A stretch of DNA of 63,528 nucleotides, counting the filler, from Reclinomonas americana ATCC 50394 (taxonomy: Eukaryota): NCBI GenBank assembly GCA_048213135.1. It is 8 parts of 4 records of this genome, joined end to end, with 100 filler letters (N's around TTAATTAATTAA, not from the genome) between each part and the next. Parts side by side here need not be neighbours in the genome. Positions count along the whole stretch, not along the records: positions 21,980 to 31,815 come from PS015558.1; 7 more parts are not named here. One strand, written 5' to 3'. Under the pieces are notes generated by a model. The model did no database searches. It saw only the letters and a list, made by a program, of their open reading frames with translations, and had not been told where the DNA came from. How positions within the stretch are numbered: the stretch's first letter is position 1; every line of letters starts with the position of its first letter. Of this stretch, positions 1 through 63,528 are shown piece after piece. The position numbers were made by a program, and so were the translations under genes.

Positions 1-3000
1 CTCGTGCAGGTTTACCGCATTCTCGTTCGCCGAAGGATTCAATGCCGGCGGCGAAGGCGGTGAATCCAGCCGTGGTGGCAAGGCAGCTCCGGCTGCGGCT
101 GCCGCCAAGAAGCCTGCGGCACCGGCAAAGGGCGGCAAAGCTGGTCGTTGCGTCACACTGCTCTTTTCGCACTTTTCTCTCTGATTTCGCTCGCTGCTCA
201 CTGTTGGTTGCGCGATCACAGCTGGCGCGGCGGCTGGTTTCAACCTGGGTCCATTCACCATTAGTCCATTTACCGGCGTGGTGGAGCCGGATCAGACGGT
301 CACGGTCACGGTGGAGTTTGCGGCGCGGGGAGCTGCGCTGTTCTCGGAGGAGCTTGGCATTCACGTGCAGGATCGCGATTTCCGTGACCATCCCGAGGGC
401 ATCAAGTTCATCCTGGAGGGCGAGAGCGCCACTCCCGGCATTCTCTGCCGCGACTACGAGACCATCTTTGAGGAGCAGCAGGTGGTCAAGCAGCTGGACG
501 TCATGGCGCAGCAGCAGTGCGTGTTTGCAGAGGACCAGCGCGTCTTCTCGTTCGGCACTGTCCTTGCGCGCACCGAGGTGAGAATATTCGTGCATGTCGA
601 GTTTGGTGGGTGTTGTTGCTCAATTGTTTCTTGTGCGTGTGTCTCTAGGTTCGACAGCGCTTCCGCATTTCGAACCCCTTCAAGATTCCGTGCGACGTGA
701 CTGTGGCTCTGCGCAAGACCGACACCGCGCCGGAGATGGTGTTCGCCGTGGAACCCGATCGGCTCAGCATCCCACCGCACGACTACCGCTACGTCACTGT
801 CACGTTCAAGCCGCAGTCGCTGAACGCCTTCTCGGCGACCTTTGTCGCCACCGTGGTCAACGGACCCGACGCCAAGACGAACAATTTGACGTTTGATCTG
901 CGCGGCGACGGTACGCTCCCTCGCATCAGCGTGCTGCGCCCGGCCGATCGGCTGCCGACGGGCCAGCTGCCGCTGCCGTTCCCGCGCACGTTTATCGGCA
1001 AGACCTCCAAGTCGTCGATTGCCGTGCGCAACGACGGAGTCCTGCCGGCATCGTTCCGCTTTGATCTGCCGCAGCACGCGGCCTTCTCGTTCGCGCAGCG
1101 AGGCCGCGATCTCAGTTGCGCACGCCGCTGTTTTATATTTGTTGCCTGTTGATGACCTGACCTGGCGATCGGCACAGCTCTCGCGCCACGTGAGCAAATG
1201 GAACTGGAGGCACTCTTCTGCCCGACGGCAACCGAAAAGTACCAGGCCGAGATGAAGATCATTGTGTTCAACAACTCGTTCGAGGTGCGTTTGTTTGTGT
1301 GTATCAATCTGCCTCCACTCGCACGCCTGTGTCACTCATTCACTTCTCTCTTTCCCTCCTGCAGCAATCGACATTCTTGCTCACGGGCGAGGGCTTCACC
1401 GAGGACCTCACGCTGGAGGACCTGAAGTTGGATGCCACCGACGTGTTGCAACTGGGCGACTGTGCTGTGGGCGCCTCCAAGGATGCCGCATTCACGATTG
1501 CCAATCACTCTGGTCGGTGCTTCCGCTTCGAGTGGCAAGTGCCGAATCCGGCCGTCACCGTGTCTCCGCAAGTTGGCCATCTGCACCCGCACGCTCGCAA
1601 GGACGTGGTGATTAGCGTATCATCGGCGCAGGCCGTGGACATTGCCAAGGTGCAGTGCATGCTCAAGGCGGTGGAGGTGCGCCACTCGTCGGAGGACACC
1701 AACGACTGGGACGATCGCATGAAGAGTGTGCGGTGGGAAGACGCGCCGCCTGCCGCTGCCGGTGCCGCCGGGTCGTCGTCATCAGCGCCAAGTGCTCGCA
1801 GTCCACCGACTGCGCCTGGTCGGAAAGTGCGCGTGGTCGAGGTCGATCGCGAGCCTCCTGTGCAGCCAGTGGCTGGCGCGGCGCCGATCCAGAAGCAAGT
1901 GCAAGTCAGCGCCAAGATCGGCTACAGCCGCTTCGAGTGCGCCACCACAGCGGTTGCCTTCAAGCCGACGCTCCTGTTCCAGTCGCGCGTCTTCAAGTTC
2001 CCCTTGCGCAACACTGGCCTCGTGGCGTTGCACTTTGCGTGGGCGATGGAGCACGCGGACGAAGCCGGTGTGGTGGAGGACGAGTCGTCGTTCTCGGTGG
2101 CGCCGCGCACCGGCGTCATTGCACCGGGCGATCAGCAAGAGATCACAGTGCGATACTCGCCAAACGACGTCGACTCGCATCGCGCTGCGCTGGCGTTGGA
2201 GGTGGCCAACTTGGACCCGAGTCTGCGCCCCGTGCGCATTCCGCTCACTGGTCAGACGCTCTGTCCTGCGGTGCACTTTGAGGTGCCATTCAGCTCCTAC
2301 AAGCACAACACCGATCTTCCGGGCCCCGGTGGCAAGTTTGGTCCGCTCGACCCGGAGACGCGCGTCATTGAGTTTGAGTCGAAGGGCGTCAAGATCCGCA
2401 ACACCAAGCGATTCTACATTCTCAACCCGACCAACACCATGTACGAGGTGCGTGCCATCGCCACTGCCACCGCCATCACAGTTGTCATTCATTAAGATCG
2501 TGTTGCTCAATCTGTGTGACTACCCACCAATCGCAGTTCTTCTTCGAGTCAGAAGATGGTGAGTCGTCTGCGTACCCGGCCTTCAAGTGCCTCACGCCGC
2601 ACGGACTGGTGGCGTCGGGCAAGAAGTTTGAGATTGTGTTCGAGTTTACGCCCGACGCGCTCGCCACGGTGGAGTCGTTCTGGCGCTTCCGCATACCGAG
2701 TTTCAAGGTGTCCCAGCCGTTCATGCTGGTCGGCAAGGCACTGGAACCCGATCTGGTACTCGACAGAACCTTCATCAACTTCCACCACCTCCTGGTTGGC
2801 GCGTACTCGCGAGAGGTGGTGCATCTGGTGAACCGCGAGATTGTGCCGTACACATTCTCGTTTGACGAGAAGACCTTGGAGACTGGCGACGAGCAGCCTG
2901 TGCTCAGCGTCTCTCCACTGTCTGGTGTGGTCGGTCCGGAGAGTCAGTTGCCCATTGAGGTGCGTGCGTGCATGCGTGTGCCTGGTGAGTGACGTGGAGC

Positions 3001-3414
3001 TGCTTGCTCACTCGTCGTTTATCACACAGATTGTGTTCAATCCACGCGCGGAAAAGAGCTTCAACTTCAACTTGGTGTGCAACGTGCGCAAGAAGCCCTC
3101 ACACATCACTCTCAATGTGAAGGGCGAAGGCTTCATGGTGCACGACGAGATTCAGCTGGTGGCACACGATGGACAGACGATGCCTCTTGCCGCCGGCGTC
3201 ACCAATCGCATTGACTTTGGCGAGGTGTCGGTCAACGAACGCCACGTGCGCAAGTTGCGCGTCCTCAACCACGGCAAGTACAACTTTGACTTTTCCTGGA
3301 CGCTGCCGTCGCATCCGTATCTCGGCCTCACGCCAAGTACGTCGCCTGCATGTTTTGAGCCCCTCAGATCGCTTTTCTCATTTTGCGTGCAGAGCTGGGC
3401 ACGGTGAGCCGTGG
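1..3414 (+). CDS. HYDIN: HYDIN-like axonemal central-pair protein, internal multi-exon part (5' end outside window)
   Basis: Spliced reading of ORFs 278..700, 697..1152, 1299..2495, 2516..2992 and 2841..3407 gives tandem ASH/PapD-like modules and HYDIN-like motifs (NDWDDRMKSVRW, FKPTLLFQSRVFKFPLRNTG, LDPETRVIEFESKGVKIRNTKRFYILNPTN, FNFNLVCNVRKK). Phase-compatible GT-AG introns include 578-648, 1115-1177 and 2448-2536. Confidence 0.85.
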
Positions 3415-3448
3415 ANNNNNNNNNNNNNNNNNNNNNNNNNNNNNNNNN

Positions 3449-5560
3449 TACCAGCTGCTCCGTCTTGGCCGGCACCACCACCGACGGTGGCACCTGCACA
3501 TCCTCGCTTGGACATTGCACAGTGAGGGTGACGGGCCGATCGAGAGGGTTGTCCACCATCACTCCGCCCTCGATGCGTTGCCGTGTCGGCGCCTCCATCA
3601 CCACCTCACGCGGGGCGGCATTCGACGTGGTCACCGTCACCGGACGCACAATGTACTCGCCCGAGTCGTCGTTGGTGAAGCGCACGGTGCCAGAGGTGGC
3701 GCGTGCCTTGTAGTCGCACACCGACAGCTTGTAGGTACGCTCCTGGTTGCCGGGCACATCGAGGTAATCGAGACCCTCGATGCGGCACGCTCCATCGGTC
3801 GCAAACTCTCGCTGCACACGGAATCGCTGCGGCACCGGCAGCCAGTTGCGCACAGGGATCGACACCGACTGCGTCACCTTGGCCGGCATGTTGTGCTCGA
3901 TCTTGGAGGCGTCGGCCGGTGGATCCGAGTTGCCAGTGAGACCGTACAGCAGCGCACTAAGAGAGAGACGACGAGTCAGTTGCAGGCCACACCATGGCAC
4001 AGGCTGGCTTCCTTTTTCACGACGCACCTGCCGTCCGGCAACGGAATGAACAAGGAGCCAGAGTGTGGTGCACCCTTGGTCATCGACAGCGGCCGATACG
4101 CGATGCGGTACTTGACAGTCTGCTTCGGTGGCACCTCCACTCGGTCGGCGCCGCTAAACGCTTCGTGCGAAAAATTCGGTCGCAGCACCCATCTCTCGTC
4201 GGTCGGATTGTTAATGTCCACCTGCTCAGCCGCCTCCTCGCGAACACGAGCCTGCGACACGCGCATGTAAGTGCACACACAGTCACACATGATGCAAGTA
4301 AAAATGAGTGTGCAATAGGCGCGCGCACCTTGAAGTTGACTTGCTTGGTCTGGCTGGGCTGATCGACGCACATGCCCATTAGTGTCAGGAAGAGTGGATC
4401 GGAGCCCTCGATAAACAGTGGGATGTGATCGGCCACAATGTCCGGGTTCAGCTGCTTCGGTTCAAAGGTGACGGTGAATGCAAAATCGCTGCCGGCCGGA
4501 GCGTACCCCTGTTGGTTGACGCAGAAAAAATTGATGTGAGCGAAAGAGACGTCATTGTTTTTTTGGTCCCGCACTCCACACACACATACCTCCAACGGTG
4601 ACATTGTAAAGTGAGGCTGGAACTGCACAGGGCTCCACTGGAATTTGACGCCAACATCTCCCGTGTTCTCCAAGTTTAGTCTCCTCACCACGCTGGTGCC
4701 ACGCACCACAGCACCAAACGACAGGCTGCGCCAAGCACACACAGCATGCTCGTCAGTCACGAGCAAAGACTGCAAAAAGAATAAAACTGCGATCGGATAC
4801 ACACCTGGACGACTCCAGCTTCACTTCCACGCCCTGGCACGACCCGGAGACGACCGCCAGCGGCTGCCTTGTGGCTGTGATAGGGCGGAAAAAAGAAGGT
4901 GGAATCAGCGTCATTGGGCACGCATGTCGGCAGATCAGTAACAGCGAGAGAGACACACGCACCTGCCACGTCAATAAAGACGTTCTCGCTGAACGGACGC
5001 AAGCGCGACGGTGGTGCAAAGGTGAACTCCACAGGGAACTGTTCGCGCGGTCGCAGCAACTGCGGCCGTGTGAGGTTGCACGTGACGAAATTCTTGGCCA
5101 ACGCCGCCAGCGACTCTTCCGTGACCACCACTGGGGCCGCAACGCGGCTCCTGTTCACAATCATCACCTCCTTGCGCGTCAAGTCTCCCACACGCACAGT
5201 GCCGAGACCGAGCGTGGTCTGCGCTGGATTCATCAGGTCGACCTTTGGTACAATGCCCTCGCCACTGATCGACACGTTGACCGTGTACAGGCCGTTGATC
5301 TCAAACGGCACCACGGTCGTGTACTTTTCGACCTTGCGCGGATGGAACAGGATCTACACCAAGACGAGAAAGTCAGGCACTGGTGGAATATGGACTGAAA
5401 TCGGCGACCGCCACAGACCTCCACTGCGCGTTGCTCCCGAGGTGCGAGCACACTGGCAGCGGCTCGGACCTCCAAGTGCTCCTGGTTCTCGTACAACACG
5501 TCGAAACTGATTTCCTTGTTATCATCGTTGCTGATGATGAGCATGGTTCTCTGTGCGCGC
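3449..5560 (-). CDS. HYDIN: Continuation (more C-terminal exons) of the HYDIN-like gene on an inverted contig
   Basis: Minus-strand exons encode VPFEINGLYTVNVSISGEG, LSFGAVVRGTSVVRRLNLENTGDVGVKFQW, YRPLSMT..HSGSLFIPLPDG and VRNWLPVPQRFRV..IEGLDYLDVPG. These are HYDIN C-terminal-type motifs. The segment is bounded by N gaps on both sides. Confidence 0.8.
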
Positions 5561-5612
5561 AAGTGTGAGAACAGGCGAGAGAGCACGCAGTGTGCTGTGG
5601 TGGTGGTAGTGG

Positions 5613-5712
5613 NNNNNNNNNNNNNNNNNNNNNNNNNNNNNNNNNNNNNNNNNNNNTTAATTAATTAANNNNNNNNNNNNNNNNNNNNNNNNNNNNNNNN
5701 NNNNNNNNNNNN
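5613..5712. other. Artificial 100-bp scaffolding spacer N44-TTAATTAATTAA-N44 (linker also at 21924, 31860, 38549, 42003, 55310, 58833)
   Basis: An identical six-frame stop linker embedded in N runs seven times. Actin, MFS, TM9SF and CDC50 continue across it. Confidence 0.97.
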
Positions 5713-8535
5713 TAGAGACGATGGTGGCGGACCGGCGGTACGCGGCATTTGTTGATGACCGTTGGCGGCCTGCTATCCAGTGAAAAGTGAGAGACAGAAG
5801 GTGTGGTGTGTACGACAGGGGGGGAAGAGAAGACCGCTCACCATTTGCCTCTGTTGAGTCACGTATGCGTAGTATTGCTGGTGCTGAGCATGCTGCTGCT
5901 GTTGTTGTTGTTGTTGTTGAGCATGCTGCTGCTGCTGTTGTTGTTGTTGTTGTTGTTGCTGCTGCTGCTGCTGCTGTACAGCGTACGCTTGGTGATGCAT
6001 GTGTTGCGGCGCCGCAGCGTACATCATGTGTGTCGGAGGCACTGCGGCGGCATTCCGCGGAGCTTGTACCACCTGCGGCTGCGACTGCGGTGGCGGCGAT
6101 GGACTCGGTGCCTGCTCGACGTGAGCGACAGAGGAGGAAATGCAACAGAAAACGACGCTGAACGGAGACGCACCACTGTGTTGTACCCGTACGGTGACGG
6201 CGCCGGTGCGTATGTAGGCGGTGGTGTGGGAGCAGCAGCAGGGATGCCACTGCGCATGGCCTGTGGCTGTGGAGGCGGCACCGACGACATGGGAACCACT
6301 TGCGACGGTGGCGGCCCAGAATATGCCGTGGGTGGTGGCACTGGATGCATCGGTTGAGGCGTTGGTACAGCCGTGGGAGGCGGCGACGGCGCTGCCATGG
6401 GCACGTATGCTGGACTGTGCGGCATGGTGGGAACAGCAACTGGTGGCCGTCGCGATGCTTGTGAGCCGGGAGCCGGGGCCGGCATGTTGGTCGGTGCCGA
6501 CATGCGACCGCCACCGCGCGACTGTGTACGCCGGCAGTCGTGAGATGGGAGGGAGGGGGAGAGAGAGGGAGACGAAAAATTGTACGTGCCATACTGCCGT
6601 CGTGGGAGGCATCCTCTTCGGATTCGAAGAGAATCGAGATGGCGGAGCGACTGGGTCCACGCGACGCCAGTGCACCGACACTGTGTTGCGCCTGCAGGAC
6701 GAAGGATCGAGCTGCACTGCCACCCAACTCTGCCGTCCATCCCACCGCGCTTCGCGAGGCTTGCGCACTCGGCACGTAGTGCCACCACTCGCCAACATGG
6801 TGATTGCCGACGAGTGTGCTCGAGCTGCGGTCCTCGAACAATCCACCATCGAGACCAAGTGTGCCGTCGTCGTACATGCTGCGTGTGACAGCGTGTGAGT
6901 CGCAGCACCACACACGTGCACCAAACAACATCTATGCAACTTGCGATGTGAGATCAGGCCTCGCAGCCGACTCGGACGTCCGTGAGAACGCGTCGGCACA
7001 TTCCTGTTGTGCACACTGTCAACAGCAATCACCACAAGTTAGATGCAGTCACACACAACACCACGTACCATGATGCCTCCGGTGATTCGCGACTGTCGCG
7101 CTCCACTCGCGCCCGCTTCACCGGGGGTACACAGAGGGGGAACAAAAAAAGGAGTCAAGGGCACAGAACAACAGACGGTGAGGTGAATGCACACTGCTCT
7201 CAATGACAAGAAGGATATGATGCACGCTGGCGAGCTTGGCGGGATCGTCTGCGACGCGTTTGCGATCGAGCGATGCCAAGTCCGCGTGGCTGTCAGTGGC
7301 GTCGGCGGCGGCGGCGGCGGCAGTGGCGGTGGTGGCAGCAGTGGTAGTGGCGGGAGCAACGGCGGCCGCAGTCGTCGTGCGTGTTGTGCCATTTGCATCC
7401 GCCACACTCGGCTGCACGACACAAGTCTCGTTGGTGAGCAGGAAGACGGAGACACACACTCGCACCCCTCGCATCACCTTGCGACGCTCGCGTCCATTCT
7501 CGCGCACCGGACCATGGCAGTGGAGGCGGTGGGCCGGCATGAAGGACGACTTCAAAATGCGCCGGCACGAGTGACACATGGTGACCGAAAGTGGTTCGTA
7601 CAACGGGTGGTGGCCGACAATGGGTTCCACTGCGTGAGAAGGTCACAGGAGAGACAAGAAATCATACAGAGAGAGCGAGGAGTCACGGAACGTGTCGACG
7701 GGAGGGCAACCAGCGTGTTGCACAATCCTGCAAGCCAACGCTGTGAGTGCTCAAAAACATGGGAGAGCCGAGACGGACGGGCAAGCAGCGTCACCCACCG
7801 TGGCGATCGTAGCCGGTCTCCAGCAGCCGCAATGCATCGCACCACCGCGTTCCTCGCTCCACGCCCAAAAACGAGTCCGCGATCGGTCTGTCGCGCGCGC
7901 GTCAACAAATGATTGATTGGAGGAAGGAGGAAGACAAGAGCGCGGTGACACGCAACTGCGCTGCCGTAGACGACGACGCCGACAAGGGCGCGACAGGCGC
8001 CATGGCCGGCGTACCCGGCGACAAGAGCGGCGACATGGGAATGCTGCTGTGATGATGCGCAGTGATCGACACCGATCCCGACGACGACGACAGCGGCGAC
8101 GACAGTGACAGTGGAGGAGGCGGCGACATGCGAGTGGAGACAAACGCAGAGGACGACGAGGGGAGTGGAGGAAGCGGAGGGACGGTGCGCTGGGGAGTGC
8201 GTGAGGCGACTGTTGCTGCTGCTGGGGGGAGAGCAGTGGCCAGTGAGGAGGAGGAGAAGGAGGAGCTCAGATCAGTCACTGCTCCTCCGTCGCCACTGTT
8301 GGCGCTGTTGAGCAGCAGCAGGAGAGGTGTGATGCCGGAGGCCAGTCGCTCCAAGCTGATGCCTTGGAGGATGCCGGGCAATGTACGCGTCACTTGCTCA
8401 ATGTCTGGAGTGTGCGCGTGTCAGTTGGTGTGTGCGCGTGCGTGCGCGCGCGTGTGTGCTTGGCGCTGCGACGCAACGTGTGACAAGAGTGGCGAGGGTG
8501 TCGGCACTGTCACCAGAGGCCGCTTGCGACGACAT
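5713..8535 (-). CDS. Ataxin-7/Sgf73-like protein (zinc finger plus Pro-rich and poly-Q regions), multi-exon
   Basis: The exon around 7510-7630 encodes VGHHPLYEPLSVTMCHSCRRILKSSFMPAHRLHC, resembling the ATXN7/Sgf73 N-terminal CxxC-x11-HxxxC finger. ATG at 8535, donor C|GTTGCG at 8477, poly-Q at about 5890-5976. No SCA7 domain was clearly identified. Confidence 0.45.
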
Positions 8536-9623
8536 TATGAGCGCTCCGCAACAACGCAAACACAAAACGAGCATGCAGGACAAGGCAATTGATATCGCGA
8601 CCGCGAAGTTGCTGTTCATCTCTATTCACCCACGCACGCTCTGCTTCTTTTGATCGAGCGTCTCACATTCGTGTCTCCTTTACTCATGGATGAGACGCGA
8701 AGGCCGGGTCATCTTGTTGGATCGTGCCCGGCACATCTCCACTGCAACTGCGACTGGTGACCGAGACCGATCTCCAGCGTGGACGTCACTGACACCCACG
8801 AGCACTGACAAGCATAGGCGCACGAATCTGTGGAGCGGAGCACAAAATATAGTCAGGAAAGCCTTGTCCACGACAACAGACGATCCAAGCGATCGAAAAA
8901 AAGTGTACCGGCTTGAGCCACGGTCTTCTCGCGCAGCACAGACGGTGAGAAGATGTGGTTCCGGAAGNNNNNNNNNNNNNNNNNNNNNNNNNNNNNNNNN
9001 NNNNNNNNNNNNNNNNNNNNNNNNNNNNNNNNNNNNNNNNNNNNNNNNNNNNNNNNNNNNNNNNNNNNNNNNNNNNNNNNNNNNNNNNNNNNNNNNNNNN
9101 NNNNNNNNNNNNNNNNNNNNNNNNNNNNNNNNNNNNNNNNNNNNNNNNNNNNNNNNNNNNNNNNNNNNNNNNNNNNNNNNNNNNNNNNNNNNNNNNNNNN
9201 NNNNNNNNNNNNNNNNNNNNNNNNNNNNNNNNNNNNNNNNNNNNNNNNNNNNNNNNNNNNNNNNNNNNNNNNNNNNNNNNNNNNNNNNNNNNNNNNNNNN
9301 NNNNNNNNNNNNNNNNNNNNNNNNNNNNNNNNNNNNNNNNNNNNNNNNNNNNNNNNNNNNNNNNNNNNNNNNNNNNNNNNNNNNNNNNNNNNNNNNNNNN
9401 NNNNNNNNNNNNNNNNNNNNNNNNNNNNNNNNNNNNNNNNNNNNNNNNNNNNNNNNNNNNNNNNNNNNNNNNNNNNNNNNNNNNNNNNNNNNNNNNNNNN
9501 NNNNNNNNNNNNNNNNNNNNNNNNNNNNNNNNNNNNNNNNNNNNNNNNNNNNNNNNNNNNNNNNNNNNNNNNNNNNNNNNNNNNNNNNNNNNNNNNNNNN
9601 NNNNNNNNNNNNNNNNNNNNNNN

Positions 9624-10426
9624 GTCTCATGTTTTTTTCGCTGGTTTTTTTGCGACATGCCATGGCTCACTTGCTCTCTCTCTTTCTCTCAGGCGCGGCC
9701 AATGGCGTGTCGGCGATTATAACGAGGTGAGTGACTTTAACACATACACACATACAGCGCGCGATGGAAAGAGAGACTGAGTGTGATCGATCACATATGC
9801 ACACAGTCATCCACTCGATTGCATCAAGACGCGCATGCAAGCCGAGCGACTGGGCGTTGTGTCGCGAGTTTCGTGCACATGTCTCTCTCCTTTTCTCTCT
9901 CCTCTTTTTGCTGAGCTGTGATCATCATCGCATCATAGAGTCAGAAACTGCTGGGCACATGGGGCGTCGGGCGAGCTATTGTGCGCGAGAGTGGCATTCG
10001 TGGACTGTATCGTGGCGCGCTGCCTCCGCTCTTTGGTGCGCCATAATGTGGCCCCTTCTCTCTCACACACACGCAAAGTCTCTCTCTGTCTCTCTGAACC
10101 AGTGTCGCAGGCACTGCATTGCTCCGATCGGTGCAGTTCGGATCGTACGCGTGGGGAATGGATGTGTGCAAGCAGCTGCCAGCGGGACCCAAGTTCTTCG
10201 GTGCCAGCTGGTCGGTGTGGGCGGCCGGTGCCTTTGCTGGGTCCGTGTGTTTGTTAAAGCAGGGAGGAGGGACGAGACAAGCAGGCGATCGTTGACGCTT
10301 TGGTTGTTGCAGGTTTGCTCGTACGTTTTTTGAGGTTCCGCTGGAGCTTGTCAAGGTCCGGCAGCAGGTGGAAATGTCGTGGAACTGGCGCTCGCTCTAT
10401 CTTGGTTTCATGCCGACCATGATAAG
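9624..10426 (+). CDS. Mitochondrial carrier family (SLC25) protein, partial, multi-exon
   Basis: Short exons give GAANGVSAIIT / HPLDCIKTRMQA / IVRESGIRGLYRGALPPL / SVQFGS / FFEVPLELVKVRQQV..LYLGFMPTMIR, containing two Px[DE]xx[KR]xR carrier signatures. Both ends are lost in N gaps. Confidence 0.85.
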
Positions 10427-11053
10427 GTGAGGTGAACGGGCGCGCACCTGCTGTCGGTTTGGCTGAAGAAAAACGGCTGGCGCACAGAAATGTTGTGTTG
10501 TGCGGTCTANNNNNNNNNNNNNNNNNNNNNNNNNNNNNNNNNNNNNNNNNNNNNNNNNNNNNNNNNNNNNNNNNNNNNNNNNNNNNNNNNNNNNNNNNNN
10601 NNNNNNNNNNNNNNNNNNNNNNNNNNNNNNNNNNNNNNNNNNNNNNNNNNNNNNNNNNNNNNNNNNNNNNNNNNNNNNNNNNNNNNNNNNNNNNNNNNNN
10701 NNNNNNNNNNNNNNNNNNNNNNNNNNNNNNNNNNNNNNNNNNNNNNNNNNNNNNNNNNNNNNNNNNNNNNNNNNNNNNNNNNNNNNNNNNNNNNNNNNNN
10801 NNNNNNNNNNNNNNNNNNNNNNNNNNNNNNNNNNNNNNNNNNNNNNNNNNNNNNNNNNNNNNNNNNNNNNNNNNNNNNNNNNNNNNNNNNNNNNNNNNNN
10901 NNNNNNNNNNNNNNNNNNNNNNNNNNNNNNNNNNNNNNNNNNNNNNNNNNNNNNNNNNNNNNNNNNNNNNNNNNNNNNNNNNNNNNNNNNNNNNNNNNNN
11001 NNNNNNNNNNNNNNNNNNNNNNNNNNNNNNNNNNNNNNNNNNNNNNNNNNNNN

Positions 11054-15893
<4,840 letters not shown>

Positions 15894-16380
15894 GGCGCTC
15901 TTCTCCCCCTGTCCTCACGGAATGTGGGTGTGTGTGAATGTAAGAGAGTGAGGGAGTGTGTGTGTAAGTGTGTGTGCGAAGAAGAGGTGACGCTCTTCTG
16001 CCCACTTGTGGCGGGAACGATGAATGACGGAAGTGCGCGTGTCCTGCATGTGGTGGAGAACTTCGTCAGGGTGAACGGGCTCAAGCAGTGAGGATACGTG
16101 TAGTCATACGAGCAGTGACGTACGACGGCCTTGGATATTGCGAGCGGTGAGCAGCAACGTCGACGTCGGAGATACAGCGCGCTCAGTTTTTGGCTGCAGA
16201 GGTCGTCAACTCGCGATTACAAGGGCTCATCCTCCTGTTGAGCAGGGGGACTCGACAAGTTGCAGAACAACGCGAAGAAAACACCGTTGCTACAATCGAC
16301 GTCTATCGATATGTATCGAGATATCGAGATTGCGGTGCGCAAATGCAACCACACCGATCGCGCCTGCAGCTGTACTCCCC

Positions 16381-16475
16381 AGCAACAACAACAAATTTAC
16401 TACTCCAAATAGTAGCAACACAGCTGCATGATGATCACCATCTTGAGTGAGCATCAGAAACTGAGACATCGGAAA
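16381..16475 (-). repeat. Dispersed short repeat copy (SINE/LINE 3'-end-like)
   Basis: AACAACAACAAATTTACTACTCCAAATAGTAGCAACACAGCTGCATGATGATCACCATCTTGAGTGAGCATCAGAAACTGAGACATCGGAAA aligns with the reverse complement of about 43460-43557. Confidence 0.85.
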
Positions 16476-16697
16476 TAGTGAGTTCGAGAAAAATCGAGAT
16501 TCCTGATGATGAAGAGACACGCCTCATGGCAAGCATGGATTGAAGCAGTTGGACTCAACACATCCGCTTCCCACCTCGTGTCTCGCAGTGGCACAATGTG
16601 CGGTCGTATTCCAAGAACAGGCAGGCGCAGCGAGAAATCAAAGGAGTTGTTCCAAGACAAAACATCGTCGCGCATGCATGCATTATTTTCAAGGGAG

Positions 16698-18505
16698 TTA
16701 CATGAACATGTCTGCAGCCACGGCACCGTCCAACATGCCGTAGCCCAAATCATTAGGACCTTCGCACCCACCGGCGACTCCGTCGTCGCCAAAGGAGCTG
16801 CCGCAAAGCAGCGAAAAACTGGACATGGAGGGGACCTCGCAGAGGCCATCCTCTACCGCACTGCCAGCCGTGCGTGCCGACAGGAAGGGTGATGGTACCG
16901 GCAGTGAATCCATACTGCCGTGTGATGTCGACGGGCACACCGACGACATGCCGGACCCGGGCAACGCCAGTGGCAACTCGCCCACCAGTGCTAGTCTGCT
17001 GCCACTGCCGACAGTGCTGCTGCTGCTGCTGCCCGAGTGGCACATGCCGGTGCCAGCTGTGCTGGCCAAGTGCAAGGCCGGGTCGCACAGCTCGCGCAAC
17101 GCCGCCTGCATTCCGGCCTGATATCCGAGACGCACCAGGTACTCCACCGTGCTGTTGCCGGCCGGCGCCTTGCCTGCCGCTGTGCCAGTGGCAGAGCATA
17201 ACCTGACCGCCGGCGACAGCGCCGATGATTCGGCCGGGGGCGCGGGGGTGGTGGCGGTCATGGAGACCATGCTCGCCGGCGACGCCTGGCCGGCCGCGGC
17301 GCTGGCCGCCTCCACCTTGAAAGACGAGGGCGAAAAGTGTGTGTTGATGGGACTGGCTCGCTTCTGAGTGGTGAACCGGAACGGAGACAGGCGTGACCTG
17401 GCGGTCGCCGTCACTGCCGCTGTTGATGAGGAGGAAGAGGAGGAAGATGGCAGTGCCGGTATTGAGGAAGTGTCGTCGGATGCCGGGGTAACAGCAGCAG
17501 GCGTAGTAGCCGGAGATGTACATGTGGAGAGCCACGCACTGGCGATTGGCAACGGTTGCAGCATCGGCGGAGGCGGCAGCAGATGCATCTGCACCACACA
17601 AACGGAGGTAAGCGAATCCGAATGAGACTGGAATATGCACCCCGCTGCGGCGCATGCAAGGGAATACGGGCCACCACACTCACCGGTACACATTGCTGCA
17701 GCGGCTGTACTAGTGACTCCTCCTGCTCCTCCTCCACCTCCTCCTCCTCATCATCATCCTCCTCGACCATGGCCGCCGCGGGACCGGCCAGGCGCCACGT
17801 GTGGTGGCCATGTTGCTGGCGCGGCTGAGAATCGTCACTCAACGACTCCTCGCCCACATCGTGCGGCATCCTCATCATCTCGTCGTCACCATCGTCCTCC
17901 TCATCGTCATCGTCGTCTTCGTCACCATCGAGTTGAGTGCGACGAGCGCGAACCAATGGGCGGGGCGCCCGTTGCGGACCGCCGCAGCTCGGCGGCAGCA
18001 GATACATGGGCATGCCGCCGCGTCGCTTGAGCAGGCTGCGGTACTTTTGCAGGTGTGACTTGACGTGGAGCAGCGTGAAATCCTTTTCTGTGTGGACGGA
18101 ATGAGTGACCAGAAGAAAAATCGGCAGTTTTTAGTGCACCACAAACCTCGCAGCACACCGGCAGTGTCGAGCGACATCATGATGGTTCGAATCGGTTTCG
18201 GCGCCACCACTAATACATAGCAAACAATAAGTACACGCTCTCCCTTGCATGCACGCCGCAGCAGCAGTGGCAATTCACAGCCACGTACAAACAAAAGAAT
18301 GAGAGAGAAGACCTTGTCTGACACACACAAGGCGCACATTTTTCCACGATATGCACCCCCAGGAAAGGCAATTGCGAATATGCGGGGTTTCGGACACGCA
18401 CACACATACTTCTCACGCACCGCGACCATCGCGCTTGAGCACCTCCAGCGCCGCCAGAAACAGCTCGTGCAGCTCGTCAGACCAGCGGAAACGACCGTGC
18501 TTCAT
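16698..18505 (-). CDS. GARP/G2-like (SHLQKY-class Myb) transcription factor, multi-exon
   Basis: Three small exons give MKHGRFRWSDELHELFLAALEVL / VAPKPIRTIMMSLD / FTLLHVKSHLQKYR, the GARP DNA-binding domain, followed by acidic and Ser/Ala-rich regions. The exact 5' and 3' ends are uncertain. Confidence 0.85.
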
Positions 18506-20197
18506 TTGATGGAAAAAACTGGAGGCAGGAGACAAAGTAAGCAAGTGTTGCGTGCGTCATAATGAAGAAAAAAGGAAGCGAGCAGCAAAACAGACACAAA
18601 AATGCTACGTGAATGCCCACTTGCCAGGCAAATAGAAAGAGGGGAGAGTGGGAGGTGGTGGGAGAGAATTTTAAGAGAAAGAGACGAGCAGCCGGCGTCG
18701 CGAATCATGACATACAGTGTGGAGGAGAGAGAGAGAAGAGAGAGGGGAGAGAGAAAGAGAGACTCACCGACTTGTGTGTGTGTGTTGTGTGTTGTGTTGT
18801 GTCGTGTTGTTGAGTGCAGCAGTGGAGTGCGTGTCGGGAGTTGGTCTCCGCTCAAGCAAGGACGAGAAAAAATGAACTGATCGATGGTGAATCCGCTGAT
18901 GGGAATCAAGCAGATGCAACTCTCCGTTTGGAAAGGCAATCCCGAGAAATTATTGACATACTGCACACTGTGTGCGTGGGATGAGAGAGGCCGATCGCTG
19001 ACCAGGTCAACACTGCGTGAGAGTGTGCAGGTGGTGCATGCAGGAAGCGTCGTCTTAATGCCACGAATTACCAAATCCGGCGGTCATGATGGCTTTTCGT
19101 GCATGGCCGGCGGCCACGATGGACGGTGGCTCCCTGTCGGTGTACATTCGTGCAGCTGCGGCGGCGCCCGACGTGTGCAGGGAGTCAGAGCACACAGGTA
19201 GTATGTATGGGCTCTCGCGAGCGATAGAGGTCAATCAAAAAATCGAACGCGCGGATCAACGATAGGATGTTTTTTCGGATCCGCAATGCCAGCGTTGATG
19301 GCGGCCTCGGACGCTGGCTTTCACGGTCAGGACAAAGGTAGCACGCACATTGTGCCCGCCATCGCGTCGGCGGATCTGCGCCTTGTCCAACTGTGAAGCA
19401 AAAAAATGCTCTGCATCTTTGTCTGTCGAGCAAGTCGCGCGCCTCTGCGATCGCATCCAATTCTCAGCTGCAGAGGCGTTCGTCGCTCTCGCCACCTTCT
19501 TTCTCTACACATAGTCGCATCTCTACACTGTGCTCCCGCTTACAAGCAGCAACAATCGTGTCGTCCAGACCAGGCTGGGTTGTGAGACAGATATGCCCTG
19601 CAGCTGTCCGACACTTGCCATCTCTCCGACTTGACGTCCGCTGCGCTTGTGAATTGCGAGCGTGTCGACGAACTCACACGAGAGAAGGAGGGACAGCGTT
19701 GTGCCAGAGTGCAGCACGTCTGCGTTTTCTTGGCACATCTCCACGACAAGGAGCGAGCGCGTGCACAGAGGTCGCCATGATGACAAAAAAACTGCTCTGG
19801 CTGTCTCGCTTCGACTCCGACGACTCCAGCGACTCGCCGATGGTGGGGGGACTGAATCCGATATATGCAGTGCACGTGCGGCGTGACGCACAGCATCTGC
19901 GACAAGCGCGAGAGCACATTCCCATCGTGTTCGAAATCAATATCACAGCGGCGTAACATCACCCGCAAAGGAAGAAAAGTGTCGGGGCCCTTTGTTGGTT
20001 GCGTCAGCGTGCACGAAACCCCCAACTTTCTCGCACGCTACTCTTTTGCTCCCGAGATCCCCAACACGGATTCGGCAGCCCACACCGAGAACCCTCGATT
20101 CCGCACTAGTTGCCCAACTCAAAAGCATCGTGCTCCCTCCCTCCTAACGCGTTGCCTTTCGCTTTCCTATACACTCCCCTCGCCTCCTCCACTCCAA

Positions 20198-21537
20198 CTA
20201 CCCGTGACTCGGAAACACGTTGAAGAAGTGGTAGACCTCGTCCTGGTCGTACACACCCAACTCGGTTCCGCACGACATGCACACCACCGGGTGGAACACG
20301 TCTCTCGCGGCACCAACACCACCGGCCCCATATCCCTCCTCATCCTCATCGGCATCGTCCCCATCGCGCGCCATCTCCTGCACCGCCACCATCTCCGCTT
20401 CTTCCACCTCCATCATCGGTGCATCGCCGCCACCAATGCGGAACGACCCGCCGACCGACGAGTGCAGTGAGCCTCCGAAACGGACCTTTCGCCGTCGCGA
20501 TTGCTGCGGCTGCGGCCTGGGCGCGGGTGCCTTAGAGCGTCGTTGCGGTGGTGCTGCTGCATGTATGAAGATCAATGAGTGACATGCTATGGCTCTGTTC
20601 ATAAGCTAATGTCCTCCTCACCTCGCGCTGCAGCCGACTGGCCACTGGGCTGGAGCGACGAATGCAACGTCTCGCTGACACGCACCTGGCAGTTCTGCAC
20701 AAACATGGCCCTGTACTGTGTCGTGTACCGCACGTGTCTGTGGCGCTCCGCAGCATGAGCAGATCGCCAGCGAGCGAGAACGAGCATGACAGGCGTGAAC
20801 CTCTGACAATCGACACACACAGTGGTGAAGCAGCACGGACAGCTGAGGATCGCATCCGTGCTCTCCGGCACCTCCACTGGCACCGTCGATGGCCCAGCAG
20901 CAGCAGCAGCAGCATGCGCAGCCACGGCCTCCACCACCGACGAAGGCGCGCCCGGCGGCGGTCTCACCGCCGGCAACGCACGGTGCATGCGCCGCCGCGC
21001 CTGCAGCCACTGCTCCGTGCGCTCATCCTCTCGCGGATCATACAACAGCTCCTCGTGCTCCTGCTCAGCAGACACAGTCGCACTCAATGTGGACTCGGCC
21101 TGCTCCCGTCGCTCCCGCAGCTTCCTTTGCCGCTGCAGCTGACGCTGTCGCCGCTGTCGTTGCTGGTTCGCCGCCGACAATGGACCTGCCACGCACGCTC
21201 AGTCAGTGTGCTCCAGAGGCAAGCAGCAAACGAGATCGTTACCTTCATCCTTTGCCTCTTCCTCTTCCTCTTCTCCAGTCGCCATCATGTCCTCATCAGC
21301 GTCATCCATGGCACGCACTACTGTAAAGGCCACGGCAGAGGGCGCAGCAGAGGAAGACGAGGAGAACAGCTCGTCCATCATTCCTCGCATGGCGTCGCTC
21401 ATCTCCATCGGAACGTGCACCGCCGACTCGGGCGGTGACAGCAGGCCGACCACATGCACACTGGGCGGAGGCGAAGGAGAAGCTGTTGCTGTTGAGGCAG
21501 TGGGCGCGTCGGGAGTGGTGCCTCGGCGTTCGCGCAT
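20198..21537 (-). CDS. EAPP: E2F-associated phosphoprotein (EAPP) homolog, multi-exon
   Basis: Motifs LLYDPREDERTEQW, TDAILSCPCCFTTVCVDCQRHVRYTTQYRAMFVQNC and FHPVVCMSCGTELGVYDQDEVYHFFNVFPS. Confidence 0.9.
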
Positions 21538-21601
21538 GAGAGAGAGAGAGACAGATTGCAGCGAGCGAGTCAGTCTGTCACCCTCACTCACTCACCGTGC
21601 A

Positions 21602-21979
21602 ATGAGCGACGTGCAGCAGGCCATTGTCAGTTGCGTGTGCGTGCTGTGTCAGACAGTGTGCTTTGCTTTGCTGATGAGCTTGTGTGTGTGTTGTGCGCGC
21701 AGTTGACAATGGGTCAGGTGCGATCTCCCGCGCATTCGTTGTCTCTCTTGTGTGTGTGTGTGTGTGTGTGTGTGTTCATGTGCGTCTGTAGGTGTGTGCA
21801 AGGCGGGTTACTCGGGTCAGGATGCGCCACAAGCTGTGTTTCCGTGTGTGATTGGCCGGTGAGAGAGAGAGAGAGAGAGNNNNNNNNNNNNNNNNNNNNN
21901 NNNNNNNNNNNNNNNNNNNNNNNTTAATTAATTAANNNNNNNNNNNNNNNNNNNNNNNNNNNNNNNNNNNNNNNNNNNN

Positions 21980-22054
<75 letters not shown>

Positions 22055-24749
22055 GTGCATGCGCAGTGCCTTGTGATTGACAATGCAATGCAGTCCACGA
22101 CATGCGGGGCCGACACTGGGCGCACGACCAGTGGAGCTGCTGATTGGTGATGAGGCGCAGTTGAAGCGCGGATCGCTGGTGCTCTCGTATCCGATGCAGC
22201 ATGGGATTGGTGTGTGTGTGTGAGAGTGGGAAGTTGTCTTTGTGTTGATCTTGTTGCTGAGTGTGTGCGCAGTCACCGACTGGGGCGACATGGAGAGGAT
22301 ATGGCATCATGTGTTTGCCACGGAGCTGCGTGTGGATCCGTCAAAGCACCCAGTGTTGTTGACGGAGGTGCCGTTGCATCCGCCGAGCATGCGCGAGGAG
22401 AGTTGCGTGCTTTTGCTCGTCTTCTTCGCCACTGTGATCTTACTGGTCGGTGTTGTCGTCGCAGTGGCGCGGATCATGTTTGAAAAGTTCAACGTGCCGT
22501 CGCTGTATGTGCAAGTGCAGGCGGTTCTGGCGTTGTACGCATCGGGGCGCACCACTGGCATTGTGCTGGACTCGGGAGATGGAGTGACGCACTGTGTGCC
22601 GGTGTTTGAGGGATACGCGCTGCCGCATGCCATTGATCAGTCGCAGTTGGCGGGGCGTGCGCTCACCGATTATATGATGGAGGTGTGTGTCTTCTCTCGC
22701 ACTTTCTCTTTCGCTCACTTTGCTCTCTCTCTCTCTCTCTCTCTCTTGTCTCTTCCCGCGAATCTTTGCTCTCGTTCCTCCTTTGTTTTCTTTCTTGCTT
22801 ACTCTGTGTCGCCTTCGGTTCTCCTCTCCTCTCGTGCACTCGCTGTCCTCCCATGATGTCTCTCTCACCTTCTCCCTTATCTCTGCCCTCCATCCTTTGC
22901 TTTCTCTCTCTTTCTCATTCTTCCTTTCTCTCTCTCTATCACTCCTTGTTTTTCCTTTCCTCCCTTCTCTTCTCTCTCCCTTCCCCTCCCTTCCCCCTCC
23001 CTCCCTCCCCCCCTCCCCTCCCCTGTCCTCACCCCCTCCGCAGCTCCTTGCCGGCCTCGGCCGCCGCTTCTCCACCACCGCCGAACGAGAAATCGCTCGC
23101 GACATGAAGGAGCGCCTGTGCTACGTGGCCGACGACTACGCAGCCGAGCTCGGCAAGTACGGCGGCGTGGGTGGATCAAAGGCGGCGGCCGCCGCCGCAG
23201 CAGGCAGCGGTGACATTCAGCGCGAGTACGAGTTGCCCGACGGACAAATGGTGACACTCGGCGCCGAGCGCTTCCAGTGCGCCGAGGCACTCTTCCGACC
23301 GTCGCTAGTGGGCTCCGNNNNNNNNNNNNNNNNNNNNNNNNNNNNNNNNNNNNNNNNNNNNNNNNNNNNNNNNNNNNNNNNNNNNNNNNNNNNNNNNNNN
23401 NNNNNNNNNNNNNNNNNNNNNNNNNNNNNNNNNNNNNNNNNNNNNNNNNNNNNNNNNNNNNNNNNNNNNNNNNNNNNNNNNNNNNNNNNNNNNNNNNNNN
23501 NNNNNNNNNNNNNNNNNNNNNNNNNNNNNNNNNNNNNNNNNNNNNNNNNNNNNNNNNNNNNNNNNNNNNNNNNNNNNNNNNNNNNNNNNNNNNNNNNNNN
23601 NNNNNNNNNNNNNNNNNNNNNNNNNNNNNNNNNNNNNNNNNNNNNNNNNNNNNNNNNNNNNNNNNNNNNNNNNNNNNNNNNNNNNNNNNNNNNNNNNNNN
23701 NNNNNNNNNNNNNNNNNNNNNNNNNNNNNNNNNNNNNNNNNNNNNNNNNNNNNNNNNNNNNNNNNNNNNNNNNNNNNNNNNNNNNNNNNNNNNNNNNNNN
23801 NNNNNNNNNNNNNNNNNNNNNNNNNNNNNNNNNNNNNNNNNNNNNNNNNNNNNNNNNNNNNNNNNNNNNNNNNNNNNNNNNNNNNNNNNNNNNNNNNNNN
23901 NNNNNNNNNNNNNNNNNNNNNNNNNNNNNNNNNNNNNNNNNNNNNNNNNNNNNNNNNNNNNNNNNNNNNNNNNNNNNNNNNTCCTCCCCTTCCCCCTCCC
24001 CTTCCCCCCTCCCCTCCCTCCCCCCCTCCCCTCCCCCTGTCCTCACCCCTCCGCAGCTCCTTGCCGGCCTCGGCCGCCGCTTCTCCACCACCGCCGAACG
24101 AGAAATCGCTCGCGACATGAAGGAGCGCCTGTGCTACGTGGCCGACGACTACGCAGCCGAGCTCGGCAAGTACGGCGGCGTGGGTGGATCAAAGGCGGCG
24201 GCCGCCGCCGCAGCAGGCAGCGGTGACATTCAGCGCGAGTACGAGTTGCCCGACGGACAAATGGTGACACTCGGCGCCGAGCGCTTCCAGTGCGCCGAGG
24301 CACTCTTCCGACCGTCGCTAGTGGGCTCCGAAGAGGGCGGCATCCCACGCATGATTTACGACTGCATCCAAAAGTGCGCCCTCGACGTGCGCAAGGATCT
24401 CTTTGGCAATGTGGTGCTGTCGGGCGGCAGCACCATGTTCCCCGGTTTGCCCGAGCGCGTGCAGCGTGAACTGACGGCCCTGGTGCCGCAAGAGCAGCAG
24501 CAGCAGCAGAGTGGTTCATCGTCGTCCTCGTCGTCTTCCCTGGGTGGCTCGCCGGTCCTGGTCAAGGTGGTGGCGCCGGCCGAGCGCAAGTACTCGGTGT
24601 GGGTCGGCGGTGGCATTCTCGCCTCGCTCACGGCCTTCCAGTCCGAGTGGATCTCCAAGATGGAATTCGAGGAGCACGGTCCGCGCATCATGCACGCCAA
24701 GCAGCGGAGGAAACTGCGCGAGGCCCGCGCAAACAGTGAACGTCGCTAA
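21602..24749 (+). CDS. Divergent actin / actin-related protein, multi-exon
   Basis: Spliced [95 protein letters not shown] and [16 protein letters not shown]. The gene runs across the spacer at 21880-21979. Confidence 0.93.
23008..24329 (+). repeat. Duplicated intron end plus exon on both sides of an N gap (probably unmerged contig overlap)
   Basis: Exon sequence 23044-23317 is repeated apparently identically from 24057, and the first copy stops at the gap. Confidence 0.8.
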
Positions 24750-24796
24750 TAGTGTCCCCTCGTCCTCTCCTCGTTGATTGACGGCGGCAGGCAGAG

Positions 24797-26503
24797 ATGA
24801 CCGAGAGCGGTGAGCGCCGCATTCGGCTGCGACGCGACGTGGAAGATGGCATTGCGGAGTCATCCGACGACGAGGAGACCACACCAGCGACAGCGGCCGC
24901 CGAGCAGGCGCTGGATGAGCGCGACCGCCTTCTCCGTTCGGCCACTGGTGCCGCTGCGCAGGGCGACTATGAGACCTCCGAGGCAGCCTTCCGCAGCGCA
25001 CTGGACATGCGAGTCGATGCCGACACGCTGGACTCGCTCGGGCAGGTTCTTCCTTTCGGCGGCCATGTGCACATGCACATCTGCTGACCTTTCCCCTTCC
25101 CCAATCCTTGCACAGATTCTTCTGGAGCAAGGCAAGATCGACGATGCTGTGAAGATATGTCTATCTCTCTCTCTCACACACTCTCTATTGGTAACACATC
25201 GGGGCTGACAAGTGAGTGTACGTGTTCCAGCAGAGCTGCGAGGTGGACCCGGACGGATCATTCGTCAAGTACCTCAATCTGGCTCAGCTGACCGGCGGCA
25301 TGGAGTCGGTGCAGCTGTATGAGCGTGCGTGCCAGGTGATCCGCTTGCAGCTGCAGCAGCACGAGGCACGCAAGAACCCGCTCTTTCAAGGCGTTGCGTT
25401 TATACTCTCGTGCAGGCGTGAGGCCAGTTGTCAGTCGCTGATGGATTGGTGTGTGTAGAATGTGGACAAGAAGATGGGCGAGCTGCGCGCGAGTCTGGCG
25501 GAGGCGTTGGCGGCGATCGCCGAGGTGTATCTGACCGATCTGTGCTTTGAGCCGAATGCAGAGGAAGTGTGCGAGCGTTCGCTCAGTGGTGAGGAGACGG
25601 AGAGAAAGAGGGGATCTGTGTCGTGCACTTTTTTGTTTATAAGGTGAGCCGCCATGTGCAGAGGCTGTGGAGGCCGATCCGCGGTGCATGGAGGTGCACC
25701 AGACAATGGCGAGCGTGCGGCTGAGTCAGGGTCGCGACGACGAAGCGCGGCAGTGCCTGGCCACTGCCGTCGAGATCTTCACCGCGATCGGTACTTTTTT
25801 GTTTCCCATCACTGCTACCCCACCCCTTCATGTTATGCTCACACTGCGTGGTGTAAAAACAGAGCGGCCGGAGGATGTGCCGTCAATGGCCACGCGAACT
25901 GCACTGGCCAAGCTGCTCATCGAGATCAACGAACTGAGCACGGCAATGGGCGTGCTGGAGCACATGGCCACGGAGGACGATCAGATTGGCGAGACGTGGT
26001 ACCTGCTCGGTCTGGTGGCGTCGATGCTGCCCGACCCCGAGTCGGCCGAGCGATCGTACGAGTACTTTGTCAATGCGTACGAGCTGGTGCACGGCGTGGA
26101 GGACGACGAGGAGTTGGCGCAAGATATTGCGAACCGCTGCCCGGCCGCCGTGCAGCAGGCGCTGCAGAATTTGGAGCGGCGTGCGCGCGGTGAAGACGTG
26201 GACGCCGACGACGACGAGGCCGGCGAAGACGAGGGCAACTACATGGATCCGCTGGCGGCCGTCATTGCAGCATACGAGGCCTCGGGGCATGTAGACGACG
26301 ATGACGACGATGATGCCGACGAGGAGGGCGCTGACATGGAGGAGGACGAGGCACCGGCGGCTGCAGACGGTGACGACGACGATGAAGACGATGACGACGA
26401 CGATGATGAGGAAGTGGAGGACACGAGGAAAAAGGCTCCGGTGGTATCGAAAGCGTACACCAATCGCAAGCACAGGCGGCGGCGGCATGGTGGCAGAAAG
26501 TGA
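24797..26503 (+). CDS. TPR protein, ACL4-like (Rpl4 assembly chaperone), with acidic then basic C-terminal tail
   Basis: Motifs LGQILLEQGKIDDAVKVFQQSCEVDPD, KYLNLAQLTGG, AIAEVYLTDLCFEPNAEEVCE, QTMASVRLSQ and RTALAKLLIE resemble the ACL4 family. Six exons. Confidence 0.8.
25155..25221 (+). other. Candidate AT-AC spliceosomal intron (67 nt)
   Basis: AAG|ATATGTC...GCTGAC AAGTGAGTGTAC|GTG TTC CAG. Removing it gives an exact TPR register. Confidence 0.6.
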
Positions 26504-27068
26504 ATGCGTTTCCTTGTCATGTTGTACAATGCATTGAGCGAGCACACGTTTGATTTGTCCACTTTGATCGTCACCAATCGTTGCGTGAGAACCCACCGTT
26601 CTGTTCTCCCTCGCGCGCGCTCTCTTCTCCATCTCCGTGAGCGCCCTGTGTGTGGCACACTCCTCGCACTCGCGACAATGCTTTTTTTCCATATGCGTGT
26701 GTGTGGGTAACCCGCCATGGTCATGTGCATCACCCTTCTCTCTGTCTTCCGCACCACCGCCACCCGCGAGACAAAGAGAAGAGAGACCACACAGGGAGGA
26801 AGAGGGGCACAGAGAGGCAGAGGGCGCCGATTCCATCCTCTTGTGTGTGCATTGTGATTCCCTTCGCTGATATACGTCATTTTAAGGAGTGGCCACTTTG
26901 CAGTTGCCCTCGCTCACACTCGCATCTCTTGTTTGCGCAGCCATCGTGCCAGTCAGTCGTGACCACAGTCCGACACTCGAAGCCTCCCCTCCCGCTCGCA
27001 CGCACCACACAGCCTGCATTCCTCCTTCGCACACTTGTACTTGCAAACAAGAAAGTCTTGAAGAAGTC

Positions 27069-28080
27069 ATGAGCAGTCGGGTGCACATTGCCAACCTGGA
27101 CAGCGAGGCCTCGCAGCGACAAATCAAGGATCTGTTCAGTCGACATGGGCGTGTGGTAGAAGTGTCGTTGTTGGGCTCGTACGGATTTGTGGAGTTTTCC
27201 AATGAGGACGAGGCCAGGGTGGCGGTGGAGCAAGAGAGTGGGCGCACGCTGAATGGAAAGCGGATCGGTGCGCTGGTGTCTTTTCTGCTGTTGTGTTTGT
27301 CGGCGGCAGGAGTTTTTCACACTGCGTCGCAGAGGTGTCGTTTGCACGCTCGCGACCTCGTGTCGGTTCGCCCGGTCGAGACGACCGTGGACGCAGTGGA
27401 TCGAGTCGCGACCGGCCACCGCCATCTCGCGGTCCCGATAGTCGCTCCAGTGATAGGTATTTTGCACTGCGTGGCATTGTCGTGGGTGCGTTGTCAAAGT
27501 GAGTGACCTTTTCGCTCGAAAAAAGGTATGACGACCGTCGTGGCCCGCGTCGTCGTTCGCGGTCACCCCCCGGTGGACGCTACGACCGCCCACCCCCGCG
27601 TCGCGGTCGCCACGATTCCATCTGCCGTGTGTTCCCTGTGCACGAAAACCTGCGGTTTGTGTGCACAATCACCGAGACGGTGGAGATCGCAACTGATTTT
27701 CTCATGGCGGCGATGATTGCAGTGACTATGCTGAGTTTGTGGCGTCTCGATGTCTCGAAGTCGGTATTCCTACCGACGTGCAGCTGGTGCCGCGCTCCGA
27801 GTTCATGGATCGTCTGGATGAGGCCACCCGAGCCGGCATCAAGTACACGTGTGTGGTGAAGCGCGAGCTGGAGCGTGATCGACTAGTCTCCTTCCGCGCC
27901 GTGGGCAAGCGTGTCGAGGAGATTCCGCTGCAGGAGGCCATCAACTACATGCTGCAAGTGCGCGCCCCCTCTTCTTGGGGGTTCCCCCCTTCGTCTTCTC
28001 TTTGTGCTCACTCACTGTCGTCATCCCAGGAGGAGCGCATCTCGCCACCACCACCACCTCAGCCGCGACCACTGCCCGGT
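27069..28080 (+). CDS. RRM plus RD/RS-rich plus anticodon-binding-like domain protein (NCOA5/Nab3-like); 3' end in gap
   Basis: RRM (RVHIANL..LFSRHGRV..YGFVEF), then an R/D/S-rich linker, then DYAEFVASRCLEVGIPTDV..EEIPLQEA. Confidence 0.65.
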
Positions 28081-28638
28081 NNNNNNNNNNNNNNNNNNNN
28101 NNNNNNNNNNNNNNNNNNNNNNNNNNNNNNNNNNNNNNNNNNNNNNNNNNNNNNNNNNNNNNNNNNNNNNNNNNNNNNNNNNNNNNNNNNNNNNNNNNNN
28201 NNNNNNNNNNNNNNNNNNNNNNNNNNNNNNNNNNNNNNNNNNNNNNNNNNNNNNNNNNNNNNNNNNNNNNNNNNNNNNNNNNNNNNNNNNNNNNNNNNNN
28301 NNNNNNNNNNNNNNNNNNNNNNNNNNNNNNNNNNNNNNNNNNNNNNNNNNNNNNNNNNNNNNNNNNNNNNNNNNNNNNNNNNNNNNNNNNNNNNNNNNNN
28401 NNNNNNNNNNNNNNNNNNNNNNNNNNNNNNNNNNNNNNNNNNNNNNNNNNNNNNNNNNNNNNNNNNNNNNNNNNNNNNNNNNNNNNNNNNNNNNNNNNNN
28501 NNNNNNNNNNNNNNNNNNNNNNNNNNNNNNNNNNNNNNNNNNNNNNNNNNNNNNNNNNNNNNNNNNNNNNNNNNNNNNNNNNNNNNNNNNNNNNNNNNNN
28601 NNNNNNNNNNNNNNNNNNNNNNNNNNNNNNNNNNNNNA

Positions 28639-30084
28639 TCCAGCCACCGCCCAGCCACGTCACCGGCGGCCGCGGCAAAGTAACCCGACACCCACACCGA
28701 CCAGTCGTCGCTGCTCACGGCGCCCGTCACCGCAAACACGGGCAGCTGGGTCATCGTGGAAACAGGACAATAAGCAGCGGGTCGCGTCGCACGACCGACG
28801 ACGACGACAACACAAACCTCATATGTGAGCAGTGTGGCAAGAATGGCCACCAGCATGCCGACGGGGTACGAGCGGCGCGGATTGCGCACCTCGCCCGCAC
28901 ACGTACCGGCAGCAGTGAAGCCCATCATGTTCCACAGAATCGTGGTCACCAGCAGACCGGGTTTCAGTTGACCCGCCGGCGGGAAGTGCACCCAGTGATC
29001 GGGTTGCAGCTTCGGCATCGACGCAAAGAACAGCACCACAAAGGGCAGTAGGATGAATGCCGACAGAATGATATTGGCCTTGCCTACCGCCTGTGTGCAT
29101 GCGGTGAGTGTCGGGGGATGGCCTGGTGACACTGGCGAAAAGCGAGATCACACCTCGATGCCGAAGAAATTGAGAACAAACGCCAACGACAGCACAGCAA
29201 TGCAGACACCCATGCGTGCCGGCAGAGCCAGCGGCGCGGGTAGTAGCTGATCGAGGTACGAGATGAAGAGGACCACCAACGATGCCGAGTTGACCACGTT
29301 ACTGGCCACGCCGTACCATCCATTCTGAGCGCAGCAATGGGAGCTTAGCAGCCATCAAAGAGGAAGCTCACACACAGACACGCATGTTTGACGAACCTGA
29401 AACGCTGCAAAGCTACCCATGGCCCGATGCGCAAAGATCACGTAGCCGCCATTCGTCGGCAGCGCAGTCGACAGCTCGGCGGTGACGAGTGCCACCGGAA
29501 AGCACCACACCCAAGGCGACACAAAGATGCAAATCATGGTCAACAGTGGTCCGCCCGCCTGCACTGCAGGCTCCATTCCAAACGGCCCTGCACGTACACA
29601 CACGACTCAGAGACAGTGTCGACACTGCTGCGTGGTTGAACACGAAACCTCCCGACGCGATAATGTACGTGAATGTGGCCAACTCCAGCATAGTCATTGT
29701 GCGCTTCATCGGTTCCATCACCACCGACGAGCCACTATCGCGTCGCTCTCCCGCCACTGCGCCTCCGTGCAGCTCATCAGAGGCGGGAATCACTCGACTT
29801 GTCGCGTGTTTCCCGCCGTAATCATCGCCTCCGCCCGACAGCAACTCTCCATCGTCGTTGCTCATCACTTCCATCGGCTTGTGTGACGCACACATATACA
29901 CACGCACGAGAGTGAGCATGTGGTGGAGCGAGTGGAGAGAGTGAGGAGAGAGTGAGGAAGGGCAGACCTCGACAGCACCAGCCGGCAGTGTGCTCGATGT
30001 GAGGCGACTGAATGAGCGCTGCTGCTGTTGGTGCTGCTGCTGCTGCTGTGTTGGTGACTGGTTGTGAGCACCGCTGCCACGCAT
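28639..30084 (-). CDS. APC-superfamily amino acid/polyamine permease (PUT/RMV1-like), multi-exon; 3' end in gap
   Basis: Motifs [48 protein letters not shown] and [25 protein letters not shown]. Confidence 0.9.
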
Positions 30085-30164
30085 GCACGCACACAAGTGA
30101 GAGAGAGGATTGAAGAGAGACAATGCTCGCACGAAGTCACACACGCATAGCACGCTCGCACACA

Positions 30165-31815
30165 ATGGAGAACGTGGCGTATGCCGATGAGTTGGTGTTT
30201 GAGTACCTCTCCTTCCGCGGCTTTGCGCAGTGTGTGAGAGCGTTTGAGGTTGCGCGCATACGCTCTTGCAAACTTCCATGACTCTGTCTCTCATGTTCAC
30301 ATGCTCGTCACACACACACACAGCACGAGCGGAAGAATGACCGCACTCACAGTTACCAGGTACGCGCGCCTCTGTGTGTGTGTGTAATCTGAGAAGGATG
30401 CAGGTTGTGTCAATGCATGTTGCGCGCGCAGGTCAAGAAGATTGTCGATCATCTCTTGTCGCATGTCAGCACGTTCTCCATTGAGGGCGCCATTGAGTTC
30501 TGGCGTTACCTCGACGCCCGGTAACCCTTCTTTCCCCTCTCCCACCTTGTGTGTGTGTGTGCTTACACTGGGAGCGAGCAGGTTCTTCTCACGTGCCGAG
30601 GCCAATCTCGACGCCATTATTGAGAAGCTGGAAAAGTCGCTGATGCGCTACTACCTCGTGTACTGCATTCAGAGCGGGCATATGGACTCGGTGGCGGAAT
30701 TCTTCCGGTTGTACTCGGATGGATTGCTGCGGCAGTCTGCGGACTGGGCAGAGTGGTTTGGTGCGTGTGTGCACGATCGTCATGCACGAGCGTCATGCAG
30801 CACAACGATCTGATTCGCTGCATGCAGTGCTGCCGTACATTAAGAATGCAGAGACGCGGCCGCCGTTTGACGTGTACTTTTCGCGGCACTGGATGAACGA
30901 GTTTGTGACGTCGTTGACCAACTTCTTGTCGACCATTTTCAGTCAGATTCCACTGCCTCGGCTCCTCAACTTCAACAGTCTGCGCCTGGAGAGCGAGAGG
31001 CTCGGTGATGAGCTGGAGGCGGCGCGAGCGCGCATCCGGGAACTCGAAAAGAATGTGATGTTGAGTGGTGGCAGGCAGGCAGGGGATGAGTGGGGTATAT
31101 CTTCAACACTGTCTCACCGTCAACACATCACAGAAAACTCGAGGAGCGACTGACGGGCTGGGTTGTCGATGTGGACGGTACAGACGAAGTGTCACAGGCA
31201 CCCACCAAGCGGCGAACACACTTCGGATCATTGAATGAGGCCGCTGGTGGCGGCGGTGGTGGCGGCAGCATCGCCGAGGCGCTGAGCGATGCCGGCGGCA
31301 ACGGCACAGCGGGTGGAAGTGTGGGCGATGGCTCTGGTACACCATCGTCACTGGCGGCCACGGTGGCCAGCGGAGGCAGTGGTGGCGGCAGTGTGTCACC
31401 GCCACTGCAAGTGGGCACGCCCGTGCGCTCCTCCATGCCGGCGCTATCGTCGGACCAGAGTGTCAGCAAGAGCCTGCGAAAGGCCGGGTCGGCCAAGGGC
31501 GAGAAGGGTCCGTTGGCAGAGGCGAGGTTTTGCATACGTACGGAATAATGACAGTTGTGCGTGCTTGCAGGCGACATTCAGTGCACGAACCGCATGGTCA
31601 ATCAGGATCAAGGCTTCTTCTCGCTCCAAGTGCAAAACGTGTATCCGCAACACCACAGTGGGGTGGTGCGGGCGCGATTCAGTGCGAATGGCGAGCAGAT
31701 CGCCAGTGCTTCGTCGGATGGCGTTGTGAGGTGTGTGTTTTAACTCCTACGTGCATTTTGAGTGTTCTCACTCTCCACCACGTGTAGCGTTTGGAAAACC
31801 GAGGCACCCACCATC
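30165..31815 (+). CDS. WDR91: WDR91 homolog, 5' part, multi-exon
   Basis: MENVAYADELVFEYLSFRGF, FWRYLDARFFS, KLEKSLMRYYLVYCIQ, WAEWFVLPYIKN..PPFDVYFSRHW..SLTNFLSTIF..PLPRLL, followed by the first WD40 repeat (HHSGVVRARFS..IASASSDGVV). Confidence 0.88.
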
Positions 31816-32149
31816 NNNNNNNNNNNNNNNNNNNNNNNNNNNNNNNNNNNNNNNNNNNNTTAATTAATTAANNNNNNNNNNNNNNNNNNNNNNNNNNNNN
31901 NNNNNNNNNNNNNNNAGCAACTACAGAAGCAGATCCGGGACAGGTGTTAGTTGAGAGAGAGAGAGAAAACGCCAAGCAGACAGCTGGTTGGCGATGGAAC
32001 GATGACTTCCGGTATTACAAAATACTGTCCCCTTTGGCGTAAATGACCATCTCTCTGCCTTTCACTCGTGCCACGCTTTAATAGAGCACTCTTCTTCTCC
32101 TTCCCTCTACCCCAAAAAATATCGCCTCATCATCTCCCGATTCTCACTC

Positions 32150-34325
32150 TCACGCCAGCTCAATGGCCACCGACAAGCCCAAATCCTGCGCATCGTCGGC
32201 CGCCAATCGACCCCACCGGTCGCGCATGTGGCGCGGCGCACCGGCTTGCACCAGCGCCTGGGCCAGTTCGGCGTTGCCGCACGAGCAGGCAATGTGCAGC
32301 GGAGTGCGACCGTCGTAGTCGGCAATCTCTGGTGGAATGGCGCTGAATTCGTACAGCGACGGCAGCTTCTTGTCGCCGTTGGAGGCCATGTCGCACACCA
32401 TCTGCACCAGCCAGTGGCTCTGAGCCAGCGACAAGTGCTGCACGGCGGCCGACGGGTCCTCCTTGCTGCGCAGCGCCGTCGCCAGGTGCTTGTGGCCGGC
32501 CAGCAGCGCCGAGATGAGTGGTGTCGTTCCCCAGCGATCGCGCACATTGGTGCGAGCGCCGCTCTCCAACAAGAACGCCAGCGCATTCTCCGCACCCTCG
32601 GCAGNNNNNNNNNNNNNNNNNNNNCGGCGTACTCTCGAGCATGTCACTGGCGTCCGCCTCGGCGCCGTGGCGCACAAGAACCGACACCACTGGCACACTG
32701 CCACCGCAGGCAGCCACGTGCAACGCACTGCGCTGATCGTAGTCGGCAGCCGAGGCGTCGGCGCCGCTCGACAGCAGACCCTCCAGCTGCGACCGCGCCT
32801 GCTCCGCAATGGCCGGATTCGGGGAGCTGGCCACCGAGGCCAGCGAGCACAGCAGCGCCGGCAACAGGTTCGTCTCGATGCGCTGCAACTCCTCCTTGCG
32901 AATGTGGCTGCGGCTGTTGCTCTTCGATCCGTGACCCAGCAGTGCAAGCTGGCGCGTGACCGCCTGCGACACGACAAAGCGACGACGGTGATCCTCCGGC
33001 ACTGTAATGGCGGCCAGCTGCACAGCAGTGACGTCGCGCATGGCACCGGCCAGCAAGCAAAAGGCCACGCAGGTTCCCGCCGCCGGCAGGGTGAGGGTCG
33101 GCATACCGACCGGTGAAAGGAAGGCGCCGACGGCGCCGTGGAACACCACCGACAGACCGCAGGCAAAGAGCCACACAAAAGCGAACCGGAAGCCATACGG
33201 CACGTAGAAGATGCCACCGATGGCGATGCCGACCAGGCACGGGTTGTAGCCCCAGAGGCCGGCGTAGATGGGCGCACCCGGCACGCCGAGCGCCAGCGCA
33301 CCGAACACGCCGACAATGGCGCCAAAGAGAGCGGCCACGGCACTGATCCACGAGTAGGCCACCAGGCCGACCAAAATCGCCGCCCCGCAGTACGGGTTCT
33401 CGATGAAAATCACTTGCGATACCGAGGTGAAAACGGCGCGCACCAGTTGCGGCACGTCGTACGGCACCAGTGGTGCGTCCGGTAACACCGTCGGTTGCGT
33501 CAGCAGGCCCGGCTGCAGAATGGCGCCATTGACGTGGAAGTAGCCGGAGCGCTGGCACATCAGCAGCCAGGCCCACATGCAAATGTGGAAGGGCAGCGTG
33601 AACGGCGCCACTCCAAAGTGTCCCGACAAGAACGAGCCAATCACCACCGTCAGCACGCACGCCGCCGCCGACATGAACGCCATCGGAATGAGCATCCACG
33701 GCTGCGGGAACGGATTCGCATCGCTGCCGAACGTGAACAAGCAGACGCCGGCGGCGACCAGCGAGCCCGAGTAACCGAGCAGTCCAGCACGTCGCGATCC
33801 CTCGTCAAATCCGAACGCATACGCGGTGACCGTGGCCGAGAAGACGCCAATGAGCAAGCCGATACCAATGTACCACTGTGTGGCCAGCGCCGCGACGACA
33901 ATGACCAAGCCCGTGATGGGATTGGAGGCGAAGAAGATCTCACTAATGCCGCGCAAATTCGCGTCAATAAAGTCGGCAATGAATCCCCAGTGCGCCAGCA
34001 GGTACGCTTGGAAGGCGGCTGCAGTGCCAATGGCACCACGCAAAAGGCGGCCGACATGCACGCCAGGAGTGGTGTGCACGTGGCCGGCGCGCAGAGCGGG
34101 TGTGCGACGACGAGTGGTGTGGGTGGTGGTGGCGGGCGCCAGCACGTCGCCCAGTGCACCGCGGTCGCTGCGCCGCGAGAACGTCTGCCATGTGCGCACT
34201 TCATTGTACTCGGGCTGCTCCTGTTCGCCTCCTCCTGCTCCAGCTCCTCGACTCTCCCCAGTGGAGAGTCGCGACATGCTTTCTGCAAACTCCCGAATCA
34301 GCTGTCTGTTCAAAGCAACACGCAT
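32150..34325 (-). CDS. Urea transporter (UT/SLC14 family) fused to C-terminal ankyrin repeats
   Basis: UT motifs LRGISEIFFASNPITG, GLLGYSGSL, APFTLPF, SVSQVIFIENPYCG, GLWGYN and GMPTLTLP continue in frame into ankyrin repeats DYDQRSALHVAA, DRWGTTPL and DYDGRTPLHIA. The apparent frame change is at the 20-N gap 32605-32624. Start codon uncertain. Confidence 0.9.
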
Positions 34326-34660
34326 GCGCGCGCACACACACACACGTCCCCATCGACCCACGCACGTGTGTGCAATGCAACTCACCACAAACTGAGAGTG
34401 TGTGGTTCGCGCGTGTGTCTCGCCCAAAATGGGGGAATGTGACGTAACTCCGTTCCCGCCAATCTGCAACGTCTTATGTAGACCACACGTCGACAGCAAC
34501 TTTGAGGTGTGGGCCAACAGACTAGCTGGAGGCGTACCCAAGGATCGACACCATCGTCTTGACGGCGGAGTAAATCAACATGCGGAAACTACATATGCAT
34601 TTATATGCATCGTGGACCTGAGTGCGCATGCGCACCGCCACGATATCGCTGCGACAACAG

Positions 34661-34704
34661 AAACGACAACATATAATACAAGCAGCAACACAGCTGCACG
34701 ATGA
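34661..34704 (-). repeat. Degenerate copy of the dispersed repeat core
   Basis: AGCAACACAGCTGCACGATGA preceded by an AAC-rich tract. Confidence 0.5.
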
Positions 34705-34855
34705 ACATATGCATGAGATAGACATCCAGTCCCATCTGCAACAGGGTTCGAATGTTGTTCGATCCCACTATACCGGCAATAAACACTCACAACGTACCGA
34801 CCGCAGCGTACGCATATACAACACCTTCATTCGGGCTCCTACCAACTCCAGCAAC

Positions 34856-35907
34856 TCAGTTGGTCGAAACCTGCAAGTCCGAGTCCGGGTCCGCCGGCAT
34901 TCTACTCTCCAAGCACCACTCCGGCGCCCCATCCCGCCTAAACACAAACGCCGTATCGCGGAACCACTTGTGACGCGCGCCAACCCGCAGGTAGTTGCTG
35001 GCCGGGATGTCTACCGTGTAGCCCATGCGCTGCAGGCGATCCACCACATAGTCGTTTGGTCGCGTGTTGAAGTGTCCGTGTCCAGCCTGGCCCGGAATCG
35101 CCCACGACAGCACCATGCCACACGTGTTGTGGCGATGGAGGTTGTTGAGGAAGATGTCCTCGTACTGCGGTGGCAGGTGCTCCGCCACCTCCAGCGACAT
35201 GACCCAGTCGAAGGGGCCGTCGGCGAGCGTCAGTGGCATGGACAAGTCGGCCCATCGCAGCTGGCCCTTGGTGTGCTGCTCAATGTTGAGCGCACCCTCC
35301 ACGCCAGTGTAGCGAATGTTGCCGCCGTGGGTGCGCCAGTAGACCGCGTACTGCCAAACATCACGATACATGATGTGTGTAATGAGCGGAAACAGGGGCG
35401 CGCGCGCTCATGATCACTCACCGTGCCTGCACCCGCACCCACATCCAGCACTGAGCGCCCGTCGAAGAAATGCTGCAAGCCTTGTGCGAGGTGTGTGTCA
35501 GCCGGTTGGTTCTCGTTGGTCATGGGATAGCCTGCATCGGCGGCGAACTTGGCGTGTTTGTCGGCGACGCTGCTTGTGATGCACCAAATGCCAGTCTCCA
35601 GAATCGTCCCTTCATCACGACACACGAGGCGTGCGAGGAGTGCGCGGAGTGCTCGCTCGTTGCTCTCCACCTCCTCCAATCGACGGTGCAGACGCTGAGT
35701 GAGGGCCAGCAACTCGGCTGAGGAGGTGGAGGTCGAGAGAGAGGGATTCGCATCTGCGCGCGAAAATGGTGAAATGCGAATGCGTGTTGTGTGTGTGTGT
35801 GTGTGATGTGCCGCACCTGCAGTTACTTGTCCATCGACGCACGAGAGAGCGAAAGAGAACAGCAACAGCAGGAGAGGGAGAAGCAGGAGCGGGGGAGGAA
35901 AGCGCAT
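34856..35907 (-). CDS. Class I SAM-dependent methyltransferase with signal peptide, 3 exons
   Basis: Hydrophobic N-terminus MRFPPPLLLLPLLLLLFSFALSC, a short coiled coil, then SVLDVGAGAG and FDWVMSLEVAEHLP..VLSWAIPGQAGHGHFN. Confidence 0.85.
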
Positions 35908-37123
35908 CTCGACTGTTGTCCGCTGCTGAATGACAATGCGATACTGTAACGGGACGTTCGACGTATTGTATTGCTTGATCCGTCGCTGAACTCCAATGGG
36001 GAGAGATAACTGGAGAATGCTGCCGGAGGCAAGGTGGAAAAGTAAGCAGATCGGATTCTGAAAATGTCGGGAACTTCGCTTCCAGGAGCACCACTGCAAG
36101 AAAATCACGACGCCACCTACTTAAACAACCCACTTGTACTTCCCTACAATTAAANNNNNNNNNNNNNNNNNNNNNNNNNNNNNNNNNNNNNNNNNNNNNN
36201 NNNNNNNNNNNNNNNNNNNNNNNNNNNNNNNNNNNNNNNNNNNNNNNNNNNNNNNNNNNNNNNNNNNNNNNNNNNNNNNNNNNNNNNNNNNNNNNNNNNN
36301 NNNNNNNNNNNNNNNNNNNNNNNNNNNNNNNNNNNNNNNNNNNNNNNNNNNNNNNNNNNNNNNNNNNNNNNNNNNNNNNNNNNNNNNNNNNNNNNNNNNN
36401 NNNNNNNNNNNNNNNNNNNNNNNNNNNNNNNNNNNNNNNNNNNNNNNNNNNNNNNNNNNNNNNNNNNNNNNNNNNNNNNNNNNNNNNNNNNNNNNNNNNN
36501 NNNNNNNNNNNNNNNNNNNNNNNNNNNNNNNNNNNNNNNNNNNNNNNNNNNNNNNNNNNNNNNNNNNNNNNNNNNNNNNNNNNNNNNNNNNNNNNNNNNN
36601 NNNNNNNNNNNNNNNNNNNNNNNNNNNNNNNNNNNNNNNNNNNNNNNNNNNNNNNNNNNNNNNNNNNNNNNNNNNNNNNNNNNNNNNNNNNNNNNNNNNN
36701 NNNNNNNNNNNNNNNNNNNNNNNNNNNNNNNNNNNNNNNNNNNNNNNNNNNNNNNNNNNNNNNNNNNNNNNNNNNNNNNNNNNNNNNNNNNNNNNNNNNN
36801 NNNNNNNNNNNNNNNNNNNNNNNNNNNNNNNNNNNNNNNNNNNNNNNNNNNNNNNNNNNNNNNNNNNNNNNNNNNNNNNNNNNNNNNNNNNNNNNNNNNN
36901 NNNNNNNNNNNNNNNNNNNNNNNNNNNNNNNNNNNNNNNNNNNNNNNNNNNNNNNNNNNNNNNNNNNNNNNNNNNNNNNNNNNNNNNNNNNNNNNNNNNN
37001 NNNNNNNNNNNNNNNNNNNNNNNNNNNNNNNNNNNNNNNNNNNNNNNNNNNNNNNNNNNNNNNNNNNNNNNNNNNNAACACACACACGCACACACACATA
37101 CAAATACCACACAGCAAACATCC

Positions 37124-39418
37124 TCAGTGACCGCTGCTCCCGGCCTCGGACCGCGCACACATGGCGCTGTCATCGTAACTCGGCAGCGGTGTCACGTCGT
37201 CGCCATAGTCTAGTGTGCTGCCCACGAGATGCATGTCGGCCTCTGACAGAGGCATGTTCACCGTGAGCACCAGTCCGCGCATGGCGGCGCTATTGGCACG
37301 ATGCAGAACGGTCCACGTGCAGGCGGTGCAGGCGGCCAGCATGGCGGCGGTGATGGCAAAGATGGTGAATGGGCTCGCCGTGCCGACCTGCAGACGCACG
37401 CACACACACACGTGAGATCGAGAGGGCAGAGGCTAACCGAGACACGTGTGCGCACACCACACAAAAAAACCGCACCGTCAGCAAGATGAGTCCCACCAGC
37501 AGATTGAGCGGCACGCGATTCAGCGTGCCGACCACGCCCACCGTGTGCTGCGGTAATACGGACACTCGCACCGTCGCCAACTGCACGCAAGAATGACGCG
37601 AGTGAGCATCAGGCCACTCACGTGTGCTGACCATCGTCGCACGACACGCAACTGCAGGCAAGAAGCATCCGCAGCAAATCTCAAAGATGCAGCAGCTGAT
37701 GAGTAGTCCATACCCAGGCGCCCTCTGCTTCCACCATCAGCGGACATTCAAAAAATTAAACAAGCGTGCTGAAAAGAATCGCAACCCACCGCAAAGAGTG
37801 CCACAAAGATCATGACCATGCAGGCGATTGGAGCGGCCAGTCCCGCCGACTGGAACGGTGTAAATTGCGCCGTGGACAACTCGAACAAATCCGAGCCGAT
37901 CATGAGACTCTCCATGAAGCACGCAAAGACCAGGCCGTACACGTCAAACATGCCGCTTCCGTTCGACACCTGCACCGTAACGCGAGGTGAGTAGCGAGGC
38001 GGAAGGCCCAAAAGAAAAAGCCATCGCCGACCTTGATGTCGGGCGCAAAAGTCGATTTAAGCTCCAGCGATGGCATCAGCGACGGCGTCCACAACAGCAC
38101 AAAGAGGAACATGGAGGCCTCGAAGAGCACCTGCATGCCACTGATCAGGGGCACCAGCGAGCTGGCCCGCACGGTGCGAATGCCGGCAGAGATGGTGGCC
38201 ATGAGACCGCCGCAGCGGTGCACGGGGTAGTTCTCGTTCCACCCGCGCAGAATCACCAGCACGCCGGCCGACAACAGCACGGATGCGAGCAAGAACGGCG
38301 CGCGTGGGTCGTCGAAGAAGCGAACCACAACGGCGGCTGATGGAGAAAAGAAGAGGTGTGAGTGCAGGTTTGAGAGCTCTGCTTACTCCTGATTGCAGCA
38401 TGTCTCAGACTATTGTACAACATTCAACTCACTGCTGTCTCTCGAAAGCCTCCGGCTCCCGTCAAGGCGATTAAGATCTCACTGCCAGCACGCAACCTAA
38501 ACGANNNNNNNNNNNNNNNNNNNNNNNNNNNNNNNNNNNNNNNNNNNNTTAATTAATTAANNNNNNNNNNNNNNNNNNNNNNNNNNNNNNNNNNNNNNNN
38601 NNNNAATCACCTGTGAGGGTGGCCAGCACCGAACACATGCTATTGGCAAACGCCGCCGACGACAACACCGACGTCAGCTCCTCTGGCGGCAGGCGATTCT
38701 TGCGATGCTCATCAGCCACCCACGCATCAAACGCCGTGTACAAGATCGACGAGGCAAAGCCGGCAAGCGCACGACCGGCCACGTGTACATATGTCGACGC
38801 GCTCCACACCGACGAGCACGACAGAATGTAACACATGCCGCACAGCAGACAACTCTTCTTCCGTCCTCTGTGCGTGCACAAGCCAGTGATTCAGTACAAT
38901 GCCCGCTCTCATCAACGTACGCGGTCACACAGCGCAACATTCTCTCCGCCAGCAGCGTGGCAAATGGCAATCCAAGCAGCAGCTCAGCGGCATAATCAGT
39001 GAGGAAGAGCGCTCCGATCGACTGTGTCGAGTAGGCCCACACTGTGTTGTAGACGAGGAACGAGTATGGTCCCTGAAGCCAGTCGGAGAAGGCGAACAGC
39101 GAGTATGCCCACGAATAGGCCTGCTGGAAGGGCAACTGACCACGTGGCCGACTCTGTCCTCCAACACCACCCGCCACTGATTGTGTGTCTGTGTGTGTGT
39201 GTTTGCGATGAGAGAAGAGGAAAGAGAGAAAGAGAGAGAGAGGTGGTGAGTGTGGAGGATGGAAGGCACGTGTGTGTGTGTCGTTTGCGCGAACCCTCAA
39301 ACGGATTGACATCATTGTCGTCATCGGAGGGCGGTCCGAACGCCTTGCGCGAAAGGCGTGCCGCCACGCACCCTGCTGTCACAAAGGCGAACACACCAAA
39401 CACGCCGTCATAGCGCAT
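37124..39418 (-). CDS. MFS transporter, MFSD5/MOT2 (molybdate-anion transporter)-like, multi-exon
   Basis: Motifs FSDWLQGPY, GRKKSCLLCGMCYILSC, GRALAGFASSILYTAFDAW, QVLFEASMFLFVLLWTP, GLVFACFMESLMIGS and NRVPLN. The gene crosses the spacer at 38505-38604. Confidence 0.88.
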
Positions 39419-39650
39419 TGTGTTTGTGTGAGAATGAGCCTCTTACTCGTCTTTTCTCTCGTGTGGACAAATGAAAACGGGACGCGCGAGCAGTTGTCTC
39501 GGCTTCGTTGCTGCGCGTTGACGGTGCAAGAGGAGGGTTGCAAGGGGAGGATAGAATACGCAGAAGAGCCGGATCGAGGGCAGCAGGCCTGCAGAACGAG
39601 AATTCGAATTCGCGATACTATGCGGAAACACTTCATTCATGATATCGAAC

Positions 39651-39690
39651 ATAACAACAACTTTTCTAATCAACAGCAACACAGCTGCAA
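39651..39690 (-). repeat. Short copy of the dispersed repeat
   Basis: AACAACAACTTTTCTAATCAACAGCAACACAGCTGCA. Confidence 0.7.
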
Positions 39691-39769
39691 CATGAATTAA
39701 TGTTCAGCAGCGCGCTGTCATCCATGAACACGAGAAAACACAATTCTTGGCACAACTTCACAATAAGAT

Positions 39770-40885
39770 TTACCATCCAGGCGCGCGGTATTCGATAGCC
39801 TCAGCCTCACCCACGATGAAGCACCGCAGCACCACATCGACAAGAATCCACTCGTGGTACTTGTCGGCTTCAAGCAGCATCTCGTTCACACTAGTAGCCG
39901 CCAGACGAGCGCTGTTCAGTTCACGCCGAGCGAGGCCGCACGGCGTGGACCAAACCCGAATGGTCTTGTCACCACTCCCACTCACTACGTGCTGATCATC
40001 AGGAGTGACAGCGACAGAGTACACGAATGAAGTGTGCCCCTCCAATCGGTGCTCTTCTTTGCCACTCACCCGCGACCACACTCGCACCGTCTCGTCACAA
40101 CCCCCGCTCACGATGTGCTGAGCATCAGAGGTCGCAGCGACAGTCCACACCGGCCGGGTGTGACCCACCAGTCGTTTCATTTCCTCACCACCCGCCAGTG
40201 ACCACACTCGAACGGTCCCATCTGCGCTTCCGCTCACAACGTGCTGCCCGTCGGCAGTGACGACGACAGACCGCACCTCTCGACCGTGGCCCTCCAACCG
40301 TCGCACCTCCACGCCACTCGCCAGCGACCACACACGCACCGTGCCGTCCCAACCACCACTCAAAACGCAAAGACTGTCGGGAACAGCCACAACAGCGAGC
40401 ATTCCACATGGGTGTCCGTCGAAATGGCGCAACTCGGCGCCAGTCGCCAGAGACCGAACCCACATCATCTCACATTCTTCCTCATCCTCAATCCCACTCA
40501 CGACGCACAGCCCGTCGGGTGTTACAGCCACGCATAGCACGCCGCCAATGTTCCCCATCAACCGTCGTACCTCCTCGCCACTCTCCAACGACCAAACCCG
40601 GATCGTCACGTCCTTACTCCCACTCAAAACGTGCTGGCCAGTGGGGGTGACAGCAACGCACGTCACCTCCCCAAAGTGTCCCTCCAGCCGTCGCACCTCC
40701 TGCCCACTCGCCAATGACCACACCCGCACTGTCTTATCCGCACTCCCGCTGACTGCGTGAAGGCCGTCGGGAGTGACGACAACAGACATGACCGCACCCG
40801 TGTGACCAACCAAGACCTACGATGATCGCATGCGTGGTGAGACATAGCTACTGCAACAGCGCAGCAAGCAGACCTTTGCTGTCAT
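39770..40885 (-). CDS. WD40-repeat protein with 7 highly similar repeats
   Basis: Repeated LEGH..V..VAVTPDG.HVVSGS.DKTVRVWSLASG.EVRR units in one long exon. Probable 12-nt first exon ATGACAGCAAAG (40885-40874) and a GT-AG intron 40873-40817. Confidence 0.9.
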
Positions 40886-40914
40886 CGCGCGCGTGGTGAA
40901 GAAAATTGGTGCGA

Positions 40915-40979
40915 ATAACAACAACAACAACAACTTTACTAATCCAAACAGCAACACAGCTGCATGATGATCACCCATG
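40915..40979 (-). repeat. Copy of the dispersed repeat
   Basis: About 58 nt (AACAACAACAACAACAACTTTACTAATCCAAACAGCAACACAGCTGCATGATGATCACC) read as identical to the reverse complement of about 43498-43556. Confidence 0.9.
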
Positions 40980-41453
40980 AAGTCGACGTCGACGTCGCCA
41001 TAACAAAACCCCTTTCTTTATTCTTGCAACTGTGAATGCATGCAGCTCACGGTCTGCCTCGCGCCACCAAAGCTCACCGGCCAGGTTGGATGAATGCCGA
41101 ATTGCAACGTGGAATTCGAAGTTCATTTGTGGTGATTGCGATGCCAGGACGATCCCGTTCTGAGGCTGGTGGAAATGGCTCCGCTACAACATAGGGAAGC
41201 ACCTTGTATATAGTCTCCTAATCCTCGGCTTCGTGCAGGCCCCTGCATGGGGAGACGTCGACAAGCGAACACTTCGAATTCGATTTCGCTATTCGAACAC
41301 AGTCTCTGCTCGGATGCAGTCCAGCCCTCGGATCTAGTCGCTCTCAGTACCTGTGCTACTGCCGGCCATACACCGTTCTGCACTTGGCCCTTGAGAAATC
41401 GAAAACCGGCCGCCCATTCGATTGACTGGCCCGCCAACACAAATCACGCCATC

Positions 41454-41670
41454 ATGCTTAAGCGGAAATCCTCCGGCGCCTCCTCCGCTGCCATGGTTCT
41501 CACACTCACTCACACACACTTGCACACACACTCTATGAAACTCACACATGCACACACAGCGCGCACATCGCAGTGTGCATGCTGAGCAATTTGAGCTCGT
41601 GGAGAAGATTGGGCAGGGAAGCTTTGGCGAAGTGTGGCGCGCGTTGCGTTACACACACACACTCCTCTTC

Positions 41671-41707
<37 letters not shown>

Positions 41708-42407
41708 CACATACACATGCGCACAGTCGCGACAAGGAGAGTGGCGCCAGTGTGGCCATCAAAGTGATTGACTTGGAGGAGGCGGAGGAGGAGATTGAGG
41801 AGATACAGCGAGAGATTCATGTCATGTTGGAGTGTGCGTCACCACTGGTCGTTGCCATTCATGGTTCGGTGGTGGTCGGTCAGCATTTGTGGATCATTAT
41901 GGAGTACTTGGAGGGGGGTTCTGTGCATGATTTGGTGAGGGGCACACACACACGAGAGNNNNNNNNNNNNNNNNNNNNNNNNNNNNNNNNNNNNNNNNNN
42001 NNTTAATTAATTAANNNNNNNNNNNNNNNNNNNNNNNNNNNNNNNNNNNNNNNNNNNNCCCATTCTCGTCAGGCACAACAACTCGCATGGTGAGTGCGTT
42101 TTTAAGGAGGGGGGAGGTGATGTTGCTGATGCTGATGCTGCGGCGTGCAGAGTTTGCCCGCGAAGTGTGGGACATTCTGGAGCTGGAGGCGCCGGTGGCG
42201 GAGGGCATCAGAGAGGGGCGGTTGTCGATCGATGCGCGCAGCAAGATCATGGACAAGCTGCGACGGAGCCATCGCAATGGTACGCACGTTGCCAGTCCTT
42301 CTTCTTCTTCTTCCTTTGACTCATTGCTTCCGCGTGCGTCTTCTGACCACAGTGGTGAACAAGCGACGACACAGTCAGCACGACGGCGGCGGCGGTGGGT
42401 CGAGTGA
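41454..42407 (+). CDS. STE20/GCK-III-like Ser/Thr kinase, fragmentary (middle lost at spacer)
   Basis: FELVEKIGQGSFGEVWRARDKESGASVAIKVIDLEEAEEEIEEIQREIHVMLEC..LWIIMEYLEGGSVHDL. Linking the exons after 42059 to this gene is tentative. Confidence 0.8.
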
Positions 42408-42606
42408 CCCTGGAGACTCGGTGTGAGACACGTGCAGAAAAAATCAAACAATCCGCGTTAACTTTTTCCCTCCTCCGCGCTTTCCCCGCTCCATCACACC
42501 ATTACGTCGTCTTCCTCATCCACACGCTCGCTGCTCAGAAACGCGATGCACGGTGTCTGCTGCATTACGCTGTGCAGGTCGTCTGCACTGTTCTTCAGTC
42601 AGTCAG

Positions 42607-43271
42607 TCAATGCAGAGTGTAGACAAGGTGGTTACCGATGGTGGCCAGCACGCGAAAGTCGCACGCCCGTAGTAGTGCGTCTTTGCGTCGCACAAAGGCA
42701 CGCTCACGCGAAGTGCTCTTGCTGGTGGCGATCGCCGGAGCAATCACGGCTGGTTGCGGCGGCGCAACAGCAGCTGTGTGTCGCAAGTGGTGGTCGATCA
42801 CTGCGCGCAGAATGACCTTGTCTTCGTCCTTTTGTCGAGTGTGAAGGGTGAGAGATGTACAGAAGAGCAAAGGTCTGGAAGTTGTTACCTCGACTTGAAG
42901 GACGAGGTAGACGGCCTGGAAGAACAACTCGACTGCGCGCTCACGAACCAACAGATCCTCTGCGGTGACTCCAGCACGATGCAACAGCTGCGCACAGAGT
43001 GAGCGAGCACAGGAGAGAGGACAGAGAGGGAGAGAGAAGAGCTCACCAGCAGCGCATGGGCCAAAGTCCACCTGCACTCGAGGATGAGTTTGGTCGAGTT
43101 TTGACTTCAATTGGGCTCACGTGCAACGCACTTGTCGCAATTTCGAGTTCCTCTGCTCTGGCCACACTCGCCGACGCAGCCGTGCAGCAGGAAGGTGTAG
43201 ATGCTCTCGTTGGAGAGGCAGAGAGTGACAAACGAGGTGCCGAGGGTCTTTGGAGGCAGTGTGTTTGCCAT
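42607..43271 (-). CDS. Hypothetical multi-exon protein
   Basis: Minus-strand GT-AG pairs and coding-like segments (LLHRAGVTAEDLLVRERAVELFFQAVYLVLQ; DEDKVILRAVIDHHLRH). No family recognised. Confidence 0.35.
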
Positions 43272-43449
43272 GGAGGTGTAAAAACTGAAATTGGATTGAA
43301 TACGACAGGACGGCGTTACAGGAACATTCCTTATTCAAACAGTGACACGGCTGTACGCTTTTTTTGAATTCGAAGCTGAGACCAGTCAGAAACAGTACGA
43401 GAAACAAAATGCTGAATGATTTTTGCATCGAGCGGCAACCTTTTGTGCC

Positions 43450-43616
43450 GTTCTCGTTTTTTCCGTGATGTCTGAGTTTCTGGTGCTCACTCATGATGGT
43501 GATCATCATGCAGCTGTGTTGCTGTTTGGATTAGTAAAGTTGTTGTTGTTGTTGTTTAACTTGGTCGTCAAGACAACTGTTGCTTGTTTGTTGGTGAATG
43601 AATTTGTTGTTGTTTG
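43450..43616 (+). mobile_element. Short non-LTR retroposon-like insertion with target-site duplication
   Basis: Flanked by the direct repeat TCGAGCGGCAACCTTTT[G/C]TGCC at 43428-43449 and 43617-43638. Internal hairpin CATGATG-GTGAT-CATCATG (43492-43510), (TTG)n tail, and four other related copies in the window. Confidence 0.7.
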
Positions 43617-43706
43617 TCGAGCGGCAACCTTTTCTGCCCTCTGCCGGCTACCATTGACACTTCATCTCTTCCGCTGCACCCATCCCCCGTTCCTTCGTTG
43701 TCAACA

Positions 43707-45692
43707 TTACATTGTGGCGGTATTGGCGGTGGTAGTGGCCGACGACGACGACGGTGCCGGCGATGCAGCCGGCGGAACTGGCGACAGAGCCACCGGTGAG
43801 AGGGCCGAGTATTGCAGTGCGGCGCCCGACAGTGATCGCTCGATCGAGGACATGCGCTCACGAACTCGATCGAGTTCGCGCTCCCGCTCGTGCAGCAAGT
43901 CGCGCAGTCGGTCGACTTCGCTCGTCAGCTCCTGCGCGGTGTTTTTGTGCTCCGCTTGGAGGTTGGCCATCACCTGATTGAGTGTCTCGCGACTGGCGTT
44001 GGCTCGCTCGGCGAAAACATGCTCCGCTTCGGCTGCCTTGCGTGTCATCTCCTTCAGTTCGTCGTCCTTGCCGAGGAGGCGCTCGCGGTACGAGGCAATT
44101 TCGGTGTCACGCAGTTGCTTTTGGCGCTGCACAGCTACCAGGTCAGCTCACACGTACACGATGATGAGCACGCAAATAATTAATCGTGCGCACCTCGATT
44201 TCCGAGGCCAGTCTCTTGATCTCGTCCTGTGCCAGCTGATCGCGCTGCTGTGCACGCGCCTCAGTGGACTGCGCATCGGCCACGGCGTCTTGCAACCGCC
44301 GCGACAACGAGTGGTTCTCACTCTCCAGTTCCGCCACTCGTGCTTCGGCTGTCGCCCGTCCCGCACTGTCGCGCTCCAGCGACACGCCCGTCACCTGCAC
44401 GCCAGAAAGCAATGAGCACACACCACTGCAGAACGTCGTCGTTGCACGCACACACACACACACACACACACACCTGCAGCTGCTGGCGAACAGTGGTCAG
44501 TGACTCCTTGGTGTCGACGAGCTCGCGCTGCGTGGCAGACAGGGACTCCTCGCGCGCACTCAACGCCAGTGTGGCAGAGTCCAACCGCGATCTCGTCTGC
44601 TCATTCTCCTCGGCGGACACCGCCAGTCGCCTCTCCAGCGTGTCACCACGCTGCGCAGCCTCTTGCAACTGCGTGCGCGTCTCTCGCAACACCCGCTCCA
44701 GTTCGGCAATCTGCTGTCGCTGCTCCACAACCGTCACGTCGCGTTCGCGCAACTCTCCTTGCGCCCGCTCCAGCTTCGACTCCACCAGACTCAGCTGCTT
44801 CTGCGTCTCGTGCAAGTGCGTGTTGGTGGCCTCTAGCCGTCCACGCGCCTCCGCAGTAGCCAGATCGTGCTGCTGCACGTCGGCCGTCAGTCGCTCGAGC
44901 TGCGATTGCGCCGCTCGCAGCTCACCCTGCACCGTCTGCAGCGTTTGCGTGCCCTCCGCGAGCTCCCGTTGCCTGCACAACGCGAGAGGGTTGTCAAGAC
45001 GCGCAGTGACAACATAAACATAGGCAAGCGAGCAGGGGAGAACCGTTCCCGCAGCTCGGCCTCCAGTTCCCCGATGCGTCCCTGGCCCACGCCCATTTCT
45101 TGCCTCAAGCGCTCAATGTCGCGCAGCAATGCTCCCTTTTCGACCTGCGCAGCCGCCAGTTGATCCTGCACCTGCGCCACTGCTCGCTCCCTCTCCAGCT
45201 GTGCACTCGATCGATCGTATGAGTGCCTCTAATCTGACATGAAACACGACATGCAGCACACCTGCACACGCTGCAGCTCCAACCCGAATCGCTCTGTCGA
45301 GTGCTCGTGCTTGGCACGTTCCAACTCCAACTGGCCCTGCACCAGATGCACCGCCTCCTCATGCGCTGCGTGTTCCGACTCGGCCTCCAGTAGCTGCCAC
45401 TCGGCCTCTCGCCACCCCGACGACTGCCACGACGAGAGTGAGCGACAAAAGATGAGAGAGTGTGTGTGAGAGAGTGAGCTCACGCAACATTCGCGCTGTG
45501 TCGTGCCAGCTCAGCGGCCAGCTCGTGGCCAATCGCCTTGACGCAGAGAGTGAGAGTGTGTGAGATGATGAGAGCGATATGCAATGCATGCAAGTGCACA
45601 ACGCTCACATGCGCGAGCAGTCGCTGGAAAGGACCCGCTGGTGGCGGTTGAGCGGCCTTGCTGAACCGAGCGCCGTGCTGTGCGACCGACAT
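43707..45692 (-). CDS. Long coiled-coil protein of unknown family, multi-exon
   Basis: E/Q/R/L-rich heptad ORF segments 43707..44132, 44318..44980, 44887..45180 and 45229..45483 joined by GT-AG introns. Confidence 0.7.
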
Positions 45693-45805
45693 GCGTGATA
45701 CGATACGAGAGCCGTTTTCACGTACGGACGGAGGACACGATTGATAAATGTTTGTAGTTTTTTTAATGAACGACGAGACAGAGAGGACTGCGTGCGTGCG
45801 TGCGC

Positions 45806-47451
45806 TTAGGGAATGCCACAGGCGACCACAGAGACACTGATCCAGCCGGCCAGCTTGTCGTCAAACGCGCTGCCGAAGATGATGTTGGCGTCCTCAAAGA
45901 CTTCGCGACGTACGCGCTCTGCTGCCGCCTCGACCTCGAAGCTGTTGCGCGGTTTGGTCAGTTTCTTTCGCTAACACCACCATCACCACCACCACTACAA
46001 CAACACGCAACAGTGTGAGATCGGGACCGCCGGTGATGTTGACCAGCACTGCCTTGGCGCCGCGCAGTGAAATGTCGTCCAGCAGCGGGTTGCTGCATGC
46101 ATCCCCGAGGTGAGACCATGACAGCAGCGCAACAGCAGAGGAAGAGAGCGCAACGTAATGGCCTTTTCCGCGGCGACCACGGCACGATCATCGCCCGTGG
46201 CGCGTCCGACTCCCATCAGCGCGCGCCCAGACTCGCTCATCATGACGGCACGCACATCGGAAAAATCGAGGTTCACCAGGCCGGGCACCAGCATGAGATC
46301 CGTCACCGATCTGCATGTGCACATGTGAACAAACCTCTCCACCACCACCACCACCACCACCACCATCACTGCAACGAACCTTACGGCCGTGTACAACACC
46401 TCGTCGGCCATGTGGAACGCCTCCTTCAGTGGCGTCTTCTTGGAGATGACACGAAAGAGGTTTTGATTCGGAATAACAATCAGTGTGTCGCACGCCTTGC
46501 GCAACACCGCCATGCCCTGCTCGGCCACTCGCATCCGATTGGCGCCCTCAAAGTGAAACGGTTTCGTCACCACCCCCACCGTCAAAATCCCCTGATGGGA
46601 GAAAAGAAGTCAGCGCCACAAGATATATACGTCTCGTTGCTTCTGCAGCAGCAGCTGTTGCGCACCATATTACGTGCTTCCTCGCAAATCACTGGCGCCG
46701 CACCAGTGCCCGTGCCACCGCCCATTCCCGCCGTCAAAAACAGCATGTTGGAGCCCTCAATGGCCTTGACGATCTCGTCCATTGACTGCACGGCCGCCGT
46801 GCGACCGGTCTCCGGATCGGCGCCGGCGCCGAGTCCTCGCGTCGTGCCCGGTCCCAGTTGAATCCGAACCGGCGCCTTGGACATTTCCAGCGCCTGCGCG
46901 TCGGTGTTGCAGGCGACAAAGCGCACCTTGTCGAGACCCGAACTGATCATGTTGTTGACGGCGTTGCCACCGGCGCCACCTGCGCCCACAATCTTTTACA
47001 CGCAGCGACGAGTTAGCACAAAAAGACTGCGGGAAAAAAAAGGAGCTTCCTCGGCTGACCGTGATGCGTGGGAGCACTGGATCGAAGGGCTTGGCCGATG
47101 GAGGTGCCGCGGCCGTGGCAGAGTTCCATGAGGAGGACGATGGTCGTCGATTGCCGACAGTGCTGCGACGATGGTTCAAGTGGGCAAGAGCGATGGTTCA
47201 AGTGGCAAAGGAGCGATGGTCATGCAACGCGCGTGTGTGCATGTGATGAGAGAGATGAAGAGAGAGCGATGCAGTACGACGGTTCTCGTGCGTGCGAGGC
47301 GATGATCGTGCACAGAAGAAGTGATCGGGTGTGTGAGCGTGTGTGCACACCTGCTGATCCCGATGCGTTTCCCTCCCGCGCTGTTGTTGCCACTGCCGCT
47401 GCTGCTGAACCAGCGTGCAAGCACACGACGATATGCGATCGCCGTCAGCAT
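45806..47451 (-). CDS. ftsZ: Nuclear-encoded mitochondrial FtsZ, short form without C-terminal tail, 7 exons
   Basis: Presequence-like [18 protein letters not shown], then [68 protein letters not shown] and [18 protein letters not shown] (TAA 45808-45806). Confidence 0.95.
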
Positions 47452-47569
47452 TCGCGAGAGCTGGTTGGATTGAAGCAAAGCGAATGGATCGCCAATCAAC
47501 GAACACACGCGCTCGCACACACACACCTTCTCTCACGCTCTCTCTGTGACTGTGACTAAGTGTGCAAGG

Positions 47570-48822
47570 ATGGACTCTGCGTCTGCGGCGGCGGCATCGT
47601 CAAGTGGCGGCTTGTTGGCCTCACTGGAATCGCTCTTGGGGCACTATTTGTTGGATGTGAACGGATACCCTGTGTTGCTGGTGAGTGAATGAGAGAGGGG
47701 AGAGAGAAAGAGTGTACATGAGAGAGAAAAAAGAGACAACAACATCATTGAGTATTTGCATACGTAATCGATTCCCTTTGTGGTTTTCTCTCTTTAGGCC
47801 GGTCACGCGCTGTTCATCATCAACAGCAACCGAGCGCAAGGTTTGGGGCCTGATCAGCACTGGGCCAAGACACTCACACTGGGCATTGTGCGGTGAGTGA
47901 GCGAGTGAGAATGGAGACAACACTCCTTCCTCTCTAATCGTTTCTGCTGTGAGCAGCACATGCGGTGGTCAGATCCTGAAAGGTCTGCTCACGGGCACTG
48001 TGCCCGACTTCCTCAAAGACAACAAGATTGTGCCGACGATTGCTGCGTGCTGGGCGGCGCTGTACCTCGTGCCCAACGATGCCATCTACAAGCTCTACAA
48101 TCTCCCCGCGGTCAAGGCCGTCGGTGCGCTGCTGGAGGGCGTCTACAAGGCCCGTGCGATCACCAATGGGTGTGTGGGCGGACTGGAGAAGATTGGCAGC
48201 TACCCTGGCGCCTTCTTGTTTGGCCTCTTCTCTGGTGCGTCTGTGTTAGGTATTGGGTGACCTTCTTCCTCCTGTTCTCATGGCTCGTTTTTTTGGTGGT
48301 GCAGGCTGCGGTGGCACGCTGCTGTCGGACTTTGAGAAGCTGTTCCGCGGCGACCCCAAGTTCCTCAGCAACTGGTCGAACCCCACATGGTGCTTGCACA
48401 GTGCTGCTGATGCCGTGTTTTTCCTCCAACCCCCGCGCTGATCGATCGTCGTCGTGCAGGGTGATGAAGATGTCGTTCTGGGCCTCGTGGGCCTTTATGC
48501 TGATGGCGTTTGGTTCTGGCACGCCGACAAAGCAGGTTGGTGGCGGCGGTGTGCTGCTGAATGTGCGGACCTTGGCGACTCACATTCTGTATGTGTTCAG
48601 GGCACTCGTCGTTCCAAGTTGCTGGTCGGCACCATTGTCACCCTGCTCTACATCTGGCGGTACGTTCATTGCGTGTGCCTCCTGTTCGTAATCTCTTGCT
48701 CTCTTCTCATGCTTCGATGCAGTGCGTTCTCGGTGAATGTGACACCGCTGGATGTGGTGGCACGCCTCTTCAAGCGCAGTGGCCGTCGCACTGCCGAGTC
48801 GGAGCCGCCAGCTCGCGTGTAA
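47570..48822 (+). CDS. TRIC/TMEM38-family trimeric intracellular cation channel, multi-exon
   Basis: TCGGQILKGLLTGTVPDFLKDN..WAALYLVPNDAIYKLYNLPAVK..EGVYKARAITNG and SGCGGTLL..WSNPTWVMKMS resemble the two glycine-rich TMEM38 repeats. Confidence 0.75.
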
Positions 48823-48978
48823 TCTGCAGACTTTATCGCCGCAGTAGCAACAGCAGCCATCGCAGTCAAGGCGACTCGTGCGCCACAGTCTCTCCATTAC
48901 TCCCCACCATGTACACATGTGCTTTCTTCTTTTCGTCGCAGAATTCATTCTTGTCAGTCCATCACTCGCTCACACACT

Positions 48979-51025
48979 CTATTGTCGCTTCGTGAAAACG
49001 ACTTTCATGCGCTGGTCGCCCGGCGGACCCATGTCCACCGCGGCCACCACGGCCGTGCGGCGTGGATCGCCGGCGGCCACCACCGAGCTGTAGGTCGGTG
49101 AGAGTGATCGAATTCGCAAGTCCTCCGGCACATGCCACTCCATGGCCAGCGCCACAGCCGCCAACCCGGTCTTCAGCTCCATCATCGCCAATTGTGTGCC
49201 GGCACTGTCGACGCAATCATCAGCAGCGTGTTGCACGACAGGGGCGGAGGGAAAGAGGTGCACACATACCAGCTGAAGGGGCCGCGTCCGAACGGCAGAT
49301 ACACAAACGGAGAGATGCGGTCGGCGTCGTCAGCGAAGCGGCTCGGGCGGAACTCCATCGGCGTGTCCCAATACACCGGGTTGTGGTGAATCACCCACGG
49401 CACAATCGACACGGTGAGATTCTGCGGCACGTGATAGCCCTCCAATGCGTCGTCCTTGACCGGCGCACGCTGAATCAGCGGGAACGGCGGGTAGTGACGC
49501 AGCGTCTCCTTGATCATCTGTTCGGTGAAGGGCAGCTCGTTGAGATCCTCGGGCGTCAGGCGCTCCAGGAATTCGGTGAGCGACGACGACGACGGCGACC
49601 ACGTGCGGTTGTCGCCCATCACACGCCCATACAGCGCCTCGGCCTCCCTCCGAATGCCCTCCTGGAACTCCGGCTCCAGTGCCGAGTGATACATGGCCCA
49701 CGAGAGCGTGTGCGGCAGCGTCTGCGTCGCCGCCATCACCAGACCAAACACCTTGCCGTAGTATCGGAATGCTGACAGGCCCTTGCGCTGCACCCAGGCG
49801 CTGACCCACGACGGCTCGTGGAGGTTGTCGAGGTGGTCGACCATGACTTTGGTGGTGCGCGCAATCTGCACGCGTGCGACAGTGAATGAATGCACGCCAT
49901 CTCCATCTCTCGGCACAGTGGTCGTCTCACCTTGGCCACACCGTGAATGAACGGCACGTTCGTGAGTGGATGCTTCAGGCCACGCCACTCGTCAATCATG
50001 CGCGCCGAGAACTCGCGACCTGTGGACCGAATCACGTCGGCCACTTCGTCAAACGACGCCGGCGGCGAGATGAAGCGCCACCAGCCAGAAGCTCCCGCCG
50101 AGTGATGCTTGAACTCCTTGTCGGTGAGGTTGAACAACACCTGCAAGGCAAATCAGCACAACGAGGGCGACGGAGGGAAGGAGACCGGGAAGCATGGGGC
50201 GACCTCGAAATTCATGCGCACAGCACGCCGCTGATTGTCGGTCTGCACATCCACCAGCGCCTGCCCGCCGCCGCCATCCACCAGCTCCCGCAAATGACGC
50301 ACATGCTCGCCCAGGTGGCGGCACACCACCGGATACCGCGAGCGCACAATCGCCTGCAACGCCGGCATCTCCTCAATCTGACTGTCGTGATCCACCACCG
50401 TCCCATCATCGTTCTGGTGGTGATGCTGCTGGTGCTCATGCAGCTGCTGCTTCTGCGCGGCACTGACCGTGGCATCGACTGCCGAGTTCTGATAGCCCAC
50501 ATACGAGGGCTTGCGGTAGAGCGACGAGCGGAGGGCACGTCGCACGGCGGCCTCGCCCGTGACCAGCACAAACGGTTGTGCGCGTCCCACGCGGAAAAGC
50601 GTCACTGGATGCGCATGTCCGTACTCGCTCAGCACGCCGTGATAGTCGGCGTTGAGCTGTGCGGAGTTGCCGCCAAAGCGCGTCGGAGGCGGACCTACGA
50701 ATGCATCCGTAAGAGATTCCCCCCCTCAGATTTCCAATGTTTTATCGCTGCATTTTCTCTCCCCCCATTGAGGCGCACCTGGAGGCTGCTCGCCACGCGC
50801 GTTGACCAACTGTCGCACCAAGTCGACTTGGGAGATGCGACGTCCGGCTTTTCCCGCCGCAGCTGCAGCTGCCGGCGCCGGTGATGGCGTGGACGACGAG
50901 AATGCGCGGAGAAAGAGTTGCCGCATAATGGGCACAGAACGCAGTGGCGGTGTTTTTGCAAGAATTGCATTGGAAGGACGCGAGGACGCGAGGACAACCA
51001 CGTGTTTCGGCACTTTTGCGAGCAT
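48979..51025 (-). CDS. Cytochrome P450 with mitochondrial-presequence-like N-terminus, 5 exons
   Basis: KETLR (ExxR), FRPSRF (PERF-like), heme motif PFGRGPFS|CAG split by an intron, I-helix VMAATQT. The N-terminus MLAKVPKH..MRQLFLRAFSSS is basic, Ser-rich and has no transmembrane anchor. Confidence 0.92.
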
Positions 51026-51139
51026 CGCTAAAGCTTGCTCTTCCCTCGCGTGTGTGCAGCCTCCTCTCTTGTTGTTTATCTGCTTGGCGTGCGTGGTGAT
51101 AGAATCGTGTGAGGAATGGAGGAACGGCGGCGGCATGGC

Positions 51140-51903
51140 ATGCCGCAACACACACTCGCACTTTTGTCACTTGTGCTGCTGGTGGTGTGCATTGCATCAG
51201 TCGGTGCTAGAGAGTACAAGAGACTGGAGGAGGTGCCACTAGTCGCGGCGAGAATCGGTCAGTTGCCTGCATTGTGACAAGCACACATAGAAACACATTG
51301 CTGACGTGCATGCTTGTCTCACTCTCATACAGGTCCATTCCATGTTGCGCCTTGCTCACTCTGCTTATCCCCTCGTTGTCTGTGCACGCGCACACACACA
51401 CTGACGATCGCTCAATCAGAATCCACAAGAGACCTACGGTTACTACGATTTGCCCTTTTGTGCGCCATCGGATCGCGACGCTGTGAGCAGTTTGCCACTG
51501 GGCGAGACACTGGAGGGCCTGAGAGCAGTTGCACTCACCTTTTGCTCTCTTTTCCTTCTCCTTTTGTTTGCGTTGGCTCATCGCGGTTGCGCAGCATCGC
51601 ACACTGTACGACATTCGCTTCCGCGTCAACATCGAGTTCACCTCGCTCTGCAAGGTCACCTACCCGGCCGAGAGCGTGGAGCGGTTCCGCGATGCGGTGG
51701 CGAATGACTACGAGTTTCTCTTCTTGTACGACGACATACCGGTGCGTGGACTGGTGGGCACCAAGGAGCCGGCCGACAGCAGCAACACGCATTTCCGCTT
51801 CCTGCTGTTTACGCACTTGCACTTTGATCTGGGAGCGAATGGACCGCATGTGGTCGAGGTCAATGTGACGGCGGATTACACCAAGGCGGTGGATGTGACG
51901 ACG
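51140..51903 (+). CDS. TM9SF/EMP70 nonaspanin (TM9SF1-like), 5' exons
   Basis: Signal peptide, then spliced VPLVAARIGPFHNPQETYGYYDLPFC, LGETLEGLRAHRTLYDIRF and FRDAVANDYEFLFLYDDIPVRGLVG..LFTHLHF. Confidence 0.88.
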
Positions 51904-52753
51904 GTGGGGGATTGGGAGGAAGGGGGATTGGGGGGGAAGGGGAGTTGGGGGAAGGGGGTTTGGGGAAAGGGCGGAGGAGAGAAGGAGAGNNNNNNNNNNN
52001 NNNNNNNNNNNNNNNNNNNNNNNNNNNNNNNNNNNNNNNNNNNNNNNNNNNNNNNNNNNNNNNNNNNNNNNNNNNNNNNNNNNNNNNNNNNNNNNNNNNN
52101 NNNNNNNNNNNNNNNNNNNNNNNNNNNNNNNNNNNNNNNNNNNNNNNNNNNNNNNNNNNNNNNNNNNNNNNNNNNNNNNNNNNNNNNNNNNNNNNNNNNN
52201 NNNNNNNNNNNNNNNNNNNNNNNNNNNNNNNNNNNNNNNNNNNNNNNNNNNNNNNNNNNNNNNNNNNNNNNNNNNNNNNNNNNNNNNNNNNNNNNNNNNN
52301 NNNNNNNNNNNNNNNNNNNNNNNNNNNNNNNNNNNNNNNNNNNNNNNNNNNNNNNNNNNNNNNNNNNNNNNNNNNNNNNNNNNNNNNNNNNNNNNNNNNN
52401 NNNNNNNNNNNNNNNNNNNNNNNNNNNNNNNNNNNNNNNNNNNNNNNNNNNNNNNNNNNNNNNNNNNNNNNNNNNNNNNNNNNNNNNNNNNNNNNNNNNN
52501 NNNNNNNNNNNNNNNNNNNNNNNNNNNNNNNNNNNNNNNNNNNNNNNNNNNNNNNNNNNNNNNNNNNNNNNNNNNNNNNNNNNNNNNNNNNNNNNNNNNN
52601 NNNNNNNNNNNNNNNNNNNNNNNNNNNNNNNNNNNNNNNNNNNNNNNNNNNNNNNNNNNNNNNNNNNNNNNNNNNNNNNNNNNNNNNNNGGAGGGAGAGA
52701 GAGAGAATGAGAAGGAAAAGGGAGGATGTAGAGTCGAGGATGGGATAGAGACA

Positions 52754-52799
<46 letters not shown>

Positions 52800-53116
52800 C
52801 AAGGGATAGGTTTGGAAGTGAGTGAGAGAGAGAGAGAGGGAGGACGAAAAGGGAGAATGTAGAGTGGAGGATGAGACAGCGTGTGTGTGCGTGTGAGAAA
52901 GAGAATAGGAATTGGATTGGAAGGGAGCGAGAGAAAGAGAGAGAAAAAGGAAAGGGGAGAATGCAGAGTGGAGGATGATGTGTGTCGAAAGCTGGTAATG
53001 CAGATATGTGGTGGGCGCAGAGCGCGAGACGCTCTCTGCTGCGCGCACACATACTCTGTCTGCCTTACTTTCTCTTGCTGTCGTCTCTCTGTCTCTTCCT
53101 CCCTCTCTCTCTCTCT

Positions 53117-53263
<147 letters not shown>

Positions 53264-53656
53264 NNNNNNNNNNNNNNNNNNNNNNNNNNNNNNNNNNNNN
53301 NNNNNNNNNNNNNNNNNNNNNNNNNNNNNNNNNNNNNNNNNNNNNNNNNNNNNNNNNNNNNNNNNNNNNNNNNNNNNNNNNNNNNNNNNNNNNNNNNNNN
53401 NNNNNNNNNNNNNNNNNNNNNNNNNNNNNNNNNNNNNNNNNNNNNNNNNNNNNNNNNNNNNNNNNNNNNNNNNNNNNNNNNNNNNNNNNNNNNNNNNNNN
53501 NNNNNNNNNNNNNNNNNNNNNNNNNNNNNNNNNNNNNNNNNNNNNNNNNNNNNNNNNNNNNNNNNNNNNNNNNNNNNNNNNNNNNNNNNNNNNNNNNNNN
53601 NNNNNNNNNNNNNNNNNNNNNNNNNNNNNNNNNNNNNNNNNNNNNNNNNGACTCAC

Positions 53657-54840
53657 CCTCCATTCAAGAACGACGACCACCAAAACGCGTAGTTGTCGTT
53701 GGTCAGCTGGAAGTACGTCAGGGCGACCGACACGCAGCTGACTACCACCGTCAGGATGACAAACATGAGCAGCACGATAATGTACGGCGTGTACTGGTGC
53801 CGACCCCACACGCTCATGAAGATGTAGTACAGCTCCACGTAGATGGCGGAGAACGGCAAAAAGCCGGCCACCAACATCTGCACGGGCCGACTCATGAACC
53901 TGCACACGCCAGTGAGTGACTCTTGTCCGCCTTCCTCCTTCCCTTCCTCTCTCTCCTTCTCTTACTCCGCCTGTCTGCCTCTGTAGTTGCCTTTCAGTTT
54001 CTCCCTCTTATCGTCTCTCTCTCTCTCCCTCTCTCTCTCTCTTACTCCCTCCGTCTGTCCCCCTCACCACGGCATGGGCGGAATGACCGAGGCCGCCTGC
54101 CGCGGCCGACAAGGCCGCGAGAAGGGCTCAGCCGTGCGCTTCCCGTGGAAGGAGCCCAGCAGCGTCAACGGAAACGTCACCAACGCCAACAGCAGAATGA
54201 AGGAGAGTGCCGTGCGGAAGGGCAGTGCGGCCGTGGAGCCGTACGTGACCGCCACAGAATTCAACACGCTCCACACCGCAAAGGCCGGCACCGAGAACAT
54301 GCAAAACGTCAACAGCACATTCTTCACCCAGTCCTCCTTGCGACCCTCCATCTTTTTGAAGAACGAGGCCGACGTGTAGCCGGCCACGCTGCCCGTCAGT
54401 GCGTACGACACGATAATGGCCGCGTACAGCGTGCCGCGTGTGTACTCGTAGAACACGCCGAGCGTCGTCAGCGACATCACCAGCATCGACAGCACGTACA
54501 ACTGCAGGCCGACACCACACAGCGCCGCAAAGAGGTTCTTGTGCGGTGGAAAGCGGAACACGTCACGCGCCAGCTTCTTCCATCCCGTCTCCAGCTTCTC
54601 ATCCTCCAAATCCACTGTGGCGTACATCTGGTAGTCGCGGTTGAGGATGCGCATCATGAGGAACACCAGCGCGCCCGTCAGCAGCACGACCACGACCAGC
54701 GAGTTGAGGATGGAGAACCACTGAATCTCCAACTCCTTCCCACTCGGCAGACTCGCCAGGCGAGTCACGCGGTCGTCGTAGGAGAGCGGTGAGTCGTGCC
54801 ACTGTGCTGAGTAGGTGAACTCGAGGACCATCGGTTTTAC
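53657..54840 (-). CDS. TM9SF middle exons on an inverted contig
   Basis: LEIQWFSILNSLVVV, ETGWKKLARDVFRFP, GFLPFSAIYVELYYIF and LTYFQL..WWSSFLNGG. Splice phases match the + strand exons on either side. Confidence 0.88.
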
Positions 54841-55803
54841 CTGCAAGGCGGGGGAGGGGAAGGATGAGAAGGGAGACAGATAAAGGTGGGTGGGATAGGG
54901 ACTCTTCTGCGGCGAATGACAGCTATGACTGAAGAGAACGGGAGCGAAAGACAGCAATTGCGAAGCAGAGACATTTTGGTTGCGAGAAGGGCAGAGAGGG
55001 CAACAGAGAGAGAGAGAGGAGTACATGGATGTCGGCACTGATAATGATGATGGGGATCGCAGAGGTGCAGAAAGAGAACGGACAAGGGAGAGAGAGAGAG
55101 ACACACACACACACACACACACACAGACAGAAAGACAGATAGAGATAGAAAGAGAGGCCAGAAAGAGGGCGCGGACAGAGATGCTGAAGACAGATGTGCA
55201 AAAAAAGACTGCATGCATGGATCACAGACTTGCGGTGCAGAGGAAAAATCGAAGGAGAGAGAGAANNNNNNNNNNNNNNNNNNNNNNNNNNNNNNNNNNN
55301 NNNNNNNNNTTAATTAATTAANNNNNNNNNNNNNNNNNNNNNNNNNNNNNNNNNNNNNNNNNNNNAAAGAGGGGAGGGAGAAGAGCGCTGAAGGACAGGG
55401 AGAGTGAGGGAGAGAGAAGGAGAGAGAGAGTGAGAGAAGGACAGGGAGAGTGAGAGGGAGAGAAGGTGAGAGAGTGAGAGAGAAGGAGAGAGAGAGAGAG
55501 TAAGCAGAGAAGTACGTCTCACCTGTGTTCAGGGAGCGACAAGGGGAGCACACGTCAGCGAGCGACAGAGGGGAGCGTTTCAGCTGTTGCTGTGCAGTGA
55601 GTGCAGTCTTCCTCTCTCACTGTTATCTCATCCGCTTCTGAGCCCTCTTCTCTCTTTCTCTCCCGACTAGCGAGGCTGAGAGGATGAGAGGGAGACGAGA
55701 ATGAGAGATGAAAGGGAGAGCAAGACAGAGAGAGGGGGAACGAGGCACAGAGAGGAGAGCTGCGATGTTGTGTATCATGACTGAACCCATCCTCCGTGCA
55801 CAG

Positions 55804-56005
55804 ATCAACAGCACTCTTCGCCTTTGCCTACAGCTTCTTCTTTGTGTCGTTCGAGAGCGACATGGGCGGCGTGGTGCAACTCTCCTTCTACTTTGGCTAC
55901 AATCTACTCGTGTGCTGGGCGTTCTTCCTCATTCTCGGCACCGTCGGCTTCTACTCGTCGCTGGTGTTTGTACGAAAGATCTACAAGAACGCCAAACCCG
56001 ACTGA
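55804..56005 (+). CDS. TM9SF last exon
   Basis: STALFAFAYSFFF..MGGVVQLSFYFGY..LGTVGFYSSLVFVRKIYKNAKPD*, with the KxD C-terminal motif. Confidence 0.9.
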
Positions 56006-56145
56006 GCGAACGCACCTCATTAAAACTACAGCAACGTAAATCTCCATCAGCCACACTTTACACCACACGCACACAAAACGAGTCGCCTGCACGCATCAAT
56101 CGCGACTTGCACAAACAATCAACAACAAAAAAACAAACAACAAGC

Positions 56146-56449
56146 TCATCGGCTGGCCTGCTTCTTCTTGCCGAGACTGACCGTCTCTCTCTTGAGCACT
56201 TGCAGAAGCGTGTTGGACGACTCCAAAATCTGTGCAGCGGTAGAGATACAGGAGTCAGAGGGAGGAAGAAAAGAGAGAGAGAAGAGAGACAAGGAATGGA
56301 GTGCAGGATAAGGTGCAGAAAGGTGTGCCGATCCTTAGTGTGCATGTGTGAAGGCGAGAAAGAGAGAGCGAAGGGACACAGAGAAAGAGAATGCAGTTCA
56401 AGAGGCTGAGAGCGAAGGATAACGCACGCCAAAAGGTGTGCCGATCTTC

Positions 56450-56482
<33 letters not shown>

Positions 56483-56576
56483 AGGAGAGAGAGAGGGTGT
56501 GAGAGAGAAAGAGAATGCAGTTCAAGAGGCTGAGAGAGCGAAGGATAACGCACGCCTAAAGGTGCGCCGATCTTCA

Positions 56577-56616
<40 letters not shown>

Positions 56617-56682
56617 AAGAGAATGCAGCTCAAGAGGCTGAGAGAGCGAAGGATAACGAGAGCCTACAGGTGTGCCACTCCT

Positions 56683-56745
<63 letters not shown>

Positions 56746-57325
56746 TGAGAGAGAGAGAGAGAGAAAGAGAGTTAGAAAGTGAGGGCCTCACCTTTGTGTA
56801 CGCCGACTCCGTGTCAATGATTGTCTTGTCGTACTCGCGCAGCGACTGCTCTTTCCGCGCCAACGAGTCCACAATGCGGTGCAATCGGTCGTTCAGGATC
56901 TTGATGTCGTTCTCGATCTGTTGCAGAGAGAGAGACACACAAACAAAGTGAGACAAAATTAGAACGCAGCTTCTTCGTGTGTCATCGTATTACCTTGAGC
57001 TTCTCCTCCTGCTCCTTGGCCATCTGCCGTGACACCTCTTCCCGCTTTCCGCGGAGGTCCTCAATGCCTGTGAGTGAGTCACAGTGAGTCAGAGTGCGAG
57101 ATGGCAACACAACCGCCACTCTCTTCACTCCTGACACGCACACACACGCACACACAGACGCGCGTGCTCTCACATGCGCACATACACACACAGTGGCAAG
57201 TGCGCTCGACACACACACACACACACAGAGTGCACAGACGCGTGCTTGCGTGAGTAAAGTTTGACGCAACACTTGACCAACTCATTGTTGGTGGCCTGCA
57301 GGTTGGCTCCACTCGACGACGCCAT
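56146..57325 (-). CDS. SSNA1: SSNA1/NA14/DIP13 centriolar-axonemal coiled-coil protein, 4 exons
   Basis: [71 protein letters not shown]. Confidence 0.93.
56320..56745. repeat. Intronic tandem repeat, about 110-120-bp unit, 3 copies plus a partial copy
   Basis: GAGAAAGAGAATGCAG(T/C)TCAAGAGGCTGAGAG(AG)CGAAGGATAACG..AGGTG(T/C)GCC recurs near 56381, 56503 and 56613, separated by (GT)n/(GA)n. Confidence 0.9.
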
Positions 57326-57754
57326 TTCCACTCTGCACACCTCGCACAGTCAGCAAACACACACCAGAAAGTGAGAGAGAGAGAGAGAGCGATGAGGCAC
57401 GCGCACTGACCTCAAAAAACGCTCAAGTCCGCCGAGTGGAACGGACCGTGGAAACGACTTTCATCTCGCGTTTGTCTTGCGTGCGCGCTTCTGCAAGTGA
57501 GGCCAGCAGCTGCACCAGAATCAGACCGGTGGAGGGACCCGGTTGGTGGATTTGAGCGGTGCGTGTGTGTGTGCGTGTGCGAAAGAAAAAAGTGGTGAAA
57601 ATGTCGCGCTCTTTTCCGCTCACACTCTTCCCTGCACACACACACACACAGTGAATCAAGTGAGCGTCAGCTTCCGTACGCTGGCAGTGGAGTGAGCAGT
57701 CAGCAAGCAAGTGCGCGCAGCAACAGTAACAACAACAACAACAACAACAAGGGA

Positions 57755-59997
57755 ATGCCAGCAGGTGGAAGTGGTGCTGCGGCTGCAGCGGCCGAGGAGA
57801 ATGGCGAGAAGAAGCAAAAGACACGAGAGCCCGATAGCAGTTGCGTTGTTATGTGCCTTTGCTTGGGTGTGTTTTGACGGATGCTCAATTCTGTTTGTTG
57901 TTGTGCGTGTGTCACAGAGTCCAAGTTCAAGCAACAGCGCTTGTGGGCGTGGCAGCCGGTGCTGTCGCCGGCGTGGGTGATTGGCACGTTTGTGTTCTTT
58001 GGAGTGTTTTTCGTGCCACTGGGAGCGGCGATTTTGGTGGCCAGTCGAGGAGTTGCGCAGGGAGGGAAGAGAGAGAGGGAGACGTGGAAGATGATGCACT
58101 GTCGTCCGCTTCAAGTGTTCTCTGCCATCAGTCTCTGTTGGCTCGTCTTTCGTGCTCCATTGCACAGCGGTGACACGCGGATCTCTCGATGGATTCGCTG
58201 TGTCTCAGTTGGCTTGCCTTTCGTATTACTTCAGCGATGTCATCGTCCGCGTTGCACCTACAGTCTCCCGTGTTCGATGCCTCATTGCATCGTATTCTCT
58301 TTGTGTCTGCGCACGAAGTCTTCCGCTGGCTTGTCTTTCGTGCTCCATTGCACAGCGGTGACACGCGGATCTCGCGACTCAGCCTTTGATCTCAGTTGGC
58401 TTGCCTTTCGTGTTACATTCAGCGATCGCATGCCATCGGCGTTGCACCTGCTCTGCTCTCTTCACTGTGCCCACAGTCTCCGTGTTTGATGCCTCTTCTG
58501 TGTCGCCTTCACTCATGTGTCTGCGCGTTCAGTCTCAGTGGCTTGTCTTTCGTTCTGCTCTGTCCCCGTGTCGTCTTCACTCTTGTGTCTGCACACAAAC
58601 CTTCAGACTCCGTTGGCTTCGTCACTATGCGTTCATTCTTCGTCAGCTGACGCATCGTGTCGCCGTCGTTCGCGTTGAATTCATTTCCCATCGACGGAAC
58701 AGCCTTCTATCTTATTGCTTCGTGTTCTGTGGTATGCTGTCCGTGTCGCATGTGCTTGATCGTTGATTGGCTTGTCGTCTTGTTGTGCNNNNNNNNNNNN
58801 NNNNNNNNNNNNNNNNNNNNNNNNNNNNNNNNTTAATTAATTAANNNNNNNNNNNNNNNNNNNNNNNNNNNNNNNNNNNNNNNNNNNNATGCAACCCTCT
58901 TGTCTTGGCGCGTCCCTTGATCGCTTGCACTTCCCTCCTCTCTCTCTCTCTCTCTCTGCCGTCCGCATCCTACCTGCCCTATTCTTCCCCCCTTCCCTTT
59001 CACCCACTCTTCCCCTTTTCTTCTTTTCCCACCCCCCAGGTCGTGGAAGCCTCGGTGCGCTACGACGACCAAGGCTGCATTGCGAGCTGCGTGAACGCCT
59101 GCATCGCGGGCAACTGTGCGTGCAACTGGCAGTGCCAGCTGCCGACGGGCGGCAACTCGCTGACGATTACGGTACCGAAGCGCATGGAGCCACCGGTGTA
59201 CATTTACTACGCGCTGGACAACTACTACCAGAATCATCGGCGCTACGTACAATCGCGATCGGATAAGCAGCTGCAAGGATCGGTGGTGACGGCGTCGACA
59301 CTCGACTCGTCGTGCTCCCCCGTCACGGGCCTGAAGGGTGCCGACTCGCAACCGCTGGAGACGTACTCGCCGTGCGGCCTGATTGCGTGGTCCATGTTCA
59401 ACGACACCATCTCTCTGCTGCCGCCGGGCGGCGGTGCACCGCTCTGCGACGGTGGCAACCCCTCGGGAGCGTGCACGGGCACAGGCATTGCGTGGCCGGC
59501 CGATGTCGACACCAAGTTCAAGGCACCACCGCCGGGCCAGTACCTCACCAACCCCAGCACCTACCTCAACGAGCCCACGCATGTGATTCCACTGCAGACG
59601 AGTGAGGTGCGCATATGACAGATGATTGCTGTGACGCGCACACAGACAGAGGGATAGTGCGCCGACACGATTTCTCTTTTTCTTTGGGCAGGATTTGATG
59701 GTGTGGATGCGCACGGCGGCGCTGCCGAATTTCCGCAAGCTGTACCGCATCTACAACGCACCGCTGGATGCCGGCACGTACAATCTGCAAATCACAGAGC
59801 GCTACGATGTGTCACGCTTCTCGGGCAAAAAGTACGTCATCTTGTCGACCTCGTCGTGGGTGGGTGGCAAGAACGACTTCCTCGGCATCGCCTTTATCGT
59901 GGTGGGCTCGCTGTCGTTCGCGGCCGGCGTCGTCTTCTGCATAATGTCGTGGAGACGGTGGAGGCACCGTGAGCGCGGCCAGCTCAAGTACCACTGA
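57755..59997 (+). CDS. CDC50: CDC50/LEM3/ALIS flippase beta-subunit, 4 exons
   Basis: SKFKQQRLWAWQPVL, PVYIYYALDNYYQNHRRYVQSRSDKQL, PCGLIAWSMFNDT, VWMRTAALPNFRKLY and SSWVGGKNDFLGIAF. The gene crosses the spacer at 58789-58888. Confidence 0.95.
58139..58600. repeat. Intronic tandem duplication, about 188-bp unit, 2 copies plus a partial copy
   Basis: TGGCT(C/T)GTCTTTCGTGCTCCATTGCACAGCGGTGACACGCGGATCTC at about 58139 and 58327, with a third partial start at about 58539. Confidence 0.9.
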
Positions 59998-60934
59998 TGA
60001 GGAGAGGGGTACTTCTTCTGTTTTTCTCTTCTTCTTCTCCTTCTTCGTCGTCCCTCTGCTGTCTGTCTGTTCAACCTCGTCATTTGGTATGTATCGCTCG
60101 TATCATTCCTCGTTTTTTTGATAGGCCACGCACATGTGCGCGCGCAGGTCTCGCGATCTTGTATTGAAGCGGCCCGCTGTCTTGTGTACGATGTGTTGAA
60201 AGATTTCATTGTGATTATTGGTCCATGCTCATGGAGTTGCCTGTGGCATGCAAGGGAGGAGAGGTGGGCACGGGGGAGAGACGGGGGGAGAAGTGATGAT
60301 TGATTGTTTCGAACCTGATTGCCATCCCATCGAGTAGCCTTGCGCGAACTGTGGCAAGAGAGGGCATCAGCAGGGCACGGAGGAGGGAAGATGTACAGGC
60401 ACACACCTGCGGAGTGGCTCCCATTGGGATCTGCATCGATTCGCCACCCTGCCAGTGATGATGACGACGACGACAGTGAGGAAAACAGTTAACGCACACG
60501 CAAGGGAGGCTCGCACGTACCTCTGCCGCGGACCTGTTGTGCCGTACACACATGCACACACAGAGTCACACAAGTGAGTGACGCTGGCCGCGAACGTTCT
60601 CACACGACTTCTCTCACCACCCAGCCTGCAGATCGTTGGTGTGAGCGGCAGAGAGAGCGAGAATAGAGAGAGTTGCACGTACACATACACACCTCGTAGC
60701 CTTCGTCTTCTGTTATTGGTGGCTGCGCATTGCCGCCCATGGGAGGCGCATAGGTTCCAAGTGGTGCGAAATCGCCGTCACACGGATCCATGCGAGAAGA
60801 TTGATGAAAAGACAGAGGACACCGCACAGGCTCTGTCAAACTGCGAAGCTTTTCCTTTGTTAATCACCCCCATTTGGCACGATAGCTCTGGCGTGGGGCA
60901 TAGCTTTGACATTCGAGTTCAACAAGATCCGAAC

Positions 60935-62522
60935 ATGAAAAGCATACTGTATGACAGTCTCGTGCTGATCGTCGTGTTGACTTGCAGTTGCACCTCTCTC
61001 CACACCGCTGCTGATAAATGGTGCTGCCTATGGCGACGGACTGCGTACACACGAGCAGCAGCAACGTTCATTCACCGTCGTCAGATTGTTCCTCGTACTC
61101 TCCTCGGGAAGTCTCCTTCTCGGCGGCCCTTTCAAGTGTCGTTCTCAAACTCGTTGGCTGCACGAGACAACGATAAAGCAGTGTTGCCAGTGAGCACACC
61201 ACAGCAGCGCGCGGATTCGAACTCGAACACACAAGTGAATGACAAGAGAAAAGACACGAACCAGACTCCCAGCCGGAGACGTAGCCTGTGCTTTGACAGT
61301 GGGCACTGTGCGTTAGTCACAGCTACATACTCAAGTTAAGCAGCAGCGACAACGAGAAAGACCTTCGGCGTACTGCACATCGAACACACTCATGTAAGCA
61401 ATCACAGCGCCTTCACATGCAGCACACACGCATAGAAAACGCAACGTTCTGGGAGACGCCCGTCGGCACCTGCATCGGCTGGTTAGCCTCCGCAGCCCAG
61501 CTGCGCCAGCACACGACGCACGAGTGAGTGCGAGAAGGTTCCCAATCAATCCCGGTTTTCGCCCCTCCGCCTCATTTGCCACCACACACGCACATGCACA
61601 CATGAGGAGGAGAGAAACATGCGCGCAAACGTACCTGCCAGCCTGTGCATCGTGAAGAGCAGTCAGCATTAGAGTGAAAAAACACGGGTTGTCTGCCTCA
61701 TTTCTCACTCTTTTTATCTCCTTTTTTCGCTGCTCACCATGTAGCCCTGATTGCCGACGTATGTGTCTTGCGGGTCCATTCTACGCGCGCGAATGTGTGT
61801 TTGTGTGAGGGGGACAAGGACTGTGGGCGAGCCGACGACGTGATTGTCACGTTGACGTCATCGAGGGGGGGGGGGGGGNNNNNNNNNNNNNNNNNNNNGG
61901 CACGGAGGTTGGGGTGTCGGGGTGCAGTACTTTTTTCCCCACCGGGTGCGGGGTACTGTCGACCAGAAAAAGAAGGGGACGGGGTGCTTCCCAACATTGG
62001 CTTCTGGGGTGCAGCCGTACCCCTTGTTCGCGGCCGCGGTCGAAGTCGACACTCTTTCATCATTCCTCAGGCATGTCCTTGGTGCGGCGTTCTCTTTCCA
62101 GCTGTGGTATGTGTGAGTGTGTGCGTGTGTGTCTCGCACACAGACACACACAGAGATACTCATCATCGTTTCCCTCTTTCCTCCTGAACAGCCCGTGGGC
62201 CGCCACTGCCGGCTCCAACGCCATCTACTACATTGGCAGCACCCAGGCCACCATCTGGCTGCAGCTTCCGACCGATCTCGTCGGCCAGGGCGCCCTCTCG
62301 TCGCAGACCCCCAGCAACACTGCTCTCACTTTCAAGGACATCAACACCTCGCTGACTGTGCAGCAGACCACCAACCTCGCCACTGGCTCCACTGCGTACC
62401 GCGCGATCGGTGTTGGCGACGCTGGTCCCACCACTGTAACCGCCACTAACGTGTCGTCTGGCACGTGGCGCGGCTACACGCTGAGCGCACTCGCCGCCTC
62501 TGACGCCGTCACTGGCCAGGGC
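60935..62522 (+). CDS. Probable secreted/surface Thr-Ala-Ser-rich protein, 5' exons
   Basis: Signal-peptide-like MKSILYDSLVLIVVLTC at 60935 (tentative). A clear coding exon at 62192-62522 (PWAATAGSNAIYYIGSTQATIWLQLP..) follows a GT-AG intron. Confidence 0.45.
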
Positions 62523-62890
62523 NNNNNNNNNNNNNNNNNNNNNNNNNNNNNNNNNNNNNNNNNNNNNNNNNNNNNNNNNNNNNNNNNNNNNNNNNNNNNN
62601 NNNNNNNNNNNNNNNNNNNNNNNNNNNNNNNNNNNNNNNNNNNNNNNNNNNNNNNNNNNNNNNNNNNNNNNNNNNNNNNNNNNNNNNNNNNNNNNNNNNN
62701 NNNNNNNNNNNNNNNNNNNNNNNNNNNNNNNNNNNNNNNNNNNNNNNNNNNNNNNNNNNNNNNNNNNNNNNNNNNNNNNNNNNNNNNNNNNNNNNNNNNN
62801 NNNNNNNNNNNNNNNNNNNNNNNNNNNNNNNNNNNNNNNNNNNNNNNNNNNNNNNNNNNNNNNNNNNNNNNNNNNNNNNNNNNNNNNNNN

Positions 62891-63528
62891 CCGGTGGTGA
62901 TGGCAGGCTGGTCAGTGCTGGCGTTGGTCACCGTGTAGGCGGCCGTCGGCGTAGCGGTAGTGTCGCCCGTGCCAAAGGTGGCCGGGTAGTTGAAGGCGAC
63001 GACAAACGATGTCGACGTGATCTGATCCACAGAGCCAGTGTACGGAGCCACAGTGTAGCCAGTCGGCGTGGCCGGTGCACCGGACGCCAGAGTCACCGTC
63101 ACGGCAGTCGAGAACGTCAGGCTGGCACCGTTGGCGCCCGGAGAGCCGCTGCCGTTGTTGTAGGCAGTCGAGATGGCGCAGCTGGTGCCAGTCAGGCCAG
63201 TGACCTTGACGAGCACACGGTTGCGCGACAGACCAGCGCTGCCGGCTGGGATACCGAAATCGGCCAGATCGGCAATGGTGGTGGCCACCGTCACCGCACC
63301 GGTGCCGCAGTCCGACTTGACGTACCACGACGGAGCACCGCCAATCACACCCACATTGGCCGCCACACCCACCCACGCCGAGGTCGACGTGATGTAGCGC
63401 ATGTTGGACGACAGCGTCGGCGCCGCAGTCGACACCTTGGTGGCATCCGAGCCGCTGGTGGTCAGGGTGCCGCTCCAGGCCGAAGCCGAGCGGTTCACCT
63501 GCGACTCAGTCCACACGTTGATGGTGTA
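62891..63528 (-). CDS. Thr/Ser/Ala-rich extracellular protein segment with fibronectin-III-like motif, partial
   Basis: Open frame with strong coding bias. GAPATPTGYTV..ITSTSFVVAFNYP resembles the start of an FN3 domain. Composition matches the + strand exon before the gap, so it may be the same gene on an inverted contig. Confidence 0.6.

Follow-up and report, generated by a model that had tools for sequence, protein, structure and literature searches.

A GTTGCG class of 5' splice sites goes with exons not ending in G in a stretch of Reclinomonas americana DNA

The window analysed here, a single 63.5-kb stretch of Reclinomonas americana DNA of which 6294 bases are masked, carries an actin-like gene, an STE20-type kinase gene, TM9SF genes on both strands, and genes for mitochondrial-type FtsZ, DEX1-like, CFAP65/hydin-like, Armc9-like and SSNA1-like proteins and an MFS_5 transporter. 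A preliminary description of this DNA had proposed that, besides donors of the GTG type, a second class, GTTGCG, is used where the exon does not end in G, and had listed 19 such donors and four variants. Introns were called with a gene parser, whose motif-blind run required only GT at the donor and gave 139 introns. A homology-only set of 20 junctions was placed by homology scores from which the splice motif was excluded; special-case homology tests were prompted by the preliminary list of sites, and each was blind to the motif. The curated catalogue comprises 111 introns (37 with T at +3, 74 with another base), and a curated motif-matching set comprises 26 GTT-class and 40 GTG-class donors. 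GT-AG boundaries are present at the 20 junctions. The homology-validated introns are as follows, the bar marking the exon-intron border.

21630..21702, + strand, A|GTTGCG intron of actin-like gene 1; best of 527 N-terminal models, 28.5 versus 19.8 bits
21718..21791, + strand, G|GTGCGA intron of actin-like gene 1
21859..22093, + strand, G|GTGAGA intron of actin-like gene 1; 38.1 versus 24.2 bits
22210..22272, + strand, G|GTGTGT intron of actin-like gene 1; 66.5 versus 58.5 bits
22402..22464, + strand, A|GTTGCG intron of actin-like gene 1; 63 nt, in frame and without a stop; first among 58 in-ORF candidates at 158.2 bits, versus 143.0 without the intron
22683..23043, + strand, G|GTGTGT intron of actin-like gene 1; 140.4 versus 129.3 bits
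41643..41726, + strand, C|GTTGCG intron of the STE20-type kinase; in frame; the MST4 alignment shows a 28-residue surplus, and of eight in-frame GT..AG pairs this one alone spans 84 nt
51258..51332, + strand, G|GTCAGT intron of the + strand TM9SF gene; in the best of 547 models
51344..51419, + strand, T|GTTGCG intron of the + strand TM9SF gene; best of 547 models, 53.8 versus 37.1 bits
51528..51594, + strand, A|GTTGCA intron of the + strand TM9SF gene; 80.7 bits, donor common to the top three models
53900..54067, - strand, G|GTGAGG intron of the - strand TM9SF gene; 130.4 versus 123.3 bits
45942..46011, - strand, T|GTTGCG intron of FtsZ; 110.9 versus 105.9 bits, correcting the parser
46093..46154, - strand, C|GTTGCG intron of mitochondrial-type FtsZ; 129.6 versus 104.9 bits
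46592..46665, - strand, G|GTGCGC intron of FtsZ; 165.5 versus 158.0 bits
11175..11244, - strand, G|GTGCGC intron of the DEX1-like gene; 104.3 versus 93.7 bits
11368..11436, - strand, C|GTTTCG intron of the DEX1-like gene; 69 nt, in frame; 120.0 bits versus 98.3 without the intron, 26 candidates
11775..11846, - strand, T|GTTGCG intron of the DEX1-like gene; 78.2 versus 60.8 bits, 15 of 16 alignments without a gap
11927..11989, - strand, G|GTGCGC intron of the DEX1-like gene; 63 nt, in frame, missed by the parser; 83.1 bits versus 63.5 without the intron, 24 candidates
12085..12155, - strand, G|GTGAGT intron of the DEX1-like gene; 79.0 versus 65.9 bits, 19 of 19 alignments without a gap
12243..12443, - strand, G|GTGCGC intron of the DEX1-like gene; 127.6 bits, replacing the parser's donor 12413; without the 12443 donor the alignment has a 10-residue insertion

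The other introns and sites are these.

147..221, + strand, C|GTTGCG intron, CFAP65/hydin-like gene, absent from the preliminary list; parser only
1115..1177, + strand, A|GTTGCG intron, CFAP65/hydin-like gene; parser, with and without donor model
7888..7956, - strand, A|GTTGCG intron, absent from that list; parser only
8472..8477, - strand, listed C|GTTGCG site; called as a donor in no pass
9856..9938, + strand, C|GTTGTG intron; parser only
11549..11622, - strand, doubtful candidate A|GTTGCG intron, DEX1-like gene; parser; homology rank 7 of 8 (74.5 versus 84.0 bits), low because the homologues are gapped there
13009..13070, - strand, candidate A|GTTGCG intron, DEX1-like gene; parser; three homology models at most 0.3 bits apart
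13375..13440, - strand, T|GTTGCG intron, DEX1-like gene; parser, with and without donor model
15587..15708, - strand, T|GTTGCG intron, DEX1-like gene; parser, with and without donor model
25393..25458, + strand, C|GTTGCG intron, absent from that list; parser only
26580..26940, + strand, candidate long C|GTTGCG intron, absent from that list; parser only
30249..30323, + strand, exception G|GTTGCG, Armc9-like gene; parser; 3' end at 30323 or 30431
31060..31133, + strand, T|GTTGAG intron, Armc9-like gene; parser only
37581..37652, - strand, candidate intron at a listed A|GTTGCG site, MFS_5 gene; not parser-called; 72 nt, phase 0, flanking frames open; a Pfam search of its short exons gave no match
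38868..38938, - strand, supported T|GTTGCG intron, MFS_5 transporter; parser and exon-level Pfam colinearity, coordinates colinear to within 1 residue (projected 96, then 97)
45424..45488, - strand, T|GTTGCG intron; parser, with and without donor model
57068..57270, - strand, T|GTTGCG intron, SSNA1-like gene; parser
57840..57917, + strand, A|GTTGCG intron; parser, with and without donor model
58052..58115, + strand, A|GTTGCG intron, 3' end uncertain; parser only

GTTGCG was found at all 19 listed coordinates, and also at 30249. Seventeen of the 19 stand as donors in the curated catalogue, but 8477 and 37652 were never called. The parser recovered 11 of the 19 without a donor model, and homology alone fixed seven (21630, 22402, 11846, 41643, 46011, 46154 and 51344); 11622 and 13070 were parser-called, but homology gave them no validation. 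All four listed variants are in the catalogue, 11436 (GTTTCG) and 51528 (GTTGCA) being homology-validated and 31060 (GTTGAG) and 9856 (GTTGTG) being parser calls, and four GTTGCG donors (147, 7956, 25393 and 26580) add to the list. Several junctions had been assigned from conserved residues: the top-scoring models reproduced actin VIDNGSG, FtsZ AITNPLLD and DLTLFEV, and TM9SF GPFHNPQE, and for SSNA1 ELVKCIE an in-frame NNELVK-C-IEDL, with the reading frame as its basis, was read across the junction. Among the exceptions that had been pointed out, 30249 (G|GTTGCG) and 13548 (T|GTGCGT) were parser-called, but 29648 and 3337 were not.

GTTGCG-type donors make up about 35-45% of introns in the window, and GTTGCG was the commonest donor hexamer of the motif-blind parser (14 of 139 introns versus 1.15 expected, P = 2.7e-11). 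The proposed association between a non-G base at -1 and the shifted motif holds in the homology-only, curated and motif-blind sets of the window. In the homology-only set, G occupied -1 in none of nine donors with T at +3 versus 11 of 11 others (Fisher, 6e-6); in the curated motif-matching set the counts were 1/26 for the GTT class and 31/40 for the GTG class, in the curated catalogue divided by the +3 base only 5/37 (+3T) versus 48/74, and in the motif-blind set 1/14 for GTTGCG versus 21/35 for GTG[ACT]G. The nine of 40 curated GTG-class donors with non-G at -1, e.g. 13548 and 56427, are parser calls. Of the 32 curated donors that follow a G, one is GUUGCG, and against 22 GTTGCG donors there are two GTGCG donors after a non-G base. 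At the level of sequence, two donor classes are confirmed, and which of them is used can be told almost without fail from the last exon base.

The extra base was only ever T: against 22 GTTGCG donors, none of 14 GTAGCG, 59 GTCGCG or 103 GTGGCG occurrences was a donor. In base composition, position -1 of the GTT class (T9 A9 C7 G1) is like the GTG class at -2 (T15 A14 G6 C5) and unlike it at -1, and after a one-base shift the downstream positions agree (G, C/N, G, T/C). The GTT class is, however, not the same motif merely displaced, as had been suggested: C stands at +5 in 24/26 of its donors versus C at +4 in 17/40 of the GTG class (p = 3e-5). Intron phases 0/1/2 are 19/13/8 in the GTG class and 7/8/11 in the GTT class, which fits an exon that dictates and an intron that adapts.

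We consider the best explanation, with a little less than an even chance of being right, to be one recognition element read in one U1 register, the cut being set by the GU on offer. Both donor forms would be versions of a single element, G-K-U-G-C-G-Y, with the U1 5' end in a single register, and the U1 cytosine usually opposite exon position -1 would always face G. Later GU-reading steps would place the cut at whichever GU the element provides, after the first G where K is G (G|GUGNGY) and before it where K is U (H|GUUGCGY), so that the first intron G would stand in for a final exon G. Availability of G at -1 would be set by the exon's coding sequence, the intron supplying an extra U if there is none, and the constancy of this base would be a requirement of U+3 pairing with U1 A7. 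U1 would differ from the textbook form at least in having G at position 5, opposite the near-obligatory C. We infer a non-canonical U1 reading both classes in one register, with U6 and the active site tolerating one extra nucleotide. In form, the class resembles human +1-shifted sites, H|GUU plus consensus as against G|GU plus consensus. Passages of PMC4856993 and PMC11162779 report shifted and bulged U1 registers proven by experiment in human cells, and a passage of PMC11162779 has U1 defining the splice site roughly, with U5 and U6 setting the cut. The +1-shifted register of rare human sites would here be a routine mode serving about 35-45% of introns, i.e. an off-by-one splice signal that is rare in humans would be routine in this protist DNA. 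Such a donor class is not reported in the literature searched.

The preliminary proposal of a shifted register, with G+1 in the place of G-1, is partly supported. The T-only insertion and the likeness of -1 to GTG-class -2 fit it, but the class is not a pure shift, given C at +5 in 24/26, and the canonical duplex is unstable. With the canonical U1 5' end, the duplex with U|GUUGCGU was computed at +0.5 kcal/mol, whereas U|GUGCGU came to -1.1 and U|GUUGAGU to -2.7, so that a shift on textbook U1 would account for the C no more than for the favoured extra T. A U1 of Mastigamoeba type, where donors are GUGCGC and U1 reads ACGUAC (10.1101/2022.06.08.495308), pairs better with U|GUGCGU (-7.0) than with U|GUUGCGU (-4.2); pairing energy alone would therefore leave the extra U after non-G exons unexplained. 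When U1 was varied at positions 5, 6 and 8, eight of 64 variants reproduced the observed ranking, all eight with G5 and seven with a base other than C at position 8. The energies and the C count at +5 favour a variant snRNA, one of the alternatives first raised, and we predict that U1 is non-canonical or that there is a second U1; neither U1 nor U6 genes lie within the 63.5-kb window.

The same results lend some weight to a different reading, unlikely but to be taken seriously, in which there are two U1 species or one strongly altered U1 and the GTT class is a primary, directly read code rather than a shifted one. In its two-U1 version, G|GUGNGU would be matched by the 5' end of one U1 and GUUGCGU, in full complementarity, by that of the other (G5, non-C at 8). 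Canonical U1 would prefer GUUGAG, yet 24/26 GTT-class donors have C at +5. Co-evolved U1 5' ends occur in Entamoeba and Mastigamoeba and mixed U1 variants are mentioned for Physarum (10.1101/2022.06.08.495308), and a passage of PMC12621601 describes a diplonemid genome with U1 copies differing in the 5' end. However, complementarity of a U1 to GUUGCGU would on its own leave the avoidance of GUUGCG after exons ending in G unexplained, and most lineages with +4C donors, e.g. Thecamonas and Mamiellales, keep a standard U1 (10.1101/2022.06.08.495308).

A bulged register is improbable. Here U1, and later U6, would pair with G+1 and U+2, one U (+2/+3) would bulge, and GCGU would pair as +3 to +6. 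The donors do look like one-nucleotide insertions between +2 and +5, as in the human bulge(+3/+2) sites of which passages of PMC11162779 and PMC4856993 speak, and T could be favoured because a bulged base next to another of its kind has no unique position. But such a register keeps U1 C9 opposite exon -1, so G should help there, and it is nearly absent (1/26 curated, 0/9 validated); moreover, the bulged duplex amounts to the H|GUGCGU pairs plus a penalty and cannot explain the preference for GUUGCG (22 versus 2).

Quite improbable, too, is an ordinary seesaw between exon and intron halves (U5-type versus U6-type) in an unchanged register, in which an exon lacking -1 G would call for a stronger intron half, with U6 or a protein factor reading GUUGCG. 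Compensation between -1G and +5G, with two separable classes, is described for intron-rich eukaryotes generally in a passage of PMC11732430. Unlike in those published classes, the halves are not anti-correlated here, as G is at +5 in 40/40 of the GTG, G-ending class. The non-G class differs through an inserted base, not through a better match, and on the published pairing scheme unshifted GUUGCG would give U6 ACAGA only +2 and +3.

That the pattern is an artefact of gene modelling, or of selection in the preliminary description, is very improbable, although the parser did err. Comparison with homology revealed at least three false or misplaced donors (12413, 45977 and 22216), a wrong acceptor for donor 21630 and five overlooked introns (22402, 11989, 11436, 21718 and 21859). 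Donor 12413 (- strand, DEX1-like gene) was rejected, its best model scoring 93.5 bits versus 127.6 for the 12443 donor. In the whole window GTTGCG has 63 matches versus 57.9 expected, and at least 63 in 30 of 100 shuffles; as the hexamer is not enriched overall, the claim depends on the sites being donors. False GTT donors would have a random -1 base, about 77% non-G. Yet nine +3T donors were placed by homology scores blind to the motif, GTTGCG is about twelve-fold enriched among motif-blind donors, and -1 is G in 10/43 non-donor GTTGCG occurrences versus 1/22 donors. Finally, a mobile intron (introner) multiplying with its own GTTGCG end is a barely credible source of the GTT introns. A passage of PMC3879977 describes introner families with typical donors in Micromonas, but when 111 intron interiors were compared all against all, the 24 pairs that matched had no common element, every pair being CA/CT/GT microsatellites or sense/antisense predictions at one locus.

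No U12-type donor was seen in either class. Median intron lengths are 71 and 72 nt in the two classes, acceptors are mostly CAG in both, and both share branch-like motifs of the form CT[C/G/A]A[C/T].

GTTGCG is a real donor signal in this DNA. The hexamer is present at all 19 coordinates where the preliminary description had placed a GTTGCG donor, and it is not enriched window-wide (63 found vs 57.9 expected). Since it is unenriched overall, intron catalogues were built in such a way that no bias toward GTTGCG was possible. The window (GC ~55-60%, eukaryotic nuclear DNA, with 6,294 bases N-masked in 27 runs) yielded 446 stop-free ORFs of at least 80 aa for a Pfam search, the matches of which provided strand-resolved anchors for ~20 genes. 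These include genes encoding CFAP65/hydin-like, DEX1-like FG-GAP, Eapp, two actin-like, amino-acid permease, urea transporter with ankyrin repeats, MFS_5, WD40, STE20-type kinase, FtsZ, TRIC, P450, two TM9SF and CDC50 proteins. A codon model trained on the Pfam-anchored ORFs only was used in a dynamic-programming gene-modelling program (the parser), which accepted any GT...AG intron from 35 nt up to 600 nt in the first pass and up to 450 nt thereafter. GTTGCG led the donor hexamers even without any splice-site model, heading 7 of 94 introns. Acceptors (as a matrix), intron interiors and a length prior were learned in the second pass, with intron positions +1 to +10 withheld from all learning; GTTGCG then headed 14 of 139 introns, the next hexamer reaching 8, while 1.15 were expected from the 7,630 GT sites of the window (P = 2.7e-11). 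A two-component mixture fitted to intron positions +3 to +8 separated GTTGCG(T), with a weight of 0.36, from GTG[C/T/A]G[T], with a weight of 0.64. We refer to these as the GTT class and the GTG class. Both occur inside single genes (actin, FtsZ, DEX1 and TM9SF).

Ab initio models err, and false GTT donors would have a random base at -1, the last exon position. For this reason, homology was used as the only criterion for fixing junctions. HMMs were built from homologues of DEX1, FtsZ, TM9SF and actin and, at each junction, every frame-compatible GT...AG pair within ~60 nt was spliced and given an HMM score to which splice motifs contributed nothing; for small exons and for introns in frame, the candidates were enumerated exhaustively. 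At 20 junctions, the best model among frame-compatible GT...AG pairs (GT donors only) restores colinearity with the homologues. The donors of these validated junctions are as follows.

Donors fixed by homology (window position, base at -1, gene, support)
21630, after A, actin: best of 527 models, 28.5 vs 19.8 bits
22402, after A, actin: best of 58 candidates, 158.2 vs 143.0 bits with no intron
46154, after C, FtsZ: 129.6 vs 104.9 bits for the runner-up
46011, after T, FtsZ: 110.9 vs 105.9 bits for the runner-up
11846, after T, DEX1: 78.2 vs 60.8 bits for the runner-up
11436 (GTTTCG), after C, DEX1: 120.0 vs 98.3 bits with no intron
51344, after T, TM9SF: best of 547 models, 53.8 vs 37.1 bits
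51528 (GTTGCA), after A, TM9SF: 80.7 bits, donor common to the top three models
41643, after C, kinase: 28-residue surplus relative to solved MST4 structures, the 84 nt being removed by one of eight in-frame GT...AG pairs
21718, 21859, 22210, 22683, 46665, 12443, 12155, 11989, 11244, 54067 and 51258: the other best donors, all after G

At the actin junctions, the conserved residues demand introns cut at GT-AG and do not fit a cut displaced one base inward. Measured against homology, the parser misplaced 45977 and 22216, gave donor 21630 the acceptor 21791 where 21702 is correct, and missed the validated donors 22402, 11989, 11436, 21718 and 21859. Its donor at 12413 (T/GTTGAG, the slash marking the cut) is false, the homologues placing the junction at G/GTGCGC, position 12443. 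Corrections of this kind led to a curated catalogue of 111 introns, 66 donors of which match the GTT or GTG motif. Not every donor of the preliminary description held up equally well. That at 13070 shares its homology support among three models lying within 0.3 bits, that at 38938 has looser support, from colinear Pfam coordinates, and that at 11622 ranks only seventh of eight because the homologues have a gap there. Those at 8477 and 37652 were called in no parser pass, and the short exons flanking 37652 gave no Pfam match.

Among the 20 validated introns, four preserve the frame and contain no stop: 22402-22464 (+), 63 nt; 41643-41726 (+), 84 nt; 11927-11989 (-), 63 nt; and 11368-11436 (-), 69 nt. 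As multiples of three without a stop, they are concealed in long ORFs, and their retention adds an in-frame insertion rather than a stop; three of the four were missed by the parser. CA, CT and GT microsatellites are common within introns (for example in 41643-41726, 56449-56791 and 12707-12870), so that the exact donor is ambiguous where an exon adjoins a (GT)n run.

The two classes are tied to the last exon base, although exon bases were shown to none of the models. At the working threshold, one of 25 GTT-class donors follows a G, whereas 19 of 30 GTG-class donors do (Fisher 3e-6); without any donor model, G precedes 1 of 14 GTTGCG and 21 of 35 GTG[ACT]G donors (p = 0.001). G precedes 10 of the 43 non-donor GTTGCG occurrences, so the depletion of -1 G belongs to the donors. 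Among the validated junctions the separation is complete: -1 is G in none of the nine donors with T at +3 and in all 11 others (Fisher 6e-6). Splitting the curated set by the +3 base alone gives 5/37 vs 48/74, and its 66 motif-matching donors have -1 G in 1 of 26 for the GTT class and 31 of 40 for the GTG class (p = 1.1e-9).

Last exon base by donor motif in the curated set
GTTGCG: A 8, T 8, C 5, G 1
GTGCG: A 0, T 1, C 1, G 15
GTGAG: A 1, T 0, C 0, G 10
GTGTG: A 2, T 2, C 2, G 8

The GTT-class consensus (n = 26) is G at +4 (25/26), C at +5 (24/26), G at +6 (24/26) and T or C at +7 (25/26); that of the GTG class (n = 40) is G at +3 (39/40), G at +5 (40/40) and T or C at +6 (33/40). Thus, as the preliminary description had claimed, the GTT class has the form of a +1-shifted site, i.e. 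a non-G exon end (but for one donor in 26), GUU, and then the species' own consensus displaced by one base. Position 37785 was considered as a second G/GTTGCG donor and rejected: with the 37725 acceptor it leaves a stop in the next exon, and G/GTGGGT at 37789 fits.

Both classes are ordinary U2-type GT-AG introns. Their median lengths are alike (71 and 72 nt) and acceptors are mostly CAG in both. In raw counts, uncorrected for chance, 17 of 26 GTT-class introns contain CT[A/G/C]A[C/T] no more than 60 nt from the 3' splice site, and so do 20 of 40 GTG-class introns; the median distances are 17 and 21 nt, respectively. Phases 0/1/2 number 19/13/8 in the GTG class and 7/8/11 in the GTT class, counts that fit the idea of the exon dictating and the intron adapting. 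U12-type introns are ruled out, as none of the 66 curated donors matches [A/G]TATCCTT, which occurs once in the whole window. Copies of a mobile intron (introner) were also discarded: the 24 intron-intron matching pairs are only microsatellites or same-locus antisense predictions.

How might U1 read the two classes? In U1-donor pairing, C9 pairs with -1, C8 with +1, A7 with +2, and so on. Human +1 shifted-register 5' splice sites were reportedly described by Roca and Krainer in 2009, and sites using a bulge(+3/+2) U1 register reportedly by Roca et al. in 2012. The bulge(+3/+2) register, also treated by Tan et al. 2016 (PMC4856993, in the part available), shares with the GTT class the appearance of a one-base insertion between +2 and +5. 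It keeps -1 opposite C9 of U1, however, and should favour G at -1, or at least not disfavour it. Here GTT-class donors hardly ever have G at -1: none of the nine validated and one of the 26 curated ones do, compared with 10 of the 43 non-donor GTTGCG occurrences. Moreover, the inserted base is always T: there are 22 GTTGCG donors, and none among the 14 GTAGCG, 59 GTCGCG and 103 GTGGCG occurrences. The -1 base of the GTT class (T9 A9 C7 G1) also resembles -2 of the GTG class (T15 A14 G6 C5) and not its -1. Together, these three features favour a single-register reading over a bulged U.

In such a single register, C9 of U1 would always stand opposite a G, provided by exon -1 in the GTG class and by intron +1 in the GTT class. 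Human +1-shifted sites are described, in the available parts of PMC4856993 and PMC11162779, as read by a U1 displaced by one base, with U5 and U6 setting the cut. Like them, the GTT class has a non-G exon end, an intron beginning with GUU, and a one-base displacement of the consensus; in the human sites, G at intron +1 replaces exon G-1 opposite U1, and the form of the donor suggests the same here. The difference is one of frequency. The same sources, as far as available, put all validated non-canonical registers in human at ~1.5% of 201,541 sites, whereas here the GTT class makes up 9 of 20 validated junctions, 26 of 66 curated motif-matching donors and 37 of 111 curated introns, and is tied to the -1 base almost without exception. 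The single-register reading is nevertheless incomplete, as C is kept more strictly in the GTT class (24/26) than at the corresponding position of the GTG class (17/40; p = 3e-5).

We calculated duplex energies for textbook and Mastigamoeba-type U1 ends, either of which may differ from the organism's own U1.

Duplex energies in kcal/mol (canonical U1; Mastigamoeba-type ACGUAC)
U/GUUGCGU: +0.5; -4.2
U/GUGCGU: -1.1; -7.0
U/GUUGAGU: -2.7; +0.2

These modelled energies argue against a textbook U1. An ACGUAC-type end, which reaches -4.2 kcal/mol via UGCGU in the shifted register, would account for the C and not for the preference for an extra U. The shifted register of the preliminary description is thus partly supported: the inserted T, the -1 profile and the lack of -1 G speak for it, while the strictness of the GTT class and the instability of the canonical U1 duplex speak against it. 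When U1 was varied at positions 5, 6 and 8, 8 of 64 variants gave the observed donor ranking, with G5 in all eight and a non-C8 in seven. Because all fitting variants carry G5, a non-canonical U1, or two U1 species, is predicted for this organism, a modelling result that reaches beyond the counts and energies themselves. Within the window, Rfam found no family at the gathering threshold, and thus no U1, U6 or other snRNA gene; at E up to 1 there were four sub-threshold matches (two miRNA, one snoRNA and one sRNA family) and no snRNA. A bolder proposal, which we regard as doubtful though worth stating, is that the 5' splice sites follow a dual code. Through at least one U1 with a non-canonical 5' end (G5, probably with non-C8 in one copy), /GUUGCGU would be a fully complementary primary signal beside G/GUGNGU, and in about four in ten introns the catalytic core would operate with an additional nucleotide separating the cut from the GCGU that is paired to U6.

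Irimia and Roy (2008) are said to be the source for the canonical introns of Mamiellophyceae. These are AG/GTGCGT with an NCTGAC branch site in the available part of PMC3879977, and the G-ending class of the window shares that donor and has CTGAC/CTCAC-like putative branch motifs. In contrast, the accessible text of PMC3879977 contains no T-inserted class for Mamiellophyceae, that of preprint 10.1101/2022.06.08.495308 assigns them a standard U1, and the present window is intron-rich with proteins that are not mamiellophycean. GUGCG-type donors are published for Mamiellophyceae, Mastigamoeba and Thecamonas (PMC3879977 and the same preprint, in part). In Archamoebae, excerpts of that preprint give GUUUGU(U) donors with U1 AACAAAC for Entamoeba and GUGCGC donors with U1 ACGUAC for Mastigamoeba. 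The likeness lies in GUU-type and GUGCG-type donors as genome-wide norms, and in a C at +4 explained by a G in U1. Archamoebae as described there, however, have one near-universal atypical consensus per genome, whereas here two, with weights of 0.36 and 0.64, occur side by side within genes, the last exon base deciding between them; nor are the proteins of the window close to Amoebozoa. A non-canonical U1, or more than one U1 species, has precedents in Archamoebae (the same preprint) and in a diplonemid (PMC12621601), as far as those texts are available.

Exon/intron compensation and two donor classes are already published (PMC11732430, in part). As with the U5-type and U6-type classes of that work, two separable classes are found, one leaning on the exon end and the other on the intron. 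Unlike them, the exon-G class here keeps G at +5, so that -1 G (31/40) and +5 G (40/40) are not anti-correlated, and what sets the other class apart is an extra U, which alters the spacing rather than how strongly the site matches. Andalucia godoyi has introns in only 12% of surveyed genes, according to the accessible part of PMC7050145, and was on that ground discarded as the origin of this DNA. The available texts of the Entamoeba, Micromonas and diplonemid papers (10.1101/2022.06.08.495308, PMC3879977, PMC12621601) describe no such T-inserted class, and our literature search found no report of a T-inserted second donor class in the same genes, selected by the last exon base, although supplementary logos of protist genome papers may hold one.

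With small corrections, the two-class donor observation is confirmed within the DNA sequence used here: one window, 20 homology-fixed junctions and ~110 modelled introns. If it holds genome-wide, the system would be of real interest to splicing specialists. How the exact cut site is chosen, with U1, U6 and U5 reading overlapping bases, is still debated, and the human shifted and bulged cases are rare and scattered. An extra U in ~40% of introns genome-wide, in the same genes and switched by one exon base, would amount to a natural experiment, offering thousands of matched sites on which to ask what snRNA determines the register, what spacing is tolerated by the active site and whether U1 co-evolved. 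Were the dual code true, this would be the first genome to vary routinely, according to the exon, the register of U1/U6 pairing relative to the scissile bond. On the practical side, such introns will be mis-called by gene finders whose training used a single donor matrix.

Several genes of the window deserve mention in their own right.

2-3407 (+) and 3976-5544 (-): converging genes with CFAP65/hydin-type Ig/ASH domains
21602-23316 (+) and 23982-24746 (+): tandem actin-like pair with a masked stretch between, both spanning Pfam actin from ~217 onward
32150-34574 (-): urea transporter domain (PF03253, E 1.4e-67) followed by ankyrin repeats
45806-46995 (-): FtsZ, nuclear and intron-bearing
51140-53692 (+) and 53653-55790 (-): two TM9SF (EMP70) genes, tail to tail
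56146-57325 (-) and 56391-57700 (+): parser gene models overlapping on opposite strands

The best named matches fall in different groups depending on the gene (chlorophytes, Discoba, alphaproteobacteria). In searches scoring a subset of candidates, the best named relatives of DEX1 are chlorophytes (up to 58% identity) and those of TM9SF are Euglenozoa and other Discoba (~50%). No exon query matched above 70% identity among the candidates scored, which is weak evidence for the absence of a close relative; on the same weak grounds, the DNA may come from a protist lineage that has been little sampled. The closest relatives of FtsZ are alphaproteobacterial (Aliidongia, Parvularcula, Rickettsiaceae), and one unnamed protein scores far above the named ones (230 vs 149 bits). 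By sequence similarity, this FtsZ is of the alphaproteobacterial (mitochondrial) type, and the organism would thus retain the ancestral mitochondrial division system. The second actin-like gene is only ~55-60% identical to its best representatives, so that both are probably divergent actins or actin-related proteins. The urea transporter domain and ankyrin repeats look like parts of a single gene with almost no introns, unlike the genes around it, which are intron-rich. The CFAP65/hydin-type genes, together with an SSNA1-like gene, indicate from their similarities a flagellate source. Finally, the 5' part of the 56391-57700 (+) model, with its weak splice signals, probably just mirrors the - strand SSNA1-like gene.

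Follow-up and report, generated by a model that had tools for sequence, protein, structure and literature searches.

Is the segment at 25155-25221, which begins with AT and ends with AC inside a conserved protein-coding gene, an intron, and if so which spliceosome removes it? An earlier note on this DNA had read it as an AT-AC intron with U2-type rather than U12-type signals. U2-type AT-AC introns amount to a few dozen cases, mostly in one vertebrate gene family, and their origin is unsettled. We took up the question in the Reclinomonas americana genome; positions refer to the window, the whole stretch of 63,528 nucleotides that was analysed.

An ACL4 gene with six exons

The gene at 24797..26503 lies on contig C551 of an intron-dense genome and, judged by homology, is an orthologue of ACL4, the TPR-protein assembly chaperone of ribosomal protein L4. 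This agrees with the identification proposed earlier: Acl4 (PDB 4ynv) was the top match for the 3′ part of the gene (E 2.6e-9), and the spliced six-exon model scored 296 bits on a profile of ACL4 homologues, covering profile positions 51-390. The profile was built from 87 of 150 homologues, 260-560 residues long, obtained by HMMER search. Word-based protein searches gave no match for ACL4, nor for the TMEM104-like and PEX2 exons described below. The predicted parts of the gene are as follows.

24797..26503, plus strand: ACL4 coding region, 6 exons, 452 aa
25046..25115, plus strand: intron 1, GT-AG, 70 nt, branch motif CTGAC, best canonical pair
25116..25154, plus strand: exon 2, 39 nt, last codon AAG
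25155..25221, plus strand: putative intron 2, AT-AC, 67 nt, phase 0, U2-type, from splice ranking, second copy and gene model
25152..25162, plus strand: predicted 5′ splice site of intron 2, AAG|ATATGTCT, considered for pairing with U6, the U1s and U11
25204..25209, plus strand: predicted branch motif GCTGAC of intron 2, branch A at 25208, 13 nt to the 3′ end
25211..25216, plus strand: two AG dinucleotides in intron 2, 4 and 8 nt past the branch A and too near it
25219..25221, plus strand: predicted 3′ splice site TAC of intron 2, from sequence and splice ranking
25222..25392, plus strand: exon 3, first codon GTG
25393..25458, plus strand: intron 3, GT-AG, with a GTTGCG donor of a shifted class
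25589..25661, plus strand: intron 4, GT-AG, 73 nt
25791..25862, plus strand: intron 5, GT-AG, 72 nt, in a variable region where homology does not fix the ends

The 3′ end of intron 3 is likewise left unfixed by homology, an AG 15 nt downstream scoring 3 bits more.

Many loci are present twice at about 97% identity (e.g. locus L002 against window 24700-26600), so that the assembly appears to hold two haplotypes. Two of the contigs, C1 and C2, appear to be of bacterial origin. Elsewhere in the window, the same actin-like exon occurs at 22990-23317 and 24030-24335, either side of an N gap, probably through assembly duplication. A HYDIN/CFAP65-like ciliary gene lies at 1-5600 (Pfam Ig_CFAP65) and an N-terminally extended FtsZ-like gene at 45800-47400 (Pfam Tubulin/FtsZ); together they suggest a flagellated protist with a mitochondrial FtsZ.

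Splice ends of intron 2

Read directly, the segment starts with ATATGTC and ends with GTGTAC, the upstream exon ends with AAG at 25154 and the frame resumes with GTG at 25222, exactly as given earlier. Its retention leads to a stop codon in both genomic copies. All 889 stop-free, frame-preserving splices around it were scored on the 87-homologue profile. The highest score, 296.2 bits, went to the AT-AC splice 25155-25221 and equally to two slid pairs without spliceosomal ends (GA-TA and AG-GT); homology cannot tell AT-AC from such pairs within a few bases, a slid GT-GT pair scoring 295.8 bits. Homology to the profile thus fixes the length of the intron exactly and its position to a few bases. 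AT-AC being the only recognised pair of ends within this range, we assigned these ends to intron 2; the excised segment, its splicing being inferred from sequence, almost certainly has AT and AC as its termini.

Ordinary GT-AG splicing, with an altered TPR helix and AT-AC ends by coincidence, would use canonical ends, and three such options are present. The best, 25159-25216, adds three residues and keeps an open frame in both copies, yet it reached only 287.0 bits (rank 69 of 889); 25149-25230, which removes five residues, ranked 452nd. Both had been named before; two further options had been missed, namely a donor at 25191, which takes in 12 intronic codons and ranks 367th or lower, and an AT-AG pair, 25155-25230, which removes three residues and ranks 279th. 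Overall the GT-AG options fall 9 to 19 bits below the AT-AC splice. The helix interrupted by the intron counts 16 residues between two anchor columns, free of any indel, in all 78 homologues that cover it (9 of the 87 in the profile do not cover the region).

Splice-site strength was judged with a self-trained gene model, which from about 470 kb predicted 1,186 major introns with a median of 67 nt and a branch core CTCAC/CTGAC. The alternative GT donors stand at percentiles 1.2, 2.8 and 1.0 of predicted donors. GAG acceptors do occur in 13 of the 1,186 introns, but the one at 25216 lies below every predicted acceptor (percentile 0.0) and 8 nt from the branch, whereas distances of 8 nt or less are found in 0.8% of predicted introns. 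In the second copy 25191-25230 is out of frame, although another AG is possible there (278 bits). The gene model itself picks AT-AC at this place even under a penalty of 7. We therefore consider GT-AG splicing of this segment improbable.

An error at 25155 or 25221 might be suspected in a draft-level assembly with many gaps. Both ends would have to be wrong, yet a separately assembled second copy of the gene on contig C60, 97% identical and distinguished by a 2-nt insertion within the intron, keeps both AT and AC, and AT-AC again ranks first, there among 853 splices. A sequencing or assembly error, which the earlier note had named as a possible refutation, is extremely unlikely.

Signals of intron 2 and of the minor introns

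The donor of intron 2 is AAG|ATATGTCT. With G at +1 it would reach the 74th percentile of predicted major donors. The earlier likening of ATATGT to the GTATGT donors of this genome holds as to strength, but GTATGT is not typical, being found in only 16 of the 1,186 predicted major introns. Over +3 to +8 the log-probability of the donor is -7.1 under the U2 matrix against -14.3 under the U12 matrix, and that of the branch point is -4.4 against -22.8, a contrast that is partly circular, the U12 matrices having been built from introns picked by consensus (33 used). At +4 to +6 the donor fits the ACAGAGA of U6, which is canonical in this genome. It fits neither U11 at +4/+5 nor the ATATCCTT of the genome's own minor introns, and it departs from RTATCCTT. 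In the pairing register that we assumed for U11 and U6atac, neither RNA pairs with +5 G and +6 T; U11 duplex energies computed without a fixed register were out of register and were discarded.

At the branch, GGGGCTGAC fails to match positions one to four of the U12 box GAGUAAGGA and departs from the TCCTTRAC motif. CTGAC, by contrast with such minor signals, is the third commonest branch motif among introns with +5 G. The branch distance of 13 nt compares with medians of 15 nt in U12 introns and 19 nt in major introns; among the latter 16% have distances of 12-14 nt and 11% of 13 nt or less. Intron 2 is called U2-type on the grounds that it fits U6 and a major-type branch point and has none of the minor signals, in keeping with the previous reading both of the intron as a whole and of its U2-like GCTGAC, which could not pair with the U12 box. 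From these signals and the splice ranking, 25155-25221 is very probably a genuine, obligatory AT-AC intron whose removal falls to the major (U2-type) spliceosome.

The genome also encodes minor snRNAs, to which the earlier note had pointed as a check: U11, U6atac and a probable U12 were found. U11 scores 51 bits (cut-off 39; L005:1501-1625 and L006); at its position 8 the consensus G is replaced by U. U6atac scores 38 bits (cut-off 33; L003:1501-1632 and L004:1501-1630). The U12 candidate (L097:1501-1654 and L098) scores 26.5 bits, under the Rfam cut-off of 53 (E 0.13), and a U12 search at E 0.001 gave no match; its branch-binding box GAGUAAGGA is canonical and its 5′ GCCGC covaries with ACGG of U6atac. 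An element CCCACAA, at -69 to -71 of U11, U6 and U6atac, is absent upstream of the U12 candidate.

U6atac carries a box CACCGAGA in place of AAGGAGA and cannot pair with +6 and +7 of ATATCCTT donors. The idea that this altered box signals a changed minor donor was ruled out by the canonical ATATCCTT introns. With C at +5 and G at +6, donors of the GTTGCG class would suit the C14 and G15 of U6atac. The canonical minor-intron pattern has 206 matches in the genome (including overlapping matches, second copies and two apparently bacterial contigs) against 55 in a reversed control, and the minor introns fetched read ATATCCTT...CCTTGAC...YAC. Among loci selected from the list of pattern matches (L033-L074), minor introns seem mostly AT-AC rather than GT-AG (31 against 1); two loci, L039 and L048, hold two minor introns apiece. 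In 20 stretches of 10 kb placed arbitrarily, which together hold 474 introns, no minor intron was met, so that any expansion of the class must be modest.

With these snRNAs at hand, intron 2 could be viewed as a degenerate minor intron that is still spliced through U12 with the help of the odd U6atac. Its AT-AC ends, ATAT at +1 to +4 and short branch distance agree with this view, as do the presence of minor snRNAs and the departure of the U6atac box from AAGGAGA. Set against it are the +5 G and +6 T, unpaired with U11 and U6atac alike, and the four mismatches of the branch region to a U12 box that is itself canonical. Removal by the minor spliceosome accordingly has little to recommend it.

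Two U1 snRNAs and their donors

Two kinds of U1 gene were found, each scoring 64 bits (cut-off 69.5). The canonical U1 (L117:1501-1673, minus strand) has the arm AUACUUACCUG, and the region upstream of it is a gap. The variant U1, present in two copies (L115:1501-1654, plus strand, and L116, on contigs C429 and C479), has the arm AUACGUAACUU, with changes U5-to-G, C8-to-A and G11-to-U, and carries CCCACAA at -65.

The variant arm AUACGUAACUU is complementary, one base shifted, to GTTRCGT donors. Donors of the GTT..G type (consensus GTTGCGT) make up 262 of 1,150 predicted introns, intron 3 of ACL4 (25393-25458) being an example; this class lacks the usual G at -1, and its branch motifs and lengths are like those of other major introns. 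For GTTRCGT donors the mean energy is -8.3 kcal/mol with the variant and -1.4 kcal/mol with the canonical U1; all U1 duplex energies given here leave out pseudouridine and U1-C.

Placed in the normal register, the variant leaves +1 unread, since its position 8 is A where the canonical arm has the C that reads G+1; the G at its position 5 reads C or U at +4. The donor of intron 2 forms eight Watson-Crick pairs and one G-U pair with the variant against seven pairs with the canonical U1; with G at +1 it would pair with the canonical U1 at -6.8 kcal/mol. In fixed register, the four AT-AC donors found in this genome (see below) give canonical/variant energies of -0.1/-3.5, -0.1/-3.5, -0.9/-4.3 and +0.1/-5.9 kcal/mol, the fit to the variant being inflated for PEX2 and the third gene by search patterns requiring G at -1 and A at +3. 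The reverse is seen for an ATAAGT site of metazoan type, with -7.3 kcal/mol for the canonical and -1.1 kcal/mol for the variant U1. By computed energy the variant is the better reader of all four, and it is a new observation that ATAYGT donors, which hardly pair with the canonical U1 (about 0 kcal/mol), form duplexes with the variant at -3.5 to -5.9 kcal/mol. In the literature, subscription papers and bioRxiv supplements aside, we met no description of AT-AC donors being recognised by a variant U1.

On these pairings the variant may be the main reader of the intron 2 donor, a proposal that we put forward tentatively, somewhat against the odds; the T at +4, taken as a fit to the variant, is also an expected remnant of U12 origin. 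It is rather unlikely, though conceivable, that the variant is a dedicated reader of ATAYGT...YAC introns, through which minor AT-AC introns would enter the major spliceosome directly, and that the ACL4 intron is an ancient major AT-AC intron.

Other AT-AC introns in the genome

The search for further AT-AC junctions, also envisaged in the earlier note, led to predicted introns of the same type in a TMEM104-like gene, in PEX2 and in a third gene. The first (L044:615-679, minus strand; second copy in L109), in a gene that we take to be TMEM104-like, was found without being sought. Scored on a profile built from 17 homologues, the AT-AC option came first of 293 splices, 13.6 bits ahead of the next recognised pair; the donor reads ATAC. 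For this gene (L109:3568-6616) 21 introns are predicted, along with micro-exons of 4-5 nt.

In PEX2 the intron lies at L089:1104-1170 (plus strand; second copy in L107). The upstream exon matches Pfam Pex2_Pex12 (E 9e-8) and gave no match in PDB; the downstream exon aligns with Pex2 of 7t92 from its first residue on (E 0.26). The third case, in a membrane-protein gene (L083:2044-2110, plus strand; second copy in L108) that is presumably GPR137/TOM1-like and has no Pfam match, draws its support from the gene model and from its presence in two copies. A further case at L059:1080-1143 (plus strand; L058/L059) is uncertain. The gene model at times prefers decoy ends as well, by up to 11 units and with margins similar to those of AT-AC; model calls by themselves are therefore no proof, and the third gene and L058/L059 are weakly grounded. 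TT-AC decoy ends were rejected as real introns, the two inspected cases being GT-AG introns. The genome thus holds at least three well-supported U2-type AT-AC introns, that of ACL4 among them.

Three genome-wide U2-type AT-AC patterns, all requiring G at -1 and two of them A at +3, showed no excess over reversed controls (25 against 72, 93 against 145 and 16 against 27), which implies that the class is small. From the matches examined, 2 of 22 were kept and then none of 12 (three further matches beside the 12 were second copies); the other 32 of the 34 were ordinary GT-AG introns or lay outside genes. Matches at L060, L061, L063, L075 and L076 were assessed by gene model only. No AT-AC case of ATAAGT type survived in two genome-wide pattern searches. 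In 459 kb unselected for U2-type AT-AC introns the rate was 1 in 1,302 predicted major introns; as a single event this is indistinguishable from the human 0.008% given in the available part of PMC1557818. Our literature search returned no paper that ties TMEM104 to minor or AT-AC introns, or ACL4 to AT-AC introns, and TMEM104, GPR137, ACL4 and PEX2 were all absent as terms from the accessible part of the PMC11347168 supplement.

Putative splicing pathway and origin of intron 2

A pathway for the removal of intron 2 can be proposed. Some U1 snRNP would bind the donor, strong apart from +1, U2 would bind GCTGAC, and the ACAGAGA of U6 would pair with UGU at +4 to +6. Once A25208 has served as branch point, the second step would favour an acceptor ending in C, owing to the A at +1, and so the TAC 13 nt away would be chosen; the AGs found 4 and 8 nt from the branch would be too near it, and a CAG at 22 nt would be a poor partner for A+1, although an AT-AG side product lacking three residues may arise. 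In yeast and human, a +1 G-to-A change is rescued by a change of the last base from G to C (PMC1557818 and PMC5029451, available parts). The intron would be trapped as AT-AC, since changing one end alone loses splicing.

The earlier note had offered two explanations, an intron caught converting from U12 to U2 or a permissive major spliceosome. The first is not borne out: hybrid features are lacking and nothing of a TCCTTGAC branch point remains, so any conversion would be complete rather than midway. The second proved too vague, given a donor strong apart from +1, a type as rare as 1 in 1,302 and a variant U1 that ignores +1.

A U12 origin is nevertheless plausible from the sequence, and two histories, both compatible with removal by the major spliceosome, have to be weighed. 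According to one, an old U12 AT-AC intron changed C+5 to G and C+6 to T, after which its branch point drifted. ATATGT is indeed ATATCC with the two changes proposed for rare direct conversion (PMC2831892, available part), and phase 0 with G at -1 is a context proposed as favourable to conversion (PMC7367187, available part). AT-AC introns predominate in the U12 class of this genome (31 against 1 among the loci selected from the pattern list), and ATAT is kept in three of the four donors, though GTAT makes up 3% of +5G donors. The branch point free of any U12 remnant, the ATAC donor of the TMEM104-like gene and the partial building of ATAT into the search patterns count against such a history. 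So does the comparison of TMEM104-like loci: none of the 51 homologous loci that show the motif (out of 69 related loci, many of them transcripts or intron-poor) carries an intron at that site; the L181 group has a GT-AG intron 13 nt upstream of it. For ACL4, a metagenome scan found no orthologous loci, and N-terminally cut homologues gave no hint of a common intron position. Conversion of a U12 intron comes, in our estimate, a little short of an even chance.

The other history, somewhat below even chances but to be taken seriously, is that a GT-AG major intron changed at both ends, or that a U2-type AT-AC intron was inherited from ancient times. AAG|GT is the usual context of major introns, the -6.8 kcal/mol computed above for G at +1 would suit a former canonical donor, and a U2-type AT-AC intron in TAF2 is common to human and fly (PMC1557818, available part). 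A double change, however, would have to pass through poorly spliced intermediates.

Comparison with known systems

The U2-type AT-AC intron is a rare but already known type, of which the ACL4 intron is a further case. What this genome brings together is a complete-looking, AT-AC-dominated minor system, several obligatory U2-type AT-AC introns in genes unrelated to one another and two U1 genes, and conversion against double change, as well as the identity of the U1 that reads these donors, become testable in a single organism. In practice, software for gene prediction that admits GT-AG introns only will splice ACL4, PEX2 and the TMEM104-like gene wrongly.

According to the available part of PMC1557818, U2-type AT-AC introns number 15 in human, 6 in mouse and 3 in fly, with none in worm or Arabidopsis. 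The ACL4 intron resembles the type II introns of human SCN4A/SCN5A and of human and fly TAF2 described in the same source: AT-AC ends, +5 G, +6 T and a major-type branch. There too the host genome has a minor spliceosome; the ACL4 case is predicted from sequence.

With canonical U12 AT-AC introns it shares the ends, ATAT at +1 to +4 and the short branch distance, and it differs from them in having neither the class-defining CCTT at +5 to +8 nor a TCCTTRAC branch (PMC3584512, available part). On the conversion path from U12 to U2 AT-AC outlined in the accessible text of PMC2831892, the ACL4 donor corresponds to the U12 consensus with C+5G and C+6T, a 'trapped' state; unlike what that path foresees, its +4 did not move to A.

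U1 snRNAs with altered 5′ arms are described in Entamoeba and Mastigamoeba (10.1101/2022.06.08.495308, available part). Mastigamoeba U1 shares with the variant U1 the change U5-to-G (ACGUAC), which suits a C at +4. In contrast to the Entamoeba and Mastigamoeba U1s, so far as that source covers them, the variant adds C8-to-A and G11-to-U, occurs in a genome that also has the canonical form, fits the shifted class of GTTRCGT donors and may have AT-AC donors among its targets.

Finally, the nested AT-AC intron of S. cerevisiae RPL30 likewise represents natural AT-AC splicing in which U12 signals are lacking. In RPL30, as given in the available part of PMC5029451, the AT-AC reaction is a side product of 1-2%, whereas removal of the ACL4 intron would be needed for the protein.
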